Positions 1 to 64,000 of a stretch of DNA of 64,000 nt are shown here, in pieces. The stretch is from Acidobacteriota bacterium (GTDB taxonomy: Bacteria > Acidobacteriota > Vicinamibacteria > Fen-336). The notes beneath the pieces were generated by a model. That model did no database searches, was not told the DNA's origin, and was given only the letters and a program-made list of their open reading frames with translations. The stretch is taken from positions 801 to 64,800 of the forward strand of contig JAJDNV010000090.1 in NCBI GenBank assembly GCA_022340545.1, given 5' to 3'. A program made the position numbers and the translations under genes. Positions within the stretch are counted from its first letter, which is position 1, and the number at the start of each line of letters is the position of its first letter.

Positions 1-563
1 CCCGGATCGTCCCGAAACCAAGCGAGCCAGACGGCGGCCCAGACCACGCCCACGAGTCCATTGAGGACAAAGGTCCAGCGCCACCCGACCAGACCGATGA
101 CGAGCGGCATCGTGAAGAGCGACACCGCCGCCCCCAGGCGCGCGCCCGAGAACATGATGCCCTGCCCGATCCCACGCTCCCTGACCGGCAGCCAGCTGTA
201 GTAGGCCCGCGTGGCCCCCGGGTACGCGCCCGCCTCGCCCACGCCGAAAAGGAAACGCACGACGAGCATCGAGACCGCGCCCACCACCGCTCCGGTGAGC
301 ATGGTGAAGATGCTCCAGGCGGTGACGACCCAGGTGAGAGCCTTGCGGGGACCGAAGCGGTCGGCGAACCAGCCGGCCGGGACCTGGAAGAGCGCGTAGC
401 CCAGGGCGAAGATCCCGAAGACCCAGCCCATCATCTGGTCGGTGAGGCCCAGGTCGCGGATGATCGATGTTTTGGCCGACGAGATCGCCACCCGGTCCAT
501 GATCGTGTTGACCGAGTGGAAGAACAGCAGCCCGATGAGGATGTCGCGCTGGCGGTTTCTCAC
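1..563 (-). CDS. MFS transporter, hexuronate/glucarate-like family. The N-terminal ~187 aa are present; the C-terminus lies beyond the window start.
   Basis: Reverse-strand translation of 1-563 gives VRNRQRDILIGLLFFHSVNTIMDRVAISSAKTSIIRDLGLTDQMMGWVFGIFALGYALFQVPAGWFADRFGPRKAL..., typical MFS TM1-TM4 with a conserved DR..S motif. GTG start at 563 is preceded by GGGGAGG 9 nt upstream. Not in the ORF track because it is truncated by the window edge. Confidence 0.7.
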   Translation of the reverse strand, partial: MRNRQRDILIGLLFFHSVNTIMDRVAISSAKTSIIRDLGLTDQMMGWVFGIFALGYALFQVPAGWFADRFGPRKALTWVVTAWSIFTMLTGAVVGAVSMLVVRFLFGVGEAGAYPGATRAYYSWLPVRERGIGQGIMFSGARLGAAVSLFTMPLVIGLVGWRWTFVLNGLVGVVWAAVWLAWFRDDP

Positions 564-634
564 GCTATCGCGCCTCCCCGCGTGGGAGGCATCCTACCTG
601 CACCGCGGGGGAAACGGGAGCCGTCGCCCGCCGG

Positions 635-2299
635 CTAGCTCGACGCGCGGGCGGGGCGAGGAGGGGTGCGCAGGGCCACGCGGGCCTCGAAGGAGACCGC
701 GACCGCCAGCACGATCAGGATCGCGCACAGGCCGGCCAGGAACCAGTCAGGCCCCTCGCGACCGACCCCGGTGACCGCGCCGTGGACCTGCCACACGAGG
801 GCGCCGATGGTCGTCACGAGCATCACGAGGGCGGGGACGAGAGTGACGCGGCGCGCCTTCCCACGATCCACGAGCCAGCAGGAGACGACCAGCAGGGCCA
901 GCGCGGCCACGAGCTGGTTCGAGGCGCCGAAGGCGGGCCAGAGGACGCGCCACTGGTCGGACAGGGCCAGGGCCCCCGCCGCCACCACGACGATGATCGC
1001 CGGGGCCCACCGGCTCTCCCAGCCGGTGAGCTCGGCCAGGAGGTAGCGGCCGAGCCGGGTGGCGGTGTCGAGGGTGGTGAGGATGAAGAAGTTCAACGCC
1101 ATCAGGGCGAAGGTTGTCCCATAGCCCCCGAGCATCGAGCCGGTGAGCGAGCCGTATCCCTCGCCGAAGGCGGCGATGGCCCCCCCGGGTGCGCGCAGGA
1201 GCTCGGCGTGGCGGGCCGCGCTCAGCCCCGCCCCCACCGCGATCACCACCAGCGTCGCCACCGTCGACTCCATGATCATCGCGCCATAGCCAATGCGGCA
1301 GGCGTGGGCCTCGTTGTCGAGCTGCTTGCAGGTGGTGCCCGAAGACACGACCGAGTGGAACCCCGAGATCGCGCCGCACGCGATGGTTACGAACATGAGC
1401 GGCCACAGGGGACCCGCCAGCGGCCACTCCGCGGGCTGGAATCCGTGAAACGGCGCCGCCTGGAAGGCGGGCCCGGACACGAGAATGCCGACGAGACCGA
1501 GGCCGATCGTGGTGAAGAGCACGTAGGAGGACAGGTAGTCGCGGGGCTGGAGCAGGTACTGGACGGGAAGGACGGAGGCCACCAGGCAGTAGACGAGAAG
1601 CGCGAGGGCCCAGAATGTCTGTGGGGCGAGGCCCGCGACGTGCGGCACCGGCGGCGGGAAGGCGTGGCCGAGGGCGAGCAGGGCCACGATCGCACCCAGG
1701 CCTCCGATCGTGACCAGGGCGAGGCGCCCGCCGCCCGAGCGACCGCGGTAGAGGGCCACCCCGGCGAGGGCCGCGACGGGCAGGATGCCCCAGCTCGGCA
1801 CCACGATCTCCGGGGCCTGGACGAATGTACCCGCGGTGAGCACGGTGAAGACGGCCAGAACCAGGACGAGCGCGATCAGGATGAAGACGGAGAACAGCGT
1901 CCGAGCCCGCCGAGTGACCACACGACCCGAGACCTCGGCGATCGAGACGCCACCGTGCCGCACCGCGACCACGAGGGACGAGAAGTCGGCCACCGCACCC
2001 ATCAGCACGCCACCGAGGACGATCCACACGATGGACGGCGCCCAGCCCCAGTAGGCGACGGCGAGCGCCGGGCCCACGATCGGGCCCGCCGCACAGATCG
2101 ACGAGAAGTGGTGCCCGAAGAGGACCAGCCACTGCCGCGCCGGGACGTAGTCGACGCCGTCGTACTTCGTGTGAGCGGGAGTCGGCCGCGACGGGTCGAT
2201 GCCCAGCAGACGGGCGACGAGCCGGCCGTAGACCAGGTATCCCACCCCGAGGAGCGCGATCACGACGAGAAGGAGCGCCCGTGCGTCCATGTCCCTCAC
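635..2299 (-). CDS. cstA: Carbon starvation protein A family transporter (CstA/BtsT-like peptide or pyruvate transporter)
   Basis: 554 aa polytopic protein with the CstA signature FGHHFSSICAAGPIVGPALAVAYWGW and family-typical length. GAGGTGA sits 7 nt upstream of the ATG at 2299. Confidence 0.9.
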   Translation of the reverse strand: MRDMDARALLLVVIALLGVGYLVYGRLVARLLGIDPSRPTPAHTKYDGVDYVPARQWLVLFGHHFSSICAAGPIVGPALAVAYWGWAPSIVWIVLGGVLMGAVADFSSLVVAVRHGGVSIAEVSGRVVTRRARTLFSVFILIALVLVLAVFTVLTAGTFVQAPEIVVPSWGILPVAALAGVALYRGRSGGGRLALVTIGGLGAIVALLALGHAFPPPVPHVAGLAPQTFWALALLVYCLVASVLPVQYLLQPRDYLSSYVLFTTIGLGLVGILVSGPAFQAAPFHGFQPAEWPLAGPLWPLMFVTIACGAISGFHSVVSSGTTCKQLDNEAHACRIGYGAMIMESTVATLVVIAVGAGLSAARHAELLRAPGGAIAAFGEGYGSLTGSMLGGYGTTFALMALNFFILTTLDTATRLGRYLLAELTGWESRWAPAIIVVVAAGALALSDQWRVLWPAFGASNQLVAALALLVVSCWLVDRGKARRVTLVPALVMLVTTIGALVWQVHGAVTGVGREGPDWFLAGLCAILIVLAVAVSFEARVALRTPPRPARASS

Positions 2300-2427
2300 C
2301 TCGGCAGACGACCCCGCCCCTCCTCACGCACAGAGATCGGGGAATCTACCACGGACCGAGGCGGACGCGTGGCTTCTTCTCCGCCGGCCGCGGGGGGGCT
2401 GGGGCGGATCGCCTCCCCGGCGAGCGC

Positions 2428-2802
2428 TCAGCGATCGACGGTCTCCACCGGGCCTGAGCCCGGCGGGGCCTCACAGGGGACCTGCTGCCAGCCGGTGCGG
2501 ATCGTCGTTGCACCGCAGTAGTTCCGGCCCTGCGAGCGCGGGTCGTTCAGATAGGCGAGGATCGTGGCGCAGGTCTCGCTCTCCTCCGGACTCACCCGGC
2601 ACACCCCGCTGAAGGAGCGGTTGGTGAAGCAGCAGTCATCGCGCGGAGACGGCTCCTGCGGTGCCGCCGCGACGCCGACGCAGGCTTTCGGGTGAGCGAC
2701 GTCGGGCGCGGGTCCGGCCATCAGCGCCACCGCCGACCCGCCGACGAGGAGCGCGGCGAGACATGCCATCACAGATCTGAGCTCGGTGTGTCCTGTTCTC
2801 AC
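2428..2802 (-). CDS. Small secreted cysteine-rich hypothetical protein (8 Cys in the mature part)
   Basis: In-frame GTG at 2802 follows GGAGGAGG by 8 nt (an alternative ATG lies at 2769). Signal-peptide-like MACLAALLVGGSAVALMAGPA precedes a Cys-rich ~90 aa region (CVGV...DDCCF...GVCRV...ETCAT...NYCG...VPCE). It lies immediately downstream of the GRE gene. Confidence 0.45.
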   Translation of the reverse strand: MRTGHTELRSVMACLAALLVGGSAVALMAGPAPDVAHPKACVGVAAAPQEPSPRDDCCFTNRSFSGVCRVSPEESETCATILAYLNDPRSQGRNYCGATTIRTGWQQVPCEAPPGSGPVETVDR

Positions 2803-2836
2803 GGCACACCTCCTCCCTGAAGTATCCGACATTGCC

Positions 2837-5254
2837 CTACGCCAGGGAAGGCTTTGCCGCGACGACGGGCGCGGCGAGGGGGGTTGAGCCCGAGAGCCCG
2901 TCGTGCTCGGTGCGGGCGATGATCTCATCCTGGAGGGCCACTGAGAGGTCGCAGAAGTAGTCGCTGTAGCCGGCCACACGCACGATCAGGTCGCGGTGCT
3001 CCTCGGGCCGCGCCTGCGCCTCGCGCAGCGTCTCTGCCCGCACCACGTTGAACTGCACGTGATGCCCGTCCATCTTGAAGTACCCCCGCACGAGGTGGGC
3101 CAGGGCGTCGATGCCGGCATCGCCGTCGAGGAGAGAGGGGGCGAACTTCATGTTCAGCAGGGTGCCGCCCGTGCGGAGGTGGTCCATCTTCGCCGCCGAT
3201 CGGAGGACAGCGGTCGGTCCGCGACGGTCGGCCCCCTGCACCGGTGAGATGCCCTCGGACACTGGCCGCGTCGCTCGACGTCCGTCCGGCGTCGCCCCGG
3301 TCACCGAGCCGAAGTAGACGTGACAGGTCGTGGGCAGCATCTGGATGCGGTACCGTCCCCCGCGGGCGCTCGGGCGGCCGTCCACCGAGGAGAAGAAAGC
3401 CTCGAAGGCGCGCTGCATCAGGGCGTCGGCGCGGTCGTCATCGTTGCCGTACTTCGGCATGCGGTTGACGAGCCGCAGGCGCAGGGGCTCGTGTCCGTCG
3501 AAATCGCCGTCCAGCGCCGACACGAGCTCCTCGAGAGACACGCGCCCCTCCTCGAACACCGCGCCACGGATGGCGGCGAAGCTGTCGGTCAGCGTCCCGA
3601 TACCCACCCCCTGGATGTAGGTATTGTTGTACCGGGCGCCGCCGGCGTTGTAGTCACGGCCGCTGCGGATGCAGTCGTCGATCAGGACCGAGAGGAATGG
3701 CGCGGGCATGAGCCGCGCGTACATCCTCTGGATCACCTGGTTGCCGGCGATCTTGACGTCGAGAACGTGCCTCATCTGTGTCTCGAAGGCGCCGAAGACG
3801 GCATCGAAGTTCTTGAGGGTCCCCGGCTCGCCGGTGGCCGGGCCGAGCCGACGCCCCGAGCGCGGATCGAGTCCGTTGTGCAGGGCCAGCTCCAGCACCT
3901 TCGGCAGGTTGAAGTAGCCGGTGAGGATGTAGGCCTCCTTGCCGAAGGCCCCGACCTCCACGCAGCCCGAGCAACCGCCGGCCCGGGCGTCCTCGAGCGT
4001 CTTGCCCTGGCGTAGCTGTTCCGCGACGACGGCATCGGCGTTGAACAGCGACGGGAATCCGTAGCCCTTCCGGACGACCCTCAGGGCGTGCTTCAGGAGC
4101 GCGTCCGGCGTCTTGCCCGAGACCTGGACGTTCGAGGATGGCTGGAGGAGGTGCATCTCGTCGATGATCTCGAGGAGGAGATGCGAGACCTCGTTCGAGC
4201 CGTCGGTGCCGTCCGTCCGGAGCCCGCCGAGGTTGATGTTGGCGAAGTCGGTGTAGGTGCCGCTCTCGGCGGCGGTGACCCCCACCTTCGGCGGCGCCGG
4301 GTGGTTGTTGAACTTGATGAAGAAGCACTCGAGGATCTCCTTCGCCCGCTCCCGCGTGAGCGTCCCTTCCATCAGGCCACGCTCGTAGAACGGGAGCAGG
4401 TGCTGGTCGAGGCGTCCCGGGTTGAAGGCGTCCCAGCCGTTGAGCTCGGTGATGACGGCGAGGTGGCAGAACCAGTACGACTGGAGCGCCTCCTGGAGAT
4501 CGCGGGGGGCCTGAGCGGGCACCCGGCGGCACACGGAGGCGATCGTCTTGAGCTCGGAGCGTCGAGCGGGCTCGGGCTCGGCTTCGGCCAGGGCCTCGGC
4601 CCGCTCGGCGTGGCGCGCCGCGAAGAGCAGAACCGCGTCGCACGCGATGTCCATGGCCCGGAGCTGTTCACGTCTGTCCCAGGCCTCCCCATCGTGGAGA
4701 GGGTCCAGCGCCTCGACGGCGGCGGCGATGTCGGCCTTGAAGTCCAGTAGCCCCCGCCGGTAGATCTTGTCGTCGAGGACGGTGTGGCCCGGGGCCCGCT
4801 GCTCCATGAACTCGGTGAAGAGCCCGGCCTCGTAGCACGTGTGCCATTCCGGTGGCAGGGCCTCGAAGATCCGGTCGCGCAGCGACCGGCCTCGCCAGTA
4901 GGGGATGACGTCCCGCTCGTAGGCCAGGATCACATCGGGGTCGACCCGGTAGCTCGTCTTCTCGCGGGAGTTCAGGATGCGAAGGTCCTCGACGCTGTGG
5001 CAGGTGAGCTCCGGGAAGGTGGGGACGGCCTTGGGCGCCGGCCCCCGCTCGCCGACGATCAGCTCGCCCTCGCCCACGTGGATTCGCCTGTTCTCGCAGA
5101 GGTGCAGAAACGCGCGGGCCCGCATGACGGGCACAGAGAGGCGCCCGTCGTGGTCGCGGTAGAAGCGCGTCAACAGGAGCGCGCGCTCGGCGGAGATCGA
5201 TGGCGGGGTGTCGAGGCTCAGCCGGCGCAGGGCTTCGGTTCGGGGGGTCATCAT
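2837..5254 (-). CDS. Glycyl radical enzyme, PFL2 / glycerol-dehydratase-like (eliminase) family; substrate unknown
   Basis: 805 aa from ATG at 5254-5252 (MMTPRTEALRRL...). The C-terminal glycyl radical motif is RVAGYSDYFCDL. Active-site loop GGCSGCVEVG has the Cys-x-Glu arrangement of PFL2-type eliminases. The track's 1065-aa ORF has a low-complexity N-terminal 260 aa that overlaps the activase gene and is rejected. Confidence 0.9.
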   Translation of the reverse strand: MMTPRTEALRRLSLDTPPSISAERALLLTRFYRDHDGRLSVPVMRARAFLHLCENRRIHVGEGELIVGERGPAPKAVPTFPELTCHSVEDLRILNSREKTSYRVDPDVILAYERDVIPYWRGRSLRDRIFEALPPEWHTCYEAGLFTEFMEQRAPGHTVLDDKIYRRGLLDFKADIAAAVEALDPLHDGEAWDRREQLRAMDIACDAVLLFAARHAERAEALAEAEPEPARRSELKTIASVCRRVPAQAPRDLQEALQSYWFCHLAVITELNGWDAFNPGRLDQHLLPFYERGLMEGTLTRERAKEILECFFIKFNNHPAPPKVGVTAAESGTYTDFANINLGGLRTDGTDGSNEVSHLLLEIIDEMHLLQPSSNVQVSGKTPDALLKHALRVVRKGYGFPSLFNADAVVAEQLRQGKTLEDARAGGCSGCVEVGAFGKEAYILTGYFNLPKVLELALHNGLDPRSGRRLGPATGEPGTLKNFDAVFGAFETQMRHVLDVKIAGNQVIQRMYARLMPAPFLSVLIDDCIRSGRDYNAGGARYNNTYIQGVGIGTLTDSFAAIRGAVFEEGRVSLEELVSALDGDFDGHEPLRLRLVNRMPKYGNDDDRADALMQRAFEAFFSSVDGRPSARGGRYRIQMLPTTCHVYFGSVTGATPDGRRATRPVSEGISPVQGADRRGPTAVLRSAAKMDHLRTGGTLLNMKFAPSLLDGDAGIDALAHLVRGYFKMDGHHVQFNVVRAETLREAQARPEEHRDLIVRVAGYSDYFCDLSVALQDEIIARTEHDGLSGSTPLAAPVVAAKPSLA

Positions 5255-6147
5255 CAGGCTCCAAGCGAGACCTGGAGGCCCCGCTCGCGAAACACGACCG
5301 CGAGGGCCTCCATCCGTTCGGGGGAGGGCGGGGCGAGGGACTGGAGCGAAGACGGCCGGCCGAGTCGGCGGGCCTTGTCCACGCCGGTCCGGTGGTACGG
5401 CAGCAGGCTCACCCGGCGCACGCCGCTCAGCCCGGCAACGATCTCCGCCAGCGCGGCGAGGTCGGCTTCGCCGTCGGTGTGGCCGGGGATGATCGGGACG
5501 CGGATCCAGAGCGAGCGGTGGGCACGGCTGAGCGCCTGCAGGTTTTCGAGGATTGGCTCCGTGGGGAGGCCGGTGAACTCGCGGTGTCGGGCGTCGTCGG
5601 CGAGCTTCAGGTCGAAGAGGAAGAGGTCCACGAGCGGGACGAGGCCGAGAATCTCCTCGCGCGGTCCGAAGCCGCACGTGTCCACCGCGGTGTGGAGGTC
5701 GTGGCCCCGCGCGGCCTCGAGGAGGGCCCGGAGGAACCGAAGCTGGGCCAGAGGCTCGCCGCCGGAGAAGGTGACGCCGCCCCCCGATTCCTGGAAGAAG
5801 ACGCGGTCGCGCAGGACCTCGGCCATCACCTCGTCCACGGTCGTCTCGCGGCCGACCATCTCCCGGGCCCCGGCCGGGCACGCCTCGATGCAGGCGCCGC
5901 AGGCCGTGCACACGCCGGAGCCGGGGTCGGGGGCCCCGTGCGGGCACACCTCCTGGCACGTGCCGCACTCGATGCAGCGGCTGTCCACCCTCACGACCTC
6001 GGGCCCGAACGACTGGCTCTCCGGGTTGTGGCACCAGAGACAGCGGGCCGGGCAGCCCTTGAGGAAGACGGTGGTGCGGATGCCGGGGCCGTCATGCAAC
6101 GAGTAGCGCTGCACGTTGAAGACGCGCCCGCTCGTCAGCCCGCTCAT
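5254..6147 (-). CDS. Glycyl radical enzyme activating enzyme (radical SAM, PflA/CutD-like)
   Basis: 297 aa with a CPARCLWCHNP radical-SAM CX3CX2C cluster near the N-terminus, plus ferredoxin-like CIECGTCQEVCP and CTACGACIEACP inserts typical of GRE activases. Its stop TGA (5256-5254) overlaps the GRE ATG (TGATGATGA). Confidence 0.9.
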   Translation of the reverse strand: MSGLTSGRVFNVQRYSLHDGPGIRTTVFLKGCPARCLWCHNPESQSFGPEVVRVDSRCIECGTCQEVCPHGAPDPGSGVCTACGACIEACPAGAREMVGRETTVDEVMAEVLRDRVFFQESGGGVTFSGGEPLAQLRFLRALLEAARGHDLHTAVDTCGFGPREEILGLVPLVDLFLFDLKLADDARHREFTGLPTEPILENLQALSRAHRSLWIRVPIIPGHTDGEADLAALAEIVAGLSGVRRVSLLPYHRTGVDKARRLGRPSSLQSLAPPSPERMEALAVVFRERGLQVSLGA

Positions 6148-6833
6148 GGCGAGGCCTCGACCGCCTCTCCGAAGTAGTAGCGGTGGATGAAGGGCTCCTG
6201 GACGCCGAAGGACCAGTGCACGTCGCGAAGGTGATCGGCAGCGGCCCGCGCGTCGCCCCTCGCCACGAGCCGTACCAGAGCGGCGTGCTCCTCCAGAGAG
6301 GCAAGCTCCCAGTCCTTCACGAGCCCCTGGCGCCGGGGCCAGTCGTAGAGTCTTTGCTTCTGGATGCGCACGATCCGCACGAGGAGCTCGTTCTCGCAGC
6401 GGTCGAGGAACACGTCGTGGAAGGCGAGGTTCCGGTCGTAGTACAGGTCGAAGTCGTCGGCGAGCACGGCGCTCTTCATCTCCGCGTTCAGGCCGTTGAG
6501 GGTTCGTATCTCCGCCTCGCCAAGCTTCGGGAAGGCGGCGAGGACGGCCGTCCCCTCGAGGGCCCCGATCAGCTCGTAGAGATGGCGGATGTCCTCGAGG
6601 GTCAGTGGCCGCACCCGGACTCCCCGCCGGGGAAGGATCGCGACGAAGCCCTCCGCCTCGAGCTGGAGGAGGGCGTCCCGGAGCGGGGTGCGGCTCACGC
6701 CGAGTCGAGAGGCCAGCTCGTCCTGGTTGATGAACGACCCGGGTTGGATCTCACCGTGGGTCATGAGCAGGCGCAGGTGGTCGTAAACCTGCTCCCGGAG
6801 TGACTTGAGGACGAGCGGACCCGACGTGCCCAC
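6144..6833 (-). CDS. GntR family transcriptional regulator, FadR/FCD subfamily
   Basis: 229 aa with an N-terminal winged HTH (QDELASRLGVSRTPLRDALLQLEAEGFV) and a C-terminal FCD-like helical domain. GTG start at 6833. Its 3' end overlaps the activase start by 4 nt. Confidence 0.85.
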   Translation of the reverse strand: MGTSGPLVLKSLREQVYDHLRLLMTHGEIQPGSFINQDELASRLGVSRTPLRDALLQLEAEGFVAILPRRGVRVRPLTLEDIRHLYELIGALEGTAVLAAFPKLGEAEIRTLNGLNAEMKSAVLADDFDLYYDRNLAFHDVFLDRCENELLVRIVRIQKQRLYDWPRRQGLVKDWELASLEEHAALVRLVARGDARAAADHLRDVHWSFGVQEPFIHRYYFGEAVEASP

Positions 6834-6851
6834 GATGGCCTTCCGTGGACT

Positions 6852-6863
6852 CTGATATATCAG
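6852..6863. promoter_or_regulatory. Perfect 12-bp AT-rich palindrome CTGATATATCAG, 19 bp upstream of the gntR start; candidate GntR-type operator or promoter element
   Basis: Seen directly: ...ggactCTGATATATCAGatttcag... in an otherwise ~70% GC context. GntR/FadR-type operators are typically short AT-centred palindromes. Confidence 0.4.
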
Positions 6864-6937
6864 ATTTCAGATGCCCCCGCCAGCCTCGTGGGCGCTGGGA
6901 TGGACTTCGATGAGCCCCCGGCGGTCCCGCCGCCGGC

Positions 6938-7675
6938 CTAGCTGAGCCAGTCGATCAGACCCCGGACCGCGGAGAGGATCTCGACGTCGTGGCTCGCCGG
7001 CCGGGTGCCGGGCGCGGCGGAGAGCCTCCCCGTCATCAATCGGGCGTCAAGCTCGGCCTGGCGCAGCCGTTCCCGCTCATCCTGGAGGTCCGCCTTCTCC
7101 CGGGCCCGCGCCCGGTCCATCCCGCCCGCCCGGATGAACTCGACGATCCGCCGCAGCTCGCCCTGGTTGAGCCAGACGCCGTGCCCCTTGCAGACGTCGA
7201 CGAGAACACCCGACACCCGGGCGAAGTTGTGCCGGTTCATCAGACGCCGGCACTCGGGGCAGGGCCAGTAGCGCTGGGGCCCGGCCGGCGCGGGCGGGGC
7301 CTGGGGCCGGGACAGCGTCGCCTCCAGGACGACGGTCTGCTGCTCGGTCTCCTCGCAGATGCGGTGAAATGAGGTTGTGTCCACCCAGAGGCCGCCGCAG
7401 CGCGTGCACTCGTCGAGGGTGACCGAGCCCACCTTCGCGGGCTCGAGAGGACGCTTGCACTCCGGACAGGGGCGGGACGGACGGGACTCGGCCTCCTCGC
7501 GCACCGCCTTCGCCCCGCAGTGGGCGCAAAAACGAGTGCCCCGGAACAGCTTGGCGAAGCATGACGGGCAGGCCACGAGGGCGAGCAGGGTGCCGCAGTA
7601 TGGGCAGGCCGTCGCATCTGGCGTGGCCGGAGCTCCGCACGAGGGGCAACGGACGGTCCCCGCAGTCTTCGGCAT
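6938..7675 (-). CDS. Zinc-ribbon protein with two zf-TFIIB-like CxxC...CxxC modules
   Basis: 245 aa containing CPSCGAP...CPYCG, CPSC...CAHCG, CPECKRP...CTRCGGLWVD and CPECRRL...CKGHGVWLNQGEL. A C-terminal charged, coiled-coil-like segment follows. Confidence 0.6.
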   Translation of the reverse strand: MPKTAGTVRCPSCGAPATPDATACPYCGTLLALVACPSCFAKLFRGTRFCAHCGAKAVREEAESRPSRPCPECKRPLEPAKVGSVTLDECTRCGGLWVDTTSFHRICEETEQQTVVLEATLSRPQAPPAPAGPQRYWPCPECRRLMNRHNFARVSGVLVDVCKGHGVWLNQGELRRIVEFIRAGGMDRARAREKADLQDERERLRQAELDARLMTGRLSAAPGTRPASHDVEILSAVRGLIDWLS

Positions 7676-7795
7676 CGCCTCGATTCTATGCCCAGGGACT
7701 TCTCGTGAACGAACTCATCGCGAATGTTGGCCTGGCGAAAGACGATGCGGCGGATGCTCGGTCGGGCCCCGCGGGCGACCGGTGCCGACGGGCCC

Positions 7796-9121
7796 CTATT
7801 TCGTGACCGTGAAGACGACGCGCTCGGAACGCGTGCCGACCCCATCCTCGAGGGCGATCGCGAACTCCCCGGTCTCCGCGTCTTCGGCGAGATCGACGAG
7901 GATGGTGATCAGCGTCGGGTTCACATACTTGTGACGGAGCACGGTCACGCCCCGGGGGGCCTTCTCCAGGGGGAGAATGCGGGCCTGGAGATCGGAGCGG
8001 AACCCGGTTCCCCGCAGATCGAGCAGGACCTTGCCCGGCCGCCGCACCTCGAGCGGCGACACCGTGGAAAGGACCACCGGCTCCGCCGGCGGGGCCGGCG
8101 GCGCAACCTGGGGCGCGGGGTTCGGCGGTGGCGCCTCGACCTGGGGCGCGGGGGCGGGCGGCGCGGCGGCCGGCTCCGGGCGCGTCACCGGCTCGGGGGG
8201 TGCTGGCACCGGCGTGGGTGTGGGTGTCGGCCTGGGCGTGGGTGTGGGCGCGGGCTCGACCGCAGTCGGCGGAGGGGACACCGCCCGAGGCGGCGTGGGT
8301 GTGGGCGTTGGTCGCACGCCGGGATCCGTCATCGCCGGCGTGGGCGTTGGGATGGCCGGGACGGGCGTGGGCGCGGCGGCCGCCGGTGTGGGCGTGGGCT
8401 GGGTGGCCGTTGGCTCCACCGCTGCCGGCGTGGTGGCCGGAACCGAGGCGACGGTCGTGGGTGGCGCCGGCGTTGTCGCCGCACCCGACGAGGATGTGAG
8501 CCCGGGCCCGAGGTACTGCCAGCCCGCGCCGGCGGCAAGGCCAATGACGACGACCAGGGCGGCGAGAAGCGGCCACGTGCGTCGGGAGGGCCGCTCGGCA
8601 CTCGCCCGCGCCGGCTTCGCCGATCGTGCCGAGCGTGTGATCCGGGGCGACGTCTTCGGTCCCGCCGAGCTCTTCTGCTGAGCCGCCGCCATCTGGGCGA
8701 GGTACGTCAGGTCCTTCGGCCGCCAGTCGGCCGAGCGCTCGAGGCAGGCCATGACCGCGTCCGCCAGCTCCCGGGGCAGATCGGAGCGCACCTTGAACAG
8801 GTGGGCGGGGGAGTCACCCGCGGGACGTCCGGCCAGGATCTCCCAGGCGATCGCCCCGGCCGAGTAGACGTCGGCCAGCGCCGGCGGCGCGTCGCCGCCG
8901 GCGTCGGGTGCGGCGTAGCCGGGCGCGGGAGCGCCCTGGCGCGCCGCTGAGAGGTCGCAATCCAAGTCGGAGCCCAGCTCGATGCGAGAGGGCTCGAGGG
9001 CGGCCAGAGCCCCGCCGCGGTCGTGGACTTCGTTGACGGCCTGGCAAAGAGAGTGAACGACGCGCAGCCTCTCGTCGAGCGATCGTTCCTGCCGGAGCCA
9101 GACATCGAGCTTCATGGTCAC
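7796..9121 (-). CDS. Membrane protein with a degenerate protein-kinase C-lobe-only domain, a TM helix, a long Pro/Thr/Ala-rich linker and a ~90 aa C-terminal domain
   Basis: The N-terminal ~160 aa resemble Ser/Thr kinase subdomains VIb-XI (VHDRGG in place of HRD; DVYSAGAIAWEILAG like subdomain IX; ACLERSADWRP like XI). There is no Gly-loop/VAIK N-lobe, and no room for one upstream. A TM segment WPLLAALVVVIGLAAGAGW follows, then a PTPTP-rich linker. Confidence 0.5.
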   Translation of the reverse strand: MTMKLDVWLRQERSLDERLRVVHSLCQAVNEVHDRGGALAALEPSRIELGSDLDCDLSAARQGAPAPGYAAPDAGGDAPPALADVYSAGAIAWEILAGRPAGDSPAHLFKVRSDLPRELADAVMACLERSADWRPKDLTYLAQMAAAQQKSSAGPKTSPRITRSARSAKPARASAERPSRRTWPLLAALVVVIGLAAGAGWQYLGPGLTSSSGAATTPAPPTTVASVPATTPAAVEPTATQPTPTPAAAAPTPVPAIPTPTPAMTDPGVRPTPTPTPPRAVSPPPTAVEPAPTPTPRPTPTPTPVPAPPEPVTRPEPAAAPPAPAPQVEAPPPNPAPQVAPPAPPAEPVVLSTVSPLEVRRPGKVLLDLRGTGFRSDLQARILPLEKAPRGVTVLRHKYVNPTLITILVDLAEDAETGEFAIALEDGVGTRSERVVFTVTK

Positions 9122-9254
9122 CCAGCCGGGAAAAGTCTACACCCTTAAAGGCTCACCGTGTGGCGGCAGGGCCGCCCCGGGTCCCTCGCAGGCACGGCCC
9201 AAGCCGCCTCGAGTGTCGGAGAGCCCGAGCCCGCCGCGAGGACGCCCCCGGGGG

Positions 9255-10682
9255 CTATTGACCCAGCGGCGGAAAGCCGGCCTTCTGGGCCAACTTGTCC
9301 ACCAACGGCACCAGGTCGTTGATGCGGGGGAGCTTCTTTCCGTTGACGTAGACGGTCGGCGTCGCGTTGACTCCCAGACGCCGGGCCTCGGCGATCTGCG
9401 CCGCGAGCGCCGCCTTCGCCTGCGGATCCTCCAGGCAGCCCCGCATCGCCGCGGGGTTGAGGCCGGCCTCGCCGGCGAGGCGGATGACGTCGGCGGCTCC
9501 GGGATTGCGGAGCCCCTCGGCTGAGAACACGCGGTCGTGGTAGGCGTCGAACTTGCCCTGGTACTCGGCACAGATCGCCCCGAGGGCCAGCTGGCAGGAG
9601 CCGGGGTGGGTCGAGCGCGGCAGGCTCTCGTTGCACTCCTTGTCGAGCGGGTAGTTCTTGAAGCGAACGGCCACCCGCCCGCCGGCCTGGGGCAGGAACT
9701 GCGAGAGCCCCAGCCCCAGATTGCGGCAGAACGGACAGAGGAAATCGGAGTACTCGACCACCGTCACCGGCGCGTCGGCGGGGCCCCTCAAGGGGACGTT
9801 CTCCAGGTCGATCGTCTCCACTGGCGCGCTCTCGAACTGGGCCTGGGCCTTCCTCGCGAAGTACTGCTCGAGCTTCCGGGGATCATCGAGCGTCTCCTGA
9901 AGCTCCTGGGCTCGCTCCTTCCAGTACGCCGCCTCCTTGGAACTCTGGGAGACCTCCTCCGCCGGCGGGGCCTCCGGGGTCGGATTCGTCCCGTCCGGGG
10001 TGGTGTCGGGCGATGCGTCGTGCGGCGCGTCGGCGGGCGGCGGGGGAATGGGGGCCGGTGCGCCGAGAAGCGCGACCTGTCGCCGCTGCTCACGATAGTC
10101 GAGCGTGGACTCCGCCCCCAACACGGCCGCGGCGAGCGCGAGAGAGCCGAGCGCCCAGCCCGCGACCGCCAGCCGGCCCTCGACCCGCCGGAGGGCCCCG
10201 CCCGGATCCAGGGCCCCGCGCCACGCCGGCAGGAGAGCGACCAGGGCCAGCGCGCCCAGGACATAGGTCAGGATGCACACCGAGCAGAAGGCCTGGACCG
10301 CAAGCGTCTGGACACCGAGGAGGAACATGTCGAACAGAAGACCCAGGGCAAGGCCCACGACGACCCATCCGGTCAGCGCCGGCCGCAGCTCGTCGGGAAC
10401 GAGGAGCGTGAGCAGCAAGAGAAGGCCCAGCGACGCGTAGAAGACGATCCCCAGGGCCGCCAGGGGAACTCCCCGGATCGACGACCAGGAGCTCCGGGCC
10501 ACTATCTCGCAATCGCTGCCCGTGCCGGCGTCGCCCTCGCTGCAGACCCGGTTGACGGCGGACACCGCGCGGCCCTCTCCGTGGTGTTGGAGGAGCAGCA
10601 GGCCGGAGACCATCGTCCCGGCCAGGCAGAGAACGAGCGCGATCACGAGTCGCTTCACACTAGTTGTTCCCAATGGAGCCAA
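9255..10682 (-). CDS. Vitamin K epoxide reductase (VKOR) domain fused to a DsbA-like thioredoxin domain
   Basis: The N-terminal polytopic domain has loop cysteines (CSEGDAGTGSDC) and the CSVC redox motif typical of bacterial VKOR. The C-terminal domain has a CPFC thioredoxin-fold active site and a DsbA-like sequence. Confidence 0.8.
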   Translation of the reverse strand: MAPLGTTSVKRLVIALVLCLAGTMVSGLLLLQHHGEGRAVSAVNRVCSEGDAGTGSDCEIVARSSWSSIRGVPLAALGIVFYASLGLLLLLTLLVPDELRPALTGWVVVGLALGLLFDMFLLGVQTLAVQAFCSVCILTYVLGALALVALLPAWRGALDPGGALRRVEGRLAVAGWALGSLALAAAVLGAESTLDYREQRRQVALLGAPAPIPPPPADAPHDASPDTTPDGTNPTPEAPPAEEVSQSSKEAAYWKERAQELQETLDDPRKLEQYFARKAQAQFESAPVETIDLENVPLRGPADAPVTVVEYSDFLCPFCRNLGLGLSQFLPQAGGRVAVRFKNYPLDKECNESLPRSTHPGSCQLALGAICAEYQGKFDAYHDRVFSAEGLRNPGAADVIRLAGEAGLNPAAMRGCLEDPQAKAALAAQIAEARRLGVNATPTVYVNGKKLPRINDLVPLVDKLAQKAGFPPLGQ

Positions 10683-10913
10683 AACCTCCCTCCGCGAATG
10701 TAGCCGAGGGCCCGAGCGCGGGCAACTCGCCGCCGAATCCCCATCTCCCTCCCGGAACCGTCATCGATTTGTCCTGCCATGCCGCTCCGGCGGTGATAGG
10801 CTTCCGCGACCCAGCTCGGGTTCTCGGCGGCACGAGCCCGAGCGGGCATGGCCTGCGAGGGCGCCGCGGGGCCGAAGGGCCGTGCGGCGGCTCGCGTGGA
10901 GTGAGCGGACGTC

Positions 10914-13157
10914 GTGATCCTGCGCCTCGGCTCCGGTGATGCAGCCCAGAAGGGCTGCGGTTCGAAAGCGGCCCTGCTGGACCGCGCCGCGCGCGCCGGG
11001 CTCCCCGTGCCTCCGGGCGTCATCGTCCTCGACGAGGCGTGGCGCTCCGCGGTCGAGAGAGGTCTCGTCCGGGTGGAGCGGCTCACCGACCGCCGGCCCG
11101 TCTCCGTGCCGGACCCGTCGCTGTTGGTGCACCTCATCGGGCTGCCGCCCTTCAAGGGTCCCCTCGCCGTCCGCTCGGCCTTCTCGGCGGAAGACGGTGC
11201 GATCGACAGCCTGGCGGGAGTCTTCGTCTCGGGGTTGTTCGTCGACGGTCGGCGCCCGGCCGCCCTCGCCGCGGGGCTGGCCGGTGTCTGGGCCTCCGCT
11301 TTCCGGCGCCCCCGCGGCTTCCGTCGGGACCTGATTCTCCAGGAGATGGTTCACGCCCGCCGGGCTGGCGTCGCCTTCACCGAGCGGGAGTACGAGGACG
11401 ACCTCGTCAACATGGCCGACGGCACCGCCGAAGGCCTCGTCGGCGGCGAGCTTGCGGGCGAGCAGCTGCTCCTGCCCAAGCGTCGGGGGGCGGAGGGCCC
11501 CACCGTCGCCGACCCGATCGGGGCCCGGCTCCAGATCCTGCTACGCGACGTGCGGCGGGTATTCGACGAGGCCGACTGGGACGTGGAGTGGGCGGACGAT
11601 GGCGAGCGTGTCTGGCTCGTCCAGGTGCGGCCGGTGACCCGCCCCACCCTTCGCAACGAGCAGTTCACCTCCGCCGGGCACCGGGAGATGCTGCCCGATC
11701 CCCCCTCGCGCCTGATGACGAGCCTCATCGCCTCCTGTGCCCCCCGGTTGTTCGACGCCCTCCGCCGCTTCGACCGCGGGCTGCCCGCCGGCCGCCCCCT
11801 CGTCGAGGTCTTCCGTGGTCGGCCGTTTCTCAACCTGTCGCTCCTCACCGAGACGATGCGCCGGTGGGGCCTGCCTTCGAAGCTCGTGACCGACTCGATC
11901 GGCGGTGCCGCCGATCGAGATTTCGGTGCTCAGCCGTTGCGTTTGCTTCGCCAGGCACCTTTGTTGGCCCGCCTCGCCGCCGCCCAGCTGAGATCGGTGT
12001 CGTCGGCCGCCGCCGCCGAACGCCGGATCGAGGAGCACACCGCCTCGCCCCCGGCCGGCCTCGCGGACACGATCGAGGATCTGCGTTGGCTCTACTCCAC
12101 GCTCGTCGCCGAGATGCTCTCGTTGGCCGCGGCCATGAGCGGACCGCTCGCCCTCCTGCGCCGGGCGGGCGTTCTCGCGGGGCTGGCGTCGCGCTGGCGT
12201 TCCGCGGGAACGGAGTTTCGGGAGGACCTCGCCGCCCTGCGGGCCCTGGCGGCCGGCCAGCCGGCACTGCTCGAGTCGCTCCAGCGGGGAACCCTGCCCG
12301 ACGACGGGGTCTTCCGTGTCGAGTTCGAGGGATGGCTCGAACGCCACGGCCATCGCGGGCTGTACGAAGGCGACATCGCGTGCCCGCGGTACCGCGAGGA
12401 GCCGGAGTCGCTCCTGCGGGGCCTGGCCGCGCCGGCGGAGGAACCCCCGGCCCCGCCGCTCACGTCGCGCCGGGCGGGCCTCCTTCGACCCGTGGCCTGG
12501 CAGGCCGAGAGGACGCTTCTCGCCCGCGAGCGACTGCGCTCCGCCGCCCTGCGCGGCTTCGAGCGGCTCCGTGGGGCGCTCCTCGCCCGGGCGCGGACGC
12601 TCGCGGCCCGAGGCGTCCTGCCGTCGGTGGAAGCGTTGTTCCACCTCGACCTCGACGAGCTTCGCCGCCTGGACGAGGGGTTCCGCCCGGATGCGGCGTT
12701 TTGGAGAGCGCGAGCGGCAGAGAATGACTCCGCGCGGGCCTACGAGTTCCCGGACGTCTTCCACCGGCTGGACGACATCGAATCCTTCCGAGCCGGACCG
12801 CCCGGCGAGGCGGCCCCAGCCCGGCTGCGCGGCATCGGTCTCACGACGGGACAGGTGCGGGGCCGCGCCTGGGTGCTGACGGACCCGTCGGTCGAGCTGC
12901 CCCCGGGCCAGGTCGCCTCCGAGACCATCCTGGTCGCGCGCGCGGTGGACGCGGCCTGGGTGCCCACCTTCTCCCGGGTGGCCGGGGTAGCGGTCGAGGT
13001 CGGGGGCGACCTCTCGCACGGCTCGATCACCCTTCGAGAGATGGGCCTTCCCGCGGTCACGAACGTTCGTGGAGCGACGCGCGCCCTCCGCACCGGGGAT
13101 TCTCTGATCCTCCGCGCCGACGAGGGCACGGTCGAGCGGGTCGAGCCGGACTCCTGA
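10914..13157 (+). CDS. PEP-utilising enzyme family protein: PPDK_N ATP-grasp N-domain plus C-terminal mobile His domain (PEP synthase / rifampin-phosphotransferase-like architecture)
   Basis: N-terminus GSKAALLDRAARAGLPVPPGVIV resembles the PPDK/PEPS nucleotide-binding domain. C-terminus GIGLTTGQVRGRAWVL...VEVGGDLSHGSITLREMGLPAVTNV is the PEP-utilisers mobile domain with the catalytic His. The middle ~350 aa are of unknown function. Confidence 0.75.
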   Translation: MILRLGSGDAAQKGCGSKAALLDRAARAGLPVPPGVIVLDEAWRSAVERGLVRVERLTDRRPVSVPDPSLLVHLIGLPPFKGPLAVRSAFSAEDGAIDSLAGVFVSGLFVDGRRPAALAAGLAGVWASAFRRPRGFRRDLILQEMVHARRAGVAFTEREYEDDLVNMADGTAEGLVGGELAGEQLLLPKRRGAEGPTVADPIGARLQILLRDVRRVFDEADWDVEWADDGERVWLVQVRPVTRPTLRNEQFTSAGHREMLPDPPSRLMTSLIASCAPRLFDALRRFDRGLPAGRPLVEVFRGRPFLNLSLLTETMRRWGLPSKLVTDSIGGAADRDFGAQPLRLLRQAPLLARLAAAQLRSVSSAAAAERRIEEHTASPPAGLADTIEDLRWLYSTLVAEMLSLAAAMSGPLALLRRAGVLAGLASRWRSAGTEFREDLAALRALAAGQPALLESLQRGTLPDDGVFRVEFEGWLERHGHRGLYEGDIACPRYREEPESLLRGLAAPAEEPPAPPLTSRRAGLLRPVAWQAERTLLARERLRSAALRGFERLRGALLARARTLAARGVLPSVEALFHLDLDELRRLDEGFRPDAAFWRARAAENDSARAYEFPDVFHRLDDIESFRAGPPGEAAPARLRGIGLTTGQVRGRAWVLTDPSVELPPGQVASETILVARAVDAAWVPTFSRVAGVAVEVGGDLSHGSITLREMGLPAVTNVRGATRALRTGDSLILRADEGTVERVEPDS

Positions 13158-13172
13158 GGGAGGCCGGGTCGC

Positions 13173-13919
13173 TCAGAAGCCGACCAGCAGCCCCGCCGTC
13201 ACGTGGATGTCGTGCTCGGATCTTCCGGACACGAAGTGGTCGAGCACGAGGTGGTCGATCACATCGATGCGCGCCCCGACCCTGCCGAAGAGGATCTTGA
13301 GCCCGGCGCCGAACCGGAGCTCGAAGTCCGTCTCCGTGCCGCCCGAGCCGCTCCAGGACACTCCCCCCGCGCCGAACACGAGCACCGGCCGGACATCGCC
13401 GCCCGTCATGTCGTAGGCCAGCCCCCCGCCGTAGTGCCAGGCCGTGACTCGGCGGCCCGCCTGGCGCCGGAAGTCGCGCTCAGGCTGGCCCAGCCCCGGG
13501 ATCTCGGGCCAGCTGTCCCCGCCGAAGCAGCGGTCGGAGACGCAGAGATCGCCGCCCGCGTCGAGGTCGTGGGTCGGCGCGACCTCGAAGTCCGCCTCCA
13601 CCGCCAGGCGGCCCTTGATGAAGCGGGAGTAGCGGAACCCCAAGAGCGCGCTCTGACCCAGGGAGGTACGCGTTTGCAGGTCCACTCGGGGGTCGTCCTC
13701 GAGGCCCGGCCAGCCCGGCCCGCGGGGGAATCCCCGGGCGGCGGGCAGGGGAAGGACCCAGCTGCGGGTCTCGTCCCGCGAGGCGTCGAGGATCGAGATC
13801 CCGCCGAAGACGACGATCTGGTTCCCGGGGTCACGATCATCCTCGGCAGCCAGGGGCGTCGCTGCCAGCAGAAGCAGAGGGATGAACAATTGCAGGGCAC
13901 GAGGTGAGGTCATGAGCAT
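13173..13919 (-). CDS. Outer-membrane beta-barrel protein (OmpW/OmpA-like porin family)
   Basis: Signal peptide MTSPRALQLFIPLLLLAATPLAAE, alternating beta-strand pattern and C-terminal ...HVTAGLLVGF ending in Phe. Start chosen at ATG 13919 after GAGGAGAAG; GTG at 13931 is also possible. Confidence 0.6.
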   Translation of the reverse strand: MLMTSPRALQLFIPLLLLAATPLAAEDDRDPGNQIVVFGGISILDASRDETRSWVLPLPAARGFPRGPGWPGLEDDPRVDLQTRTSLGQSALLGFRYSRFIKGRLAVEADFEVAPTHDLDAGGDLCVSDRCFGGDSWPEIPGLGQPERDFRRQAGRRVTAWHYGGGLAYDMTGGDVRPVLVFGAGGVSWSGSGGTETDFELRFGAGLKILFGRVGARIDVIDHLVLDHFVSGRSEHDIHVTAGLLVGF

Positions 13920-14019
13920 TCTTCTCCTCACCCGATCATGCCACGCGGTCGGCGGGACTGATGTGAGGGCAACGTAAGACAGCTGAAAGAAGGGGATGCA
14001 GCGAGTGCGGCCGTGTGCG

Positions 14020-15903
14020 TCAGCGGCCGACGTGGGCCGCCTCGGAATCCCCCATCTCCACGCCCCCGTCCGGGAAGTACTCCCGCCAACGGCGGGTGAC
14101 GAGGGCGGCAGTCTCCGGGTCGCAGGACACCTCTTTCGGGAAGGAGGGCCGGCGGCGGGCGTCGATCAGCACCGGTGGCTCGTGGACTATGTGGTGCCGC
14201 ACGACCCGGGTGGCCGCGGCGTGGAGATCGGCCGCCGGCTCGAAGCGCGTGAAGGTGGTCCAGAGGAAGCTCGTGGGGGTCGCCGCCGCACGCCTCGGCT
14301 CGTCGGTCAGCACCAGGAGCGGCCATCCCTGGAAGGCGGGGTGGCGGGCGACCCGGGCGGCGTCTCCCGGATCCTCGCCTGCCGGCGGCCCTCCCACCAC
14401 GAGGCAGCCGCCGCAGAACACCTGCACGTCGGTCACCCCCGGCGGTGTGGGCACGGGAGGCCGGAACTCGCGGGGCAGCTCGCGCACCGGGTCGCCGAGG
14501 CCCAGCCACACACCCTTCGACCCTTCGTTCACCGCTGGTCCCGTGTAGTCGAGGGTGTCCATCGAGAGGTTGGACAGGACATACAGATCGGTCTGCGGGT
14601 CCGTGCGGGCCAGCACGTGCTCCAGCGTCGCCCGGAAGTCGCGGAGGTCCACCGCTCGATCGGTGACGAGCAGGAACTTGGTGAGTGACAGCTGGCCCTC
14701 GCCGAGGATGCGAAAGGCCGACACCATCGCCTCGCGCTTGTACCGCTCCTTGACCACCGCCGCCGCCAGCGAGTGGTAGCCCGTCTCCCCGTAGGACCAG
14801 AGATCAACCACCGACGGCATCACCAGGGGGAAGAGAGGTGCGAGCAGCTCCTGCAGGAGATCGCCGACGAAGAAATCCTCCTGCCGGGGCTTGCCGACGA
14901 CCGTGGCCGGGTAGATCGCGTCGCGGCGCCGGCAGAGGTGCTCGACCCGGAAGATCGGATAGTCGTGACGGAGCGAGTAGTAGCCGTAGTGATCACCGAA
15001 CGGGCCCTCGGCCTGCCTTGCCCTCGGCGGCACGTGGCCCACGAGAGCGATCTCCGCGCTCGCGACGAGGGGATGACGGCCGGGGCCGGGGCACCGCTCG
15101 AGACGGCGTCCGGCGATGAGGGAGGCGAGAAGCATCTCCGGCACGTTCTCGGGGAGCGGCGCGATCGCCGCGAGGACGAGCGCGGGTGGGCCGCCGAGGA
15201 AGACGGTCACGGGGAGGCTCTCGTCGCGGGCCTCGGCGACCGAGTAGTGGAAGCCGCCGCCCTTGCCGATCTGCCAGTGCATCCCGGTGGTGCGGGGATC
15301 GTGCACCTGGAGACGGTACATACCCAGATTGCTGCGGGACCGTGCGAGGCCGGCTCCCGCAGCATCATGGTGTCGGCGCCCCGGGTCGCGGCCGCGACGC
15401 GCCGGGCTCGTGGGGGGCTCTTCGGTGTAGACGAGCGGCAGGGTCAAGAACGGCCCCCCGTCGCCTGGCCAGCAGGTGAGAACGGGCAGGCGGTCCAGAC
15501 GCACGTCCGCGGTCACGATCTCGGTCACCGGACCGCTCGCGTGCCGCTTGTGGCCGATCCTCAACCCCTCGAGCGCGAGGTCCCGCGCTCTCCAGAGCTT
15601 GCCCGGAGTCGGCGGAAGCATGGTCTCCGCGACGTCGACGAGCCTCCGGATCAGACGACCCGGGCGAGTCCCGAAGGCTCGCTCCGCCCGCCGCGCCGTG
15701 CCGAAGAGATTGGTGACGAGGGGAACCTCCGCGCCCCGCACCCGGGGGAACAAGAGGGCCGGCCCGCCCGCCGCGATGACCCGGCGGTGGATCTCCGCGG
15801 TCTCGAGCCGCGCGTCGACCTCGGCCTCGACCACGGTGAGGTCGCCGTCGCGCCGCAGCTGTTCGAGGAAGGCGCGAAGGTCGGGAAACGTGGGCTCGTT
15901 CAA
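14020..15903 (-). CDS. UbiD family (prFMN-dependent) decarboxylase
   Basis: 627 aa with UbiD N-terminal motifs (LLFPRVRGAEVPLVTNLFGTARR) and the central GDGGPFLTLPLV...NLGMYRLQV region. It carries a ~25-30 aa low-complexity insertion (EEPPTSPARRGRDPGRRHHDAAGAGLARSRS) relative to E. coli UbiD as I recall it. Confidence 0.85.
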   Translation of the reverse strand: MNEPTFPDLRAFLEQLRRDGDLTVVEAEVDARLETAEIHRRVIAAGGPALLFPRVRGAEVPLVTNLFGTARRAERAFGTRPGRLIRRLVDVAETMLPPTPGKLWRARDLALEGLRIGHKRHASGPVTEIVTADVRLDRLPVLTCWPGDGGPFLTLPLVYTEEPPTSPARRGRDPGRRHHDAAGAGLARSRSNLGMYRLQVHDPRTTGMHWQIGKGGGFHYSVAEARDESLPVTVFLGGPPALVLAAIAPLPENVPEMLLASLIAGRRLERCPGPGRHPLVASAEIALVGHVPPRARQAEGPFGDHYGYYSLRHDYPIFRVEHLCRRRDAIYPATVVGKPRQEDFFVGDLLQELLAPLFPLVMPSVVDLWSYGETGYHSLAAAVVKERYKREAMVSAFRILGEGQLSLTKFLLVTDRAVDLRDFRATLEHVLARTDPQTDLYVLSNLSMDTLDYTGPAVNEGSKGVWLGLGDPVRELPREFRPPVPTPPGVTDVQVFCGGCLVVGGPPAGEDPGDAARVARHPAFQGWPLLVLTDEPRRAAATPTSFLWTTFTRFEPAADLHAAATRVVRHHIVHEPPVLIDARRRPSFPKEVSCDPETAALVTRRWREYFPDGGVEMGDSEAAHVGR

Positions 15904-15949
15904 GGCGGCGCTCCTCCCGTGCCCTGGTCAGCTCGCGGCCGAAAACCCG

Positions 15950-16522
15950 TCAGGCCGTGCGAGCGGCGTGGGCCCCGGCTCTCGGGTCGGGCCGCGGCGT
16001 CCCCGGTGACCCTCGCTCGACCTCCACCCGCCACGCCTTCAGTACCTCGACGACGTGGCCGGGGAAGGCCAGCGCGGTCGGCAGGTCGTCGGGGGCGAAC
16101 CAGCCGATCTCCGCGACCTCGTTCGGATCCAGGCGCTGCTCGGCGGCGTCCGTCGGCGTGGCGTGGAAGTAGACGTTGAGAGTCACCTTGTCGGCGTCGG
16201 GACCGCTCGGGGCGTAGGTGTCGATCCACATGCCCAGGATTCCGGTCGTGCGGACGGCGAGCCCGGTCTCCTCTTTCACCTCGCGCACCGCGGCGTCCGC
16301 CGGATGCTCGCGCGGCCCGCAGAATCCGCCCGGCACGTCCCAGCACCCGCGCCACGGATCGTGAGCACGCCGCACGAGGAGCAGCTTGCCGTCGCGAGCG
16401 ACGAGGGCACCGGCGCACGGCTTCGCGTCGAGCCAGTGGCTGGTGTCACACGCGGGACAGGTGACGGGCGGGGGGCCGGGCAATGGCGCGGAGCAGTGAG
16501 AGCAGTACCGGGGAATCGCCAT
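15950..16522 (-). CDS. NUDIX hydrolase with N-terminal zinc-ribbon
   Basis: From ATG 16522 (MAIPRYCSHCSAPL...CPACD). Nudix box GGFCGPREHPADAAVREVKEETG matches GX5EX7REUXEEXGU. The track's longer ORF has an unlikely Arg/Pro-rich N-terminus. Confidence 0.7.
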   Translation of the reverse strand: MAIPRYCSHCSAPLPGPPPVTCPACDTSHWLDAKPCAGALVARDGKLLLVRRAHDPWRGCWDVPGGFCGPREHPADAAVREVKEETGLAVRTTGILGMWIDTYAPSGPDADKVTLNVYFHATPTDAAEQRLDPNEVAEIGWFAPDDLPTALAFPGHVVEVLKAWRVEVERGSPGTPRPDPRAGAHAARTA

Positions 16523-16628
16523 GAGCCGTTCGCCGATCGGCACCCCAACTCTCTGCGCCGGAAGTCTCCGTGTCAAGCCGGGACGGCGAGGCCTTGATCG
16601 GTGTCCGTAAGCGGGGGAGACTCGGACC

Positions 16629-17015
16629 ATGTCCGAGTGGGCTCGCACGTTCCTCGTGGGTGCCGGCGGCTTCGTTGGTGCGTCGCTGAGGTATCACATG
16701 GGCGGGCTCGTGCACCGGTTCGTCTCGCCCCAGTTCCCCTGGGGGACCTTCCTGGTCAACGCCAGTGGCTGCTTCCTGATCGGGGTCCTGGCGATCCTCA
16801 CCGAGGGGCGCGGCCCCATCGGACCGACCGGCCGGCTGTTCCTGCTGGTGGGCGTCCTCGGTGGCTACACGACGTTCTCGACCTTTGGCTACGAGACGCT
16901 GACCCTGGCCCGCGAGGGCAGCTTTGTGCTCGCCGCAGCCAACGCGGTGGGGCAGATCCTTCTCGGCCTCGCCGCGGTCTGGGCCGGCATCGCCGTGGCA
17001 CGGGGGATCGGATGA
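16629..17015 (+). CDS. crcB: Fluoride ion channel CrcB/FluC
   Basis: 128 aa with GAGGFVGASLRY...PWGTFLVNASGCFLIG...GGYTTFSTF, the CrcB family signature. Confidence 0.85.
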   Translation: MSEWARTFLVGAGGFVGASLRYHMGGLVHRFVSPQFPWGTFLVNASGCFLIGVLAILTEGRGPIGPTGRLFLLVGVLGGYTTFSTFGYETLTLAREGSFVLAAANAVGQILLGLAAVWAGIAVARGIG

Positions 17016-17362
17016 GGATACCGCGCGAGGGACAGCTGCTGCGCATCTTCGTGGGTGAGTCCGACCGCTGGAAAGGACATCCGCTCTTCGAGGCCATCGT
17101 CCAGGAGGCCCGCCGCCAGGGCCTCGCCGGGGCAACGGTCTTCCGGGGGTTCGAGGGCTTCGGGGCGAACAGCCGGATCCACACGAGCCGCATCCTGCGT
17201 CTCAGCGAGGACCTTCCCATCCTGATCGAGATCGTCGACGCCGAGGAGAAGATCCAGTCCTTCCTCCCCGTTCTCGACGGCATGGTCCAGGAGGGGCTCG
17301 TCACGATCGAGAAGGCGACGGTCATCTTCTACCGCGCCAGTGAGCCCCCCGCCGAGACCTGA
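17012..17362 (+). CDS. DUF190 / nitrogen-regulatory P-II-like protein commonly linked to crcB
   Basis: From ATG 17012, which overlaps the crcB stop as ATGA. MRIPREGQLLRIFVGESDRWKGHPLFEAIVQEARRQGLAGATVFRGFEGFG... matches DUF190. Confidence 0.7.
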   Translation: MRIPREGQLLRIFVGESDRWKGHPLFEAIVQEARRQGLAGATVFRGFEGFGANSRIHTSRILRLSEDLPILIEIVDAEEKIQSFLPVLDGMVQEGLVTIEKATVIFYRASEPPAET

Positions 17363-17382
17363 TCGCCCCCCGGCGAGGCGAC

Positions 17383-18180
17383 ATGCCCGAGCTTCCCGAG
17401 GTCGAGACCGCGCGTCGGCGCGCCGAGCACCAACTCAAGGGGCGTCGGATCGTGAGCGTACGGGTCGCCCCCGACCCCCTCGTCTTCGAGGGGATCAGCC
17501 CGAGCCGCTTCGCCACCGCCCTCCGCGCCCGTCGAGTCGTGGCGGTGCGCCGCCGGGGCAAGCATCTCTGGATGGAGCTCGACCGGCGACCGTTTCCCAT
17601 GTTCCACTTCGGCATGAGCGGTGCCTTCGCGCTCTACCGTGACGGCGATCCACGACCGCGCTTCTGGAAGGTGGAGCTCGCGGCTGAAGGGGGCCGCCGT
17701 CTGACCTTCACCGACCCCCGGCGCCTGGGACGAGTCCGTTTGCGGCGGAACCCGGAGCACGAGGCCCCGCTCGCCAAGCTCGGCTTTGACGTGCTCGACG
17801 ATCTCCCTGACGCCCCGGCCCTTGCCGCGATCCTCAGCCGCCACGGTGCCCCGGTGAAGGCAGTGCTGCTCGATCAGTCGCTCTTCGCCGGAGTGGGCAA
17901 CTGGATCGCCGACGAGGTGTTGTACCAGGCCGGCCTCGACCCCCGCCGGCCGGCGTCGTCGCTCTCGCGGGAAGAGGTGGGCCAGCTCCGCCTGCGCCTC
18001 CGCGACGTCGTGCGCCGCGCGGTCGCGGTGAACGCGGACTCGGCGCGTTTCCCCCGCACCTGGCTCTTCCACCGCCGCTGGGGCCGAAAGGAAGGGGCCC
18101 ACACCGCCCGGGGCGAGCCCATCGTCCACCTCACCGTGGGGGGGCGGACGACCGCCTGGGTTCCCTCACGCCAGCGTTAG
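17383..18180 (+). CDS. mutM: Formamidopyrimidine-DNA glycosylase (Fpg/Nei family)
   Basis: Starts MPELPEVE (catalytic Pro2/Glu3), has a H2TH region and an Fpg-type C-terminal region; 265 aa. Confidence 0.85.
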   Translation: MPELPEVETARRRAEHQLKGRRIVSVRVAPDPLVFEGISPSRFATALRARRVVAVRRRGKHLWMELDRRPFPMFHFGMSGAFALYRDGDPRPRFWKVELAAEGGRRLTFTDPRRLGRVRLRRNPEHEAPLAKLGFDVLDDLPDAPALAAILSRHGAPVKAVLLDQSLFAGVGNWIADEVLYQAGLDPRRPASSLSREEVGQLRLRLRDVVRRAVAVNADSARFPRTWLFHRRWGRKEGAHTARGEPIVHLTVGGRTTAWVPSRQR

Positions 18181-18205
18181 GAGCGACAGGCCGACAGGCC
18201 CAGCT

Positions 18206-18395
18206 TCACCCGCGTGTCCCTTCCCGTGAGGACACGCGGGTGTCCGAGGCCTGTCTCAAGGCTTTTCCTGGCCTGTCGGAGGCGACGCTGGCGCGTCGCG
18301 GCGTCCACTCGGGGTCGACGCTCGTCTCGCAAGCTCGACTTCGCGTCCCCTGAGCCCCCTCCGTGGGGAGGGATAGGGTGGGGGGTCGGTGAATG
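18206..18395 (+). repeat. Structured intergenic repeat, long form, copy 1 of 4
   Basis: Shares with the copies at 39278 and 48805 a 5' hairpin module (cccgcgtgtccc..ggacacgcggg), GCCTnTCTCAAG, an internal ~120-bp hairpin-rich module (GCGACGCtggcGCGTCGC etc.), and a 3' core CCCTCCGTGGGGAGGGATAGGGTGGGGGGTC. Confidence 0.8.
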
Positions 18396-18726
18396 ATGAC
18401 GAGACCCACGCGTCCACGATGGAGCCGGCCCACAAGGCGACGATGGCGAGGGTGATCCACAGGAAGAATTCGGCGTTGTCGCGATGAATCTCGCGGGCCA
18501 GGCGGAAGGGGAGAAGGGGATCGATCTGGGCCGGATCAGTGGGCAGCCGGGCGAGCGTCTCCGCGGCGACCCGGCGAATGAGGGCCACAACCGCGACCAG
18601 GCTTCCGGTGGCGAAGGCGAGGCCGCGAACGGGGTGGCCGCTCATCAGCTGGCCGAGCCCCGGGAACACGAGACCCGACAGCAGCACGGACCGCCACGGG
18701 CGGCGGGGATTCGGGCGGGGCTCCAC
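18256..18726 (-). CDS. Small membrane protein (FPGLGQLMSG motif) whose C-terminal ~45 aa are encoded by repeat copy 1
   Basis: Candidate GTG at 18726 or ATG at 18645. The TM-rich core is ...WRSVLLSGLVFPGLGQLMSGHPVRGLAFATGSLVAVVALI...FFLWITLAIVALWAGSIV. The tail FTDPPPYPSPRRGLRGREVELARRAS... is the same peptide produced by reverse translation of repeat copy 3. Confidence 0.45.
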   Translation of the reverse strand: MEPRPNPRRPWRSVLLSGLVFPGLGQLMSGHPVRGLAFATGSLVAVVALIRRVAAETLARLPTDPAQIDPLLPFRLAREIHRDNAEFFLWITLAIVALWAGSIVDAWVSSSFTDPPPYPSPRRGLRGREVELARRASTPSGRRDAPASPPTGQEKP

Positions 18727-18810
18727 CGGGCTCACCGCCACGCCTCGTCCTTCCGTGCCGTGATATCCCGCACTCGCTCCCGCGTGCTCCGGACCGTATG
18801 ATGCGCTTCC

Positions 18811-19689
18811 GTGTCCACGGGGACTATAGACCGCGCGTCCCGGCCGTACCAGGACGTCCCACCGGCGGAGGCGGAGAGGCTGCTGGCTGGAGGGGCGGTG
18901 GCGCTCGACGTGCGGTCGGCGCGGGAGCACGAGGAGGCCGGGCACATCCCCGGCTCCCTCCTCCTGCCGCTGGCGTTTCTGGCTTCCGCTCCCGCCGTTC
19001 TTCCTGACGGCGGGCGGCCGGTGGTGTTGTGCTGCTCGGACGGGGTCCGCTCGCATCGTGCGGCTCGGCGTCTGGCCGAGGCCGGCGTCGAGAATCTCTT
19101 CGTCATCACCGGGGGAATGGAGGGGTGGACCGGACCGGTCGAGACCGGTCCGTCACCGATCTCCGGTCCCTCTTCGTGGCTGGTCGCCAATACGTCGCTC
19201 GTCCCTCCCGGTGCGCGGACGCTCGACGTGGCCTGCGGGCGAGGACGCCACGCCCTTCTGCTCGCCAGCGCCGGCTACATGGTGCGGGCGGTCGACCGGG
19301 ACGCGGCCCGCGTGGAGCAGCTCGCCGCCCTCGCCCGCCGGCTCCGTCTCCCGCTGGACGCCGAGGTCGTGGACCTCGAGAAGGGAGACGTCGATCTCGG
19401 AGACGGAGAGTGGGGGCTGGTGCTCGTCTTCCGCTACCTTCATCGACCGCTCTTTCCGGCGCTCGTCCGGGCGCTGCGCCCCGGGGGAGTCCTTCTCTGT
19501 GAGACGTTCACGAGGGGGCAGGAGCCGCAGCGGTCTCCGTCGAACCCCGTGTTCCTCCTCGAGCCGGGTGAACTGCCGGAGCTGGTGGCGCCCCTCGAGG
19601 TGGTCCGACAGCGGGAAGGGGAGTACGACGGGCGACGTGTGGCCGCGGTGGCTGCTCGCAAGCCGGCCCATCTTCCGCCCCGTCCCTGA
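18811..19689 (+). CDS. Rhodanese-domain / class I SAM-dependent methyltransferase fusion protein
   Basis: N-terminal rhodanese fold with catalytic-Cys loop (VVLCCSDGVRSHRAAR). C-terminal half LDVACGRGRHALLLASAGYMVRAVDRD is a glycine-rich SAM-binding motif I, followed by a TehB-like MTase fold. Confidence 0.7.
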   Translation: MSTGTIDRASRPYQDVPPAEAERLLAGGAVALDVRSAREHEEAGHIPGSLLLPLAFLASAPAVLPDGGRPVVLCCSDGVRSHRAARRLAEAGVENLFVITGGMEGWTGPVETGPSPISGPSSWLVANTSLVPPGARTLDVACGRGRHALLLASAGYMVRAVDRDAARVEQLAALARRLRLPLDAEVVDLEKGDVDLGDGEWGLVLVFRYLHRPLFPALVRALRPGGVLLCETFTRGQEPQRSPSNPVFLLEPGELPELVAPLEVVRQREGEYDGRRVAAVAARKPAHLPPRP

Positions 19690-19699
19690 CCGCCGAGCC

Positions 19700-20914
19700 T
19701 CAGCCGGTGTCGGCGACACGCCCGCGCGCCGCGCGCACGCCGTCGCGCAGCAGCTCGCCGAGCCAGGCGGCAGACACCACGAGCGTCACACCGACCCCCA
19801 GGACCCAGAGCCGCCCCGCCCCGACTGCGGCCGGCCCTTCCAGGGGCTGGGGCAGGAGGACGCCCGGCGCGAGGAAGAGATAGAAGCCGACGAGTCCCGC
19901 GGTGGCCCCCGCCGCGTGCGCGGCAAGCATCCGGCCCGGCCACAGCACGCCGAACGGCACGACCCAGAGGAGATACTGGGCGCTGAGCGAGCCGTAGAGA
20001 ACGTGGAAGGCCAGAAACGTGACGAGGCAGGCCCGCGCCGGGGAAAGGGCGAGCCAACCTCGGCGCGTCGCGACGGCGAGCCCGACCCAGGACACGAGGA
20101 AGAGCATCCTCGAAACGACCGAGGCAACGGGCCAGAAGCGGGCCTCGCTTCGCGCCAGATCGCCGCTCCCGAGCCAGGAGAGGCCCCGCACGAGCCCGGT
20201 CCAGCCGAAGTCGGCGATCCCGGCGTAGGCGAACAGCTCGCGCCGAAGAGCGGTGAGATCCGCGATCGCGAATGGCAAGAGGACGAGGGCCACCGGGGTC
20301 AGGGCGAGAAACGCGTAGCGCAAGGCCCGTCGCCAGGACGCTTCTCCCGCGAAGGCGAGGAACGGGAGGACCAGCACCGGGAAGGACTTCGTCCCGATCG
20401 CGGCGGCCAGCGACAACGCGGAGAGGTCGCGCCGTCCGCGGGCGAGGGCGGCGAGCGCGAGCAGGACCAGCAGGAGGGCAATCGCGTCGAACTGTCCGTG
20501 GGCGCCGGTGATGAGCACGCTCACCGGGTGGGCGGCGTAGATCCAGGCCGCCGCCGGCGGGGCGCGTCCGGCGCGTCCGGCCACGACGAGCGCGGCCACG
20601 ATGAGCAGATCGGCGAGCAGGGCCGGCAGCTTGACGTTGACGGGGAAGGTGCCCACGCCGCGCCGGGATAGCCACTCCGCCCCCGCCTCGGCAAGGGACC
20701 AGAGGGGCGGGTACGGATACAGGCGAGTCGTCTCGTACGGGTTCCAGGAGACGTCGAGTAGGTGGCGGCCCACGCGCTGGTACCGCTCGACATCGGCCAC
20801 GACGCGGTCCAGGACGAGGACCGGGGCCAGACGAAGCGCGAGGGCCAGCAGAACGGGGCCGGCGAGCGCCCGGCTCAACGGCGCGCCCTCGCTTTCGCGC
20901 GGCGTCCCCTCAAC
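19700..20914 (-). CDS. Polytopic membrane protein, putative GT-C-type glycosyltransferase (DUF2029/GT87-like)
   Basis: About 400 aa with more than 10 TM helices and the YPYPPLWSL motif in the first loop. Start is uncertain: TTG at 20879 overlaps the CHAT stop, and GTG at 20914 is the alternative. The N-terminal 130 aa of the track ORF are low-complexity and antisense to the CHAT gene. Confidence 0.5.
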   Translation of the reverse strand, partial: VEGTPRESEGAPLSRALAGPVLLALALRLAPVLVLDRVVADVERYQRVGRHLLDVSWNPYETTRLYPYPPLWSLAEAGAEWLSRRGVGTFPVNVKLPALLADLLIVAALVVAGRAGRAPPAAAWIYAAHPVSVLITGAHGQFDAIALLLVLLALAALARGRRDLSALSLAAAIGTKSFPVLVLPFLAFAGEASWRRALRYAFLALTPVALVLLPFAIADLTALRRELFAYAGIADFGWTGLVRGLSWLGSGDLARSEARFWPVASVVSRMLFLVSWVGLAVATRRGWLALSPARACLVTFLAFHVLYGSLSAQYLLWVVPFGVLWPGRMLAAHAAGATAGLVGFYLFLAPGVLLPQPLEGPAAVGAGRLWVLGVGVTLVVSAAWLGELLRDGVRAARGRVADTG

Positions 20915-22086
20915 GGCGGCCGCAGCGTCGCACCCGGGTCGCGGGCGAAGAGCACCGGCACCGCCCAGTCGAGGGCCGCGGTGCCCATCGAGTGCGCGAG
21001 GGCCACCCGGGCCTCGCGGGCGGCATCCCCCAACCCGCGTCCGAGGGCGAGGGCGGCGTAGAGCTCGCGCGCGAACGTGGTGGCCGCGGTGTCGAGGACC
21101 GCGTATTGGTTGGCCACCACCGCCGGGACCCCGGCCGCGACGAGGGCGGGGGCCATCCCCCGGTTGAAATCCACGCGCCCCCCTCGTCCGCTCTCGCAGG
21201 CGTTGAGGAAGACGAGGTCGGTGCCTCGTCGCCCGACGATCTGCCGAAAGGCCGCTGCGTCCACCGCCCTGGGTCGTCCCCTCCCATCCTCGAGGAAGAG
21301 GCATCCCTCGCGGGCGTCATCGTCGTAACTCCCGTGTCCGATGTAGTGAAGCACGTCGACCGCCTGGTCGCTCAGACGGCGGTGGAGGGCCTCGGGGGTC
21401 GCCCGGGCCACCACGCTGACCGAGGCGAGCCCGGCGTCGACGAGCGGCCGGAAACCCCGCCGCACGAGCGCGGCCTCCTCCCGGGCCGCGACCGGGGCCG
21501 CCCCCTCCGGCTCGGCGGTGGCGACGAGGATCCGAAGCCGCTCGCGTCGTCGGGAGCGGACCTCGGCGGGGACGGCGGTGAAGACGTTGCGCACGAAGTT
21601 GACGTCCGACGTGGCGAGGTGCGACCGGCGCACTGGATCGTAGGCGAGCTCCCACGGCTTGTCCGCCACCCAGTCGATCATCGAGGTGAACACGAGGTCG
21701 AGAACGCCGTCCGGCTGGAGCGAGCGGGCGACGTCGTAGAGCCGGCGGACGTCCCCGGGGAAGAGGAGCTCGAACAGGTCCCGCCCCCACGCGCGCAGCT
21801 CGCGCCCGCGGGGGAGCGTCCGGCCCCGCCCCCGGCCCTCGAGCACGGCGAGCGTCCGCTCATGCGCGCGGATGATCCTCTGCCACCTCGCCCCGGCCTC
21901 GCCACCCCGACGCGGGAACGGCGCGACGGCCCGAGCGTTGCGGAACGAAGCGAGGAGTGTCGCACTCTCGGCGGCCGGGTCGGAGGAGAGGACGAAGAGC
22001 TCGAGAACGTCGCCAGGCCCGGCGTCGGACGGGGGACGGGCGGAGGGTCGGGAGCGAGGAGACGAGGCGGCGCGGCGCGTGCTCAT
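20875..22086 (-). CDS. CHAT domain (caspase-like Cys protease) protein with an uncharacterised ~190 aa N-terminal region
   Basis: The C-terminal half has the His-Cys dyad context VLHYIGHGSYDDDAREGCLFLEDG and DLVFLNACESGRG, typical of the CHAT/caspase fold. Confidence 0.75.
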   Translation of the reverse strand: MSTRRAASSPRSRPSARPPSDAGPGDVLELFVLSSDPAAESATLLASFRNARAVAPFPRRGGEAGARWQRIIRAHERTLAVLEGRGRGRTLPRGRELRAWGRDLFELLFPGDVRRLYDVARSLQPDGVLDLVFTSMIDWVADKPWELAYDPVRRSHLATSDVNFVRNVFTAVPAEVRSRRRERLRILVATAEPEGAAPVAAREEAALVRRGFRPLVDAGLASVSVVARATPEALHRRLSDQAVDVLHYIGHGSYDDDAREGCLFLEDGRGRPRAVDAAAFRQIVGRRGTDLVFLNACESGRGGRVDFNRGMAPALVAAGVPAVVANQYAVLDTAATTFARELYAALALGRGLGDAAREARVALAHSMGTAALDWAVPVLFARDPGATLRPPLRGRRAKARARR

Positions 22087-22107
22087 GGCCCGATCTTCAC
22101 CGCACCA

Positions 22108-22124
22108 GGGTCCCCGGGGGGACC
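22108..22124 (-). terminator. GC hairpin (GGGTCCCCGGGGGGACC) just downstream of the DUF349 gene; possible terminator separating it from the CHAT operon
   Basis: 6-bp stem with a 4-nt loop, seen directly. No U-tract follows, but that is common in GC-rich genomes. Confidence 0.3.
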
Positions 22125-22144
22125 GCCCGCAAGCCCCAGGCGCC

Positions 22145-24838
22145 TCAGCCGCGCTTCCGGGACGGGCGTCGCGCCCCCGATCGGGTCCGCTCCGGTCGCG
22201 GCCTCAGCTCGAAGAACCTCTGGCAGGCACGGTTGAAGCGCTCGGCGAGGCCGCGGCCGTCCGCGCCCGGCATCGGGCCGAGGCGTCGCCATCCGGACTG
22301 CGCCGCCTCGACCTCGCTCGTGGCGGAGTGCCACCGGGCCTCCGCGGCCTCACGCCCGCCGATGGTGTTGGCGGCTAGGGCGTCGCGGAGCCGGGCCGCC
22401 AGCTCCTCGGTGCTGCCGATGGTGGCCGATCCGCCTTCCGGGGCGAGCTCCCCGAGCAGGTTCTCCACCCGGGCGATCAGCTTCTCCGCCTTCCGCCGGC
22501 TCGCCTCGGGGTCGAGCTCCGTGCCGGCGAAAGCCTGGGGATAGAGCTCCACGAGCCGGTCCCGCACCCGGGAAAATCGCTCGGCGAACGGGGTCATCAT
22601 GTCGCGAGGGAGCTCGCCGGCTTGACGCCACGCCGTCTGCGCCGTCTGGACCCGGGCCACCAGATCCTCCGGCGGAGACCCTTCGCTGCCTTCGGGGGGA
22701 AGGAGGGCTTCCAGCTCGGAGCAGATCCCCCCCCGCGTCTCCTGGACGGCCTGCAGGGCGAGGGCGTCGCGGTGCTTGTAGCGATCGAAGAAATGATCGC
22801 AGGCCTTGCGGAAGCGCTTCCACACCGCCTCCGAGCGGCTCTTCTTGACCGACCCGATCTTGCGCCATTCCGCTTGCAGTCCCTTGAGCTCGGAGGCGGT
22901 GGTCTCCCAGTCGGTCGACTCCATCATCGCCTCGGCGCGCTCGCAGAGGGCCTCTTTCTTCTCGAGGTTTGCCGCCCACTCCTTGCCGCGCTTTTCCCGC
23001 TGCTCATGCCAGCGCGTGAAGAAGCGGTCGCAGGGCTGTCGAAAGCGGTCCCAGATTCTGCGCGAGTGGGCTCGCGGCACGGGACCGACCTGCTTCCACT
23101 CGGCCTGCAGGCGGCGCAGCTCGTCCGCGGTCTTCACCCATTCCGTCGAATCGGCGAGAGACTCGGCCTTCTCGCAGAGAGATTCCTTCTTCCGGAGGTT
23201 CTCCTCCAGCTCCTCTGCCTGCTTGGCGAAGAACGCGTCGACCCGGCCCTTGACCACGTCGCGCGCGGCCTTGAACCGCGTCCAGAGCTCCTCGGCGTTT
23301 TCCTTCGGTGCCTCCTTGGCCTGCTTCCAGCGTGCGTCGAGATCCTTCAGCTTGCGTGCGGCCCGGGCCGTGTCCCGCTCTTCGATGAGGGCCTCGGCGC
23401 GCGCGCAGAGGTCCTCCTGCACAGACTCGTTGGCCCAGCGTTTCCACTCTGCATCTTCGCGCAGCTGCTGCAGCACGGGGTAGAGGGCCTTGCGGGCGGC
23501 CTCGAGCCGGGCCAGGGTCTGCTCGCGATCGAGACGCGAGGGAAAGTGTCCGGGGCGGTCGAGGGCGGAGCGGATCTCTCGCGACACGTGGTCGACGTCC
23601 CGCAGGCCGGGGTTCTCCCTGGCGAGCAGCGACTCGGCTCTTTCCACGAGGGTGGTGAGGTGTGCGAGGTTCTCACGATCCCTTCGCTCGCGCTCCTCGC
23701 GGGCGGCACGTTGGCGCCCGTGCATTCGCGCCGCCGCGTCATCGAAGCGGGTGCGGAGGTCCGGCTGGTCCTCCGAAGCCGCGAGCTCGTTCCATCGCTG
23801 CTCCACCTCCCCCCAGGCGGAGCGGTCCTCGCCGTCGGCGAGCGCCTCCGCTTTCGCCACGAGCGCGGCGAGCTCGTCACGGCGGGCGAGGCCGGTCAAG
23901 TAGGCCTGGTGGCGACGCTCGGCGGCGGCGATCGCCGCCTCGAAGCGCGCCGCGGCGCGCGCGGCTTCCTCGCCGGTGTTGGGCTCGAGTGCGTCCCACG
24001 CCGCTCGCGCCTGCTCGAGGGCGGTCGTGATGGCCTCCCCTTCCGCTCCCTCGACCGACTCGCAGAGGCGGGCTCGTGCCTCGAGGGCTACCCCTCGCTC
24101 CTTCGCCTTCTCTTCTTGTTCCGCTCGTGCCCGCTCGTAGACCTCTCGCTCCCTCTCGTTCTGCTCGATGGTGGTGGACGCCGCCGTGGGGCGGTTGGTC
24201 GCCGGCTTCTCCTGGTCGAGCCGGGCCCGCGCCCGGCGGGCGGCGGCGCCGAGTCGCGACTTCTCGGCCACGGTCTCGATCGCGCCGTAATCCTCCAGCC
24301 GGTCCACCGCCGCCACCGCGATCGCCTTCTGGTCGGATTTGAGGGCGAAGGACAGGAGGGTGGGCTCGTCGTCGATTCGGCCCAGGGCCAGAAGCCGGGT
24401 CGCCCCGTCGTCGGCTTCCCGGACGACGCTGGCGAGGGCCCGGGGGTCGTTCAATGCCTCGACCGCGGCCCCGCGCACCGCGGGCAGAACCGCCGAACGC
24501 GCCACTGACGAGAGGTGTCGAGGCTCGCTCAGGGCGGCGAGCGCGGCCCGGGTCTCCTCCTCCTCGGTGGCGTGAACGACCAGGTGCACCAGGCGTGTCG
24601 TGGCCTCCTCGCGGACGCCATCGTCGTCGTCGGTGCGGGCGAGGTCGATGAGGACCTCGGCGTCAGTCAGTTTCTTCGCCGCCGCGCGGCGGACGCGCGG
24701 CTCGTCATCCTCCCGGGCGATGGCGAGCAGGGTCTCGCGCTCGGAAGACGGGAGACGCAGGACGGCCGCGGCCCGGACCGCGGGATCGGGATCCTGCCAC
24801 TCGGGCTTGTTGAGCAGACGGTCGATGATGCCCTTCAC
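22145..24838 (-). CDS. DUF349 repeat protein with N-terminal HEAT/PBS-lyase-like repeats
   Basis: 897 aa. Multiple ~75-aa repeats carry the W..R...F...FF.RW signature (EELWTRFKAARDVVKGRVDAFFAKQ; RIWDRFRQPCDRFFTRW; AVWKRFRKACDHFFDRY), characteristic of DUF349. Confidence 0.75.
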   Translation of the reverse strand: MKGIIDRLLNKPEWQDPDPAVRAAAVLRLPSSERETLLAIAREDDEPRVRRAAAKKLTDAEVLIDLARTDDDDGVREEATTRLVHLVVHATEEEETRAALAALSEPRHLSSVARSAVLPAVRGAAVEALNDPRALASVVREADDGATRLLALGRIDDEPTLLSFALKSDQKAIAVAAVDRLEDYGAIETVAEKSRLGAAARRARARLDQEKPATNRPTAASTTIEQNEREREVYERARAEQEEKAKERGVALEARARLCESVEGAEGEAITTALEQARAAWDALEPNTGEEAARAAARFEAAIAAAERRHQAYLTGLARRDELAALVAKAEALADGEDRSAWGEVEQRWNELAASEDQPDLRTRFDDAAARMHGRQRAAREERERRDRENLAHLTTLVERAESLLARENPGLRDVDHVSREIRSALDRPGHFPSRLDREQTLARLEAARKALYPVLQQLREDAEWKRWANESVQEDLCARAEALIEERDTARAARKLKDLDARWKQAKEAPKENAEELWTRFKAARDVVKGRVDAFFAKQAEELEENLRKKESLCEKAESLADSTEWVKTADELRRLQAEWKQVGPVPRAHSRRIWDRFRQPCDRFFTRWHEQREKRGKEWAANLEKKEALCERAEAMMESTDWETTASELKGLQAEWRKIGSVKKSRSEAVWKRFRKACDHFFDRYKHRDALALQAVQETRGGICSELEALLPPEGSEGSPPEDLVARVQTAQTAWRQAGELPRDMMTPFAERFSRVRDRLVELYPQAFAGTELDPEASRRKAEKLIARVENLLGELAPEGGSATIGSTEELAARLRDALAANTIGGREAAEARWHSATSEVEAAQSGWRRLGPMPGADGRGLAERFNRACQRFFELRPRPERTRSGARRPSRKRG

Positions 24839-24914
24839 GGTCGTCTCCTGGATGCACGGCCCCGAAACCCCGACTATACCCCAACCGGCCAGGAGCCCGT
24901 CGGCGCGGACAGCT

Positions 24915-26186
24915 TCACCGACGGGGGCCCGACGGGTGGCCGTCGAGGGCCTCGATCGTGGCGGTCGAGGCCGGGCGCTCCTGCTGCAGCCGGGCCGCGA
25001 CCGCCTCCGCCTGCTTCATGACGCGGAGGATGTTGCCATTGGCCAGCTTCGCGAGGTCGGCCTCGCTCCAACCCCGCCGGATCAGCTCGGCGAAGAGGTT
25101 CGGGTACGTCGAGACGTCGTCGAGCCCCTCGGGCCATGACTCGTTGCCGTCGAAGTCGCCCCCGAGGCCGACGTGGTCGACCCCGGCCACCCGGCGCACG
25201 TGCTCGACGTGGTCGGCGACCTCGCCGATGGTGACGCGGGGCAGACGGGCCCTGATCTCGCTCCGGATCCGTTCGCGCTCCCTGGGGTCGCGAATGTCCT
25301 TCGTCCGCTCCTCGTACTCGTTCGAGAGGGGCAGGCTCGCTGCGGCGTACTCCGGCGATATGAAGCTGGCCACGAACGTGACCATGACCACGCCCCCGTT
25401 CTCCGGCAGCCGGCGAAGGATGGCGTCGGGCACGTTGCGGTGGTGGTCACACAGCGCGCGCGCCGAAGAGTGCGAGAAGATGACCGGCGCCTCGGCGACC
25501 CGCAGCGCGTCCGCCATCGTATCCGGGGAGGTGTGTGAGAGATCAACCAGCATGCCGAGGCGGTTCATCTCCCGCACCACTTCCTCGCCGAACCGGGTGA
25601 GGCCGCCGTGGCGCGGCTCCTGTCCGGAGGCGTCCGCCCAGTCGAGGGTCGCGCTGTGCGTCAGCGTCATGTAGCCCGCTCCGAGTGAGTGGAAGGCCCG
25701 CAGCGCACCCAGAGAGTTCTCAATGGCGTGACCGCCCTCGATGCCGAGGAGCGACGCCACCCGGCCCGCCTCGATGATGCGCTCGACGTCGGCCGCGCTC
25801 GTGGCCGGGGTGAGGCGCTCGGGGTAACGGGCGATCATCCGCCGGGCGAGGTCGATCTGCTCCAGCTCAAGGCGGGCCGCCCCGGCCCCGGTGGTTGCGG
25901 GCACGTAGACGGACCAGAACTGCCCACCCACGCCACCGGCACGGAGCCGCTCGAGGTCGGTGTCCCCGCTCGTGCGACGGCGGAGGTCGTAGGCCTCCAC
26001 GTCCCCGGGGGCACCCGTGCTCTCGCGGATGGCCCACGGGAGGTCGTTGTGCCCGTCGACGACGGGATGTCGGGCCACCAGCTTCCGGGCCTGGACGAGT
26101 GCGGCATCCTCCGCGCGGGCCGTGCCGGCCTGAAGGATTCCGAGGAAAGGAAGACACGAGATGGCGGTGACAAGCGTCTTGAACAT
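24915..26186 (-). CDS. Membrane dipeptidase (peptidase family M19, renal dipeptidase-like), secreted
   Basis: VDGHNDLPWAIR motif, an HSxxxDH-type metal ligands pattern and a signal peptide; 423 aa. Confidence 0.85.
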   Translation of the reverse strand: MFKTLVTAISCLPFLGILQAGTARAEDAALVQARKLVARHPVVDGHNDLPWAIRESTGAPGDVEAYDLRRRTSGDTDLERLRAGGVGGQFWSVYVPATTGAGAARLELEQIDLARRMIARYPERLTPATSAADVERIIEAGRVASLLGIEGGHAIENSLGALRAFHSLGAGYMTLTHSATLDWADASGQEPRHGGLTRFGEEVVREMNRLGMLVDLSHTSPDTMADALRVAEAPVIFSHSSARALCDHHRNVPDAILRRLPENGGVVMVTFVASFISPEYAAASLPLSNEYEERTKDIRDPRERERIRSEIRARLPRVTIGEVADHVEHVRRVAGVDHVGLGGDFDGNESWPEGLDDVSTYPNLFAELIRRGWSEADLAKLANGNILRVMKQAEAVAARLQQERPASTATIEALDGHPSGPRR

Positions 26187-26266
26187 CTGAGGACAACCTC
26201 GCAGGACAGCGTATTATGCCCCGTCCATCCAATCGGGTGGACGATGGACCAGCGCTGACGACCGGG

Positions 26267-27388
26267 TCAGGGCGCGGCGGTCGCCGGCTTCGGCATCACG
26301 CCCCGCTCGTCGAGGAGCGAGACGAGGTCCTCGGCCGCCGCACGGTGCTCGCTCGGGCCCCAGTGTCCCCGCCGACGGAGCCGCTGCCCACTCCGCGTAC
26401 GCTCGAGAAAGCTCGGCCGAAGGTTCAGGCAAGTGAGGCCCGAGTCGTGGCAGCTGGCCTCGAAGAAGCGCTCGCCCGGTGAGGGCTCAGGGGCGCCGAT
26501 CTCGTCGAGGATGGGCAGGTAGACGAACATCGCCCGCGCGCCGACCTCCCGGGCCTCGTCGCGGAGGGCCTCGAGCAGCGCCCGGCCGAGGGTGTCCCGG
26601 GCCCTGGCCTCCAGGCCGGTGCGGTCGCGCAGCCGGGCGCGGAGCATCGACAGCAGGTCGACGAACTTCGAACGCCACACCTCGCGGTCGCGGAGCTCCT
26701 CGGGCGTGGGTACCGGGACGTTGCGGAGCACGAGACGACCATCGTCGAGGTCGAAGCGGGGCTTGGCGTAGTCGAAGAAGCCGGTGCGGTTGCGCTCGAG
26801 GTCGATGTGCACGAAGCCCACGAGCACGAGGTCCGGTCGGAGCCACGGGCCTTCTTCCCGGAGCGTCAGCAACATCTGGTCGTGCCCGTACGCGTGGACG
26901 CCCAGATTGACCGGCTCCAGCGCGGGACGAAGGACGCCGAGCTGGTGCACCCACGTCTCCTCGTCGCCGACGCCCTCGCCGAACGTGAAGGAATCGCCAA
27001 GGACGGCGACTCGCACTCGCCCCGGGGGCTTCTCCGCGGGGACCTCATGCTGCCCGCGATAGCCGCGCGCCGTCGAGCTGAGCCTCTTGCCGTCGAAGGC
27101 CGGAACCCCGCTCAGCCCCGGGGCCAGGGTCCAGCCCCGGACGGGGTGGTAGACGTCGAACGGCTGGACGAGCGGCCGTCGCTCCTGCCGCCGAGCCCAG
27201 CGGAGGCGAGACGACGCCTGGTCGACGCCGGCCACGAGGCGAAAGAAGCCCTTGTGGGACAAGGCGGCGCGCGAGGCCAGCTCGAGGAAACCGAACACCG
27301 CGACGAGGTAGACCGCGAGCACCACCAGCCGGCGGACGCGCGACCGTGGCCCGGGCCCGGCCCCATCTTCGGCGGATCGCGGGCGCAA
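26267..27388 (-). CDS. Membrane-anchored SGNH/GDSL-like hydrolase family protein
   Basis: N-terminal TM anchor followed by VAVLGDSFTFGEGV (SGNH block I, catalytic Ser) and a downstream GHDQ-like block. Confidence 0.55.
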   Translation of the reverse strand: MRPRSAEDGAGPGPRSRVRRLVVLAVYLVAVFGFLELASRAALSHKGFFRLVAGVDQASSRLRWARRQERRPLVQPFDVYHPVRGWTLAPGLSGVPAFDGKRLSSTARGYRGQHEVPAEKPPGRVRVAVLGDSFTFGEGVGDEETWVHQLGVLRPALEPVNLGVHAYGHDQMLLTLREEGPWLRPDLVLVGFVHIDLERNRTGFFDYAKPRFDLDDGRLVLRNVPVPTPEELRDREVWRSKFVDLLSMLRARLRDRTGLEARARDTLGRALLEALRDEAREVGARAMFVYLPILDEIGAPEPSPGERFFEASCHDSGLTCLNLRPSFLERTRSGQRLRRRGHWGPSEHRAAAEDLVSLLDERGVMPKPATAAP

Positions 27389-27400
27389 GGAACGGCCCGA

Positions 27401-27796
27401 TCAGCGACGCGACGCCCGCCCTGACTTCCACCAGGGCAGCATGAAGGGTGGCGTCTGAGTGGGCGTGGGTTGCGGCACGGGGGGCGGAGTGGCGTCCACG
27501 TAGCCGAGGACCGGGACCGGCGGCTGGGGGCGCGGGCCAAAGATGAGCCAGCCGAGCCCCAGCACCGCCACCAGGCCCACCCCGGCCACGAGCGCCTTGA
27601 CGTCACGCGGCAGCGGGGCCGGTGGCGTCCGCAGGCCGGGCCGAGCTGGGCGCGGCGCCGGGCGCTCGGCGGCGGCATGCGCCTCGGCCATGACCTCGGC
27701 TCGCTCGCGCGTCATGCCGCAGTGACACGCCGAGACGCGCATGGGCACGCGCCGACCGCAGGCCGGACATTGCCACGTGTGCGCCATCGTTCCCAT
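27401..27796 (-). CDS. Zinc-ribbon plus single-TM hypothetical protein
   Basis: From ATG 27796 (GGAGA 6 nt upstream): MGTMAHTWQCPACGRRVPMRVSACHCG..., then TM VAGVGLVAVLGLGWLIF and a Pro-rich tail. The longer track start at 27829 would sit 8 bp from the divergent MEMO1 start. Confidence 0.45.
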   Translation of the reverse strand: MGTMAHTWQCPACGRRVPMRVSACHCGMTRERAEVMAEAHAAAERPAPRPARPGLRTPPAPLPRDVKALVAGVGLVAVLGLGWLIFGPRPQPPVPVLGYVDATPPPVPQPTPTQTPPFMLPWWKSGRASRR

Positions 27797-27837
27797 ACTA
27801 CATCTCCGAAAGGGGGGGCGGTGTACCATGGCTCTCC

Positions 27838-29094
27838 ATGTCCCGTCGCCTGGCTCCCCTGCGTCGCGGCCTCGACGCGATGCCCTCCCCCGTGAAGGAT
27901 CGGCCCGGGGTCCTGCTGCGCGATCCCTTCGGATACGCGGAGGAGGTGGTCATCGTCCCTCCCCCGCTCGTTCCCTTCCTCCGCTTCTTCGACGGGGGAC
28001 ACGAGGAGGGCGACCTCGCCGCCGCGCTCTACCGGGCCAGCGGCGAGCTCGGAGCGGGGGCCTACGCCCGTGGCCTGGCCGAATCCCTCGCCCGCAGTGG
28101 GTTCCTCGAGGACGACGAACTCGATCGGAGAAGAGCCGCCCGCCACCGGGCCTTCGCCGCGGCCCCCCGGCGCGAGGCCTCTCACGCGGGGGCGGCCTAC
28201 CCCGAGGATCCGGGCGAGCTCGCGGCGACACTCGACGAGTGCCTTCACAACGCCCTTCCGGACGAAGCCACGCCTCCGGACGAAGTCTTCGCGGTTGCGG
28301 CGCCGCACGTCAGCTTCGAGGGGGGCCGCCACTCGTACGCATCCGCCTATCGCGCGTTGCCGGGTGACGCGTCGGACCGGACCGTCGTGGTCCTCGGGAC
28401 CTCGCACTACGGAGCCTCGGGCCGCTTCGGGCTCACGCGCAAGCCGTACCGCACGCCGCTCGGCGAGACCACGGTGAACGTGCCCTTCGTGGACCGGCTG
28501 GTCACCGACGGCGGCGAGGCGGTGGTCGTCGAAGACTATTGCCACGCCGTCGAGCACGCCGTGGAGTTCCAGGTCCTGTTCCTCCAGCACCTGCTCGGCC
28601 CCGGCGCCCGCGTCGTTCCCATCCTCTGTGGACCCTTTGCGGAGGCGACGCTCGGCCCCGGGCGTCCCGAGGACGACCCGCACGTGGCACGATTCCTGGA
28701 TGCGCTGGCCGGCGCCGCGGCGGACGAGGGCCGGCGGCTCCTCTGGGTCCTCGGAGTCGACCTGGCCCACGTCGGTCGGCGCTACGGGGACGAGATGGCC
28801 GCCGAAGCGCGACAGGGACACCTGCGGAACGTGGAGACACAGGACCGCCGCCGCCTCGCCGCGGTCGTCGCCGGGGACGCCGACGGCTTCTGGAGGCAGG
28901 TGCAGGAAGGCGAAGACGATCTCCGCTGGTGTGGGGCCTCCGCCCTCTATGCCTTCCTGCGGGCGACGGGCTCCCCGCGTGGCACCCTGCTACGCTATGA
29001 GCAGTGGAACATCGACCCCGAGAGCGTCGTGAGCTTTGGTGCCCTGGCCTTCGGTGAGACGCCGTCGGAGGGGGATGGAGGAGTGCACGCATGA
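27838..29094 (+). CDS. MEMO1 family protein (AmmeMemoRadiSam system protein B-like)
   Basis: Motifs ASHAGAAYPEDPGEL, VVVLGTSHY and VLGVDLAHVG match the MEMO1/DODA-type extradiol-dioxygenase-like fold. An alternative start at 27880 is possible. Confidence 0.8.
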   Translation: MSRRLAPLRRGLDAMPSPVKDRPGVLLRDPFGYAEEVVIVPPPLVPFLRFFDGGHEEGDLAAALYRASGELGAGAYARGLAESLARSGFLEDDELDRRRAARHRAFAAAPRREASHAGAAYPEDPGELAATLDECLHNALPDEATPPDEVFAVAAPHVSFEGGRHSYASAYRALPGDASDRTVVVLGTSHYGASGRFGLTRKPYRTPLGETTVNVPFVDRLVTDGGEAVVVEDYCHAVEHAVEFQVLFLQHLLGPGARVVPILCGPFAEATLGPGRPEDDPHVARFLDALAGAAADEGRRLLWVLGVDLAHVGRRYGDEMAAEARQGHLRNVETQDRRRLAAVVAGDADGFWRQVQEGEDDLRWCGASALYAFLRATGSPRGTLLRYEQWNIDPESVVSFGALAFGETPSEGDGGVHA

Positions 29095-30131
29095 TCCAGA
29101 AACTCGGCCTGATCGCCGTACCGACAGTCGTCATGGCCCTCGGGCTTGCGCCGACGGCCGGCGTGGCGGAGGAGGCGTCGGTGGTGGCGATCGTCGACGG
29201 GACCCCGATCACGGCGGAGGCCCTCGACGACGTGATCCAGTCCGAGCTGATTGCGCTGCGGCACCGCGAGGATCAGCTGCGACGCCAGGGTCTGAACAAC
29301 CTGATCGCAGAGGTCCTCCTTGCCCGGGAGGCCCAGGGACGTGGCGTGAGCGTCGAGGAGCTCACGAAAATCGAGATCGAGGACAAGGCCCGGGTGACGC
29401 CGGCGGAGGCCAGGGCCTTCTACGAGGCAAACCGCGCCCGGTTCGGAGAGTCCGACGAGGCGACGGCCATCCAGCAGATCGTGGAGGGGTTGGGTCGACA
29501 ACGTGAGCGCGAGCGCCGCGCCGTCTTCGCGCGCGAGCTGCGGAGCAAGTACCCGGTGGAGGTGCGCCTCGAGCCATTCCGCGTCGAGGTCGGGACCGGT
29601 GCGGCGCCGCCGCGGGGAAACCCCGAGGCCCCCGTCACCATCGTCGAGTTCTCGGACTTCCAGTGCCCCTACTGCGTCCACGCCCGTCCCATCGTCAACC
29701 GGGTTCGCGAGGTGTACGGCGACCAGGTCCGCTACGCCTTTCGGCATTTTCCGCTCGCCTTCCACGGGCTGGCCGAGAAGGCCGGGGAGGCGGCGGCCTG
29801 CGCGGGAGACCAGGGCCGCTTCTGGGACATGCACGACCGGCTCTGGAAAAACCAGAGCAAGCTCACCGTCCCAGACCTGAAACAACACGCGGATGCCCTG
29901 GGTCTGGACACGGCGGCCTTCGCACAGTGTCTCGACTCGGGACGTCATGCCGCGCTCGTGAAGAGCGACGCCGAGGCGGGTGAGCGCCTCGGGGTGACGG
30001 GCACCCCGGCCTTCTTCATCAACGGGCGGGCCATCTTGGGGGCGCAGTCGTTCGAGGCGTTCGCCCAGGTGATCGACGACGAGCTGAAACGCGCCGGCCG
30101 AACCCCGACCAAGGCGTCGCTGGCCCCGTGA
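29091..30131 (+). CDS. Secreted DsbA-family thiol:disulfide oxidoreductase with an N-terminal helical (SurA-N-like) domain
   Basis: Signal peptide; CPYC active site in VTIVEFSDFQCPYCVHARP; DsbA-like C-terminal region. The ATG overlaps the MEMO1 stop as ATGA. Confidence 0.75.
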   Translation: MIQKLGLIAVPTVVMALGLAPTAGVAEEASVVAIVDGTPITAEALDDVIQSELIALRHREDQLRRQGLNNLIAEVLLAREAQGRGVSVEELTKIEIEDKARVTPAEARAFYEANRARFGESDEATAIQQIVEGLGRQRERERRAVFARELRSKYPVEVRLEPFRVEVGTGAAPPRGNPEAPVTIVEFSDFQCPYCVHARPIVNRVREVYGDQVRYAFRHFPLAFHGLAEKAGEAAACAGDQGRFWDMHDRLWKNQSKLTVPDLKQHADALGLDTAAFAQCLDSGRHAALVKSDAEAGERLGVTGTPAFFINGRAILGAQSFEAFAQVIDDELKRAGRTPTKASLAP

Positions 30132-30763
30132 GCGGAGACGGGGACCGCCGTCCGGACTGGCTGCGCTGGGCCCAGAGGATCCAGTCGATTGCCCAGACCG
30201 GCCTCGCCTACGCGGGCGACCCGTACGACCGCGAGCGCTACGAGCAGCTGCGCGAGATCGCGGTCGAGATGGCGGCGGTCGGCTTTGCCGAGGACGCCGA
30301 CGTCCTGCGTCCGGTCTTCGCCGCCGGGATGGGCTACCCGACGCCCAAGGTGGACGTGCGTGCGGTCGTGTTCCGTGGGGACGAGCTTCTGCTCGTGCGC
30401 GAGCTGCGCACGCAGCGGTGGACGTTTCCCGGGGGGTGGGCCGACGTCGGCGACACGCCGGCCGCCGCCGCCGAGCGCGAGACGCTGGAGGAGAGCGGGT
30501 ACCGGGTCCGCGCGGAGAAGGTGCTCGCGGTCCTGGACAAGACGCGCCACGAGCACCCGCCCTCGCTCGACTACACGTACAAGATCCTGATCCATTGCCG
30601 GCTCGAGGGGGGCGAGCCGCGCACGTCCCACGAGGTGGACGAGGTCGGCTTCTTCGCCGAACACGCGATCCCGGACCTCGACATCGATCGCACGACGCCG
30701 GGCCAGATCGTCCTCGCCTTCGCCCACCACCGGGACCCCGCCCGTCCCACCGCCTTCGACTGA
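30128..30763 (+). CDS. NUDIX hydrolase with an N-terminal helical domain
   Basis: Nudix box GGWADVGDTPAAAAERETLEESG. GTG start overlaps the DsbA stop as GTGA. Confidence 0.75.
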   Translation: MSGDGDRRPDWLRWAQRIQSIAQTGLAYAGDPYDRERYEQLREIAVEMAAVGFAEDADVLRPVFAAGMGYPTPKVDVRAVVFRGDELLLVRELRTQRWTFPGGWADVGDTPAAAAERETLEESGYRVRAEKVLAVLDKTRHEHPPSLDYTYKILIHCRLEGGEPRTSHEVDEVGFFAEHAIPDLDIDRTTPGQIVLAFAHHRDPARPTAFD

Positions 30764-31205
30764 GACCCGGAGGGTCGAGGTGGTTGCCCTCCTGCTCTTG
30801 AGGCTTCCAGCTCGGTTTGGCACCACGGGTGCGGCCGCGGCGGCCACCCGTCTGCGGTCCTCGCGGTGCGCAGTGTCGGACGCTGCGGTCCTCGTCGGGT
30901 CCCGCCCGCCGCGGCCTGGACCGGCCCTGTGCTCCAGGTTCCCGCTCGCCTCCTGCGCCGGGGCGCGCCGCTTTCTGTGAACTGAGGGCTTCGACCTTCG
31001 CGCCGGGTGCCTCAGCTCGTGGCCGGGGCCAGGCCCCTTCATCCCGAGTCGGCAGCCGTTTGCAGCCGGTCGCCTTGGGTGTGGGACCACGAGAGCAAGG
31101 TCGTCGCGGCCTCGGGCGGGCCTCTGAAGCGCGGCGCCGCGCGGTCCCAGGGCAACGGAGTGACTGTCCCGGGTCGGGGAGTCCGGAAGGCCGATCAGCC
31201 GCCTG

Positions 31206-31946
31206 TCATGTCTGAAGCGAGAACGGGGTGAAGTTCGTGTCCCGGTCGAAGTAGTCCTCGCGCTCGGCGCGCTTGAGGAAGTTCACGATGCGGTACGTGA
31301 ACGGGGTCATCAGGGCCTCCCAGAGGACCTTCAGGAGGTAGTTGCTCACCATCACGCGCCACACGAGCTCGGTCTCCCAGACGAAGAGGAAGGCCGCCGG
31401 GTAGAAGATGACCGAGTCGACGGCCTCGCCGACGATCGTCGAGCCGATGGTTCGGGTCCAGAGCGCCCGACCCGCGGTGGACACCTTCATCCTTGCCAGC
31501 ACGTACGAGTTGCAGAATTCCCCGCTGAAGTACGCGACGAGCGAGGCGAGGACGATGCGGGGAGTGGAGCCGAAGACCGTCTGGTAGGCCTCCTGGTGCG
31601 GCCAGCCCGGCGCCGGGGGGAAGGCGAGGATGGCCCAACTCATGAACGAGGCGAAGGCGAGGGCCCCGAACCCCGCCCACACCACCTTGCGGGCCCGGGC
31701 ATAGCCGTACACCTCGGTCAGGATGTCGCCGAAGAGATAGCTGATCGGGAAGAAGAGGACTCCGGCTCCGAAGGCGAAGCCTCCGATCTCGGCCACCTTG
31801 GCCGCTCCGATCACGTTCGCGCACAGCAGGACGGTGACGAAGGCCGCCATCACCAGGTCGTAGTAGCGATACGAGCGTCGCGGACGCGGTCCGTCCGGCG
31901 GGCCCTCCGGCGTCGGCGCCGCTCGGGGATCGGAGCGATTCGTCAA
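31206..31946 (-). CDS. yhhQ: Queuosine-precursor transporter YhhQ/DUF165 family
   Basis: RRSYRYYDLVMAAFVTVLLCANVIGAAKV...FPISYLFGDILTEVYGY... aligns with E. coli YhhQ as I recall it. Start is uncertain: TTG 31946 covers the conserved N-terminus, ATG 31850 would truncate it. The track ORF extends into the tRNA. Confidence 0.7.
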   Translation of the reverse strand: MTNRSDPRAAPTPEGPPDGPRPRRSYRYYDLVMAAFVTVLLCANVIGAAKVAEIGGFAFGAGVLFFPISYLFGDILTEVYGYARARKVVWAGFGALAFASFMSWAILAFPPAPGWPHQEAYQTVFGSTPRIVLASLVAYFSGEFCNSYVLARMKVSTAGRALWTRTIGSTIVGEAVDSVIFYPAAFLFVWETELVWRVMVSNYLLKVLWEALMTPFTYRIVNFLKRAEREDYFDRDTNFTPFSLQT

Positions 31947-31974
31947 GGCTGGACCGGTTGGATTCGGGGTGGGT

Positions 31975-32050
31975 TGGTGGGCGCTGCAGGATTCGAACCT
32001 GCGACTTCCACCGTGTGAAGGTGGCACTCTACCGCTGAGTTAAGCGCCCG
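31975..32050 (-). tRNA. tRNA-Val (anticodon CAC), CCA encoded
   Basis: Reverse strand reads GGGCGCUUAACUCAGCGGUAGAGUGCCACCUUCACACGGUGGAAGUCGCAGGUUCGAAUCCUGCAGCGCCCACCA. This gives a 7-bp acceptor stem, anticodon loop UUCACAC with anticodon CAC, and T-loop GGUUCGAAUCC. Confidence 0.8.
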
Positions 32051-32091
32051 CGGCCCGAGTCCGTTGAGGTTAAACCCGGCCCCGAGTGGGG

Positions 32092-34455
32092 TCAAGGCCG
32101 GCGAAGGGGGGCGAGGGGGGCCTCGGTTACGCCCTCCGGCTCGCTGAGCGGTCGCCACTCCACCGTGTGCGCCTGGCAGCGAACGCGCGGCTCCGTCCCG
32201 GCGATGAAGGCCTCGGAGCGGACGTTCGGGCACAGCGGGGTCGCGAGCAGGCCCGTGTCCGCGTCGATGTCGACGAAGATCACGTTCTCCGGGGGGACGG
32301 TGAAGGGGAGCGGCTCCTTCCCGCTGAGGGCGGCCTTCATGAACTCCACCCAGATCGGCAGCGCGGCCCGGGCGCCGGACAACCCGACCGGGGTGTTGTC
32401 GTCGAAGCCCACCCAGACGACGCAGAGCATGTCCGGGGTGTAGCCGGCGAACCAGGCGTCGCGGTAGTCGTTCGTGGTGCCGGTCTTGCCCGCGGCCTCG
32501 GCGGTGAAGCCTCGAGCCCGCGCCGAGACGCCCGTCCCTTCGTTCATCACGCTCTGGAGCATGCTGGTCAGGAGGAAGGCCGACTCCCGGCGGATCACGC
32601 GCTCGGGGACTGGCGCGTAGTGCTGCTCGAGGACACGCCCGCCCTCGTCGGTCACGCGGAGGACGGTGACCGGCTCGATCTTGTAGCCGCCGCTGGCGAG
32701 GACGTTGTATGCGGTGGCCATCTCGTAGGGCGTCACCTCGAAGGCCCCGAGGGCGACCGCGGGATAGGCCTCGATCGGGGCGCCGCTGCCGAGCTTCTCC
32801 GACCACAGCCGGGCGATACGGTCGTAGCCGACCATCTCCGCCACCTTCACCGTGGCCACGTTCAGGCTCTTGGCCAGGGCTCGTCGCAGGGTCACGAAGC
32901 CGAAGTACTTGTCCTCGTAGTTGCGGGGGATGTACTCCTTGTCCTCATAGAAGAAGACAGCGGGGGCGTCCTCGACCACGGTGGCCGGCGTGATCGGGGG
33001 CAGAGTCGGGTCCTCGAAGGTCGCCTCGAAAGCGGCCAGATACACGAAGGGCTTGAAGGTGCTCCCGGGCTGGCGCCGGGCCTGCATCACGCGGTTGTAC
33101 TGGCTCGCTCCGTAGGAGCGGCCCCCGACGAGAGCCACCACCTTCCCGCTGAGTGGCTCGATGGCGATGAGCGATCCCTGCACCCTCTTCGTCGTTCGCT
33201 TCTTGACGATCTCCTGGACCTCGTCGAGGCCCCGCTCGAGCGCCTGCTGGGCCAGCGCCTGAAGGTGGAGGTCGAGCGTGGTGTAGATCGAGAGGTTCTG
33301 CGTCGTGAGGTCGTTCGGGTCGTAGTGCTGGGCGAGCTGCTGCCGAACCAGGTCCACGAAGTAGGGGGCGTCGGTAAGGTCGACGGTCGTCGACTCCACC
33401 ATGAGCGGAGCGGCCAGCGCCGCCTCCATCGTCTCGGCGTCGATGAATCCGGCGTCGTTCATGAAGCGGATCACGAGGTTGCGCCGGGCGGTGGCGCGCT
33501 CGGGGTGGCGGAAGGGGTTGTAGCGGTTCGGGAGCTGGATCATGCCGGCCAGAAGCGCCGACTCCGGGAGGGTGAGGTTGCCCACGTCCTTGCGGAAGTA
33601 GCGGCTCGCCGCCTGACCCACGCCGTTCAGGCTGAATGAACCCCCCTGGCCGAGGTAGACCTCGTTGAGATAGAGCTCGAGGATCTCCTGCTTCGAGGCG
33701 CGGCGCTCGAGGACGAAGGCGAGCAGCGCCTCCTGCATCTTGCGCTTCAGCGTGCGCTCCGGGGTCAGGAAGAAGTTCTTGCAGAGCTGCTGGGTGATGG
33801 TGCTGGCGCCCTGGGGGATCGAGCTGTCGGTCCGGATGTTGCGGATGACGGCGCTCACGAAGCGGAACGGGTCCAGCCCGGGGTGGCTGAAGAAGCGCCG
33901 GTCCTCGATCGCGAGGACGGCCTGCACGAGGTGCTCCGGCAGATCCTCGTAGCGGATCCGACGCCGCTTCTCCCGGCTCTCGTCGAAGAGGTACGTGATC
34001 AGCTCGGGCTCGAGGTCCTGCTCCGCGTAGATTTGCTGCTCCGCGCCCCGGATCTCCTTGATCTGCCCCTCCCCGAAAGCCACGAGCAGTGGCTCGTCCG
34101 CCCCGCCCGGTACCGGACGCGGCCAGACGAGCACGCCGTTCTCGACGACCGAGAACTCACCCGCCGCCGTCGGCTCCGTTTCACGCTGCGTGTAGCGCAG
34201 GCCGTTCAGGATCTCGGCGAGCCCGTTCGCGTCGAGCACGAGGCCGGGGCGGAGGGTGAGGGGGCGGGCGTAGACGCGGGAGGGGATCTGCCATCGCTCG
34301 CCCTGCAGGCGCTGCTCCACCAGGACGCTGAACCGAACGTAGTGGTAGATGAGCACGGAGGCGCCCACGACGATTGGCAGGAAGATGAGGGTGAGCAACG
34401 CCACCACCAGACGGAAGCGCTGCGGTGAGTACACCCGGCCTGCAGTCTCGCTCAT
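32092..34455 (-). CDS. mrcA: Class A penicillin-binding protein (bifunctional transglycosylase/transpeptidase, PBP1A-like)
   Basis: 787 aa from ATG 34455 (MSETAGRV...). N-terminal TM, GT51 motifs (EDRRFFSHPG, GASTITQQL), transpeptidase STFK, SLN and KTGTT motifs. The track's upstream 370 aa are low-complexity and rejected. Confidence 0.9.
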   Translation of the reverse strand: MSETAGRVYSPQRFRLVVALLTLIFLPIVVGASVLIYHYVRFSVLVEQRLQGERWQIPSRVYARPLTLRPGLVLDANGLAEILNGLRYTQRETEPTAAGEFSVVENGVLVWPRPVPGGADEPLLVAFGEGQIKEIRGAEQQIYAEQDLEPELITYLFDESREKRRRIRYEDLPEHLVQAVLAIEDRRFFSHPGLDPFRFVSAVIRNIRTDSSIPQGASTITQQLCKNFFLTPERTLKRKMQEALLAFVLERRASKQEILELYLNEVYLGQGGSFSLNGVGQAASRYFRKDVGNLTLPESALLAGMIQLPNRYNPFRHPERATARRNLVIRFMNDAGFIDAETMEAALAAPLMVESTTVDLTDAPYFVDLVRQQLAQHYDPNDLTTQNLSIYTTLDLHLQALAQQALERGLDEVQEIVKKRTTKRVQGSLIAIEPLSGKVVALVGGRSYGASQYNRVMQARRQPGSTFKPFVYLAAFEATFEDPTLPPITPATVVEDAPAVFFYEDKEYIPRNYEDKYFGFVTLRRALAKSLNVATVKVAEMVGYDRIARLWSEKLGSGAPIEAYPAVALGAFEVTPYEMATAYNVLASGGYKIEPVTVLRVTDEGGRVLEQHYAPVPERVIRRESAFLLTSMLQSVMNEGTGVSARARGFTAEAAGKTGTTNDYRDAWFAGYTPDMLCVVWVGFDDNTPVGLSGARAALPIWVEFMKAALSGKEPLPFTVPPENVIFVDIDADTGLLATPLCPNVRSEAFIAGTEPRVRCQAHTVEWRPLSEPEGVTEAPLAPLRRP

Positions 34456-34536
34456 CCCCGGATCCAATCGAGTATACCCGGCATTGCTGCGCGCGGGCGG
34501 TCGCGGTAGGCTCGCAGAAAGAGCGGGAGGCCCTGA

Positions 34537-35742
34537 ATGAAGCGCCTTTATGTCGCTGCCTACCATCAGTCGAAGTTCGGGAAGCTCATGGACACGGACG
34601 TGCCCACCGTCGTTCGCCAGGCGGTCGAGGGGGCGTGCGGGGAGATCGGCGTCGAGCCGCGTGCGATGGACCTGGGCGCGATCGGGGCCGTCTGCAACTT
34701 CTCCCTGAACCGGCAGGGTCTGCTCTCGGGCCTCATGGCGATGGTGCCCGGTCTCGAAGCCAAGCCGCTCCACGCGGTCGAGAACGCCTGCGCCTCCGGC
34801 GGCCAGGCCATCCTCTCCGTGGCCGAGAAGCTGCTCCTCGGCGAGGGCGAGGTGGGGATCGCCGTGGGCTACGAGAAGATGCGCAACGACCAGGGCAAGA
34901 TGGACGGCAAGCTCATCGGGGAGGTCCTCGGCTATTTCTCCCATCCGGACGAGCGCGAGGGCAAGGTCTTCGTCTTCCCCCACCTCTTCGCCGAGGTGAT
35001 GGACTGCTACATGAAGACCCACCGGGTCACCGAGGAGGACCTGGCCCGTATTGCGGTCATGGAGTACGCCAACGCCAACAAGAACCCGTATGCCCAGATG
35101 CAGAAGGTCCAGGTGAGCCTCGAGCAGGCGACGACGATCGAAGGCATCAACCGCTACATCGTGGAAGGACTGCCCCTCAAGACCTACGACTGCTCCCAGA
35201 TCTCCGACGGCTACGCCGCTCTGATCCTCGCCACGGAGGAGGGTCTGTCGAAGCTGGGGGTGAAGAAGAGCGAGACCGTCGAGCTCGCGGGCTGGGGCCA
35301 GGCCACCGACCCCTTGAAGAAGGAAGGTCGGGACATCCTGCGGCCGGCGGGCGCCCACCGGGCCATGGAGACCGCGTACGAACGCGCCGGGGTCTCCGCC
35401 GCCGACGTTGGCGTGGCCGAGATCCACGACTGCTTCTCCGTGATGGGGGCACTCGGCACCGAGGTGCTCGGCAAGGCCAGCTACGGCCAGGGCGCCCGCT
35501 ACTGGGCGGAGGGGAAGGCCGCGGTGGACGGGGAGTGCGCCATCAACACGTCGGGAGGCCTCATCGCCAAGGGGCACCCGATCGGGGCCACTGGGGTCGC
35601 CATGGTGGGGTGGAGCGCGTGGCAGCTCCAGGGCAAGGTTCCCGCCGAGCTGCAGGTGAAGGAGCCTCGCGTCGCCGCCACCTTCAACATCGGCGGTCCC
35701 ATCTGCGCTTCCGTCTGCACCGTCCTCAAGCCCACCTCTTGA
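34537..35742 (+). CDS. Thiolase-like protein (acetyl-CoA C-acyltransferase / SCP-x-type thiolase family)
   Basis: 401 aa. Catalytic Cys context VENACASGGQAI, C-terminal GHPIGATGV and Cys near the C-terminus (ICASVC) are typical of the thiolase superfamily. Confidence 0.8.
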   Translation: MKRLYVAAYHQSKFGKLMDTDVPTVVRQAVEGACGEIGVEPRAMDLGAIGAVCNFSLNRQGLLSGLMAMVPGLEAKPLHAVENACASGGQAILSVAEKLLLGEGEVGIAVGYEKMRNDQGKMDGKLIGEVLGYFSHPDEREGKVFVFPHLFAEVMDCYMKTHRVTEEDLARIAVMEYANANKNPYAQMQKVQVSLEQATTIEGINRYIVEGLPLKTYDCSQISDGYAALILATEEGLSKLGVKKSETVELAGWGQATDPLKKEGRDILRPAGAHRAMETAYERAGVSAADVGVAEIHDCFSVMGALGTEVLGKASYGQGARYWAEGKAAVDGECAINTSGGLIAKGHPIGATGVAMVGWSAWQLQGKVPAELQVKEPRVAATFNIGGPICASVCTVLKPTS

Positions 35743-36146
35743 TCGACTACCGCGCCGGAGACGACCTCGACCTCGATGAGGTGATCGACGTCTACGTCGA
35801 CTCGACGCTGGGGAAGCGTCGTCCGGTCGACGACCGGGCGCGAATGGACGGCATGCTCCGCTGCGCCAACCTCGTGGTCACCGCCTGGGACGCAGACCGC
35901 CTGATCGGGCTCGCCCGCTCGGTCAGCGACTTCCACTACGCGACGTACCTGTCCGATCTCGCGGTCCGCCTCTCGTACCAGAAGCGCGGGATCGGGATCG
36001 AGCTCATCCGCAGGACGCAGCAGGCTGCGCCCCAGGCAACGATCATCCTGCTCGCGGCCCCGGCGGCGGTGGAGTACTACCCGCGTATCGGGTTCACGCA
36101 GCACCAGAGCGCGTGGATCCTCCGCCCGGGAGAGGCCCTTCGATAG
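35738..36146 (+). CDS. GNAT family N-acetyltransferase
   Basis: C-terminal YQKRGIGIELIRR (acetyl-CoA binding R/Q-x-x-G-x-G/A) and overall GNAT length. TTG start overlaps the thiolase stop (TTGA); start is uncertain. Confidence 0.6.
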
Positions 36147-36255
36147 CCTTCTTCACGGCCCGCACCGGGGACACCTGCCACCGGGCAGAGGAGGCAGGTG
36201 CCGACCCGAGGCCAGTCTGGCACCCGCCTTCGGAGGGCTGAAAGCCCTGTGCCCT

Positions 36256-37212
36256 TCAGCGCCGCCGGACGGCGAGGAAGACGATGCCGCCGGTCTCCTC
36301 AGCAAAGGTGCGGCGGTCGGCGATCTCGCCCTCGGGGAGCCCCCCGGTCAGCGCGAACATCTCGGCGGCGTCGCGGTGGTGGATCTTCCAGTCCATGAAT
36401 GCGTCCATGTAGCCGACGTCCTTGATCCCCTCGAGGAAATTCGTGACGAGAAGGAGGCCCCCGGGTCGGGTGGCCTGGAAGAGGGCGTTCGTGAGGCGGA
36501 CCGCGGCGGGACGCGGCAGCAGGTCGTAGGGCCCGGCCGCGTAGACCAGGTTGAACGTCCCGAGATCGGGGGCGGCGGCGACGAGCTCGTTGACCGTGCT
36601 CTCCTTGATCTCGACCCCGAACGGACCCCACTTCTCCCGCACGACCCGCAGACTGTCGGCATCGCGATCCACGGCGAGGAACCGCTCGATTCGCCGGTTC
36701 CGGACGGCCTCACTGAGGGCGGCCTCGCGGAGGTGCCCGCAGCCGATCGTCATGACGTGCGTCTCGCGGCGGGTGTCGGAGGCCTGGTCGATCATCTTGG
36801 CCAGGATCTCCTTGCGCCGGCGGAGCGCGGTGGCCGCCATTCCCGCGCTGGTGTACCTGTAAATCTCCTGCCCGAGCGGGGTGGCCTCGTCGACGTAGGG
36901 TCGGACACCATCCTCCCCGTAGAAGAGATCGAGGAGCACGGCATCTCCGGGGAAGCCCCGCGGCTTGAAGTAGGCCCGCTCGGTCAGGGGGTCCTGGTGA
37001 ACCAGAAACCGAACCGGGTGTCCCACGCAGTCGACCCGGCAGAAGGCGTCCCAGTCGTCCCCGCTCGCCCGGCGGCGCATCTCGGCCAGGCTGTTGACGA
37101 GATGGTCCATCTCCTCGTAAACGCGGGCCTCGCTGGAGAAGGCGTCGTAGGCCCGGTCCAAAATGGCCCGACCCTGGGTCGCGTCTGCCACGATGTCCTC
37201 GAAGGGCCTCAT
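36256..37212 (-). CDS. Class I SAM-dependent methyltransferase
   Basis: From ATG 37212 (MRPFEDIVADA...). Motif I-like VMTIGCGHLRE, motif post-I FLAVDRDADS, and LLLVTNF downstream. Confidence 0.7.
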   Translation of the reverse strand: MRPFEDIVADATQGRAILDRAYDAFSSEARVYEEMDHLVNSLAEMRRRASGDDWDAFCRVDCVGHPVRFLVHQDPLTERAYFKPRGFPGDAVLLDLFYGEDGVRPYVDEATPLGQEIYRYTSAGMAATALRRRKEILAKMIDQASDTRRETHVMTIGCGHLREAALSEAVRNRRIERFLAVDRDADSLRVVREKWGPFGVEIKESTVNELVAAAPDLGTFNLVYAAGPYDLLPRPAAVRLTNALFQATRPGGLLLVTNFLEGIKDVGYMDAFMDWKIHHRDAAEMFALTGGLPEGEIADRRTFAEETGGIVFLAVRRR

Positions 37213-37304
37213 TGTAGACCGGTTGGGTCGGTGCGGACGGGTATTTCGCGTGCCCCACCCCGGATCGGGCAAACCGGAGACGAATTGGCGGGCGTCCGTG
37301 GCCT

Positions 37305-37360
37305 ATCTCAAGCATTTTCCTCCCCCTACGTGGGGAGGGATAGGGTGGGGGGTCATTGAA
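37305..37360 (+). repeat. Structured intergenic repeat, short form, copy 2 of 4
   Basis: GCCTATCTCAAGCATTTTCCTCCCCCTACGTGGGGAGGGATAGGGTGGGGGGTC. Lacks the 5' hairpin module and the ~120-bp internal module. Confidence 0.75.
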
Positions 37361-37369
37361 TAGCCAGGT

Positions 37370-37813
37370 CTACCGCACGACCTCGAGCCGCACCTTGCCC
37401 GTGCCGGGCCCAATGAGGCCGATGGCCCTGGCGGTGCCGCGGGAGACGTCGATCACTCTCCCTTTGTAGGCGGGGAAGCGGTCGTTGATGGTCACGACCG
37501 TGCTCTTCCCGGTCGAAAGCAACGTCACCTTCACCCGGGTGCCGAACGCCCAGTAGGGGTGGGCGGCGGTCATGGCGTCCTGGTTGTACCTCTCCCCGCT
37601 CGCCGTCGTCTTGCCGTGGAAGCCCGGCCCATACCAGGAGGCGATCCCCTCCGCAATCGTGCCCACCGCCGGGGCCTCAGGAGGCGGGAACTTGTAGGCC
37701 TTCGGGTCGGGATGGCGCGAGCACGCCCAGAACGTGCCCAGCATTGCCAGCACTGCGAGGGCGGCGGAGATATGGAGGCGCCGGACCGAAGCGGTCGGGG
37801 TCTGCCGTTGCAT
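37370..37813 (-). CDS. rlpA: RlpA-like double-psi beta-barrel (septal ring lytic transglycosylase RlpA family) lipoprotein
   Basis: From ATG 37813 (MQRQTPTASVRRLHISAALAVLAMLGTFWACS: lipobox-like). ASWYGPGFHGKTTASGERYN...HPYWAFGTRVKVT matches the DPBB/RlpA signature. The ATG overlaps the pyk stop (TGATG). Confidence 0.75.
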   Translation of the reverse strand: MQRQTPTASVRRLHISAALAVLAMLGTFWACSRHPDPKAYKFPPPEAPAVGTIAEGIASWYGPGFHGKTTASGERYNQDAMTAAHPYWAFGTRVKVTLLSTGKSTVVTINDRFPAYKGRVIDVSRGTARAIGLIGPGTGKVRLEVVR

Positions 37814-39231
37814 CACGACACCTCGTGCACCCGGAGCATGTTGGTGGCGGCGGCCACGTGCGAGTGGCCGGAGAGTATCAGGACCGTGTCCCCGCCCTTG
37901 ACCAGCCCCCGGGCCCGCAGACGCTCCTCCCCTCTGGCCAGGAGCTCGTCGCTGCTCTGCGCGGACTCCGCCCGCACCGGGACAACGCCCCACCAGAGTG
38001 CGAGCTGGTGGTAGACCCGCTCGTCACCGGTCACCGCGACCACCGGGACGCGCGGACGGAAGCCGGAGACGAGCCGGGCAGTGTTTCCCGATTCGGTAAA
38101 CGCGACGATCAGCTCGCAGCCGAGCTCCTGGGCCACCGAGGCCGCGACCCGGGCCAGGCTCCGCGCGACCCGCGAGCCCGGGCCCCGGGGGGCGTGGTCG
38201 GTGGCCACCGACGCGGCGTGCTCTTCGGTGTAGTCCGCGATCCGGGCCATCGTCGCAACTGCCTGGACCGGGAAGCGGCCCACCGCGCTCTCGCCCGAGA
38301 GCATCACCGCGTCCGTTCCGTCGAGGATGGCGTTGGCCACGTCGGAGGCCTCGGCACGGGTGGGACGGGGGTTGTCGATCATGCTCTCCAGCATCTGGGT
38401 CGCGGTGATGACCACGCGGCCCGCGGTGTTGGCGGCGGCGATGATCTTCTTCTGGACGGTCGGGACCTCCTCGGTGCCGATCTCCACCCCGAGGTCGCCC
38501 CGAGCCACCATCACCCCGTCGGCGATCTCCAGGATGGCGGCCAGGTTCTCCACTGCCTCCGGCTTCTCGATCTTGGCGATCACCGGCACGTCGTGGTCGA
38601 GCTCGAAGGTCCTGATGAGTGCCTTGATCTCCTCGATGTCGGCGGCCTCACGGACGAACGAGAGAGCCACGTAGTCGACGCCCTGCTCCAGGCCGAAGGC
38701 GAGATCCCGACGGTCCTTCTCGGTCAAGGCGGGGACGGACATCTTGATCCCGGGAAGGTTCATGCCCTTGTGGGACCGGAGCGGCCCGCCGTCCACGACC
38801 GCGCACTCGACACGACCCTGCGAGGCCTCGATCACCCGCAGCTCCAGGTTCCCGTCGTCGAGGAGGATCCGGTCACCCTCCTTCACGTCGAGGGGAAGGA
38901 CGTCGTAGGTCGTCGAGATCAGCTCCGGTGTGCCTTCGACCGATTCGTCGGTGGTGATGGCCACGCGAGCCCCGTCGCGGAGCTCGATCTCGCCTCCGGC
39001 CACCCGGCCGGTCCGGATCTTCGGCCCCGACAGGTCCTGGAGGAGCGCCAGCGGCTGGCCCAGTTGCGCCTCGATCTCACGAGCGGCTTTCACGACCCGG
39101 GCGTGTTCCTCGTGCGTCCCGTGGGAGAAGTTGAGGCGGAGCACGTTGACGCCGGCCTCGACGAGGTGCTCGAGCACTCGACGGTCCCGCGAGGCGGGAC
39201 CGATGGTAGCGACGATCTTCGTGCGGCGCAT
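37813..39231 (-). CDS. pyk: Pyruvate kinase
   Basis: From ATG 39231 (MRRTKIVATIGPAS...), with NFSHG, MVARGDLG and the full PK fold; about 472 aa. Confidence 0.9.
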   Translation of the reverse strand: MRRTKIVATIGPASRDRRVLEHLVEAGVNVLRLNFSHGTHEEHARVVKAAREIEAQLGQPLALLQDLSGPKIRTGRVAGGEIELRDGARVAITTDESVEGTPELISTTYDVLPLDVKEGDRILLDDGNLELRVIEASQGRVECAVVDGGPLRSHKGMNLPGIKMSVPALTEKDRRDLAFGLEQGVDYVALSFVREAADIEEIKALIRTFELDHDVPVIAKIEKPEAVENLAAILEIADGVMVARGDLGVEIGTEEVPTVQKKIIAAANTAGRVVITATQMLESMIDNPRPTRAEASDVANAILDGTDAVMLSGESAVGRFPVQAVATMARIADYTEEHAASVATDHAPRGPGSRVARSLARVAASVAQELGCELIVAFTESGNTARLVSGFRPRVPVVAVTGDERVYHQLALWWGVVPVRAESAQSSDELLARGEERLRARGLVKGGDTVLILSGHSHVAAATNMLRVHEVS

Positions 39232-39277
39232 GGGTCCCGCCGAGTATACGGCAGTGCGGCTGGCCATCAGGCCGAGA

Positions 39278-39485
39278 CTCGCCCGCGTGTCCCTTCCTTG
39301 GGGACCCGCGGGTGGACGGGGCCTATCTCAAGACGCCTCGCGGCCTGTGGGAGGCGACGCTGGCGCGTCGCAGCGTACACTCGGGGTCGACGCTCGTCTC
39401 GCCAGCTCGACTTCGCGTCCCCCGAGCCCCCTCCGTGGGGAGGGATAGGGTGGGGGGTCGATGAACGATTGTGGCCGCTGAGCGT
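39278..39485 (+). repeat. Structured intergenic repeat, long form, copy 3 of 4; lies between the divergent pyk and nuoA
   Basis: Near-identical module order to copy 1. It shares its 3' tail (GATGAaCGATTGTGGCCGC) with copy 4. Confidence 0.8.
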
Positions 39486-39641
39486 AGAACTCTCTCTCCT
39501 CACGGGGCTTGCGTGTCCTCGGGGCGTTTGACACCCCGCGAGGCCGGAAGCTATATTCCGGCGTCGATCACCATCTGCCGTCGCCGCCGTTCTTCAATCG
39601 TTAGACCAGGACCCTTCGCCCGACCGCCAGACGCTCCGATC

Positions 39642-39992
39642 ATGCCCAGCTACCTTCCGATCGTGATCCTGGGGGCGATCGCCCTGGGCTTCGGTGTCTT
39701 CGTGCTGGCGGCCTCCCACATCATCGGGCGCCCTCGCCCCGACGCCCGGAAGCTGTCCACCTACGAGTGCGGCATGCCGCCGGTCGGGACCGCCCGCGAG
39801 CGGTTTCCGATCAAGTTCTACCTCGTGTGCATGCTCTTCATCCTCTTCGACGTGGAGACCGCGTTCTTCTATCCGTGGGCGCTCGTCATGGACACGCTGG
39901 GGATCTACGGTCTGATGGCCATGGGGACATTCTTCCTCGTCCTGGCCGTGGGCTTCGTCTACGAGTGGAAGGTCGGAGCGATGGACTGGTAG
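39642..39992 (+). CDS. nuoA: NADH-quinone oxidoreductase subunit A
   Basis: 116 aa, three TM helices; ...STYECGMPPVG...FDVETAFFYPWA matches the NuoA/ND3 signature. Confidence 0.85.
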   Translation: MPSYLPIVILGAIALGFGVFVLAASHIIGRPRPDARKLSTYECGMPPVGTARERFPIKFYLVCMLFILFDVETAFFYPWALVMDTLGIYGLMAMGTFFLVLAVGFVYEWKVGAMDW

Positions 39993-39996
39993 CGGC

Positions 39997-41817
39997 ATGG
40001 AGCTCACCCCCGACAACCTGAAGGCCTTCGAAGAGATCGTCGCCCGCTACCCCGTCAAGCGCTCCGCCCTCCTGCCGACGTTGCGGCTCGTGCAGGAGCA
40101 GGAGGGCTGGATCAGCCGCGAGGCGATGGAGTACATCGCGAAGCTCCTGGACCTCAGTCCGGCCCAGGTGAAGGACACCGCCAGCTTCTACACGATGTTC
40201 CATCTCGAGCCGAAGGGGAAGACGGTCATCGAGGTGTGCACGACGCTCTCCTGTGCCCTCGGCGGGGCGGAGAAGCTGCTCGGGCACACGTGCAGGAAGC
40301 TCGGGATCGAGCCCGGGGGCACGACCGCGGACGGTAGGTTCACGGTCAAAGAGGTGGAGTGCCTCGCCGCCTGCGGGGGCGCTCCCGCGGTCCAGGTGAA
40401 CGGGGAGTGGCTCGAGCACGCCACCGAGGCCGACCTCGATCGGGTGCTGGCCGGGGAGACCGTGCGCCGGACCTTCGAGTGGCCGAAGAGCCCGGGCGAG
40501 CACCTACTCTTCCAGAACGTCTGGAAGGAGAACTCCACCTCGATCGACGTCTACAAGGCCTCCGGTGGCTACGCGAAGCTCGGCGAGTGGCTGAGGTTCG
40601 AGCCCGAGATCCTCATCGAGGAGGTCAAGAAGTCGAACCTGCGCGGCCGCGGCGGCGCAGGGTTCCCGACCGGGATGAAGTGGGGGTTTCTTCCCAAGGA
40701 GAGCCCCAGGCCCCGGTACATGTGTGTCAACGCCGACGAGAGCGAGCCCGGGACCTACAAGGACCGGGTCATCATCGAGCGCGATCCCCACCGCCTGATC
40801 GAGTCGATCGTGGTGTCCTGCCATGCGATCCGATCGAAGACCGCCTACATCTACATCCGCGGCGAGTTCCATGAGGGCGCGCGAACGCTCGAGAAGGCCC
40901 TGGCCGAGGCGAGGGCGGCGGGCTACGTCGGCAAGGACATCCTGGGCACCGGCATCGACGTCGATATCTGGGTCCACCGCGGCGCCGGCTCCTACGAGTG
41001 CGGGGAGGAGACGGCCCTCATCGAGTCGCTCGAGGGGAGGCGGGGCCAGCCCCGCATCAAGCCCCCGTTCCCGGCGGTGGTGGGGGTGTACGGCTGCCCG
41101 ACGATCGTGAACAACGTCGAGACCCTGGTCAACGTGCCGCTCATCCTCGAGCGCGGAGCGGAGTGGTTCGCAAGCTACGGCACCGAGAAGAACGGCGGAC
41201 CCAAGCTCTACTCGATCAGCGGTCACGTCGTCCGTCCTGGCAGCTACGAGGCCCCGATGGGGCGGATCACACTGCGTGACCTCATCTACGGCGAGGGGTA
41301 TGCGCAGGGGATCAAGGACGGCCGCAAGCTCAAGGCGGTCGTCCCCGGGGGCTCCTCGACGCCCGTCCTCACCGCGGACGAAATCGACATCGCGATGGAC
41401 TTCGACGGCGTGGCCAAGGCGGGATCGATGCTCGGCTCCGCTGGCACCGTCGTGATGGACGACTCGACCTGCATGGTGTGGATGGCGAAGAACCTCATCT
41501 ACTTCTACAAGCACGAGTCCTGCGGCAAGTGCTCCCCCTGCCGGGAGGGGACGGGCTGGATGTTGCGGCTCCTCGAGCGCATCGAGGCGGGGGAGGCCCA
41601 GGAGAAGGACCTGGATCTCCTCTGGAAGGTCACGGACTCGATCTCGGGCAAGACCGTGTGCCCGTTCGGCGACGCCGCGATCGCCCCGCCCCAGTCGACG
41701 CTCCAGAAGTTCCGTGAGGAGTTCGAGTACCACGTCCGCGAGGGACGCTGCTGGAAGTCGGTGGCGCCCACCTTTGAAGAGGCGAAGGCGAAGTCGGGCA
41801 GGGCGGTGTCTGCGTGA
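39997..41817 (+). CDS. nuoEF: NADH-quinone oxidoreductase fused subunits E and F (NuoE-NuoF fusion)
   Basis: The N-terminal ~160 aa carry the NuoE thioredoxin-like 2Fe-2S cysteines (CTTLSC...ECLAACGGAP). The remainder is NuoF: GRGGAGFPTGMKW FMN/NADH site and ESCGKCSPCREG 4Fe-4S. It follows nuoA directly with no nuoB/C/D between. Confidence 0.85.
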   Translation: MELTPDNLKAFEEIVARYPVKRSALLPTLRLVQEQEGWISREAMEYIAKLLDLSPAQVKDTASFYTMFHLEPKGKTVIEVCTTLSCALGGAEKLLGHTCRKLGIEPGGTTADGRFTVKEVECLAACGGAPAVQVNGEWLEHATEADLDRVLAGETVRRTFEWPKSPGEHLLFQNVWKENSTSIDVYKASGGYAKLGEWLRFEPEILIEEVKKSNLRGRGGAGFPTGMKWGFLPKESPRPRYMCVNADESEPGTYKDRVIIERDPHRLIESIVVSCHAIRSKTAYIYIRGEFHEGARTLEKALAEARAAGYVGKDILGTGIDVDIWVHRGAGSYECGEETALIESLEGRRGQPRIKPPFPAVVGVYGCPTIVNNVETLVNVPLILERGAEWFASYGTEKNGGPKLYSISGHVVRPGSYEAPMGRITLRDLIYGEGYAQGIKDGRKLKAVVPGGSSTPVLTADEIDIAMDFDGVAKAGSMLGSAGTVVMDDSTCMVWMAKNLIYFYKHESCGKCSPCREGTGWMLRLLERIEAGEAQEKDLDLLWKVTDSISGKTVCPFGDAAIAPPQSTLQKFREEFEYHVREGRCWKSVAPTFEEAKAKSGRAVSA

Positions 41818-42857
41818 CGCCCCTCGCCGAGGAGCTGCTCGTCACGTTCGTCAAGATCGTGATCGTCGTGGGGGCGCTCCTGGGTGGTTTCTCCGTCATG
41901 ACCTGGGTGGAGCGGCGGAGCCTCGCCTTCATGCAATACCGCCTCGGCCCCAACCGGACCGGGCCTTTCGGGATCCTCCAGCCCATCGCCGACGGCATCA
42001 AGCTGTTCTTCAAGGAAGAGGTGATGCCGGTCGCTGCGAACAAGTGGACCTTCCTCGCCGCCCCGGTGGTCGCGGTGGCGACGGCGCTCTTGGCGACGGC
42101 GGTGATCCCCTACGGGCCGCCCTTCGAGGCGTTCGGAAGGACCCTGCAGATCCAGATTGCCGACATCGAGGTGGGGCTCCTCTTCATCTTTGCCGTCACC
42201 GCCCTCGGCGTCTACGGGGTCGTCCTGGCCGGCTGGGCGGCCAACAACAAGTACTCGCTCCTCGGCGGGCTCCGCTCCTCGGCCCAGATGTTCTCGTACG
42301 AGCTGGCGCTGGGCTTCTCGTGGGTCACCCTGATCCTTGCCGCGCGCTCCTTCCGGATCAATGACATCGTGGACACCCAGGCGGGCGGATTCTGGCACTG
42401 GAACGTCGTCGTGCACTTCCCGGCCTTCATCGTCTACTTCCTGGCCGCCACCGCCGAGGTGGCCCGGATCCCGTTCGACCTCCCGGAGGGTGAGAGCGAG
42501 ATCGTGGCCGGATTCCACACCGAGTATGCGTCCATGCGGTTCGCCCTCATCCAGATGGCCGAGTACATCAACATGATCACGGTGACCGTTCTCCTCGCGA
42601 ACCTCTTCTTCGGGGGCTGGCACTCCGGCGTCCCGGGGATGCCGGAGAGCCTGGGTGGCTTCCCGCTGGGCTTCGTGTGGTGGGGCCTCAAGGTGGCCTT
42701 CTTCCTCTTCGTCTTCATCTGGCTTCGGGGGACGCTGCCGCGCTTCCGCTACGATCAGCTCATGCAGTTCGGCTGGAAGGTCCTGATCCCGGTGGCCGCG
42801 GTCTGGGTCATGACCTTCGCGGTCCTGTGGGTCGTCGTCGGTGGTGGTCCGCGATGA
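41814..42857 (+). CDS. nuoH: NADH-quinone oxidoreductase subunit H
   Basis: 347 aa polytopic with the ND1 signature (...AEYINM..., RYDQLM). GTG start overlaps the nuoEF stop (GTGA). Confidence 0.9.
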   Translation: MTPLAEELLVTFVKIVIVVGALLGGFSVMTWVERRSLAFMQYRLGPNRTGPFGILQPIADGIKLFFKEEVMPVAANKWTFLAAPVVAVATALLATAVIPYGPPFEAFGRTLQIQIADIEVGLLFIFAVTALGVYGVVLAGWAANNKYSLLGGLRSSAQMFSYELALGFSWVTLILAARSFRINDIVDTQAGGFWHWNVVVHFPAFIVYFLAATAEVARIPFDLPEGESEIVAGFHTEYASMRFALIQMAEYINMITVTVLLANLFFGGWHSGVPGMPESLGGFPLGFVWWGLKVAFFLFVFIWLRGTLPRFRYDQLMQFGWKVLIPVAAVWVMTFAVLWVVVGGGPR

Positions 42858-43351
42858 TGATCGACGCCGTCCTCTTCTACGTCTTCGCCGCCATCGCGGT
42901 CGCGTCGGCCGTGGTCGTCATTGGCCAGCGCAACCCCATGTACTCGGCCTTTGCCCTGGTGGTGACGCTGTGCTCGGTCGCCGTCATCTTCGGCCTGCTC
43001 GGCTCCCCGTTCATCGCCGTTCTGCAGGTGATCGTGTACGCGGGCGCGATCATGGTCCTCTTCCTGTTCGTGCTGATGCTCCTCAACGTGAAGCGCGAGA
43101 AGGACTCGCCGAGCAGGGGCCAGCGCACCCTCAGCGGGGTTGCCCTCGCCCTGGTGACGGTGCTGGTTCTCCAGGCGGGGGCCGTCCTGCTCCGCTCGAG
43201 GCCGACCCCGGCCCCGGACTACGACGCCTCGACCTTCGAGATGGCGAAGATCCTCTTCTCGCCGCACTTCCTCTACGCCTTCGAGGCGACCTCCATCCTC
43301 ATCCTCGCCGCCCTGGTGGGAGCGGTGGTGCTGGCGAAGAAGGAGCTCTAG
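42854..43351 (+). CDS. nuoJ: NADH-quinone oxidoreductase subunit J
   Basis: 165 aa ND6-like from ATG 42854, overlapping the nuoH stop as ATGA. No nuoI lies between nuoH and nuoJ. Confidence 0.85.
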
Positions 43352-43355
43352 CGCG

Positions 43356-43667
43356 ATGGAGAACCCCGCCTTCGTGCACCACGCCGTCGTGCTGAGCCTC
43401 ATCCTCTTCGCCCTCGGCACCCTCGGTGTCTTCCTGCGCCGCAACGTCATCACCGTGCTCATGTGCGTCGAGCTGATGCTGAACGGCGTCAACCTGGCCT
43501 TCGTGGCCTTCAGCCGGGCCCAGGGTACGCTCGACGGCCAGGTCCTAGTGTTCTTCGTGATGGTGGTGGCGGCGGCGGAGGCCGCAGTCGGGCTGGCCAT
43601 CGTCATCGCCCTCCACCGGCACCGGGACACGCTGGACCTGGACGCCTTCAACCTCATGAAGGGATAG
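43356..43667 (+). CDS. nuoK: NADH-quinone oxidoreductase subunit K
   Basis: 103 aa, ND4L signature ([17 protein letters not shown]). Confidence 0.85.
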
Positions 43668-43670
43668 GTC

Positions 43671-45584
43671 GTGCTCGACGATCCACTGCTCAAGATCCTG
43701 CCCTTCGCCATCCTGCTCCTGCCCCTCGGCGGGTTCGTCGTTCTCGCCCTCTTTGGCGACTGGATCAAGCGGGACAAGGAGGAGACGGGCGCCGCCTGGC
43801 TCGCCTGCGCCACCGTAATCATCTCCTTCGGCCTCGCGGCCTGGACGACGGTGCGGCTCTACGGCCTGGTGGCGGGCGAGGGCGGGCTCCGGTTCTTCCA
43901 GCCGTACCTCGGTTATGAGTGGATGGAGGCGGGCGGGTTCAGCGTGCCCTACAGCCTCCTGGTGGATCCCCTCTCCTGCGTGATGATGCTGGTGGTCACC
44001 GGGGTGGGCTCTCTCATCCACGTCTACTCGGTGGGCTACATGGCCCACGACGAGGACCGGGTCCCCTACTTCTCGTATCTGAACCTCTTCACCTTCTTCA
44101 TGCTGCTGCTCGTGCTGGGCGGCAACCTCCCGCTGATGTTCGTCGGCTGGGAGGGGGTGGGGCTGTGCTCCTACCTCCTCATCGGGTTCTGGTACCGCAA
44201 GGACAGCGCCGCCGCCGCCGGCCTCAAGGCGTTCATCGTCAACCGGATCGGCGACGCGGGGCTCATCCTGGGCATGATCTTCGTCTTCCACGCCTTCGGG
44301 AGCCTCGACCTGGTGGACATCGCCGACAACGCGGGGTCGCTGGCCCCCGAGGGCCTGTGGGAGTTCGGGCCGGCGACGATCGCCGCCCTCCTTCTCTTCG
44401 TCGGCGCCACCGGGAAGAGCGCCCAGATCCCCCTCCACGTGTGGCTGCCTGATGCCATGGAGGGCCCCACGCCGGTCTCCGCCCTCATCCACGCCGCCAC
44501 CATGGTGACCGCGGGCGTCTACATGGTGGCGCGCCTCGGGCCGCTCTACCACGTCTCGGAGACCGCGATGATGACGGTCGCGGTCGTCGGCGCGGTGACG
44601 GCCCTCATGGCCGCGACCATCGCCCTCGTCCAGACCGACATCAAGCGGGTGCTGGCCTACTCCACGGTGAGCCAGCTCGGCTACATGTTCCTGGCCTGTG
44701 GGGTGGGGGCGTTCGGGGTCGGCATCTTCCACCTCTACACCCACGCCTTCTTCAAGGCGCTCCTCTTCCTCGGCTCGGGCTCCGTGATCCACGCGATGTC
44801 GGGGGAGCAGGACATGCAGAGGATGGGCGGCCTCCGAAAGAGAATCCCCTGGACCTTCTGGACGTTCCTCGCGGGAACGCTCGCAATCGCCGGGATCCCC
44901 TTCTTCGCCGGCTTCTTCAGCAAGGACGAGATCCTCGCCGCGGCCCTGGGCCACCCCGTGCTCCTCGGGATCGGTCTCTTCACCGCGCTCCTGACCGCCT
45001 TCTATATGGCCCGTCTGCTCTTCCTGACGTTCTTCGGGGATTTCCGCGGAGGGGAGGAGGCCGAGCACCACCTGCACGAGTCGCCGTGGGTCATGCTTGT
45101 GCCGCTCATCCTGCTCGCCATCGGCTCCGCCGCGGGGGGCTTCGTCAAGATCCCGGAGATCGTCCAGCCCGTCTTCCGCCTGGGCCACGGGCATATCCCC
45201 CACGTGGCGTGGCTCCCGGTAGCGGCCACGCTCAGCGCGATCGCCGGCATCCTCGGCGCCTACTATCTCTACCTGGCGATGCCCGAGCTGCGGGCGGGGC
45301 TCGCCTCCACGTTCCGGCCCGCCCTCCGCGTCTTCGCCGCCAAGTACTACTGGGATGACGTCTATAACGGTTTCGTCCGGCGGGTGGTCGTGAGGGGCAG
45401 TGACCTGGTGCTCTGGCAGGGCGTCGACAACCGCGTGGTCGACGGTGCGGTCAACCGGACCGCCACCATCACCGGGGCGCTCGCCGAGATGCTTCGCCCC
45501 CTGCAGACCGGCTTCGTGCGGCAATACGCGCTACTCATCCTCGCCGGGGCGGTCGCGCTCCTCGGGTACCTCCTCTGGCCATGA
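43671..45584 (+). CDS. nuoL: NADH-quinone oxidoreductase subunit L
   Basis: 637 aa ND5-like antiporter subunit, GTG start. Confidence 0.9.
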   Translation: MLDDPLLKILPFAILLLPLGGFVVLALFGDWIKRDKEETGAAWLACATVIISFGLAAWTTVRLYGLVAGEGGLRFFQPYLGYEWMEAGGFSVPYSLLVDPLSCVMMLVVTGVGSLIHVYSVGYMAHDEDRVPYFSYLNLFTFFMLLLVLGGNLPLMFVGWEGVGLCSYLLIGFWYRKDSAAAAGLKAFIVNRIGDAGLILGMIFVFHAFGSLDLVDIADNAGSLAPEGLWEFGPATIAALLLFVGATGKSAQIPLHVWLPDAMEGPTPVSALIHAATMVTAGVYMVARLGPLYHVSETAMMTVAVVGAVTALMAATIALVQTDIKRVLAYSTVSQLGYMFLACGVGAFGVGIFHLYTHAFFKALLFLGSGSVIHAMSGEQDMQRMGGLRKRIPWTFWTFLAGTLAIAGIPFFAGFFSKDEILAAALGHPVLLGIGLFTALLTAFYMARLLFLTFFGDFRGGEEAEHHLHESPWVMLVPLILLAIGSAAGGFVKIPEIVQPVFRLGHGHIPHVAWLPVAATLSAIAGILGAYYLYLAMPELRAGLASTFRPALRVFAAKYYWDDVYNGFVRRVVVRGSDLVLWQGVDNRVVDGAVNRTATITGALAEMLRPLQTGFVRQYALLILAGAVALLGYLLWP

Positions 45585-47140
45585 GCGTCCTGAACCAGCA
45601 CCTGCTCAGCGTCCTCATCTTCCTGCCCGTGGTGGGTGCGGTCGCCATCGCCCTCAGCCGGCGCGAGTCGGAGACGCTCCAGAAGATCCTCGGCCTCGTC
45701 TTCTCGACCGCGGGCTTCGCCCTGTCCCTCCTCCTGGTGCGGGGCTTCCAGGACGTGGCCGGCATGCAGTTCGTGGAGAGGGGGCGGTGGATCCCGGCCT
45801 GGGGAATCTCCTACGCCGTCGGCGTGGACGGCCTGTCTCTGTGGCTGGTGATCCTGACCACGTTCCTCACCCCGCTCGCCCTCTTGGGCTCCTGGAGCTC
45901 CATCGACCGGCGGGTCAAGGAGTTCGTCGTCTTCATGCTGCTGCTCGAGGCGGGGATGATCGGGGTCTTCGTGGCCCTCGACCTCTTCCTCTTCTACGTC
46001 TTCTGGGAGGCGATGCTGATCCCGATGTACTTCCTCATCGGGATCTGGGGGCACGAGAGGCGCATCTACGCCGCGGTGAAGTTCTTCCTCTTCACCTTCG
46101 CCGGCAGCGTGCTCATGCTGGTCGCGTTCCTGGTCCTATACCGGACCGCTGGCGTGGGCAGCTTCGATCTCGCGGTGCTCGTCGCTGCGCCCGTCGACCC
46201 CGCCCTGCAGGTCTGGCTGTTCCTCGCCTGCGCGCTGGCCTTCGCCATCAAGGTTCCGATGTTCCCGTTCCACACGTGGCTCCCCGACGCCCACGTCGAG
46301 GCCCCCACCGCGGGCTCGGTGATCCTGGCCGGGGTGCTGCTCAAGATGGGGGGCTACGGCTTCCTGCGGATCGCCATCCCGCTCTTTCCCGAGGCGGCGG
46401 TGCGTTTCGCCCCCCTGATCGGCGTCCTGGCCGTCATCGGGATCATCTACGGGGCCCTCGTCGCGCTGGTGCAGCCCGACCTCAAGAAGCTCGTGGCGTA
46501 CTCGTCGGTCGCCCACCTCGGCTTCGTGATGCTCGGCATCGCCGCCTTCACGACCACCGGTCTGGTTGGATCCGTCTACCAGATGCTGAACCATGGTATC
46601 TCGACCGGGGCGCTCTTCTTCCTGGTGGGGATGCTCTACGACCGACGCCACACCCGGCTCATCTCGGAGTTCGGGGGCCTCAAGGCGATCATCCCCTGGT
46701 ACACCGCGGTCTTTCTCATGATCAGCCTCTCCTCGATCGCCATGCCCGGTTTCAACGGCTTCGTGGGCGAGTTCCTGATCCTCGTGGGCTCCTGGCCCTT
46801 CAGCCCGACGCTGGTGGTGCTTGCCTCCCTGGGCGTCATCCTGGCCGCCGGCTACATCCTCTGGATGGTGAAGCGCGTGTTCTACGGTGAGCCCACCAAC
46901 CCGAAGAACGAGAAGCTCCCCGACCTCAGTCTCCGGGAGGCGGCCGTCCTCGTGCCCCTCGTCGCCCTCGCCTTCTTCATGGGCGTGGCGAGCCCCCTCT
47001 TCACGAAGCGCATCGAGCCCGCCGCGGACGCCCTCGTGGTGCAGGTGCAGGAGAGGACCCGGCCCATCGCCGCCGCGAGCCTGGGCCCCGTCGCACCGCC
47101 CCGGGCGTCCCGCGCCGACCCCGCGGAGGCCCAGCGGTGA
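45581..47140 (+). CDS. nuoM: NADH-quinone oxidoreductase subunit M
   Basis: 519 aa ND4-like; overlaps nuoL by 4 nt. Confidence 0.9.
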   Translation: MSVLNQHLLSVLIFLPVVGAVAIALSRRESETLQKILGLVFSTAGFALSLLLVRGFQDVAGMQFVERGRWIPAWGISYAVGVDGLSLWLVILTTFLTPLALLGSWSSIDRRVKEFVVFMLLLEAGMIGVFVALDLFLFYVFWEAMLIPMYFLIGIWGHERRIYAAVKFFLFTFAGSVLMLVAFLVLYRTAGVGSFDLAVLVAAPVDPALQVWLFLACALAFAIKVPMFPFHTWLPDAHVEAPTAGSVILAGVLLKMGGYGFLRIAIPLFPEAAVRFAPLIGVLAVIGIIYGALVALVQPDLKKLVAYSSVAHLGFVMLGIAAFTTTGLVGSVYQMLNHGISTGALFFLVGMLYDRRHTRLISEFGGLKAIIPWYTAVFLMISLSSIAMPGFNGFVGEFLILVGSWPFSPTLVVLASLGVILAAGYILWMVKRVFYGEPTNPKNEKLPDLSLREAAVLVPLVALAFFMGVASPLFTKRIEPAADALVVQVQERTRPIAAASLGPVAPPRASRADPAEAQR

Positions 47141-48588
47141 GCGGCGAGCTCGATCTCCGTCCCCTCGTCCCGGCGATCATCGTCGGCGTCACCGGCCTCG
47201 TGGTCCTCCTCGCCCAGGCGTTCACGCCGAAGGACAGGCGGGCTCCCTCGGCGCCGCTCAGCCTCACCGGCCTCCTCGCCGCCCTCGCTGCGGTGTGGCT
47301 CCTGGCCAGCGGGGGCGGCCGCGGGGCGGTCCTGGCGAACGCGGTGAGCGCAGACGCGTACTCCCTCTTCTTCCAGGCACTCCTCCTCGGGATCGCCGCG
47401 GTGGCGGTGCTGCTGTCGCCGTCCTACTTGCGCGCGAACGGGCTCGATCGCGGCGAGTACTACGCGCTGCTGCTCTTCTCGGTGGTGGGGATGCTCGGCC
47501 TGGTGTCGAGCCTCGAGCTCGTGTCGATGTTCGTGGCCCTCGAGATCATGTCCATCGCCCTGTACGGGATGGCGGGGTTGTACCGCAGCCGGATGGAGAG
47601 CCAGGAGGCCGCGCTCAAGTACTTCGTCACCGGGGCGTTCTCTTCTGCCTTCTTCCTGTATGGCGTCGCGCTTCTCTACGGCGTGAGCGGCAGCACGTCG
47701 CTCGACCGCCTGGAGTGGGCGGTGAGCACGCTCACGACGGATTCGGCCGCCCTCGCCCTCCTCGGCGCGGGGATGCTCCTCGTTGGCTTCGGCTTCAAGA
47801 TCGCGAGCGTTCCCTTCCACATGTGGGCGCCCGACGTCTACGAGGGAGCCCCCACCCCCGCGACCGCCCTCATGTCGGCCGGGGTCAAGGCCGCGGCCTT
47901 CGGCGCGCTGCTGCGGGTGTTCGGCTCTGCGCTCCACGCGCTCGCCGGCGAGTGGCAGCCGCTGGTGGCCTCGTTGGCGGTCATCACCATGGTCGTCGGG
48001 AACCTCGCAGCGCTGGCCCAGGGCAACCTGAAGCGCATGCTCGCCTTCTCGTCGGTCGCCCATGCCGGCTACGTGCTCACCGCGCTCGTGGCCAGCCCCG
48101 GCCAGGCCGGGGAGGCGGTGCTGTTCTACCTGGTCGTCTACGGGGCCGTGAACCTCGGCGCCTTCGGGACGATCGCCGCCCTCTCCCGGGAGGGACGCGA
48201 GCCGCTCTCCCTGGGCGACGTGGCCGGAATGGCCGAGCGCCGACCCGCGCTGGCCGCCGCCCTCGCCGTGTTCCTCGTGTCGCTCACCGGCATCCCCGTG
48301 ACCGCGGGGTTCGTGGGCAAGTTCTACCTGTTCAATGCCGCCGTGACCGCGGGCTGGGTGGGGCTCGCCCTCGTGGGCGTGCTGATGAGCGTCGTCTCCG
48401 CCTACTACTACCTGCGGGTCGTGGTGGCGATGTACATGCGCGACCCGCTGGGTGAGGACACCTGGGCGCGCGTGTCGCCATCGGCCACGGTGGCTCTCGC
48501 CCTCTCCGCCGTGATCACGCTCGTCCTCGGGATCTACCCGGCGCCGGTCCTGACCCTGGCCCGCATCGCCGCCCGGTCGCTCCTGTAG
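47137..48588 (+). CDS. nuoN: NADH-quinone oxidoreductase subunit N
   Basis: 483 aa ND2-like; GTG start overlaps nuoM by 4 nt. Confidence 0.9.
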   Translation: MSGELDLRPLVPAIIVGVTGLVVLLAQAFTPKDRRAPSAPLSLTGLLAALAAVWLLASGGGRGAVLANAVSADAYSLFFQALLLGIAAVAVLLSPSYLRANGLDRGEYYALLLFSVVGMLGLVSSLELVSMFVALEIMSIALYGMAGLYRSRMESQEAALKYFVTGAFSSAFFLYGVALLYGVSGSTSLDRLEWAVSTLTTDSAALALLGAGMLLVGFGFKIASVPFHMWAPDVYEGAPTPATALMSAGVKAAAFGALLRVFGSALHALAGEWQPLVASLAVITMVVGNLAALAQGNLKRMLAFSSVAHAGYVLTALVASPGQAGEAVLFYLVVYGAVNLGAFGTIAALSREGREPLSLGDVAGMAERRPALAAALAVFLVSLTGIPVTAGFVGKFYLFNAAVTAGWVGLALVGVLMSVVSAYYYLRVVVAMYMRDPLGEDTWARVSPSATVALALSAVITLVLGIYPAPVLTLARIAARSLL

Positions 48589-48804
48589 GCGGGCTGGTCC
48601 GCGGAGGGGCGCTCCAGAGGTCCGCTACGCGGGGACGCTCGGTTGGGCGTTGGCCTCTTCAACCGGAAGGTGCGCCCGCCCTCGCTCGAATCGCCCCCCA
48701 CGCTTCACGGACATTTCATTGAGGGAGGGGGGCTCCACGCCCCGCTTCGCGGACCCCTGGCGCGCCGGGGCGACGAAAAGGTTGGGCTGGCCACCAGGCC
48801 TAGG

Positions 48805-48925
48805 CTCGCCCGCGTGTCCCCTCCCTGAGGACACGCGGGAGTACGAGGCCTATCTCAAGCATTCCCCTCCCCCTACGTGGGGAGGGATAGGGTGGGGGGT
48901 CGATGACCGATTGTGGCCGCCGAGC
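48805..48925 (+). repeat. Structured intergenic repeat, intermediate form, copy 4 of 4; downstream of nuoN
   Basis: Has the 5' hairpin module plus GCCTATCTCAAG plus the short 3' core (CCCCTCCCCCTACGTGGGGAGGGATAGGGTGGGGGGTCGATGACCGATTGTGGCCGC). Lacks the internal module. Confidence 0.8.
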
Positions 48926-48952
48926 CGCAGGCCTGCGACTGCGCGCGGCGAT

Positions 48953-50353
48953 CTACTGGCTTCGCGAGGCGGCGAGCAGCGCGTCGAGGAGCACCTGCTC
49001 GTCGTCTGGCCGTACAGTGCGCAGGTCCACCAGCAGGCGGTCCTCGGCGACGCGCACGACAACGGGCGGCTTCCCGGCGCGGAGCACGGCGGCGATGCGA
49101 TCCGGGGACAGGGTCGGGTGGGTGAGAGCGATCAGCACCGTCGGAACCCCCACCGTGGGGGCCGCGCCGCCGCCCACCGCGGAGTGGGCCTCGTCCAGCG
49201 AGGGCTGCAGCTCGGTGTCCGCCTCGGCGAGCCGGGAGACGAGGCCCTCGGCGCGTGCGCGGATCTCGTCGACCGGAGTGTGAACCATCCGCAACACGGG
49301 GATGGTGGAGGCCGCCCGCCCCGCCTCGTGCTCGACGAGGGTCGCGTCGAGAGCGGCCAGCGTCATCTTGTCGACACGCAGGGCGCGGTAGAGAGGGTTC
49401 CGCCGCATCGGCTCGACGAGGGCCCGCTGACCGGCCACGAGCCCGGCCTGGGGACCTCCCAGCAGCTTGTCACCGCTGAAGGTCAGGACCCCGGCCCCCC
49501 CGCGCAGCGCCGCCGGTGCGGTGGCCTCCGGAGCCAGCGCGCCGGGAAGCGGATCCATGAGCCCGCTTCCCTGGTCCTCCATGAGGGGGATGCCGACCTC
49601 CTTCGCCAGGTCGGCCAACTCCTCGATCGAGGGTGCCGCGGTGAAACCCACGATGCGGAAGTTGCTGGGATGCACCTTGAGGATCAACCCCGTCTCGGAG
49701 GTGAGGGCGGCCCGAAAATCGGTGATGCGGGTCCGGTTGGTGGTCCCCACCTCGCGCAGCCGGGCCCCGCCCTTGCCGAGGACCTCGGGGATGCGGAAGG
49801 ACCCCCCGATCTCGACCAGCTCTCCCCGGCTCACGAGAACCTCGCGACCTTCGGCGAGCGTGTTCACCGCGAGCAGGACCGCGGCCGCGCAGTTGTTCAC
49901 GACGACGGTGCTCTCAACCCCGAGCATCTCCCGCAGCCGCGACTCGGCATGGACCTCGCGGTTGCCCCGCTCGCCCCGCTCGAGGTCGTACTCGAGGTTG
50001 GAGTAGGAGGAAGCGACGTCCGCGACCCGGGCCGCCGCCGCCGCGGAGAGGGGTGCCCGGCCCAGATTGGTGTGGACCACGACTCCGGTGGCGTTGAGGA
50101 CCGTATCGAGAGAAGGCCGCATTGCCGCCTCGACCCGGGTCCCCACATCGGCCGGGAGCGAGTCCGCAGCCTTCTCGAGCCCCTCCTCTCCCGCATTCGC
50201 ACGGCGGCGCAGCTCCTCGAGGGCGGCGCGGACGTGCCGCAGAACGACCCGTCGGCCATGACGGTCGGCCAGCGCCTGGATCTCCTGGCGCTGCATCACC
50301 TGGTCGACCGCCGGGACGCGGCGGCGAGGGTCGACGTCCGTGGGCGACGCCAT
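48953..50353 (-). CDS. selA: L-seryl-tRNA(Sec) selenium transferase
   Basis: 466 aa from ATG 50353 (MASPTDVDP...). PLP-fold with GSFRIPEVLGKGG and the SelA-characteristic LxxFSGDKLLGGPQAG lysine region. The long track ORF upstream of Met is rejected. Confidence 0.9.
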   Translation of the reverse strand: MASPTDVDPRRRVPAVDQVMQRQEIQALADRHGRRVVLRHVRAALEELRRRANAGEEGLEKAADSLPADVGTRVEAAMRPSLDTVLNATGVVVHTNLGRAPLSAAAAARVADVASSYSNLEYDLERGERGNREVHAESRLREMLGVESTVVVNNCAAAVLLAVNTLAEGREVLVSRGELVEIGGSFRIPEVLGKGGARLREVGTTNRTRITDFRAALTSETGLILKVHPSNFRIVGFTAAPSIEELADLAKEVGIPLMEDQGSGLMDPLPGALAPEATAPAALRGGAGVLTFSGDKLLGGPQAGLVAGQRALVEPMRRNPLYRALRVDKMTLAALDATLVEHEAGRAASTIPVLRMVHTPVDEIRARAEGLVSRLAEADTELQPSLDEAHSAVGGGAAPTVGVPTVLIALTHPTLSPDRIAAVLRAGKPPVVVRVAEDRLLVDLRTVRPDDEQVLLDALLAASRSQ

Positions 50354-50467
50354 GGCATGACTATACACGGAGGCGCGAAGCGGCATCGTTCGTCCGAGCG
50401 GGACGGACCCCTCCGGCGCCCCCGGGGCCGCTCGGGGGGACGCCGCCCCCGTGGTATCCTCGCCGCG

Positions 50468-50875
50468 ATGCGTCGGGAGCGCCCGCAGGACTTCGCGGAT
50501 CGCCTGCCGCGGGTCGTTCCGCGTGCCGAGGACGACGTTTCTCACCTCTCCGACGAGATGGTGGACCTCCTCTATCCTGGTCGCCGGCCCCGGCCCTTCA
50601 GCCTGGGCCTGAGCTTCGAAGCCTTCGAGGGCCCGGGCTACGCGACCGCGGTCGAGCTCGCGCGCCTCTCTCCTGGCTACCGCGAGGAGGACAGCCACGG
50701 GAGCCTGGTCCACCACGCCGAGTTCGACCCCGGCGCCGCGCGAACCCTCCGCGACCTCTTCGATCTGGTGGGGCGGCAGCCCGGCACCGAGGTGCGGGTC
50801 GACGGCAAGAGGGCTCCCTACGGCCACGAGCTCTGGCTGCCGCTGTTCTGGATCTTCGTAGGCGGGGAGGCCTGA
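50468..50875 (+). CDS. Hypothetical protein (135 aa), uncertain
   Basis: ATG 50468 to TGA 50875. It is the only part of the long plus-strand ORF 48650..50875 that is not antisense to selA. No recognisable domain. Confidence 0.3.
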   Translation: MRRERPQDFADRLPRVVPRAEDDVSHLSDEMVDLLYPGRRPRPFSLGLSFEAFEGPGYATAVELARLSPGYREEDSHGSLVHHAEFDPGAARTLRDLFDLVGRQPGTEVRVDGKRAPYGHELWLPLFWIFVGGEA

Positions 50876-50881
50876 TCGACG

Positions 50882-51472
50882 ATGCCCCTCTCCGACGACC
50901 TCGACCAGCTCAACAGCACGATCCGCCAGCTGCAGACGAAGTGGGAGATGTTCTTCACCGGCGTCGAGAAGAAGCCGCCGACCGAGCTGCAGCGGAAGGT
51001 CGAGGGGATCATCCGCCAGTACGCCTTCCAGGAGATCCGCAACAACACCGAGCGGTTCCGGTACCAGAGCCTCACCGCGCGCTACAACACGTTCAACGAG
51101 CTCTGGCAGAAACGCCTGCGCGCACGGGAGGAGGGCAAGGCCTTCGGCGTTCACGGGATGAAGGCGGATGTCCTGCCGCCGCCCGCTCCCGAGCGCGAGC
51201 ACCGAATGCCCGTGGGGGGCGGGGGAACCGGCCGCGAGTTCCGCGTCGCGAACCCGGACGGCGACGACAACGCGGTGCGGGCGCTCTACGATCGCTACGT
51301 TGAAGAGCGCCAGCGCCTCGGCGAGGGGGGTGCCCCTCCCTACGAGAGCTTCCGTCAGCTCATCGGTCAGCAGACCTCGAAGATCCTCGGCGACAAGGAC
51401 GCCAAGGCGGTGGACTTCCGCCTCGATTCCAGCCACGGGAAGGTGTCGCTCAAGGCGCGGATCGTGAAGTGA
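50882..51472 (+). CDS. Conserved hypothetical protein (196 aa), cytoplasmic
   Basis: Clean ATG and non-biased composition (MPLSDDLDQLNSTIRQLQTKWEMFFTGVEKK...ERFRYQSLTARYNTFNELWQKRL). No domain I can name confidently. Confidence 0.5.
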   Translation: MPLSDDLDQLNSTIRQLQTKWEMFFTGVEKKPPTELQRKVEGIIRQYAFQEIRNNTERFRYQSLTARYNTFNELWQKRLRAREEGKAFGVHGMKADVLPPPAPEREHRMPVGGGGTGREFRVANPDGDDNAVRALYDRYVEERQRLGEGGAPPYESFRQLIGQQTSKILGDKDAKAVDFRLDSSHGKVSLKARIVK

Positions 51473-52278
51473 GGGCGGTGAGGCGCGCGCTCCTTCCGAT
51501 CGTCCTGCTCGCCGTGCTTCCCACCGCGGCCACGGCCTGGTCCGTGGAGACGATGACCGCGCTCTCCCGCGACGCCCGCCGCCTCCTGCCCCGCTCCCTT
51601 TCGCGGCTGCTCGGGGAACGCGAGCCACAGATCCAGATCGAGATCGGACGGTTTCCCCCGGACATCGCGAGGGCACTGGCCGCCGACATCCCGGCGGGCC
51701 GGCTGAGACCGGACACGCTGGCCGCCCTGGACTACGAGACGGCCCGCGTCGTGGAGCTGCTGCAGGAGGGTCGGGTGAGCGAAGGACTGGTGCGGCTCGG
51801 AGGCCTGCTCCGGGTGCCGGCCGACCTGGCCGATCCCATTCTGGTGGGCGTGCCCGGGGGATGGCCGCCCGGCGTGTCGCGCGAGTACTACGCGCTCTTC
51901 GACGCCAACCTGGAGAAGGTGCCGGTCGTGCTCGAAGACACGGAGGCGCTCGAGGTCGCACGAGCCGACCTTCCCGCGCTGTGGCAGTCCATTCTCGAAC
52001 GAAGCCGGCCCCAGGCGGTGGTGATCCGCTCCGAGTTCTTTCGCGAAGGCCGTCTGGTGGACCACCGCGGGCTCGACTACCGCTCGCCGGCCTGGGCGGT
52101 GGCCTCGCTCTCCTACTCACGCGCGGTCACCGGCATCGCCGCGACCTGGCTCGCGGTCTGGCGGGAGGCCCGGGGCGACACGACCGGGATGCGGCGCCCC
52201 CGCGAGGTCTCTCCCCGCGATCGCGAGATCACCGCCGAGACCACCATCCCCGAGAACCGGAGGAACGATGACCGCTAG
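51469..52278 (+). CDS. Secreted hypothetical protein with signal peptide
   Basis: GTG start overlaps the previous stop (GTGA). MRAVRRALLPIVLLAVLPTAATAWS signal peptide; 269 aa. Confidence 0.5.
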   Translation: MRAVRRALLPIVLLAVLPTAATAWSVETMTALSRDARRLLPRSLSRLLGEREPQIQIEIGRFPPDIARALAADIPAGRLRPDTLAALDYETARVVELLQEGRVSEGLVRLGGLLRVPADLADPILVGVPGGWPPGVSREYYALFDANLEKVPVVLEDTEALEVARADLPALWQSILERSRPQAVVIRSEFFREGRLVDHRGLDYRSPAWAVASLSYSRAVTGIAATWLAVWREARGDTTGMRRPREVSPRDREITAETTIPENRRNDDR

Positions 52279-53839
52279 AAGAGCGCTCCTGTCCGTGTAC
52301 CGCAAGGAGGGCGTCGTCGACCTCGCCCGCGGCCTGACCGAGAGGGGCTACGAGCTTCTTTCAACCGGGGGCACCGCCGCCGAGCTCAAGAAGGCGGGAG
52401 TGAAGGTGGCCGGAGTCTCGAAGGTGACCGGCTTTCCCGAGATCCTGGACGGTCGCGTGAAGACGCTGCACCCCAAGATCCACGGCGGCATCCTCGCCCG
52501 CCGAGATGTTCCCGTCCATCTCGAGGCGCTGGAGAAGCAGAAGATCGTGCCGATCGACGTGGTAGTGGTCAACCTCTACCCGTTCGAGGACCGGGTGTCG
52601 AAGGGGTGCACCTTCGACGAGGCGGTCGAGAACGTCGACATCGGTGGCCCGACGATGGTGCGGGCGGCGGCCAAGAACTTCGCCCACGTGGCGGTCGTCG
52701 TCGACCCTGCCGACTACGGCCTGCTCCTCGAGCAGCTGGATCGCCCCGACGGGATCGACGCCGCCACCCGCCTCTATCTCGCCCAGAAGGCCTTCCGTCA
52801 CACCGCCCGCTACGAGGCCGCAATCGCTGGCTACTTCGCCCAGGTCGAGGTGAAGGACGGGGCCTACGTGCCGGCGGAGAACGACGACACATTCCCCTAC
52901 CGCCTCAACCCCACCTTCGAGAAGGTGCAGGACCTGCGCTACGGCGAGAACCCCCACCAGAGGGCCGCCTTCTACACCGACCTCGGCTCGACGCTCTACT
53001 CGGTGGCCTCCGCCCGCAAGCTCCAGGGCAAGGAGCTCTCCTTCAACAACATCCTCGACCTCGACGCCGCCTGGCGTCTCGCCACCGAGATGGACGAGAC
53101 GGCCTGCGTGATCGTCAAGCACACCAACCCCTGCGGCACCGGCCTCGGGGAGACCCCGGTCGAGGCCTGCGAGCGGGCCTGGGCCTGCGACCCCACGTCC
53201 GCCTTCGGCGGGATCATCGCGTTCAACGAGCGCGTCGACGAGGCGGCCGCCCGCAAGGCCACCGCCCACTTCGTGGAGGCCATCATCGCCCCCGGCTTCG
53301 ACGCGGCGGCGGTCGAGGTCCTCAAGAAGAAGACCAACCTCCGCGTGATGAACATGGACACCACCAGCATCCACAAGGTGAGCGGCTTCGACCTGCGCCG
53401 GGTCATGGGCGGACTGCTCGCCCAGCAGTGGGACCTCCACCAGCTCGAGCGGGAGCGCTGTGAGGTGGTGACCAAGCGGCCTCCGACCGACGAGGAGTGG
53501 AAGGCACTTCTGTTCGCGTGGACGGTGGTCAAGCACGTCAAGTCCAACGCCATCGTCTACGCCAACGCGGTGCAGACGGTGGGCGTCGGCGCGGGCCAGA
53601 TGAGCCGCGTCGACGCCGCCCGCTTTGCGGCGGCCAAGGCAGAGCTGCCCCTGGCCGGGACGGTGGTCGCCTCGGACGCGTTCTTCCCCTTCCGGGACGG
53701 GATCGACGAGATCGCGAAGGCCGGCGCCACAGCGATCATTCAACCCGGTGGCTCGGTCCGCGACGAGGAGACGATCGCCGCCGCCGACGAGCACGGCCTG
53801 GCCATGGCGTTCACCGGCGTGCGCCACTTTCGACACTAG
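52268..53839 (+). CDS. purH: Bifunctional AICAR transformylase / IMP cyclohydrolase
   Basis: 523 aa. N-terminal MGS-like domain [32 protein letters not shown]-terminal AICARFT domain. Confidence 0.9.
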
Positions 53840-53876
53840 CGTCGTGTCGGTGCAGGCGCCCTCCGCGACTTCCTAG

Positions 53877-56288
53877 ATGGACCGCAAATGGCGACGGGCG
53901 GACGGCCTCGCCCTCCTCGCGCTCGTGGCGCTGGTCGTCGTCCTCTTCCGCGAGTCGCTGCTCGCGGGCGGGGTGTTCTTCAAACGTGACATCCACCTGA
54001 TCTGGCATCCGCAGATCCAGGGCTTCCTGCGCGCGGTCCGTGGGGGGGCCTGGCCGCTCTGGGACCCGAGCCCCGCCTTCGGACAACCGCTGCTCGCCGA
54101 CCCCGGCTCGCAGGTCCTCTATCCGCCGACCTGGTTGTGCCTGGCGCTGCGGCCCTGGACCTACTACACGCTGTTCGCCTTCGGCCACGTGCTCCTCTCG
54201 GGGCTCGCCTTCTACGCTCTGGTGCGGCGTCTTCGCGCCGGCCCGGTGGCCGCGCTCACCGGCGCCTCGCTGTGGGTGCTCGGCGGCCCCTTCCTGTCGC
54301 TCGTGGACCTCTGGCACCACTTCGCGAGCGCGGCGTGGATTCCCGCGGTGTTCCTGGCCGCCGAGCGCGCAATCGACCGACGGAGGCTTCGAGACGTCGT
54401 GATCCTGGCCCTGGCCTTTGGGCTCCAGATCCTGGCCGGGTCCGGCGACATGTGCGCCATCACGCTTCTGGCCCTCGCGATCTGGGTGGCGGTCCTGCAC
54501 GTTCCCTGGCGGAGCGGGTGGGCGGCGTGTCGCCCGGTGCTCGTTGCCGGGACGCTTGCGGTGTCCCTGGCCGTCGCCCTGTCCGCGGCGCTCTGGCTCA
54601 GCGCCCTCGACGCGGTGTCCCGGTCGGCTCGGCGCGACCTTCCGGAGGCCGTCCGGACCTACTGGTCCGTCCACCCGCTCGAACTCGTCGAGACCATGGC
54701 CCCCGGGGTGCCGGGCTGGCTGCCTCTTGCCCCCGCGGCGCGCGAGGCCCTCGGTCGAACCCGCGAGCCTTTCCTCACCTCGCTCTATCTCGGTCTTCCC
54801 GCGGTGGCGCTCGTGGCCGCCGGCATCTTCGGCTCGAGCATTCCCACACGTCGGCGCCTGCTCCTGGTCGGCTTCGGCGTCGCCGCCGTCCTCGTGGCCC
54901 TGGGTCACCACGCCCCGTTCTTCGACCTGATCACGACACTCGCGCTGCCGCTGCGACTGCTCCGCTACCCGGTCAAGGCCATGGTCCTCGCCGCGTTCGC
55001 CTGGGCGCTGCTGGGCGCTCTGGGGACGGAGGTCTGGCGCAGTGCCGGGGCCTCGGGCCGCCCGCTACGGGCGGCGGTGGTGGCGCTGGCCGTCCTGGGC
55101 GGGGCGAGCGCGTGCGCGGCCGCCGATCTCTTTCTCTGGCCCGAGGCCTGGCGCGGCCTGCTGGAGCCTGGCCGCGCCGGGGGTGGAGCCGAGACCGTGC
55201 TGCGGCTCGTGGCCGTCGCCCTCGCCTCACGCGCGGCCCTGGCGGTGGCGGCCCTGAGCCTCCTCTGGACGGCGCGGGCCGGGAAGGTGAGATCGTCGCT
55301 TCTCGCTGCGGGACTGGCCACCATCGCGGTCGCCGACCTCGCCCTCGTGCACCCCCGGCCCAACCCGGTGGCGCCCCCCACCTTCTACACCCACCGTCCC
55401 GACGTGCTCGACGCCCTCACCCCCGTCTCCTCGACCCGGGTCTACTCCTACGACTACAGCGAGACCGGGGTGGCCGAGCGCCGGCTCGGCCATCGCAGTG
55501 CCCACACCCTGGCCCGCGTTCCCGTTGGCTGGCGGATGGACGTGGCCCAGGCCCTGGGAATGCAGATGAGCCTCGAGCCCCAGACCGCGGGGCGCTGGGG
55601 CCTTCGACAGGCCTTCGACACCGACTACCGGGGCCTACAGCCCGAATCGCTCGCGCGCCTGACCCGGCTCGTCCGCCTCGCCGAGGACTGGCCGGGCGCC
55701 CTCGTCCGCTTGCTGCGGCTCGGGGCGGTGACCCACGTCGTAGGTCTTCACCGCGTTGGCGGCGACGATCTCGACACGGTCGCGACCATTCCCGGCCTCT
55801 TCGAGGACCCGATCCAGGTTCGGGTCGTACCCGACACGCTGCCGCGCACCTTCGTCGTGGGCGGGGTGCGCACAGCCGATTCCTGGGAGGACGCCCTGGA
55901 GGCACTCCTCGATCCCGCGTTCGAGCCGAGGCACGAGGTTCTCCTCTCTACGGGAGACGTCCGGCGTGCGCCGCCTGGCTTCTCGGGCACCAGCCGGATC
56001 CTGGAAGAGACGGCCGACCGCGTCCGCATCGAGGCGGAGCTCTCGTCCCACGGACACGTCGTCCTCGTCGACGGCTACGACCCCGGCTGGCGGGCCAGCG
56101 TCGACGGCCGGCCCGCTTCAGTGCTCCGGGCCAACGTCGCCTTTCGTGCGGTCGCGGTGTCTGCCGGTCGCCACGTGATCGAGATGGTCTACCGGCCTCC
56201 CCTCACCATGGCCGGGCTCGTCCTGAGCGGGATCAGCCTTCTCCTGATCGTCGCCTTGCTTCTCTGGTCTCTCCGAATGGCCGCCTGA
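53877..56288 (+). CDS. YfhO-like polytopic membrane protein (putative GT-C glycosyltransferase) with a large C-terminal periplasmic domain
   Basis: 803 aa, more than 12 TM helices in the N-terminal 450 aa, a C-terminal beta-rich domain and a final TM; the architecture matches the YfhO family. Confidence 0.65.
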   Translation: MDRKWRRADGLALLALVALVVVLFRESLLAGGVFFKRDIHLIWHPQIQGFLRAVRGGAWPLWDPSPAFGQPLLADPGSQVLYPPTWLCLALRPWTYYTLFAFGHVLLSGLAFYALVRRLRAGPVAALTGASLWVLGGPFLSLVDLWHHFASAAWIPAVFLAAERAIDRRRLRDVVILALAFGLQILAGSGDMCAITLLALAIWVAVLHVPWRSGWAACRPVLVAGTLAVSLAVALSAALWLSALDAVSRSARRDLPEAVRTYWSVHPLELVETMAPGVPGWLPLAPAAREALGRTREPFLTSLYLGLPAVALVAAGIFGSSIPTRRRLLLVGFGVAAVLVALGHHAPFFDLITTLALPLRLLRYPVKAMVLAAFAWALLGALGTEVWRSAGASGRPLRAAVVALAVLGGASACAAADLFLWPEAWRGLLEPGRAGGGAETVLRLVAVALASRAALAVAALSLLWTARAGKVRSSLLAAGLATIAVADLALVHPRPNPVAPPTFYTHRPDVLDALTPVSSTRVYSYDYSETGVAERRLGHRSAHTLARVPVGWRMDVAQALGMQMSLEPQTAGRWGLRQAFDTDYRGLQPESLARLTRLVRLAEDWPGALVRLLRLGAVTHVVGLHRVGGDDLDTVATIPGLFEDPIQVRVVPDTLPRTFVVGGVRTADSWEDALEALLDPAFEPRHEVLLSTGDVRRAPPGFSGTSRILEETADRVRIEAELSSHGHVVLVDGYDPGWRASVDGRPASVLRANVAFRAVAVSAGRHVIEMVYRPPLTMAGLVLSGISLLLIVALLLWSLRMAA

Positions 56289-56357
56289 CGGGATTCAACC
56301 CTCGGGGGCCCGGTCCGTTCCAATGAAACAGGGGGAAGAGGAAACGGGGAGAAGACC

Positions 56358-56840
56358 ATGAAGAGACTCATCGGAACGGTGATACTGGGAGCGGCTGTCG
56401 GTGCCGTGCCCGCCGTGGCCCAGCCGGCCGGGCCGGGGAGCGGAGAAGGACGACGGGGGAACCGGGGCCGGGCGCTCGTCGAGTACCTTGGCCTGAGCGC
56501 CGAGCAGGCGCAGCAGTGGCGTGCGCTCCAAGAGCAGCATCGCGAGGAGATGAAGCCCCTCTTCGAGGAGGGCCGGGCCCTGCGGCAGAGAGTCAAGGAA
56601 GCGCTCGAGGCCGGGGAGAACGAGTTCGCGGTGGGCGAGGCGGTGAAGGCGGTCCATGCCCACCGTCAGCGCATGCAGCAGGAGCGAGAGGCCTTCCAGG
56701 AGCAGCTGAAATCATCTCTCAACGAAAAGCAGAAGGAGAAGTTCGAGGCCTTCAAGGCCGCCCGCCGGGCCGGCCGGGGAAACCGCCGCGGTGGGCGCTC
56801 CGGGCGTGGCCCGGCACCTCCGCAGCCTATCGAAGGCTGA
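56358..56840 (+). CDS. Periplasmic Spy/CpxP/ZraP-like (LTXXQ-motif) stress protein
   Basis: Signal peptide, helical, LSAEQAQQWRAL (LTXXQ-like) repeats, Gly/Arg-rich tail. Strong RBS GGGGGAAGAGGAAACGGGGAG. Confidence 0.6.
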   Translation: MKRLIGTVILGAAVGAVPAVAQPAGPGSGEGRRGNRGRALVEYLGLSAEQAQQWRALQEQHREEMKPLFEEGRALRQRVKEALEAGENEFAVGEAVKAVHAHRQRMQQEREAFQEQLKSSLNEKQKEKFEAFKAARRAGRGNRRGGRSGRGPAPPQPIEG

Positions 56841-56863
56841 ACCCGGGTCCACCCGGACGTCCT

Positions 56864-56900
56864 GGCCGCGGGTCTTCGCCCCGCGGCCTTCGTTTGCCCT
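56864..56900 (+). terminator. Putative intrinsic terminator after the Spy-like gene (GGCCGCGGGtcttcgCCCCGCGGCC followed by TTCGTTTG)
   Basis: 9-bp GC stem with a short loop followed by a T-containing tract. It lies in a convergent intergenic region. Confidence 0.35.
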
Positions 56901-56947
56901 GCGGCGCCGAGCCGGAACGTCGGTTTGGCCCGGAGTAGCGCTCGCGC

Positions 56948-57922
56948 TCAGCGACCGGCACGCAGCGCGGCGACGACCTCATCGGGCGTGGCCGGTGCGG
57001 TCCCGACCTTCCCGACCACGACACCGGCCGCGCAGTTGGCGAGGGCCGCCGCCTCGGGCAGGGTCGCCCCGGCCGCCACGGCGAGGGCCATGGTGGCGAT
57101 GACGCTGTCCCCGGCTCCGGTCACGTCGAAGACCTCGCGGGTGGCGGAAGGGACGTGGACCGGCTTCCGTCTCCGCTCGAACAGGCTCATCCCGTGCTCG
57201 CCACGCGTGACGAGGGCAGCCCGGCAGCCCAGCAGCGAGAGGATGCGCCGCCCGGCGATGACCAGATCATCCTCGTCCCGAACGGGGAGGCCGGTGGCCT
57301 GCTCGGCCTCGATCTGGTTCGGTGTCACCAGCGTCACTCCGCGGTAGCGTCGGAAGTGTCGCTGCTTGGGATCGACGAAGACCGGTAGGCGCCGGCGCCG
57401 GGCGAGGGGAAGCACCTTGCGGAGCAGCGAGGCGGTGACCGCCCCTTTCTCGTAGTCCGAGATCACCAGCGCCTCGGCGGAGGGAAGCTCGCGCCGCACC
57501 GAGGCGACGAGCGCGCGTTCGGCGTCCGCGGGGATGTCGCCCTTCTCCTCGCGGTCCGTGCGCACCACCTGCTGGTTGTGAGCGATGACACGGGTCTTCA
57601 CCGTTGTCGGGCGCCCCGAGTCCGAGCTCTCGAGGCATGACGCGATCCCGGCCCTTTGCAGCGCCTCCTCGATCCGCCGTCCGGCGTCGTCGCGACCGAT
57701 CACCCCGGCGAGGGCGGGCTCCCCGCCGAGGGAGCGCACGTTCGCGGCAACGTTGCCGGCACCCCCGAGGTGATCGCTCTGGCCCGTGACCTCCACGACG
57801 GGCACCGGGGCCTCCGGAGAGATGCGACCCACGCGGCCCCAGATGAACTCGTCCAGCATCACGTCGCCGAGCACGAGGACGCGTCGCCCACGCATGGTGT
57901 CGAGGAGTGCCGCACCGCGCAT
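56948..57922 (-). CDS. hldE: D-glycero-beta-D-manno-heptose-7-phosphate kinase (HldE domain I / RfaE-like, PfkB family)
   Basis: From ATG 57922. RVLVLGDVMLDEFIWG, GGAGNVAAN and C-terminal DVTGAGDSVIA match the PfkB sugar kinase / RfaE domain I fold. No adenylyltransferase domain II. Confidence 0.8.
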   Translation of the reverse strand: MRGAALLDTMRGRRVLVLGDVMLDEFIWGRVGRISPEAPVPVVEVTGQSDHLGGAGNVAANVRSLGGEPALAGVIGRDDAGRRIEEALQRAGIASCLESSDSGRPTTVKTRVIAHNQQVVRTDREEKGDIPADAERALVASVRRELPSAEALVISDYEKGAVTASLLRKVLPLARRRRLPVFVDPKQRHFRRYRGVTLVTPNQIEAEQATGLPVRDEDDLVIAGRRILSLLGCRAALVTRGEHGMSLFERRRKPVHVPSATREVFDVTGAGDSVIATMALAVAAGATLPEAAALANCAAGVVVGKVGTAPATPDEVVAALRAGR

Positions 57923-57942
57923 GGGGGAGAGCAGCGGCACGG

Positions 57943-59271
57943 TCAGACGCCGCCTCCGGCACGCTCGCGCCGCCGCGCGAACGGCAGGGAAGTGAGAAGA
58001 AGCGCGAGCATCAGGACTTCTGAATCGCCGAGATTGTACTCGAACAGCCCCGCGACCAGGAACGCCACGAGCCCGCCCAGGGCCGCAACGGCAGGCCAGC
58101 CCGCCGAGGACTCCACCTTCGCCCGCCGGGCCTCCGCGAGCGCGGTGGCCAGAGCCACCAGGACCCACCACGTAAAGAACGCGAGCCCGGGCAATCCTCG
58201 TGTGGCCGCGATCTGCAGCGCGTTGTTGTGGAGGTGGGGCGTCGTCGGGTTCGGGGCCTCGGGCCAGCGGTACTGCGGGTAGACCGCGAGAATCATGCCC
58301 GGACCCTGTCCGAACACCGGTTTGTCGAGGACCATGTCCACGCCCGCCTGCCACATGTAGTAGCGGTCAACCGTGCTTGCGTCGCTCACGGTGAGCCGCG
58401 AGGACACGGCAGTGGGCCGCACCAGAAGGAGCGCGGCCAGCACCGCGGCGAGTCCCCAGAGGAGTCGCGGGGTCCGCACGACCGCAACCAGACCCAGGCC
58501 GGCCACGACCCCGATCCAGGCGTTGCGCGTCTGCGACACCACGAGCGCCCACGCCCCGAGCGGAACCGCGACCCAGGGAAGCAGAGCCGCCGCCGCACGG
58601 ACCGACGCTCGGTCCGAGAGGGCCACTGCGGCGCCCGCTGCAGCGAGGCCGGCAACGAACAGCCGGGTCGGCAGCACCCCCGCGCCGGGGGCGACCACTC
58701 CGAGCGCCGCCACTGCCGCAACGCCGGTGACGAGCGCCCCGACGAGCCACGTGTTGCTCAGTCGTGGCCGCTCGAGACGCCCGAGCGCGAGGCGTGAGGC
58801 CGCCGCGACCACCACCCCCATGAGGACGCCCGACGAGGACATGTAGTGTCCGAGGAACCCGCCGGGGCGGCGGTTCAAGCTGTCGTACCCGAGGGCGTGG
58901 TACTGCAGGACCACGAGGGTGGCCAAGGCGACCCCGCCCATGAAGAGAGCGGAAATGACGCCCTCGCGGGCCCGGCCGCAGGTGAGGGTGCTGACCGCCA
59001 GGTAGAAGAGCAAGAAGAGGAGGAGCTCCTTCGCGTCCTCGTGGGCGGCCGCAGGATCGGTGGCGAAAGAGGCGGACATCAGCGTCCAGACCGCGTAGGC
59101 CAGGAGGGGGGCGTCGAGGGGGGTGGGCGCGAGGCGGATCTCGCGTCGCAGAAGCCGAACCGCGAAGACCGCCGCCCCGAGTGCAAGCGCGACCTCGGCG
59201 GCGAAGATCGAGACCGGGATCGTGGCCGCGAGGGCAGCGAGCAGTCCGAGCTGCGTACGCTCCATCCTCAC
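57943..59271 (-). CDS. O-antigen ligase family (WaaL/Wzy_C) polytopic membrane protein
   Basis: 442 aa, about 12 TM helices, with a periplasmic loop containing ...NAWIGVVAGLGL... and ...HNNALQIAATRGLPG (O-antigen ligase-like His region). Confidence 0.65.
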   Translation of the reverse strand: MRMERTQLGLLAALAATIPVSIFAAEVALALGAAVFAVRLLRREIRLAPTPLDAPLLAYAVWTLMSASFATDPAAAHEDAKELLLFLLFYLAVSTLTCGRAREGVISALFMGGVALATLVVLQYHALGYDSLNRRPGGFLGHYMSSSGVLMGVVVAAASRLALGRLERPRLSNTWLVGALVTGVAAVAALGVVAPGAGVLPTRLFVAGLAAAGAAVALSDRASVRAAAALLPWVAVPLGAWALVVSQTRNAWIGVVAGLGLVAVVRTPRLLWGLAAVLAALLLVRPTAVSSRLTVSDASTVDRYYMWQAGVDMVLDKPVFGQGPGMILAVYPQYRWPEAPNPTTPHLHNNALQIAATRGLPGLAFFTWWVLVALATALAEARRAKVESSAGWPAVAALGGLVAFLVAGLFEYNLGDSEVLMLALLLTSLPFARRRERAGGGV

Positions 59272-59293
59272 TCGGCCAGGCTCCGGGTTCCGG

Positions 59294-59464
59294 CTATTCC
59301 TCGACCGAGGCCTCTTCGACGAGCATCACCGGGATGTCGTCCTGGACGGGGTAGACCCGCTTGCACTGGGCGCAGCGGAGCCCGGCTCCATCCTTCACGA
59401 CCTCGACGGGGGTCTTGCACACGGGGCAGGCGAGGATCTCGAGCAGCTCCGGGTCGATGGGCAT
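59294..59464 (-). CDS. Trm112/YcaR-like zinc-ribbon protein (56 aa)
   Basis: MPIDPELLEILACPVCKTPVEVVKDGAGLRCAQCKRVYPVQDDIPVMLVEEASVEE is a classic Trm112 (DUF343) pattern. It is below the ORF-track length cutoff, so I found it by hand translation. Confidence 0.6.
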   Translation of the reverse strand: MPIDPELLEILACPVCKTPVEVVKDGAGLRCAQCKRVYPVQDDIPVMLVEEASVEE

Positions 59465-59607
59465 GGCCGAGTCTAGCGCACCGATCCGCCTCTGCGGTAG
59501 CGGTCGGACGCACCGGACCTGTCCCGGTACCCTCCTGGCGTAGGGTGGAGCCGCTGGACAGACCGCCGGGCCTCTCCCACCGGCGCATCACGCTGAGGAG
59601 GAAGACG

Positions 59608-59901
59608 ATGCGCGTGGTTTTCGTGGAGAAGTCGAACGGGCCCCAGAGGCTCGTGTGCGAGGCCGAGGTCGTGTTCGAGGCGGAGGCGGGTCCGCTCGCC
59701 GGGATGAAGCTCGTGGGCTTTTCGCTCTGGCGCACGTCCGAAGGGGACGTGTTCGTGAGCCTGCCGGCGCGCCCGTTCAATGCCGGCGGGGAGCGCCGCT
59801 TCTTCGATCTGCTACGCTCGGTCGAAGGAGATCCCGCCGACGGCAAGCGGGTGAAGGGCTGGATTCTCGAGCAGTTCCAGACGAACACCGCAGCCGCCTG
59901 A
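59608..59901 (+). CDS. Divergent SpoVG-family protein (97 aa)
   Basis: Strong RBS GAGGAGGAAGACG. RLVCEAEVVFEAEAGPLAGMKLVGFSLWRTSEGDVFVSLPARPFNAGGERRFFDLLRSV parallels the SpoVG pattern (..ASITLD..FVVHDIRVI.G..GLFVAMPS.R...G.FRDIAHP). Confidence 0.5.
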   Translation: MRVVFVEKSNGPQRLVCEAEVVFEAEAGPLAGMKLVGFSLWRTSEGDVFVSLPARPFNAGGERRFFDLLRSVEGDPADGKRVKGWILEQFQTNTAAA

Positions 59902-60030
59902 GTCGCACAGGCCCCGTCCCGCCGGCCCCGTCCGGCCGCCGGGACGGGACCTCAGGCGCAACTCCGGCCAGCTTTGACTCCCCCGGAAACCGCGTGGGAC
60001 AATCGTCGACAGGGGGTTTCCTCGTCCGAC

Positions 60031-62010
60031 ATGCCGACACTGCTCGTCCTTGTTCTTGCCATCCTGCCGTCCGCAGCGCTGGAGGAACCCCCGGTTCCTA
60101 CACTTCCCGGACCCGACGGCCACGCCGAGTCCTACTTCCACTACAGCCTCGGGCTGCAGGCGCGCCTGGCCGGCGACACCGACACCGCGCTCGCCGAGTT
60201 CCAGCGTGCCCGGGAGGTCGATCCCTCCGCCGCTCCGGTGCGCGTCGAGACGGCGCGCCTCTACCGGGAGATGGGGCGGCTCGACGAGGCCACTGCGGAG
60301 GCCGTCGAGGCTGTCCGGCTCGACCATGACGACGCCGACGCGCACCTCATCCTCGCCCAGCTCTACCAGATCCAGGCGGTCGGCCCCGAGGCCGAGGCCG
60401 TCATCCGCAAGGCGGCCGCCGAGTACGAGGAGGTGGCGCGGTTACGGCCGACCGACGGACACTCGCTCCTCAACCTGGCCGGCATCTACGGCCAGCTCCA
60501 GGAGCACGCGGACGCCGCCCGTGCCTGGGAGATGTACCTTGCCCTCGACCCCGGCAACTTCGAGGCCCACGTCCAGAGGGGCACGCAGCTGCTGCTCTCC
60601 GGTGAGTCCGAGGCCGCCGCGGCCGTGCTCCGCACGGCCCTCGAGCTGCAGCCCGACTCGGCCCGGGCCTACCAGATCCTCGGGGAGATCTACCAGCGCA
60701 GCGAGCAGTGGGACCAGGCGATCGAGCACTACGGCAAGGCGGTCGAGAAGGAGCCCGACAACGTCCGCTTGCGTCTGGCCCTTGGCGAAACCCTCTTGCA
60801 GGCGGAGCGCCTCGACGAGACGCTGGAGCAGGCGTCGGCGGTCTTGAAGCTCGACCCGAAGAATCGCTTCGCGCTCGACCTGGAGGGCCGGGCGCTGCGC
60901 GACCTGCGCCGGTTCGACGAGGCCGACGCGGTGGCCGACCGGCTGATCGCCGGGGACCCCAACGATCTCAAATCGGCCTACCTGAAGGTCACGATCGCCG
61001 AGAGGCGGGGTGACTACGAGGCGGCAGCGGCACTGCTCGAGGACCTCGTGGCCCCCCGCGAGGACGAAGGGGAAGAGCCCCCGGAGAACATGCGGGCGTT
61101 CCTCGTGCACCTCGGCTTTGCCTATCAGCGTCTGGGCCGTTTCGCCGAAGCCGCCGAGGTGTTCAGGCAGGCGAATGAGGCGGGCTCGCCTCCCGGCGCC
61201 GACCTATTGAGCTTCCACGCCGAGGCGCTCTACCAGGCCAAGGAGCTCGACGCGTCCCTGGCCGCAGTCCGCGAGGCCCGGCAACGCTTCCCCGACGACC
61301 CCGATCTCACCGGACTCCAGGCGACCCTGCTGCGCGAGACGGGGGACGAGGCGGCGGCGGTGGCCCTCATCGAGGGGCTGCGGCAGCAGGCCCCGGAGGA
61401 CGTCCGAGTGCTCGGGCGCGTGGCCGACTACTATCGGAGGGCGGGGGGATTCGCCCAGGCCGAGCAGGCGCTCCGACAGGCGCTGGAGATCGAGCCCGAG
61501 AGCCTGCCCGTCCTCTTCCAGCTCGGGGCGGTGCTGGAGCGGCAAAGGCGTCATGACGAGGCGGAGGTCGTTTTCCGCGAGGCCCTCCGGCTGGAGCCCG
61601 AGTCCGCCCCCGTGCTCAACTACCTCGGCTACATGAACGCGGACCGGAACACCCGCGTCGAAGAGGCGCTCGCCCTCATCGAGAAGGCGGTCGAGATCGA
61701 TCCCTCGAGCCCCGCCTACCTCGACAGCATGGGCTGGGCGCTGTACCGCCTCAATCGACTCGAGGCCGCGGAAGAGTCCGTGCGCAAGGCCCTCGAGCGG
61801 GACGACAAGAACGCGGTGATCCTCGACCACCTCGGCGACATCCTCTCCAAGCGCGGCCGCGTGGCCGAGGCCCTGCTCTACTGGCAGAGGGCGCTCGAAG
61901 GAGAGGACGAGGAGAACGAGCTGGACCGTCCGCACGTGGAGGCCAAGATCCGTGAGGCACAAGGCGTCCTTCGGGCCCAGCAGCGGGAGCCGGCCCCGCC
62001 GAACCCCTAG
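60031..62010 (+). CDS. Secreted tetratricopeptide-repeat (TPR) protein
   Basis: Signal peptide MPTLLVLVLAILPSAAL, then more than 14 TPR-like helical repeats (AL..DP....A...LG.IY...G....A...Y.KAL). Confidence 0.7.
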   Translation: MPTLLVLVLAILPSAALEEPPVPTLPGPDGHAESYFHYSLGLQARLAGDTDTALAEFQRAREVDPSAAPVRVETARLYREMGRLDEATAEAVEAVRLDHDDADAHLILAQLYQIQAVGPEAEAVIRKAAAEYEEVARLRPTDGHSLLNLAGIYGQLQEHADAARAWEMYLALDPGNFEAHVQRGTQLLLSGESEAAAAVLRTALELQPDSARAYQILGEIYQRSEQWDQAIEHYGKAVEKEPDNVRLRLALGETLLQAERLDETLEQASAVLKLDPKNRFALDLEGRALRDLRRFDEADAVADRLIAGDPNDLKSAYLKVTIAERRGDYEAAAALLEDLVAPREDEGEEPPENMRAFLVHLGFAYQRLGRFAEAAEVFRQANEAGSPPGADLLSFHAEALYQAKELDASLAAVREARQRFPDDPDLTGLQATLLRETGDEAAAVALIEGLRQQAPEDVRVLGRVADYYRRAGGFAQAEQALRQALEIEPESLPVLFQLGAVLERQRRHDEAEVVFREALRLEPESAPVLNYLGYMNADRNTRVEEALALIEKAVEIDPSSPAYLDSMGWALYRLNRLEAAEESVRKALERDDKNAVILDHLGDILSKRGRVAEALLYWQRALEGEDEENELDRPHVEAKIREAQGVLRAQQREPAPPNP

Positions 62011-62596
62011 AGTCGTCCTCGTCGGCCTCCTGCTCGCGTCCGCGGGCTGCGCCACCTGGAACCCGGCGCCACCGATGGCCGCCGAGCGGGCCGCCGCCGC
62101 CAACAGCTACCGGGGGAATCTCCGAGTGTCCGTCAAGGGCGAGGACCTCCGGGGGCGGAGCGATGCGATCGTGGCCTTCCACCGCCCGTCGCAGATGAGG
62201 ATCGAGATCCCGGGCCATGCCGGGGCCCGCCTGGTGGCGGTCGTGCGGGGCGAGCGCCTCACCGCGGTGCTACCCGCCCACCGGGCGGTGCTCGAGGCGC
62301 CGGCGACCGCGGCCGACTTCGACGCGCTGCTGGGCGTGGCGCTGGTACCAGCGGAGCTCATGGACATGCTGGTGGGCGTGGCGCCGCCCCGGCTGCGGTC
62401 CTACCGGGCCGGATGGGGCGAACGCCTGCCCGAGCGGATCGAGGCGGTGCTGCCCGACGGGACCCGTTTCAAGGCGAGCGTGGACGACCCCGAGATCGGG
62501 ATCTCGCTTCCCGCCGCCGCCTTCGAGTTTCCCCCGCACCCCGGCTACCGGCCGGTGGACGCTGCCGAGGCGCGGCGCCTCCTGGTGGGGCGCTGA
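61952..62596 (+). CDS. LolB-like outer-membrane lipoprotein (DUF4292-type), upstream of ispE
   Basis: Lipoprotein signal ...RVVLVGLLLASAGC. Position immediately 5' of ispE mirrors the lolB-ispE arrangement of Proteobacteria. Its 5' end overlaps the TPR gene by 59 nt. Confidence 0.5.
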   Translation: MRHKASFGPSSGSRPRRTPRVVLVGLLLASAGCATWNPAPPMAAERAAAANSYRGNLRVSVKGEDLRGRSDAIVAFHRPSQMRIEIPGHAGARLVAVVRGERLTAVLPAHRAVLEAPATAADFDALLGVALVPAELMDMLVGVAPPRLRSYRAGWGERLPERIEAVLPDGTRFKASVDDPEIGISLPAAAFEFPPHPGYRPVDAAEARRLLVGR

Positions 62597-63507
62597 TGCC
62601 CCGCGCCCGGCGGGTGAAGAGCTACGCCAAGATCAACCTCGGGCTCGAGGTGCTCGGGCTGCGCGAGGACGGCCACCACGAGCTGAGGACGCTCTTCCAG
62701 ACGATCGATCTTCACGACGACGTCGTGCTGCGGCCCCGTCCCCGAGCGGTCTCGGTCCGGTGTCGCCATCCCCGGGTCCCCCGCGACGAGACAAACCTGG
62801 CGGTGCGAGCAGCGGAGGCGCTGCGCCGCTACGCGAAGGTGTCGACCGGGGTCGAGATCGAGATCACCAAGCGCATCCCGGTGGCCGCGGGACTCGGGGG
62901 AGGGAGCAGCAACGCGGCGGCGGTCCTCATGGCGCTGGACCGTATGTGGCGCCTCGGCCTCGGCCCCGACGGTCTGCACCGACTGGCCCGTCGTCTCGGC
63001 GCCGACGTGCCGTACTTCCTCCTCGGTGGCACCGCGCTCGGGCTGGGCCGGGGGGACGAGGTCTATCCGCTCCGCCGCCAGCTCCGGGCCTGGGTGGTGC
63101 TGGTCGACCCCGGCCTCCCGGTCTCGACGGCGGCGGTGTTCTCCAGGATCGACAGAAGTTTGACACCCCGAGAAAACAGTACTAGCATCTTCTACTTTGT
63201 ATCGAGGGAGTTGGAGGGAGTCGGCGGGTATCGGCTCCTCGTCAATGATCTCGAGGAGGCGGCCATGGAGGAGGCGCCGGCCCTTCGTGATCGGGTCGTG
63301 CGCGTCCGGGACGTGCTCCGTGGGGAGGGTGCGCGGCTGGCGGCTCTCACCGGGAGCGGGTCGAGTTTCTTCGGGCTGTTCGACGGCGCACGCGCGGCGC
63401 GTCGGGCGGGGGTAGCGCTCGAGTCGCACGGCTTCCCCGCTCTCGTCGCCCGCACGCTGACGCTCGAGCAGTACCGAAGGGCGTGGTCTTCGCCCCGGGC
63501 TCGCTGA
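62596..63507 (+). CDS. ispE: 4-diphosphocytidyl-2-C-methyl-D-erythritol kinase
   Basis: KINLGLEVLG, IPVAAGLGGGSSNAAAV (GHMP kinase motif). ATG overlaps the upstream stop (TGATG). Confidence 0.9.
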   Translation: MPRARRVKSYAKINLGLEVLGLREDGHHELRTLFQTIDLHDDVVLRPRPRAVSVRCRHPRVPRDETNLAVRAAEALRRYAKVSTGVEIEITKRIPVAAGLGGGSSNAAAVLMALDRMWRLGLGPDGLHRLARRLGADVPYFLLGGTALGLGRGDEVYPLRRQLRAWVVLVDPGLPVSTAAVFSRIDRSLTPRENSTSIFYFVSRELEGVGGYRLLVNDLEEAAMEEAPALRDRVVRVRDVLRGEGARLAALTGSGSSFFGLFDGARAARRAGVALESHGFPALVARTLTLEQYRRAWSSPRAR

Positions 63508-63544
63508 TGAAGGCGACCCTCGAGCCGCGAGAGGAGCGCACACC

Positions 63545-64000
63545 ATGGAGATCACCGACGTCAAAGTCATCCCGGTGGACGACGAGAAGCTCAAGGCCTT
63601 CGTGTCGATCGTCTTCGACCACTGCTTCGTGGTCACGGACATCAAGGTCATCCATGGGCCGAAGGGCCTGTTCGTCTCCATGCCCAGCAAGAAGCGAAAG
63701 GACGGGACGTTCAAGGACATAGCCCACCCGCTCAACAACCAGACGCGGCAATACCTGGAAGAGAAGGTCCTGGGGGTGTACCGCCAGCAGGTGGCCTCGG
63801 AGCCGGCGCCCGCTCCGTCTCCGGCGTCTCCGGAGCCAGCGCCTCCCGCGCCGGCTGCGGCCGCGCCGGCCGAGTCCCCGGCACCCGCGCCATCCGCACC
63901 CGAGGCGCCCGCGCCGGCGGCCCCTCCCGCCGAACCCGCCCCGCCCGCACCCGAGCCGGCCGCACCCGAGCCGCCTCCCGCGGACCCGGAGGCCACAGGC
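63545..64000 (+). CDS. spoVG: SpoVG family protein with a Pro/Ala-rich C-terminal extension (3' end beyond the window)
   Basis: MEITDVKVIPVDDEKLKAFVSIVFDHCFVVTDIKVIHGPKGLFVSMPSKKRKDGTFKDIAHPLNNQTRQ is a near-canonical SpoVG. It continues into APAPSPASPEPAPPAPAAAAP... to the window end. Not in the ORF track because it runs off the end. Confidence 0.8.
   Translation, partial: MEITDVKVIPVDDEKLKAFVSIVFDHCFVVTDIKVIHGPKGLFVSMPSKKRKDGTFKDIAHPLNNQTRQYLEEKVLGVYRQQVASEPAPAPSPASPEPAPPAPAAAAPAESPAPAPSAPEAPAPAAPPAEPAPPAPEPAAPEPPPADPEATG

Follow-up and report, generated by a model that had tools for sequence, protein, structure and literature searches.

Intrastrand triplex motifs of the BoxC, PIT and TM type are abundant in bacteria. 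To our knowledge, they have neither an accepted function nor an accepted mode of spread. In the ITxF definition, stems of 6-15 nt are joined by loops of 1-6 nt, with one mismatch tolerated in stems of >7 nt, and the class II purine triads are G*G:C and T*A:T (or A*A:T) (PMC4666352). Even the E. coli motif was not observed to form a triplex in vivo, and a competing G-quadruplex possibility has been raised for TM_ECO too (PMC4666352). REP and REPIN sequences are recognised by a conserved 5' tetranucleotide foot adjoining the palindrome (PMC3733652, PMC6006769). Acidobacterial genomes can carry hundreds of atypical hairpin repeats with an HUH-Y1 protein, including ~600 in Solibacter usitatus (Quentin et al. 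2018, PMC6006769), and class 3 TnpA-Y1 "REPtron-like" systems have been described from Acidobacteria and Planctomycetes (PMC6006769). A further point of comparison is the MIRU, taken from Supply 1997 as relayed by PMC3184786 and PMC12548453.

The window, that is, the whole 64-kb stretch of DNA analysed, holds four copies of a structured intergenic element (Table 1), placed without regular spacing at 18.3, 37.3, 39.4 and 48.9 kb. A sequence-only reading had proposed four copies in the same orientation, and all were found on the + strand with an exact 22-nt D core, GGGAGGGATAGGGTGGGGGGTC (at 18366, 37333, 39438 and 48880), for which shuffles gave 0 chance matches. The shared strand corresponds to p = 0.125, which is not significant alone. 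Searching the whole 64 kb with an nhmmer element profile returned no copies beyond these four. The positions first given to the copies held, but the true start lies ~22 nt upstream of hairpin A, at a conserved module GTGCGGCTGGCCAnCAGGCC (39254 and 48783). Linker B, GCCTATCTCAAG, carries 1 mismatch in copy 1, and the hairpins of module C occur in copies 1 and 3 only, of the four copies. The composition A+B+C+D, formerly assigned to both of these, suits copy 1; copy 3 is A+B+C+D+E because tail E is also present, and its hairpin A has one mismatch. Copy 2 had been described as B+D only and was found to retain the 3' arm of hairpin A.

Table 1 Element copies and their modules in the window
Feature	Position	Strand	Remarks
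Copy 1, long form	18183..18397	+	5' module degenerate; E tail missing; degenerate tail GGTGAATGA
Copy 1, hairpin A	18209-18240		
Copy 1, linker B	18249-18260		
Copy 1, module C	18263-18360		
Copy 1, D core	18355-18387		
Copy 2, short form, 5'-truncated	37288..37361	+	tail TCATTGAAT
Copy 2, hairpin A 3' arm	37288-37299		ggcgggcgtccgt
Copy 2, linker B	37301-37312		
Copy 2, D core Y	37319-37326		
Copy 2, D core R	37332-37339		followed by ATA
Copy 2, D core RH	37343-37352		
Copy 3, complete long form	39254..39478	+	A+B+C+D+E plus 5' module
Copy 3, 5' module	39254-39273		GTGCGGCTGGCCATCAGGCC
Copy 3, hairpin A	39282-39312		one mismatch
Copy 3, linker B	39321-39332		
Copy 3, module C	39339-39432		
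Copy 3, D core Y	39427-39434		
Copy 3, D core R	39437-39444		followed by ATA
Copy 3, D core RH	39448-39457		
Copy 3, tail E	39460-39478		GATGAACGATTGTGGCCGC
Copy 4, complete short form	48783..48920	+	
Copy 4, 5' module	48785-48800		
Copy 4, hairpin A	48809-48839		
Copy 4, linker B	48848-48859		
Copy 4, D core Y	48865-48872		CCCTCCCC, followed by loop CTACGT
Copy 4, D core R	48879-48886		GGGGAGGG, followed by ATA
Copy 4, D core RH	48890-48899		GGGTGGGG
Copy 4, tail E	48902-48920		
Additional spacer DNA 5' of copy 4	48589..48782	.	missing in relatives

Copy 1 follows the fpg stop (18180, +) and is flanked on its other side by a small membrane-protein ORF on the - strand, whose 3' end runs 45 codons into the copy. 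Copy 2 is antisense to both neighbours, a DPBB/RlpA-like gene (stop 37370) and a methyltransferase-like gene. Copy 3 occupies the spacer from the pyk start (39231, -) to the nuoA promoter (39528-39557, +), and nuoN (48588) and selA (48953) converge with their 3' ends on either side of copy 4. The contexts are convergent, co-directional antisense and divergent, with no consistent pattern. Copies 1 and 4 are sense-oriented and directly downstream of fpg and nuoN. Direct reading of the additional spacer DNA 5' of copy 4 revealed degenerate repeat-like fragments, TTCATTGAGGGAGGGGGG and GGGGCGACGAAAAGG, the latter similar to the tail sub-repeat; nhmmer did not call this segment as an element copy.

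The element is a BIME-like mosaic of a 5' module, hairpin A, linker B, a nested module C, the core and a GGGGGGTCGATGA tail. Hairpin A (15 bp) is conserved in structure and not in sequence: both sides have changed in 4 of the 15 pairs, the covariation score was exceeded by 0 of 500 shuffles, and the more distant copies L137, L191, L228, L235 and L245 carry wholly different hairpins there, each of them perfect. Wobble cells comprised 21 G.U vs 4 A.C, and the folding strand is therefore the G-rich one. Judged by these substitutions, the structure is evidently under selection, on one strand. Module C (~95 nt) repeats separately and is also found alone and in C-C tandems; in the long form it splits the C-rich arm of the core, lying within that arm. 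Complete copies gave folding z values of -3.0 to -4.2, and a closing stem, GCGGCTGGCC / GGCCGC, was seen only in copies 3 and 4 and at locus L120, this stem of tail E being confined to the present lineage. Arrays of the repeat run head-to-tail (three units at L015, two at L247, and further arrays at L123, L126, L176, L197, L211, L215 and L219).

Read directly, the D core has the layout Y(8)-loop(6)-R(8)-loop(3)-RH(8), with RH mirroring the R arm. The copy 4 core, CCCTCCCC-CTACGT-GGGGAGGG-ATA-GGGTGGGG, amounts to 8 triads: GGGTGGGG read 3'->5' is GGGGTGGG, which against GGGGAGGG gives 7 G*G and 1 T*A. The core of copy 2 is as that of copy 4 but for one T.G in the Y arm, and copies 1 and 3 (CCCTCC-GTGG-GGAGGG-ATA-GGGTGG) have 6 triads. 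The third arm runs antiparallel to the purine arm, forming a mirror repeat as in class II, and pyrimidine, purine and reverse-Hoogsteen arms follow one another with short loops in the order of a triplex motif. Short and long forms differ by one base in the core (CTACGT vs CTCCGT), which in the family comparison is almost invariant amid variable surroundings. By this layout, the invariant core evidently belongs to the already described G/C-rich intrastrand triplex or BoxC-type motifs. The earlier remark that the element matched nothing recognisable thus fails for module D, which has the published BoxC/PIT/TM architecture (PMC4666352), and since the core is of a previously described DNA motif type we do not regard the element as a new RNA gene. 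For RNA, a three-layer G-quadruplex was predicted with the ViennaRNA G4 option (-22.8 kcal/mol), the G4 model lying 4-11 kcal/mol below the hairpin in energy, and on these models the D core is a strong G-quadruplex candidate. Only the G-rich strand is predicted to be able to form a hairpin, an intrastrand triplex (as single-stranded DNA) or a three-layer G-quadruplex.

The likeness to TM/BoxC/PIT motifs extends from the C-rich arm, 3-6 nt loop, G-rich arm, 3-nt loop and mirrored second G-rich arm with T or A opposite A to a strictly intergenic, multi-copy distribution with conserved stems, freer loops and variable spacers. The stems, however, measure 8 nt here (GGGGAGGG) and 9 nt in TM_ECO (GGGNGAGGG), and for this reason the TM_ECO pattern, CCCTCNCCC N3-6 GGGNGAGGG N3 GGGNGAGGG, had 0 matches in the window, where the G arms are without the NG insertion. 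The host also differs, Acidobacteriota being outside the coverage of PMC4666352, the core is set inside a larger mosaic of 5' module, A, B, C and tail, and arrays are head-to-tail rather than inverted pairs. TM_ECO shows no strand bias and no preferred ORF distance (PMC4666352), whereas the wider family here is sense-biased and touches start codons.

With REP and BIME sequences the element shares short G+C-rich hairpins, high copy number, an intergenic location, a few modules combined in mosaics, clusters at gene ends and in operons, compensatory stem changes and presence or absence that varies among relatives. No REP foot (GT[AG]G or CGTC) adjoins the hairpins of the four copies: hairpin A is preceded by CTCG or TTCA, the D hairpin by CATT or CGAG, and GTAG is present only within the D loop on the - strand. 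Other differences are the head-to-tail arrays without inverted (head-to-head) dimers, the longer units of 72 to 225 nt and a three-arm core in place of a simple palindrome. No flanked RAYT gene was found, tblastn with E. coli RayT over 1.66 Mb of family-bearing loci yielding no mobilising enzyme (best E 0.38). The tblastn matches were rejected as chance, the proteins being a cupin and a hydrolase. Class 3 TnpA-Y1 hairpins are described only by a CnGA foot (PMC6006769) and were compared by description; no class 3 TnpA-Y1 gene was seen adjoining any copy here.

In close relatives (pyk 85-86% identical), the orthologous spacers lack copies 3 and 4. The pyk-nuoA spacer measures 410 nt here vs 135-241 nt in five relatives, where the element is absent, and the nuoN-selA spacer 364 nt here vs 21 or 81 nt, without any element, in relatives. 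The DPBB-MT spacer of relatives contains 2, 1+1 or 0 copies; at L247, two full elements in the same orientation occupy the spacer orthologous to that of copy 2, and copy 2 is evidently a 5'-truncated remnant. By these spacer comparisons, the elements have clearly been gained and lost over a short evolutionary scale. Target-site duplication, which together with terminal inverted repeats marks a MITE, had also been raised in the sequence-only reading; at copies 3 and 4 comparison with relatives' spacers revealed neither a clear duplication nor a sharp boundary, because the empty spacers are too diverged.

Beyond the window, family members were found on at least 120 metagenome contigs and in several Acidobacteriota/Vicinamibacteria MAGs. 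The core 19-mer recurs in MAGs of many phyla, at no fewer than 100 loci and always after a complementary C-rich arm, while the full A+B+D element is restricted, among the matches listed, to Acidobacteriota/Vicinamibacteria-type sequences. The A+B composite type stands mostly downstream of a co-oriented gene and adjoins the 3' end of an opposite gene. This usual placement is shared by copies 1 and 4. Core mutations at L238 and L241 reflect rapid decay of copies within one population.

On balance, we consider it probable that the four loci represent copies of a non-autonomous, REP/BIME-like mosaic intergenic repeat of an uncultured Vicinamibacteria-like soil acidobacterium, that is, mobile or recombinogenic structured DNA. 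Such an element had been one of two options named at the outset, and the many copies, free-standing modules, head-to-tail arrays and empty orthologous spacers agree with it. Spread would proceed via the G-rich strand in single-stranded form, on which an enzyme would act in trans, the obvious candidate being an HUH-Y1 transposase, RAYT or class 3 TnpA-like; an HUH-Y1 protein is a plausible mobiliser by analogy, because acidobacterial hairpin repeats associate with one (PMC6006769). Slippage at the non-B DNA structure, or recombination there, may also contribute. Copies would persist where insertion is harmless, at convergent gene ends and in divergent promoter or operon spacers, and their side effects may include stable 3' hairpins on transcripts and locally unstable spacers. 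The window copies are most likely selfish or neutral DNA. Points that weigh against this explanation are the failure to find a mobilising enzyme in the loci searched, the lack of a clear duplication or sharp boundary at copies 3 and 4, the missing REP foot and inverted dimers, the sense bias of a related basic unit and the absence of observed triplexes in vivo for the E. coli motif.

A related basic unit of 72 nt was unexpectedly found to lie in sense between cistrons, its tail carrying the downstream start codon in MIRU-like fashion. Between co-directional genes, 35 units were sense vs 6 antisense, and a second count gave 29 vs 8. A coding ORF begins at an ATG in or just past the unit tail in 53 of 118 unique copies, and in 8 of 10 tested proteins position 1-2 of the Pfam domain aligns to residue 1-4. 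The upstream stop codon falls 0-9 nt ahead of the unit in 23 of 43 cases, ATGA occurs in the 5' flank of 13 of 58 basic units vs 2% background, tandem periods are 71, 72 and 74, and the minimum-free-energy fold of the minimal unit is the distal pairing. Like MIRUs, the basic unit (and not the window copies) falls within 40-100 bp, is intercistronic and oriented as its flanking genes, forms tandem arrays, overlaps the downstream start with its 3' end at an ATGA or TGAATG junction and has short direct repeats, ATGA, at both ends. It differs from them in phylum, in sequence, in its triplex/G4 core and in that no single conserved small ORF traverses the unit. None of the four composite window copies has this overlap with a start codon.

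These properties, together with the G.U wobbles favouring the G-rich strand, the low G4 energy and the sense position of copies 1 and 4 just 3' of their genes, speak for a cis-acting RNA element that works on mRNA when transcribed in sense, a reading that we find possible but doubtful. At gene ends, hairpins A and D would either stabilise the 3' end of the transcript or terminate transcription without a U-tract. Where a gene begins, the third-arm G-run would be the ribosome-binding site of a translation-initiation cassette, which the C-rich arm would leave free by pairing with the proximal G arm or hide by pairing with the distal G-run, or an RNA G-quadruplex would form alternatively from the two G arms. 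Yet 0 of 4 window copies stand where a gene begins. From the ATG in its tail, copy 3 yields a reading frame of 6 codons and copy 4 one that runs antisense to selA, copy 2 lies antisense to the genes on both sides and copy 3 precedes the nuo promoter. A U-tract terminator is lacking, the E. coli motif is without promoter or terminator activity in the passage of PMC4666352 that cites Maher, the neighbouring genes are functionally unrelated, and the sense bias of the basic unit fits an insertion bias by replication strand as well as an RNA-level role. As a tentative extension, the family may include a mobile MIRU-like translation-initiation cassette, of which the window copies would be derivatives without that role. 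The 72-nt unit would insert between stop and start, often at ATGA overlaps, close all three reading frames, provide the ATG and G-run ribosome-binding site of the downstream gene and act as a three-way switch between a proximal hairpin, a site-hiding distal hairpin and an RNA G-quadruplex. If true, unrelated acidobacterial genes, dozens to hundreds of them, would have one point of post-transcriptional control in common, responsive for example to K+, temperature or a factor binding the G4 or C-rich strand.

A functional chromosomal DNA element appears improbable, whether the core and hairpin A, in the manner of E. coli BIMEs, offer binding or pausing sites to factors such as gyrase, the replisome or a nucleoid protein, or the copies act as programmed recombination hot spots maintained by selection for genome plasticity. 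The near-invariant core amid varying surroundings would suit it, and the element-bearing spacers are the hypervariable ones in relatives, which recalls the instability around TM motifs (PMC4666352), but this could be a consequence of the repeat rather than its function. The irregular spacing in the window and the fast decay of copies in one population also argue against it, and close relatives would not be expected to differ in the presence of an essential chromosomal site.

In an Rfam scan, the sole gathering-threshold match in the window was a tRNA, permissive scans of copy 3 and eight family loci gave nothing credible, and no promoter-like or terminator-like signal accompanies the four copies. 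The small non-coding RNA family named as the other option, with independently transcribed genes, is thus very improbable because an Rfam match, a linked sigma-70-like promoter or intrinsic terminator and a consistent gene context are all lacking, and although the strong, partly covarying fold, the closing stem of copies 3 and 4 and the single strand of all four copies would suit it, that stem is lineage-limited, truncation, nesting and arrays are as in repeats, copy 1 overlaps an ORF end and relatives' copies abut start or stop codons.

With non-autonomous mobile or recombinogenic DNA as the preferred explanation, the acidobacterial family adds to the triplex motifs cleanly dated gains at empty orthologous sites and a mosaic context in which the motif acts as one module among several hairpin modules. 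Its basic form adds a strong orientation bias and a repeat that itself contains the start codon of the gene that follows, by which the question of DNA parasite or RNA-level regulator becomes testable. On the practical side, such repeats create spurious ORF extensions, as at copy 1, and gene starts in high-GC soil MAGs can be miscalled because of them.

The four repeat copies proposed in the sequence-only reading, all in the same orientation, were recovered as exact matches to a 22-nt core, GGGAGGGATAGGGTGGGGGGTC, on the + strand of the window, and no match to this core was obtained in shuffled sequence (0/100 shuffles). The motif GCCTATCTCAAG was found upstream of every core in the window, with one mismatch in copy 1, and an nhmmer profile of the element revealed no further copies there, hidden or degenerate. 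The element is made of a 5' module, a hairpin (A), a linker (B), an optional module C of ~95 nt, the D core and a tail (E). The module layout originally put forward stood in part: the hairpins of module C are confined to copies 1 and 3 (the long form), where this module breaks up the core's C-rich arm. Alignments led us to revise the rest, as the true start of the element lies ~22 nt earlier than first proposed, with GTGCGGCTGGCCAnCAGGCC, tail E is present in copy 3 too, and copy 2 is a truncated copy retaining the 3' arm of hairpin A, not a form made of B and D only. The strong secondary structure noted earlier was also confirmed, complete copies folding more stably than shuffled sequence (z -3.0 to -4.2) and the 5' module pairing with tail E when copies 3 and 4 were folded.

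Repeat copies and neighbouring features in the window (70% G+C; copies placed relative to genes by codon-position G+C and Pfam), and features of related loci
Feature	Position	Strand	Core start	Setting and remarks	Same spacer in relatives
Copy 1	18183-18397	+	18366	Between fpg stop and 3' end of small membrane-protein ORF	
Copy 2 (truncated)	37288-37361	+	37333	Between a DPBB/RlpA-like and a methyltransferase-like gene on the - strand; antisense to both	L247: two tandem elements; L245: one plus inverted core; L244, L248: none
Copy 3	39254-39478	+	39438	Between divergent pyk start (39231) and nuo operon; pyk-nuoA spacer of 410 nt	135-241 nt, without element, between common anchors GAGTATACG and TTTGACACC
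Copy 4	48783-48920	+	48880	Between convergent ends of nuoN and selA; spacer of 364 nt	21 or 81 nt, without element
Small membrane-protein ORF	18256-19056	-		No stop before the repeat; extended by 45 codons within copy 1 (…SSSFTDPPPYPSPRRGLRG…)	
tRNA-Val (CAC)	31975-32049	-		Sole Rfam or ARAGORN match in the window	
nuoA promoter	39528-39557	+		TTGACA-18-TATATT	
Spacer upstream of copy 4	48589-48782			~195 nt	Absent
ORF spanning copy 4	48650-50875	+		Spurious, without Pfam match	
selA ORF	48953-52120	-		SelA in C-terminal 460 residues (Pfam)	
Module C in L015	~1850-2026	-		About 85-95 nt, hairpin-rich	
Module C in L015	4065-4158			About 85-95 nt, hairpin-rich	
Spacer in L246	4823-6183			DPBB-methyltransferase spacer	
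Copy 2 locus in L238	5850-6009			Changed core	
Copy 2 locus in L241	4500-4657			Changed core	

The repeat had been thought to match nothing recognised, but this does not hold for module D, which has exactly the block structure of the G/C-rich 'TM' motif, earlier named BoxC or PIT element (Holder et al. 2015, PMC4666352). The TM pattern, CCCTCNCCC-N3-6-GGGNGAGGG-N3-GGGNGAGGG, is that of a class II purine-motif intrastrand triplex, which is stable as isolated single-stranded DNA but went undetected in vivo; triplexes of the purine-motif type are not formed by RNA (PMC4666352). The motif is always intergenic, with thousands of occurrences in proteobacteria, is associated with variable spacers and lacks promoter or terminator activity (PMC4666352). 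More specifically, module D consists of a Y block CCCTCCCC, a loop CTACGT, an R block GGGGAGGG, a loop ATA and an RH block GGGTGGGG, the third arm being the mirror of the second with T opposite A. All four copies fall within the operational triplex definition of PMC4666352, the predicted triads numbering eight (copies 2 and 4) or six (copies 1 and 3). The TM_ECO pattern itself was not matched by module D and the host differs, Acidobacteria being unmentioned in PMC4666352. The G arms of module D also form a canonical G4 motif, for which the ViennaRNA G4 model gave, as RNA, a quadruplex of -22.8 kcal/mol, lower than the hairpin. Co-variation specific to a triplex, between A of the R arm and T of the RH arm, was set aside as a line of evidence, the sample consisting mostly of the searched pattern with too few variants left. 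Overall, the element belongs with the BoxC/PIT/TM triplex-motif repeats, as a new, mosaic variant from an acidobacterium with BIME-like organisation; its mechanism of spread, and any function, we infer. An exact-sequence search of the literature retrieved no paper containing the core sequence.

The remaining modules were examined in 14 short-form composites (lacking module C) alignable over ~130 nt. In their consensus fold, hairpin A is enclosed by an AGGCC/GGCCU stem; the other two parts are the D hairpin and a possible AUCUC/GGGGU pairing. Two-sided changes were found in 4 of the 15 pairs of hairpin A, its covariation score was exceeded in 0/500 shuffles, and more distant copies carried quite different yet perfect hairpins at the same site. 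Wobble pairs were unevenly distributed (21 G.U versus 4 A.C), and the G-rich strand is therefore the folding strand. Module C is an independent repeat; in L015, a locus from a related metagenome-assembled genome (MAG), it occurs without an adjacent D core and C-C tandems were also found.

A 19-mer, GGGGAGGGATAGGGTGGGG, scanned across one genome per species, was found at no fewer than 117 loci in many phyla, the matches listed covering Alpha-, Beta-, Gamma- and Deltaproteobacteria, Nitrospirota, Planctomycetota, Chloroflexota, Bacteroidota, Gastranaerophilales and Acidobacteriota. The complementary arm CCCCTCCCC lay 5-7 nt upstream in nearly all of the matches listed, among which the architecture seen in the window (hairpin A, GCCTATCTCA and tail GGTCGATGAA) was present only in Acidobacteriota/Vicinamibacteria MAGs (loci L015, L022, L062, L073, L104 and others). 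A metagenome scan for core plus tail returned at least 120 soil and sediment contigs, and the commonest form among the matches listed was a simpler 72-nt unit, GCGGAGCC..CAGCGTTCCCCTCCCCCTACGT-core-GGTCGATGAA, often in head-to-tail arrays and often with extra GGGGGGTCGATGA sub-repeats. The window comes from an uncultured acidobacterium: its exact pyk was also present in JGI Ga0316577-84 and ENA assemblies, and those relatives that have names are MAGs of Acidobacteria or Vicinamibacteria. An unrelated repeat family around the same triplex-type core was observed at four loci (L064, L066, L076 and L078) of the Proteobacteria MAG JAHJQK01, with conserved flanks …gcggcagagccgcaaccaaaagaaatcaccccctcccaaccctcccccctcgag-core-gggattgcttaa… and a C-rich side long enough for pairing with both G arms.

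Gene order was retained in relatives with pyk 80-86% identical, allowing orthologous spacers to be compared. Copy 3 is inserted between the conserved GAGTATACG adjoining the pyk start and a near-consensus sigma-70-type promoter upstream of nuoA, which lies just outside the copy and is kept as TTTGACACCCCGCGAG…CTATATTCCG in five relatives. Some contigs of the source population carry copy 2 with a mutated core (ggggagggatggggtgggagg; ATAGGG to ATGGGG), and these point changes show ongoing decay of the truncated copy. From the spacer differences and the mutated copy 2 cores, it follows that elements are gained, truncated and lost quickly, and the proposal of a mobile or recombinogenic repeat is thereby supported. 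No target duplication was definable at copies 3 and 4. In one relative, L246, the DPBB-methyltransferase spacer holds no repeats but 1.36 kb of what looks like decayed coding sequence, a further sign that this spacer is unstable. The spacer upstream of copy 4 has the look of a relic of earlier insertions, with degenerate, repeat-like pieces inside it (TTCATTGAGGGAGGGGGG; GGGGCGACGAAAAGG).

As for a mobiliser, tblastn of E. coli RayT against 1.66 Mb of loci gave only chance matches on checking. Class 3 HUH-Y1 proteins have been reported in Acidobacteria with hundreds of atypical hairpins (PMC6006769), and the supplements of that study contain no acidobacterial hairpin sequences. The other proposal, a small non-coding RNA family, was not supported, given that no Rfam match was obtained (gathering and permissive scans of the window, copy 3 and eight family loci returned only the tRNA and chance matches) and no promoter-like or terminator-like site accompanied any of the four copies.

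Several observations concern coding around the copies. The read-through of copy 1 by the small membrane-protein ORF is probably an annotation trap or a C-terminal extension brought about by the repeat. The two overlapping ORFs at selA (48650-50875 and 48953-52120) are long, antisense and in the same codon phase. Peptide coding from the - strand ATG of copies 2 and 4 was rejected on sequence and GC3; the ORF so opened is 20 aa long or overlaps the real gene out of frame. GC skew was uninformative as to the replication strand because in the window it tracks gene orientation.

The start-codon coupling of the 72-nt basic unit is the part deserving follow-up, although its start-codon features have no direct bearing on the four window copies. 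By simple GC3-based gene calls, this unit was mostly in sense orientation where it lay between co-directional genes among the matches listed (35 cases versus 6 antisense; 29 versus 8 in a second count). The A+B composite, the window-type form, was mostly 3' of a co-oriented gene, with a gene of the other strand ending beside it, as at copies 1 and 4. The 72-nt unit was seen to take up whole intercistronic spacers in the orientation of the genes (loci L118-L237, e.g. L219, L166, L204, L213, L176 and L154), and the next gene's true start codon lies in its tail GGGGGGTCGATGAATG. In 53 of the 118 unique metagenome copies listed, a coding ORF began at an ATG, either one within the tail (GGGGGGTCG-ATG-A-ATG) or one directly following an additional tail sub-repeat. 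In 8 of the 10 tail-started proteins tested, position 1-2 of the Pfam domain aligned with residue 1-4, and the ATG in the repeat is therefore a real start; tail-started proteins included glycerate kinase, CoaX, an epimerase, EutN and Pth. The upstream stop codon and the unit were 0-9 nt apart in 23 of the 43 cases among the matches listed, and ATGA was enriched there on both sides of the unit (13/58 in the 5' flank versus 2% background). The tail closes all three frames, and in the minimal unit an alternative pairing of the C-rich arm with the distal G-run is possible.

In these features the basic unit resembles MIRUs, for which insertion at start codons, overlapping by -4, has been reported (PMC12548453, PMC3184786), but a single conserved small ORF through the 72-nt unit was not supported. 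Such a MIRU-like ORF was rejected as a general feature, usually lacking an ATG, although the frame ending at the tail TGA was open in 128 of 133 copies. At the commonest spacing (72 nt), the upstream ATG falls in a frame stopping at the TAG of the core, but in arrays with periods of 71 and 74 ATGA-coupled ORFs are chained.

Follow-up and report, generated by a model that had tools for sequence, protein, structure and literature searches.

Why should the gene of a caspase-like protease run into the gene of a membrane glycosyltransferase? The question is raised by a 64,000-nt stretch of an acidobacterial contig from the soil bacterial class Vicinamibacteria (the window), in which an earlier note had described a CHAT protease gene translationally coupled to a gene for a polytopic GT-C-like membrane protein, downstream of a gene for a DUF349 protein (Table 1). 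Our literature search found no description of a CHAT/GT-C pairing, and the trio joins known gene families in an association that is new.

Table 1. Features of the DUF349-CHAT-GT87 locus and of the co-directional genes upstream of it (positions in the window).
Feature	Position	Strand	Description
DUF349 protein gene	22145-24838	minus	897 aa; first gene of the conserved trio
DUF349-CHAT spacer	22087-22144	minus	58 nt, with a 16-nt GC hairpin
CHAT protease gene	20875-22086	minus	403 aa, stand-alone, clan CD caspase-like
TTGA junction	20875-20878	minus	glycosyltransferase TTG start over CHAT TGA stop
GT-C membrane protein gene	19700-20878	minus	392 aa; Pfam GT87 / MptA_B family; YPYPP motif
M19 membrane dipeptidase	24915-26186	minus	Pfam match; co-directional, upstream of the trio
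GDSL/SGNH-like hydrolase	26267-27388	minus	Pfam match; co-directional, upstream of the trio

The stop/start overlap reported by the earlier note is confirmed: the CHAT stop codon TGA (20877-20875) overlaps the TTG (20878-20876) with which the frame of the membrane protein begins, so that the junction reads TTGA. A GAGGG stands 7 nt upstream of this TTG, and independent gene calls in three public contigs place the start of the 392-aa product exactly there. An overlap of the form NTGA is kept in 18/18 loci of our genome set, made up of the window and 17 genome loci, and in a further 47 loci from metagenomes, where it reads GTGA in 33, TTGA in nine and ATGA in five. Judged from sequence, the glycosyltransferase is translationally coupled to the protease through this conserved overlap. 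To our knowledge, none of the characterised GT87 or MptA/MptB-type enzymes is translationally coupled to a protease.

The upstream partner encodes a predicted clan-CD cysteine protease whose predicted catalytic dyad is intact. Its match to Pfam CHAT (PF12770) is strong (E=4e-31; 108.9 bits, cut-off 24), and the two dyad motifs that had been read in it, HYIGHGSYDDD and FLNACESGRG, are indeed present in the translation of the frame. The corresponding residues, His251 and Cys297 (HxGHG ... NAC), are invariant in 137 sequences (121 short-form and 16 long-form relatives). The AlphaFold model of the whole protein is modest (pLDDT 61) and its core, residues 184-381, reaches a pLDDT of ~80-90; Foldseek matches of this core to SAVED-CHAT (8tl0), DdvA, Csx29, MALT1, caspases and separase place it in the caspase/hemoglobinase fold, and 8tl0 was also found in a profile search of the PDB. 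The N-terminal region without assignment is shorter than the 190 aa first proposed, because the CHAT match extends over residues 101-379 and leaves only ~100 residues, of which residues 26-100 are kept in relatives. Pfam found no other domain in the protein. The frame is already at its maximum length, with no upstream start possible, and the sequence contains no signal peptide, transmembrane (TM) segment or hydrophobic N-terminal segment; because export signals are lacking, the protein should be cytoplasmic. We also considered the cell-division protease HetF (NCBIfam NF045509), whose model scored 13.3 bits, far below its cut-off of 1200.

The downstream partner, announced as a GT-C-like protein of more than 10 TM helices, turned out as expected, with ~12 TM helices in an AlphaFold model of high confidence (pLDDT 90.3). 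It passes the Pfam threshold for GT87 (31.3 bits, cut-off 25) and carries a precomputed match to PF26314 (MptA_B_family), whereas the matches to PIG-U (17.6 bits, E=0.002, cut-off 24.5) and ALG6/8 fall below threshold. The best Foldseek matches are GPI mannosyltransferase I (PIG-M), PIG-U, ALG6 and PimE. Residues D25, D30, D43, E50, H128-F131 and K165-P168 are invariant (residue numbers refer to the 393-residue translation of 19700-20881); such residues concentrate in the periplasmic loops, the four acidic ones in the long first loop. With mycobacterial PimE (PDB 9dm5) and eukaryotic PIG-M the protein shares the 12-TM GT-C fold and the first-loop acids, but its sequence identity to solved members of this group is only 14-18%. 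Fold and periplasmic-loop acids are those of an active PimE/PIG-M-type enzyme that depends on polyprenyl-phosphate sugars, and transferase activity is predicted; any one of the conserved acids may have a catalytic role. The cytoplasmic loops are short, and the positions conserved specifically in the clade to which the protein belongs (clade A, below) show no clustering on its cytoplasmic side.

Is CHAT always found beside GT87 and DUF349? By the terms of the earlier note, the pairing would have been refuted by its absence from all related genomes, together with a membrane protein that matched a housekeeping mannosyltransferase with varying neighbours. This is not what we found, since the trio is kept in 17/17 Vicinamibacteria genome loci and the overlap recurs as described above. 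In one GT87 clade of Vicinamibacteria, clade A, which contains all the loci with the CHAT-GT87 overlap, DUF349 lies upstream of CHAT in every locus whose contig reaches far enough. Outside it the association fails: the sister clade B, also from Vicinamibacteria, lacks both CHAT and DUF349, its GT87 gene lying in another cluster without CHAT (GDSL-GT87-PMT_2-GDSL), and CHAT relatives in other phyla have variable neighbours with no GT87 or DUF349 among them. Even within clade A, CHAT has been deleted in two loci (L064 and L087) that retain DUF349, GT87 and a GTGA junction. An obligate CHAT-GT87 pairing is not supported, and the pairing occurs only in a single GT87 clade within one class.

The genomic setting is that of a core region. 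The trio is surrounded by syntenic housekeeping genes, namely complex I (nuo operon), pyruvate kinase, PurH, UbiD and Fpg, and its neighbours in the window include, beside the M19 dipeptidase and the GDSL gene, Memo, DsbA, a rhodanese-methyltransferase, Fpg, CrcB and UbiD. M19, rhodanese-methyltransferase, Fpg and UbiD travel with the trio, and synteny within the class covers the region as a whole; therefore, the CHAT-GT87 adjacency could be largely inherited instead of selected. The M19 and GDSL/SGNH-like genes are mostly syntenic with the trio, to which their membership is putative; M19 stands upstream in most, not all, clade-A loci.

Where does this CHAT protein come from? Its closest relatives in other phyla are 860-1270 aa long and carry in the same chain a serine-hydrolase domain (DUF7379) or a dynamin-like GTPase, the latter fusion being present in two loci (L026 and L052). 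The long forms with DUF7379 and CHAT display conserved HGTFS, HSRGG, NDLVVPT and V.H motifs. These DUF7379-CHAT proteins, from Acidobacteriota, Nitrospira, Gemmatimonas, Bradyrhizobium and Verrucomicrobia, share with the window protein the CHAT module (residues ~26-390, 45-58% identity), including WVADKPWE, ANQY and the dyad, but the window protein lacks their N-terminal part of ~500 aa (the Ser-Asp-His hydrolase) and their C-terminal extension of ~220 aa. Neither the window nor the loci from Vicinamibacteria yielded a DUF7379-like ORF when searched with an HMM of the long-form N-termini. Clustering at 50% gave two representatives for the short form and more than 100 clusters for the long form. 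The window protein is a truncated offshoot of this large and widespread two-enzyme family, in which a DUF7379 Ser-Asp-His alpha/beta hydrolase is joined to CHAT.

What might the protease do at this place? Our preferred reading, to which we give a probability of about 0.5, is that DUF349, CHAT and GT87 form a vertically inherited core-genome operon of one Vicinamibacteria branch, not an anti-phage system, in which CHAT is proposed as a regulatory protease. It would act as a site-specific regulatory or processing enzyme at the inner face of the membrane, a location suggested because every partner of the module acts on membranes or lipids (the lipase-like hydrolase, the dynamin-like GTPase and the GT-C enzyme), a theme that we infer from these three architectures. 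Its output would be co-ordinated with envelope glycoconjugate synthesis, and the DUF349 protein, the other cytoplasmic product of the operon, might serve as its substrate or as a scaffold. The link between protease and glycosyltransferase is probably modulatory and not obligatory, since loci that have lost CHAT keep the glycosyltransferase; a direct protease-glycosyltransferase mechanism, with a physical or functional CHAT-GT87 interaction, is a hypothesis. It is also possible, if doubtful, that the arrangement is a historical accident, in which the ancestor of clade A acquired a truncated CHAT gene between DUF349 and GT87 that has been passed on ever since, the three products act independently and the NTGA merely preserves expression of the downstream gene. 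Such a history would fit the two deletions that left the junction in place, the clade-B GT87 without CHAT, the unrelated surroundings of CHAT in other phyla, the synteny of the wider region and the missing clade-A-specific cytoplasmic surface on GT87. However, the arrangement and its exact 4-nt overlap have been retained in ~65 loci while the proteins diverged to ~60-65% identity and the flanking M19 and rhodanese-methyltransferase genes came and went, and strong purifying selection acts on CHAT, whose dyad is invariant and whose sequences are 64-88% identical. In our weighing of the operon reading we counted against it the CHAT deletions, clade B, the class-wide synteny, the short cytoplasmic loops of GT87 and the modest CHAT model.

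Several defence systems use CHAT proteases as effectors, and the locus had been framed as a possible conflict system. A role of this kind, in which CHAT would be the effector by analogy with SAVED-CHAT, Craspase or Borvo and the DUF349/HEAT protein would be the sensor, is very unlikely here, and the framing is not supported. The nearest solved structure is indeed SAVED-CHAT, a type III CRISPR-associated protease (8tl0; profile E=3e-10, Foldseek E=2e-10, ~25% identity over ~215 residues), PADLOC assigns SAVED_CHAT (E=4.5e-18) and BovA (E=3.7e-5) to the protein, a distant family member (P0390) has WD40 repeats and the dynamin part of the L026 protein weakly matches LeoA. The PADLOC matches, however, concern the generic CHAT part (model positions 103-275 only for SAVED_CHAT), DUF349 and GT87 have none, and neither PADLOC nor the neighbouring genes yielded a defence partner at the locus. 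The window protein lacks the SAVED domain of SAVED-CHAT and any TPR or NTPase sensor, and its surroundings contain neither genes for cyclic-oligonucleotide signalling nor those of CRISPR or CBASS systems. With Csx29 (the TPR-CHAT of Craspase), the anti-sigma factor DdvA and separase it has the caspase-like CHAT fold in common, but it lacks TPR or helical regulatory arms and partners of the gRAMP, sigma-factor or securin type. The locus lies in conserved core synteny beside UbiD, Fpg, pyruvate kinase and the nuo operon, the pattern scan found one such locus only per genome, and sequence conservation is high, which is atypical of defence genes. More improbable still is a membrane complex in which CHAT and the PIG-U/PIG-M-like GT-C protein would join a protein covalently to a glycan carried on polyprenol or glycolipid, or license it for this by proteolysis, as a bacterial counterpart of PIGK-PIGU, or, in a weaker version, a new protease-gated switch on an envelope glycosyltransferase. 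Least probable of all is an analogue of the GPI-transamidase core proper, in which protease and membrane protein would link a protein to a glycolipid in a transamidation reaction, as caspase-like PIGK and GT-C-like PIGU do. Both pairs unite a clan-CD cysteine protease with a GT-C-like polytopic membrane protein, here made in coupled fashion; PIG-U, in three GPI-transamidase structures, and GPI mannosyltransferase I are among the best structural matches (TM-scores ~0.6), and Pfam PIG-U matches weakly, as given above. Nevertheless, CHAT does not belong to the C13 peptidases, two lineages do without it and, with neither signal peptide nor TM segment, it should lie in the cytoplasm while the conserved GT-C face is periplasmic; the remaining transamidase subunits are absent. 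The membrane protein, for its part, keeps the first-loop acids of active transferases, reaches the threshold for GT87 and not for PIG-U and, unlike PIG-U, looks catalytically competent as a transferase.

The first gene of the trio deserves a comment of its own. The hairpin between DUF349 and CHAT, described as 17 nt long and as all that separates the two genes, exists, but it measures 16 nt (22109-22124; GGTCCC-CCCG-GGGACC, 6 bp and a 4-nt loop) and lies inside a longer spacer. It has no T-tract, the spacer has no Rfam match, and its region folds no better than shuffled sequences (z=+0.6; 145/200 shuffles fold as well). The length of 58 nt is limited to the subclade of the window; across loci the gap is 3-60 nt, 3-40 nt in most relatives and often only 3-10 nt. 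Of the HEAT+DUF349 architecture attributed to the upstream protein, the DUF349 part stands, with 257 bits over six repeats (PF03993, above threshold), whereas the HEAT-like N-terminus stays below the Pfam thresholds (HEAT 22.6 against 23.5 bits, HEAT_2 18.8 against 27.7 bits), with a repeated D-x-x-x-VR-x-x-A pattern visible in residues ~15-160. Its casting as a HEAT partner of CHAT, for which operon membership was the sole basis, is not supported, and DUF349 stays where CHAT is deleted. The DUF349 protein MSMEG_2731 of M. smegmatis binds nucleic acids and the ribosomal protein S1 (PMC3348880); both proteins carry tandem DUF349 repeats, three in MSMEG_2731 (PMC3348880) and six, preceded by the HEAT-like N-terminus, in the protein of the window.

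Three tightly packed minus-strand genes of the window (G+C about 71%), with third-position G+C as high as in real genes, encode a DUF349 protein, a CHAT protease and a GT87 membrane protein. The proposal that a CHAT gene overlaps a membrane-protein gene behind a DUF349 gene was confirmed by Pfam, by the HYIGHGSYDDD and FLNACESGRG motifs of the protease and by the overlap of the GT87 TTG start with the CHAT TGA stop, which has a GAGGG 7 nt upstream. In three public contigs carrying an identical CHAT protein, gene callers set the GT87 start at the same base. The membrane protein also has sub-threshold Pfam matches to PIG-U and ALG6/8 and a precomputed match to the MptA_B family. Other details had to be corrected. 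The stretch of the CHAT N-terminus that lacks an assignment is about 100 residues long, not 190, given where the Pfam match begins. As to the HEAT repeats ascribed to the N-terminus of the DUF349 protein, a HEAT-like periodicity is present but scores just under the Pfam thresholds. A DUF349 relative studied experimentally, MSMEG_2731 of M. smegmatis, binds both nucleic acids and ribosomal protein S1 (PMC3348880).

Coordinates of the CHAT locus, other window features and loci of relatives (L numbers, loci from genome and metagenome scans)
Feature	Position	Strand	Remarks
DUF349 protein	22145-24838	-	897 aa; six DUF349 repeats, 257 bits (Pfam)
CHAT protease	20875-22086	-	403 aa; Pfam CHAT E=4e-31, residues 101-379
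GT87 membrane protein	19700-20878	-	392 aa; Pfam GT87 31.3 bits, threshold 25
GT87 start codon; CHAT stop codon	20878-20876; 20877-20875	-	TTG; TGA
DUF349-CHAT hairpin	22109-22124		16 nt
CHAT C-terminal tail	20879-20920		RPPLRGRRAKARARR
Partial complex I (nuo) operon	39997-48588	+	
YfhO-family membrane protein	53877-56288	+	803 aa
Multi-TPR protein	59974-62010	+	678 aa
Clade-B loci	L108:4666-8726; L127:3852-6125; L116; L119; L124		no CHAT or DUF349
CHAT deletions, clade A	L064:4812-4992; L087:738-765		
Long-form examples	L016:8408-11770; L017:8414-11785; L022:4512-7997; L023:8462-11074; L043:8282-12046; others		
Dynamin-CHAT fusion	L026:7523-11110		
Relative of the dynamin-CHAT fusion	L052:7343-10918		frameshift-ridden

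The pairing suggested by the earlier note is conserved among relatives. Scanning 185,579 species genomes for a pattern from the CHAT alignment gave 52 loci; the order DUF349-CHAT-GT87 was found in 17/17 Vicinamibacteria genome loci of sufficient reach, and in all 18 loci once the window is included the GT87 start codon (GTG or TTG) overlaps the CHAT stop by 4 nt, as NTGA. When metagenome contigs were scanned with the GT87 alignment, 80 loci were obtained, 47 of which have CHAT directly upstream of GT87 with this junction (GTGA 33, TTGA 9, ATGA 5), and DUF349 lies upstream in every contig with room for it. Moreover, just 3-10 nt separate the DUF349 stop from the CHAT start in many lineages. Because order and overlap are kept across loci and the DUF349-CHAT gaps are short, the three genes behave as a single operon in which GT87 is translationally coupled to CHAT. 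The M19, rhodanese-methyltransferase, Fpg and UbiD genes are often syntenic with the trio, yet variably present. No natural CHAT-GT87 fusion was found among ten representatives with lengths unlike those of the short (about 400-aa, stand-alone) or long (860-1270-aa) CHAT forms.

The hairpin reported between DUF349 and CHAT does exist, but it lies within a 58-nt spacer and is not itself the 17-nt separation first described. Since the spacer folds no better than its dinucleotide shuffles (z=+0.6), the hairpin is not significant. A role of the spacer as regulatory RNA or terminator was rejected: it matched no Rfam family, has no T-tract, gave no terminator-like site in a consensus scan and is missing from most relatives.

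The protease itself has an intact active site and is under purifying selection: neither H251 nor C297 varies among 121 short and 16 long forms, and identity across the class is 64-88%. The AlphaFold model has an overall pLDDT of 61 (20-sequence alignment), so that the N-terminal 180 residues are not structurally interpretable; the caspase core (residues 184-381) is well modelled. This core resembles SAVED-CHAT (8tl0) best, then DdvA, Csx29, MALT1, caspases and separase, in agreement with a PDB profile search. The gene falls outside the SAVED-CHAT, Craspase, HetF and full DUF7379-CHAT architectures. The protein is predicted to be cytoplasmic, because it has no hydrophobic N-terminal segment and its ORF cannot be extended upstream.

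The GT87 protein was modelled with a pLDDT of 90.3 and about 12 TM helices. Structural matches at TM-scores of about 0.55-0.65 include GPI mannosyltransferase I (PIG-M), the GPI-transamidase subunit PIG-U, ALG6 and PimE. Its invariant residues cluster in predicted periplasmic loops: D25, D30, D43, E50 and the YPYPP motif in loop 1, and also H128-F131, K165-P168 and R214-W236. An active GT-C enzyme that depends on polyprenyl-phosphate sugars would be expected to show this pattern. The cytoplasmic loops are short.

A neighbour-joining tree divides the GT87 family into two clades. Members of clade A (at least 60% identity) are CHAT-coupled; those of clade B (50-58% identity), which also belong to Vicinamibacteria (HLA78107.1), lack both CHAT and DUF349. 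The clade-B cluster consists of a GDSL hydrolase, GT87, a PMT_2-type GT-C and a second GDSL protein ('lysophospholipase L1-like', 371 aa); an enolase-superfamily or MFS gene comes next. The idea that an insertion broke an ancestral GDSL-GT87 pair was too weak to retain, the GDSL hydrolase of the window sharing only about 35% identity over about 100 aa with that upstream of GT87 in clade B. Positions that discriminate the two clades are scattered, mostly in periplasmic parts or TM helices, and form no clade-A-specific cytoplasmic docking patch. Within clade A, the subclade of the window (with L001-L004 and L053-L058) has a TTGA junction and an arginine/lysine-rich CHAT tail of 14-20 extra amino acids, and most other members end in ...ARDPREPLR with GTGA.

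Two clade-A loci have deleted CHAT. What remains in L064 is a 57-codon ORF in which the N-terminal GDVL is joined to the C-terminal ...ELYAQLA...PVVFVR..REPPR* and which ends in the GTGA junction; in L087 only the last ~16 nt of CHAT and the GTGA are left. Both keep an intact DUF349 upstream and the GTGA junction with GT87. GT87 and DUF349 are evidently able to survive loss of the protease, which is dispensable in some lineages, and the two deletions offer ready natural controls for its contribution.

Where does the short CHAT form come from? When 1.84 billion representatives were searched exhaustively, the Vicinamibacteria short form made up two 50%-identity clusters and most of the best 150 matches were long forms, which makes the short form a derived truncation, an offshoot of the DUF7379-CHAT family. 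At 50% identity the long forms fall into over 100 clusters from several phyla, with hosts such as Holophagales, Thermoanaerobaculia, Bryobacteraceae, Acidobacteriaceae, Nitrospira, Gemmatimonas, Bradyrhizobium and Verrucomicrobia. Their CHAT module, at about 500-940, shares 45-58% identity with residues 26-390 of the window protein; it is C-terminal in the ~860-aa forms and followed by a ~220-aa extension in those of ~1120-1250 aa. N-terminally they carry DUF7379, an alpha/beta hydrolase whose conserved HGTFS, HSRGG, NDLVVPT and V.H motifs make up a Ser-Asp-His triad. A gene fission with the DUF7379 half kept nearby was rejected, as an HMM of the long-form N-terminus found no DUF7379-like ORF in any Vicinamibacteria locus, the window included; short and long forms occur together in no Vicinamibacteria assembly of the genome scan.

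The neighbours of the long forms are variable and housekeeping (ComEC, histidine kinase, MgtC, AcrB, GNAT, GDPD, aspartate kinase and argininosuccinate synthase), and Pfam assigned the large membrane proteins among them to ComEC, AcrB, MgtC and histidine kinase. Neither GT87 nor DUF349 was found near long forms by tblastn and the GT87 HMM; a hidden divergent GT87 was likewise rejected, the HMM having matched only Vicinamibacteria among six-frame ORFs of the 52 genome loci. Other partners also occur: L026, from an uncultured Acidobacteriota lineage, has a dynamin-like GTPase (Dynamin_N, with a weak PADLOC match to LeoA) fused in frame to the CHAT module, to which the stand-alone 394-aa protein of L039 is 67% identical. 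The giant P0390, a representative-library protein of 1685 aa, combines a WD40 beta-propeller with DUF7379 and CHAT and hints at repeat-type sensor domains in some long-form branches.

The DUF349-CHAT-GT87 association is thus robust but narrow, confined to one clade. It is a new association of known families (CHAT, GT87/MptA_B and DUF349), a lineage-specific operon with a truncated CHAT before an envelope GT-C, and a literature search for CHAT domains associated with GT-C enzymes or glycosyltransferases found no description of it. We give about an even chance (roughly 0.5) to a coupled operon in which the synthesis of a cytoplasmic, membrane-proximal regulatory or processing protease and that of an envelope glycosyltransferase would be linked, with the DUF349 protein as candidate substrate or scaffold. 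The membrane-proximal role is suggested because the known partners of this CHAT module (lipase-like hydrolase, dynamin-like GTPase and GT-C) all act on membranes or lipids. Direct physical contact between CHAT and GT87, as a part of this picture, seems doubtful. The main rival, in which the genes are neighbours by inherited accident and share no functional link, we consider unlikely, though a real contender; the locus would then be an ordinary lineage-specific operon.

The framing of CHAT as part of a conflict system, raised in the earlier note, did not hold. Homologues place the source in Vicinamibacteria, phylum Acidobacteriota, and the trio lies among core housekeeping genes, not in a variable island: UbiD, CrcB, Fpg, rhodanese-methyltransferase, M19 dipeptidase, GDSL hydrolase, Memo and DsbA nearby, and thiolase, pyruvate kinase, the nuo (complex I) operon and PurH further away. 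Sensor and partner genes are absent, and PADLOC, run on CHAT, GT87, DUF349 and M19, returned generic CHAT-domain matches only, so that a defence system was rejected and an anti-phage role is highly improbable. Fainter still is the chance of a GPI-transamidase-like complex, a reading favoured by the resemblance of the membrane protein to PIG-U but opposed by the lack of an export signal in CHAT.

If the coupling is functional, a bacterial caspase-like protease would have an envelope GT-C glycosyltransferase as its partner instead of an immune sensor, a case for which we know of no precedent, and CHAT biology would reach from conflict systems into the housekeeping of the cell envelope, in a class of soil bacteria that is abundant and barely cultured. 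The DUF7379-CHAT proteins form a large, uncharacterised and apparently undescribed two-enzyme family, a literature search having found no paper that names DUF7379, and this serine hydrolase-CHAT family may be a more worthwhile follow-up than the window locus.

Elsewhere in the window, two genes near PurH, for the multi-TPR protein and for a membrane protein matching YfhO (another GT-C-like family) C-terminally, had no visible link with the CHAT locus. The partial complex I operon comprises NuoH, three Proton_antipo_M subunits and a fused NuoE/F-like 2Fe-2S and 51K subunit. Its lower G+C (0.66-0.69) and strongly negative AT skew would fit genes for membrane proteins rather than DNA of foreign origin.

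Follow-up and report, generated by a model that had tools for sequence, protein, structure and literature searches.

Potential intrastrand-triplex motifs of the BoxC/PIT kind as the 3' module of a mosaic repeat in an acidobacterial genome

Small, non-autonomous structured repeats such as REP/BIME, Correia, ERIC, RUP, and the Rickettsia palindromic elements occur in bacterial genomes as variable mosaics that show insertion polymorphism, and they are occasionally read through into coding sequences or supply expression signals. For the PIT elements of E. coli and other bacteria, the sources are reportedly the works of Hoyne and Maher from 2000 and 2002. The intrastrand triplex motif, earlier termed BoxC or PIT, consists of a C-rich pyrimidine block Y, a loop, a purine block R, a 3-nt loop, and a G-rich reverse-Hoogsteen block RH that pairs antiparallel with R through G·G:C and A/T·A:T triads (Holder et al. 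2015, PMC4666352). NMR of the isolated strand of an E. coli member revealed 18 imino signals, which correspond to a triplex and not to a G-quadruplex (G4), and the triplex was undetected in duplex DNA and in vivo (PMC4666352). The E. coli motif is always intergenic, has no strand bias, and is associated with raised local variability or genomic instability; an earlier study, as it is cited in that paper, found no promoter or terminator activity of E. coli PIT elements (PMC4666352). For HPG1/HPG2 of E. coli, K+-dependent CD changes were reported and a 'G4-hairpin-duplex switch' was proposed (Kaplan et al. 2016), with a regulatory role that was suggested, never demonstrated (PMC5100583). In Methanomicrobiaceae, intergenic repeats carry a G4 motif beside a partly complementary C3TC3, and triplex, hairpin, and G4 interconvert in vitro (PMC8044849).

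The DNA analysed here, referred to below as the window, is a whole 64-kb stretch (64,000 nt) of a contig from an Acidobacteriota bacterium. It contains four exact copies of the 21-mer GGGGAGGGATAGGGTGGGGGG, all on the plus strand (18365-18385, 37332-37352, 39437-39457, and 48879-48899), and no further match at up to three mismatches, the expectation from shuffled sequence being 0.01. The 21-mer comprises four G-tracts, each three G or longer, with A, ATA, and T (1, 3, and 1 nt) as the loops. The preliminary description had proposed a canonical plus-strand G4 with such loops in every repeat copy, and the pattern indeed fits all four; the copies themselves are real, although the fourth starts at 48879 rather than at about 48888 and two end coordinates had been set one base too long. 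All four copies are direct and not inverted, an arrangement on one strand that a passive element would not require and that would arise by chance in 1 of 8 cases at n = 4.

Each 21-mer lies at the 3' end of a longer repeat. When searched for separately with nhmmer, three modules of these repeats could be distinguished: A, a unit of 78 nt that contains a hairpin of 11-15 bp; B, of 86 nt; and C, of about 52 nt, which consists of a Y-R-RH core followed by the terminal box TCRATGAAYGA. Copy 1 (18183-18397, plus strand; A 18183-18262, B 18266-18345, C 18346-18397) and copy 3 (39256-39470, plus strand; A 39256-39332, B 39333-39418, C 39419-39470) are long forms of about 215 nt each that share 88% identity. 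Copy 4 (48783-48912, plus strand; A 48783-48859, C 48861-48912) is a short form of about 130 nt without the internal 86-nt module, and copy 2 (37288-37362, plus strand) is a stub of about 75 nt made up of module C and the 3' part of module A. Across the window and the MAG loci, the modules are arranged as A-B-C, A-C, lone C, B-B-C', B-D-C (D being an additional hairpin module in a related genome), and tandem C-A-C-A-C, and GGGG-TYRWTGAAYRA mini-repeats frequently trail module C. The MAG loci with these modules are labelled Acidobacteriota or Vicinamibacteria, and the repeat belongs to Acidobacteriota, probably to Vicinamibacteria. A literature search for an exact 18-mer on either strand returned no paper.

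Each core has the layout described for the intrastrand triplex motif, which is seen in copy 4 as CCCTCCCC / CTACGT / GGGGAGGG / ATA / GGGTGGGG, i.e., Y, loop, R, loop, and a mirrored G-rich RH. This core spans 48865-48899 on the plus strand (Y 48865-48872, R 48879-48886, RH 48890-48897, then GG) and forms eight perfect triads. The core of copy 2 (37319-37352, plus strand) combines Y CCTCCCC (37319-37325), loop CTACGT, R GGGGAGG (37332-37338), and RH GGTGGGG (37344-37350). In the long copies, Y is CCCTCC, the loop is GTGG, R is GGAGGG, the second loop is ATA, and RH is GGGTGG, which is followed by GGGG; these blocks lie on the plus strand at 18357-18362, 18367-18372, and 18376-18381 in copy 1 (core 18357-18385) and at 39429-39434, 39439-39444, and 39448-39453 in copy 3 (core 39429-39457), where the box TCGATGAACGA lies directly 3' of the 21-mer at 39458-39468. 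Thus, the C-rich arm and its loop come in two versions, CCCTCC with GTGG in the long copies and CC(C)TCCCC with CTACGT in the short ones. The arm is present in all four copies, in agreement with the earlier suggestion that a C-rich tract precedes the G-rich sequence and could pair with it as a hairpin.

An ITxF-style triplex scan under published rules (perfect triads, order Y-R-RH, stems of 6-15 nt, loops of 1-6 nt), in which Y must be the Watson-Crick complement of R, and RH, read antiparallel to R, must place G against G and either A or T against A, returned the four copies alone in 64 kb, compared with a mean of 0.03 in shuffles. In copies 1 to 4, the stems are 6, 7, 6, and 8 nt without mismatch and the loops are 4/3, 6/5, 4/3, and 6/3 nt; the 6-nt stems of the long copies are at the lower limit of the ITxF stem definition. 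The window copies thus share with class II intrastrand triplexes the block order, the Y:R complementarity, the RH pairing, and the multi-copy and intergenic occurrence. Judged by its sequence, the 21-mer is the R block plus the mirrored RH block of a class II purine-motif potential intrastrand triplex element, with the Y arm just upstream. The window motif therefore belongs, as a candidate structure, to a known kind, the BoxC, PIT, or intrastrand-triplex elements, which have also been published as a G4-hairpin switch; what differs is the setting, in another lineage and with the motif closing a mosaic insertion element. The idea of a hairpin-versus-G4 switch or a site of instability, put forward in the preliminary description, parallels the printed proposals for the E. 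coli relatives, but it overlooked the mirrored third block.

The likeness to BoxC, PIT, and TM-ECO extends to the block order, the 3-6 nt and 3-nt loops, the multi-copy, intergenic occurrence with high conservation between copies, the fit to the G4 consensus, and the link with local sequence variability among relatives. However, the blocks are GGGGAGGG/GGGTGGGG in the window and GGGNGAGGG/GGGNGAGGG in TM-ECO, and the strict TM-ECO pattern, CCCTCNCCC N3-6 GGGNGAGGG N3 GGGNGAGGG, has no match on either strand of the window; the window motif is therefore a relative and not a member of the same sequence family. In contrast to BoxC/PIT, it terminates a larger mosaic repeat whose 3' box is conserved, comes from another phylum, is one-stranded in the window without any inverted pair, and has a Y arm of only 6 nt in the long forms. 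With HPG1/HPG2, it shares a conserved intergenic G4 motif with a C-rich 5' flank and the possibility of an ion-dependent hairpin or G4, whereas HPG1/HPG2 are E. coli BoxC sequences that often form inverted pairs, and the transcript context in the window is unfavourable to a role in a leader. The Methanomicrobiaceae repeats are archaeal and have the reverse block order, with the C tract 3' of the G blocks, whereas the C arm of the window motif lies 5'.

The 21-mer also fits the canonical G4 pattern (four runs of at least three G, loops of 1-7 nt), which is present in all four copies. The preliminary description had proposed a genome-wide check for G4 enrichment; within the window, which has 70% G+C, the number of canonical patterns is unremarkable (24 vs. 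16.5 ± 3.7 in shuffles), whereas short-loop G4 motifs are enriched (9 vs. 2.5 in shuffles), and four of these nine are the repeat copies. For single-stranded DNA, the Y:R hairpin of the C modules is calculated at -7 to -15 kcal/mol; the long copies have another C run further upstream, with which the G tail can pair as well. ViennaRNA with a G4 term, a model that contains no triplex and uses RNA parameters only, gives -28 to -32 kcal/mol for the G4 and -17.5 to -28 kcal/mol for the hairpin, so that the RNA G4 is favoured by 3.5-11 kcal/mol in all four copies. These modelled energies make G4 formation plausible, and they speak for a regulatory G4/hairpin switch that would control transcription or translation of nuoA, pyk, and the genes near nuoN. 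Such a switch is also in keeping with the canonical short-loop G4 in every copy, with the CD transition of the E. coli motif between K+ and Mg2+/Li+ (PMC5100583), and with the archaeal counterparts, in which a triplex gives way to a G4 after annealing in K+ (PMC8044849). Furthermore, related loci L119 and L124 keep all four tracts, each with at least four G, a loop change from ATA to ATG in L199 extends a G-tract, and in relatives the motif is transcribed inside operons just before atpD and kdpA. On the other hand, NMR excluded a G4 for the full-length E. coli strand (PMC4666352).

A search for a 19-mer in one genome per species yielded at least 117 loci; among the matches listed are Alpha-, Beta-, and Gammaproteobacteria, Acidobacteriota, Nitrospirota, Chloroflexota, Planctomycetota, Bacteroidota, Gastranaerophilales, Zixibacteria, and others, including cultured Azospirillum and Cucumibacter strains. 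In nearly all matches listed, the 19-mer is preceded by CCCTCCCC and a loop of 4-6 nt. Only two viral contigs carry the 19-mer, one of which (L212, 44% G+C) has six copies, and carriage by phages was rejected as an explanation. The 19-mer search fixed both R and RH; therefore, the family test was based on other G-rich Y:R hairpins, from which the searched core was excluded. Among the loci listed, a mirrored RH was found on the 3' side of R in 83 of 265 strand instances, compared with five on the control side. When RH was located by its G positions only, the base opposite the internal A of R was A or T in all 94 instances and all 45 unique pairs (again among the loci listed), an excess with P of about 4e-10 against loops in which G/C make up 38%. 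The interruptions co-vary in R and RH, for example GGGGGAAGG/GGATGGGGG, AAAGGGGGG/GGGGGGATT, and GGGAGAGGGG/GGGGTGAGGG, and 24 of the 83 mirrored variants (29%) have no canonical G4 motif. Since the mirrored-block rule is kept even where G4 potential is lacking, a finding that also weighs against the G4 switch, the triplex architecture is the rule of the family. Read from these motifs, the family-wide constraint is on a putative mirrored three-block architecture, and G4 potential is a by-product, which would follow from G3 runs within the two mirrored G-rich blocks.

Some observations point the other way. The Y arm of the two long copies permits six triads only, and some acidobacterial copies (L046, L049, and L091) have no Y arm, with the G-rich 21-mer strictly retained. 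Retention of the 21-mer despite a short or missing Y arm fits a constraint on G4, H-DNA, or protein recognition better than it fits an intrastrand triplex. The modelled preference for the RNA G4 over the hairpin and the missing triplex signal of the E. coli motif in duplex DNA and in vivo likewise count against the triplex reading.

The four window copies differ in their position and orientation relative to genes. Copy 1 begins 3 nt past the stop codon of fpg (plus strand) and overlaps the 3' tail of a called minus-strand ORF, the one exception to intergenic placement. Copy 2 is flanked by two minus-strand genes, with the stop of an RlpA-like gene on one side and the start of a methyltransferase gene on the other, and thus the C-rich strand is the sense strand there. 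Copy 3 is located in the spacer between the divergent pyk and nuoA, and copy 4 between the convergent nuoN (stop 48588) and selA (minus strand, stop 48953). The position of the G strand relative to the genes thus varies from copy to copy and may be sense, antisense, or within an untranscribed spacer. A promoter-like site, TTGACA-18-TATATT, with 11 of 12 consensus matches, lies on the plus strand at 39528-39557, between copy 3 and the nuoA ATG (39642), and the site and its surroundings are kept in L118, a relative with 83% Pyk identity and without the repeat. As this conserved site lies between copy 3 and nuoA, copy 3 is most likely located upstream of the nuoA transcription start and outside the leader, as far as can be told from consensus match and conservation. 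A promoter scan found no minus-strand promoter in the pyk/nuoA spacer. The proposal that the element is part of the nuoA and pyk RNA leaders thus finds no support.

These positions also bear on the G4 switch as a whole, which is distinctly unlikely: copy 3 precedes the conserved promoter-like site of nuoA, the orientations are mixed (one copy is antisense, one lies between convergent genes, and one over the tail of a coding sequence), and the genes adjoining the four copies have no common functional theme. A REP-like stabiliser of mRNA 3' ends or a terminator might be considered instead, given that copies 1, 2, and 4 lie 3-50 nt past a stop codon and that modules A and C form stable hairpins. 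However, this is very improbable, as no U-tract or terminator-like site was found at any copy, copy 3 lies between divergent gene starts, and the earlier E. coli study, as cited in PMC4666352, found PIT elements to be without terminator activity. Neither a promoter-like site nor a terminator was found at copies 1, 2, and 4, and the sole promoter-like site lies outside copy 3. Most likely, the window copies are passengers whose effects are structural and local at most, and not dedicated regulators of nuoA or pyk.

Orthologous sites differ in whether they carry the repeat. In the pyk/nuoA spacer, L129 (97% Pyk identity) has the element, inside which its contig ends, and L118 has conserved flanks, between which about 85 unrelated nt stand instead of the element. 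Downstream of pyk, L119 and L124 (76% Pyk identity) carry a variant C with nine perfect triads, CCCCTCCCC / CTACGT / GGGGAGGGG / CTA / GGGGTGGGG, and the window has none. At the site of copy 1, the reverse strand of the element provides the last ~47 codons of the minus-strand ORF 18256-18687, which encodes a small membrane protein. Homologues of this protein stop 3-12 aa past WAGSIVDAW; the window ORF and those of a few close relatives read on through the reverse strand of the element (..DPPPYPSPRRG..; ..SSFTDPPPYPSPRRGLRGREVEL..), and other relatives have the box and G run alone, two such units, or a lone C at this site. Sequence comparison thus shows that the end of a coding sequence was replaced when copy 1 arrived and, more generally, that the repeat is a multi-copy mosaic variably present at orthologous sites. 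In near-identical strains from other samples, contigs often end inside the element, as would be anticipated if the repeat is dispersed. Across the elements, the identity to contigs of at least six other samples is 99.6-100%, the only difference being one SNP in a loop (ATA to ATG in copy 2); being near-identical, these contigs are uninformative about recent mobility.

The repeat does not fall readily into other classes of mobile or structured elements. It has no terminal inverted repeats, as the termini GCGGCTGGCC.. and ..TCGATGAAYGA are not complementary, and flanking direct repeats occur in few copies only; it was therefore rejected as a MITE. Short flanking direct repeats of 8-9 nt were found in relatives (TCAATGAA in L062 and GTCAAACGA in L049), with no clean target-site duplication among them, and the junctions do not allow an insertion mechanism or target to be derived. 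No mobilising enzyme was identified, RAYT and IS200/IS605 transposases aside. Unlike the REP/BIME-type elements, the window repeat has neither GTAG nor inverted REP doublets nor terminal inverted repeats, and with all four copies direct it was also rejected as a REP or REPIN. Might the whole A-B-C unit be transcribed as a multi-copy structured small-RNA gene? When folded, the plus strand is somewhat more stable than shuffled sequence (z = -2.9 for copy 3), and at permissive Rfam thresholds there is a sub-threshold likeness to P35, RsmW, and the Whalefall-1 hairpin, which is at chance level. However, the element reached the gathering score of no Rfam family (the only match in the window is a tRNA elsewhere), the module combinations vary from truncated to tandem, ten copies of module A offer one compensatory pair, which is uninformative as covariation, and no promoter-like site was found at the copies. 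A small-RNA gene is thus barely credible.

In relatives, module C is also found alone, and its position there was unexpected. Among the Acidobacteriota loci listed, 9 of 13 lone C modules lie in the sense orientation 3-27 nt before a gene start. The genes that follow are kdpA, atpD, cysS, leuC, and those for the methylmalonyl-CoA mutase (MCM) small subunit, a Cys/Met PLP enzyme, an HMA-thioredoxin, CysZ (cysZ), and a TAT-signal oxidoreductase; eight of the nine starts were confirmed by Pfam and that of cysS by its N-terminal sequence only. The ATG is often located within the terminal box. Among the loci listed, a long ORF with an ATG start begins within 40 nt in 8 of 21 acidobacterial instances, compared with 1 of 21 on the control side, and outside Acidobacteriota no such excess was found (11 vs. 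8 of 111). The atpG-atpD spacer illustrates the change. In five relatives with 87-95% AtpD identity, it is 15-28 nt long and has an ordinary Shine-Dalgarno sequence; in L062, an insert of ~125 nt flanked by TCAATGAA displaces the native Shine-Dalgarno sequence and ATG by about 125 nt, and AtpD starts with MTASEN instead of MASEN, the new ATG being supplied by the box. Similarly, the kdpF/kdpA spacer contains an insert of ~71 nt in L033 and L223, compared with a spacing of 1-10 nt in L224 and L226. The extra threonine was considered as a signature of start replacement and rejected: it holds for atpD and fails for kdpA, which has a native MT start. These comparisons show, at the sequence level, that lone C modules were inserted directly 5' of start codons in relatives. 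The predicted duplex of the G tail with the anti-Shine-Dalgarno sequence has -10.5 kcal/mol, compared with -7.3 and -4.0 kcal/mol for the native displaced sites, and core and box together contain one stop codon in each of the three frames (TAG, TGA, and TGA). As the genomes concerned must still express atpD, module C probably provides a translation-initiation region at its 3' end there, or is at least compatible with one.

It is tempting to go further and regard module C as a portable translation-initiation cassette in which the G tail GGGUGGGGGG would act as a Shine-Dalgarno sequence 3-12 nt before an AUG in or near the box, three-frame stops would precede this AUG, and the window copies would be unused or decaying. 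The sense-oriented lone modules, the ORF test among the loci listed, the displaced atpD start in L062, the strength of the G tail duplex, and the stops all point in this direction. However, no plausible gene start follows any of the four window copies, the A-B-C composites and antisense copies would be unable to act in this manner, and the pattern could mirror tolerance of insertion instead of function; a cassette is therefore unlikely. A more elaborate version would have module C as a mobile cassette that inserts right in front of, or onto, the start codons of housekeeping genes such as atpD and kdpA and whose G tail and AUG replace their native ribosome-binding sites, in which a hairpin with the C arm leaves the G tail free and a K+-stabilised G4 sequesters it, so that translation responds to ions or temperature, and for which the A-B-C copies of the window are DNA-level vehicles or relics. 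Taken as a whole, this version is highly doubtful.

The reading preferred here, to which we assign a probability of roughly 0.6, is that of a BoxC/PIT-type triplex motif as the 3' module of a mosaic non-coding repeat, with the window copies most likely being passengers. It may be assumed that such elements spread or are rebuilt at the DNA level. When single-stranded, the G strand would form a hairpin, the G tail of which could be taken up as a third strand; alternatively, the hairpin might refold into a G4 in K+. With such alternative structures, the sites would probably be prone to rearrangement. The G4 pattern would then be a consequence of the two mirrored G-rich blocks and not a feature kept by the wider family.

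A 'textbook G4' in a bacterial repeat can thus be the visible half of a three-block, triplex-type motif. This type of motif has been described under several names since the 1990s, and G4 surveys of GC-rich genomes will keep finding it anew. The motif family extends beyond Proteobacteria and Cyanobacteria to Acidobacteriota, Nitrospirota, Chloroflexota, Planctomycetota, Bacteroidota, and others, and the persistence of the mirrored-block rule without G4 potential points to a constraint on the triplex or on the mirror arrangement, or else to recognition of a specific structure. In one acidobacterial lineage, the motif is carried by a mosaic insertion element that is able to alter the end of a coding sequence and, in relatives, to supplant the translation start of essential genes. 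A lineage with many recent insertions of this kind would be a good testing ground for the role of BoxC-type elements.

Repeat copy 1 (18183-18397, after fpg) is overlapped by an ORF on the minus strand (18256-18687), which encodes a small membrane protein that is conserved and is without a Pfam family. Most homologues of this protein reach their C-terminus 3-12 residues past the motif WAGSIVDAW; the ORF in the window has 47 extra codons, which are supplied by the reverse strand of the repeat and run to DPPPYPSPRRGLRGREVELARRASTPSGRRDAPASPPTGQEKP and the stop codon. In relatives, this site carries either the box only, a double box, a lone C or B+C. At the strain level, the sole difference inside the repeats of near-identical strains is an A to G change at 37342 (window vs. 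the contig L199), which falls in loop 2 of copy 2 (37288-37362), turns ATA into ATG and lengthens the third G-tract.

The divergent pyk/nuoA spacer, which houses copy 3 (39256-39470), also carries conserved sequences on both sides of the repeat. A conserved promoter-like element (TTGACA-18-TATATT, 39528-39557) lies upstream of nuoA, and the block CCGAGTATACGGCA (39236-39250) is located 6-19 nt 5' of the likely pyk ATG (39231); this block is kept before pyk in a relative that does not have the repeat. The longer, annotated-style version of the pyk ORF, which would have its start at 39267, within module A, is probably overlong. On the nuo side (39642-41817), nuoA is followed directly by one gene of approx. 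606 codons, which combines NuoE-like (2Fe-2S thioredoxin-like) and NuoF-like (51 kDa) domains; nuoH comes next, with no nuoB, nuoC or nuoD in between. This order, which is also seen in L199-L201, is unusual for a complex I operon. At the Rfam gathering threshold, the only match in the whole window was a tRNA gene (31978-32049, minus strand).

The module exists in several structural variants. At locus L049 (1755-1815), a 27-nt core lies between two arms of a perfect 9-nt direct repeat, GTCAAACGA, and at L079 (1-200), 73 nt are duplicated in tandem. The module copy of L104 (535-610) has GGGGGGGTAGGG in place of GGGGAGGGATAGGG, and that of L015 (1836-2019) is cut off past GGGGAGGGAT and followed by another hairpin module. 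The 19-mer from the G-rich core, together with its C arm, also occurs six times in a 14.8-kb low-GC (44% G+C) IMG/VR contig classed as viral (L212); two of the copies make a perfect inverted pair (1367-1407), and an ORF starts 8 nt past one of the six.

In other Acidobacteriota, lone C modules are found in the sense orientation immediately 5' of verified gene starts, namely at loci L062 (atpG/atpD), L033 and L223 (kdpF/kdpA), L023, L044, L049, L063, L087, L091, and L103. The G tail of such modules is positioned as a Shine-Dalgarno sequence would be, and the ATG of the downstream gene lies within or adjoins the terminal box. Orthologous comparisons show the lone C modules before atpD and kdpA to be insertions.
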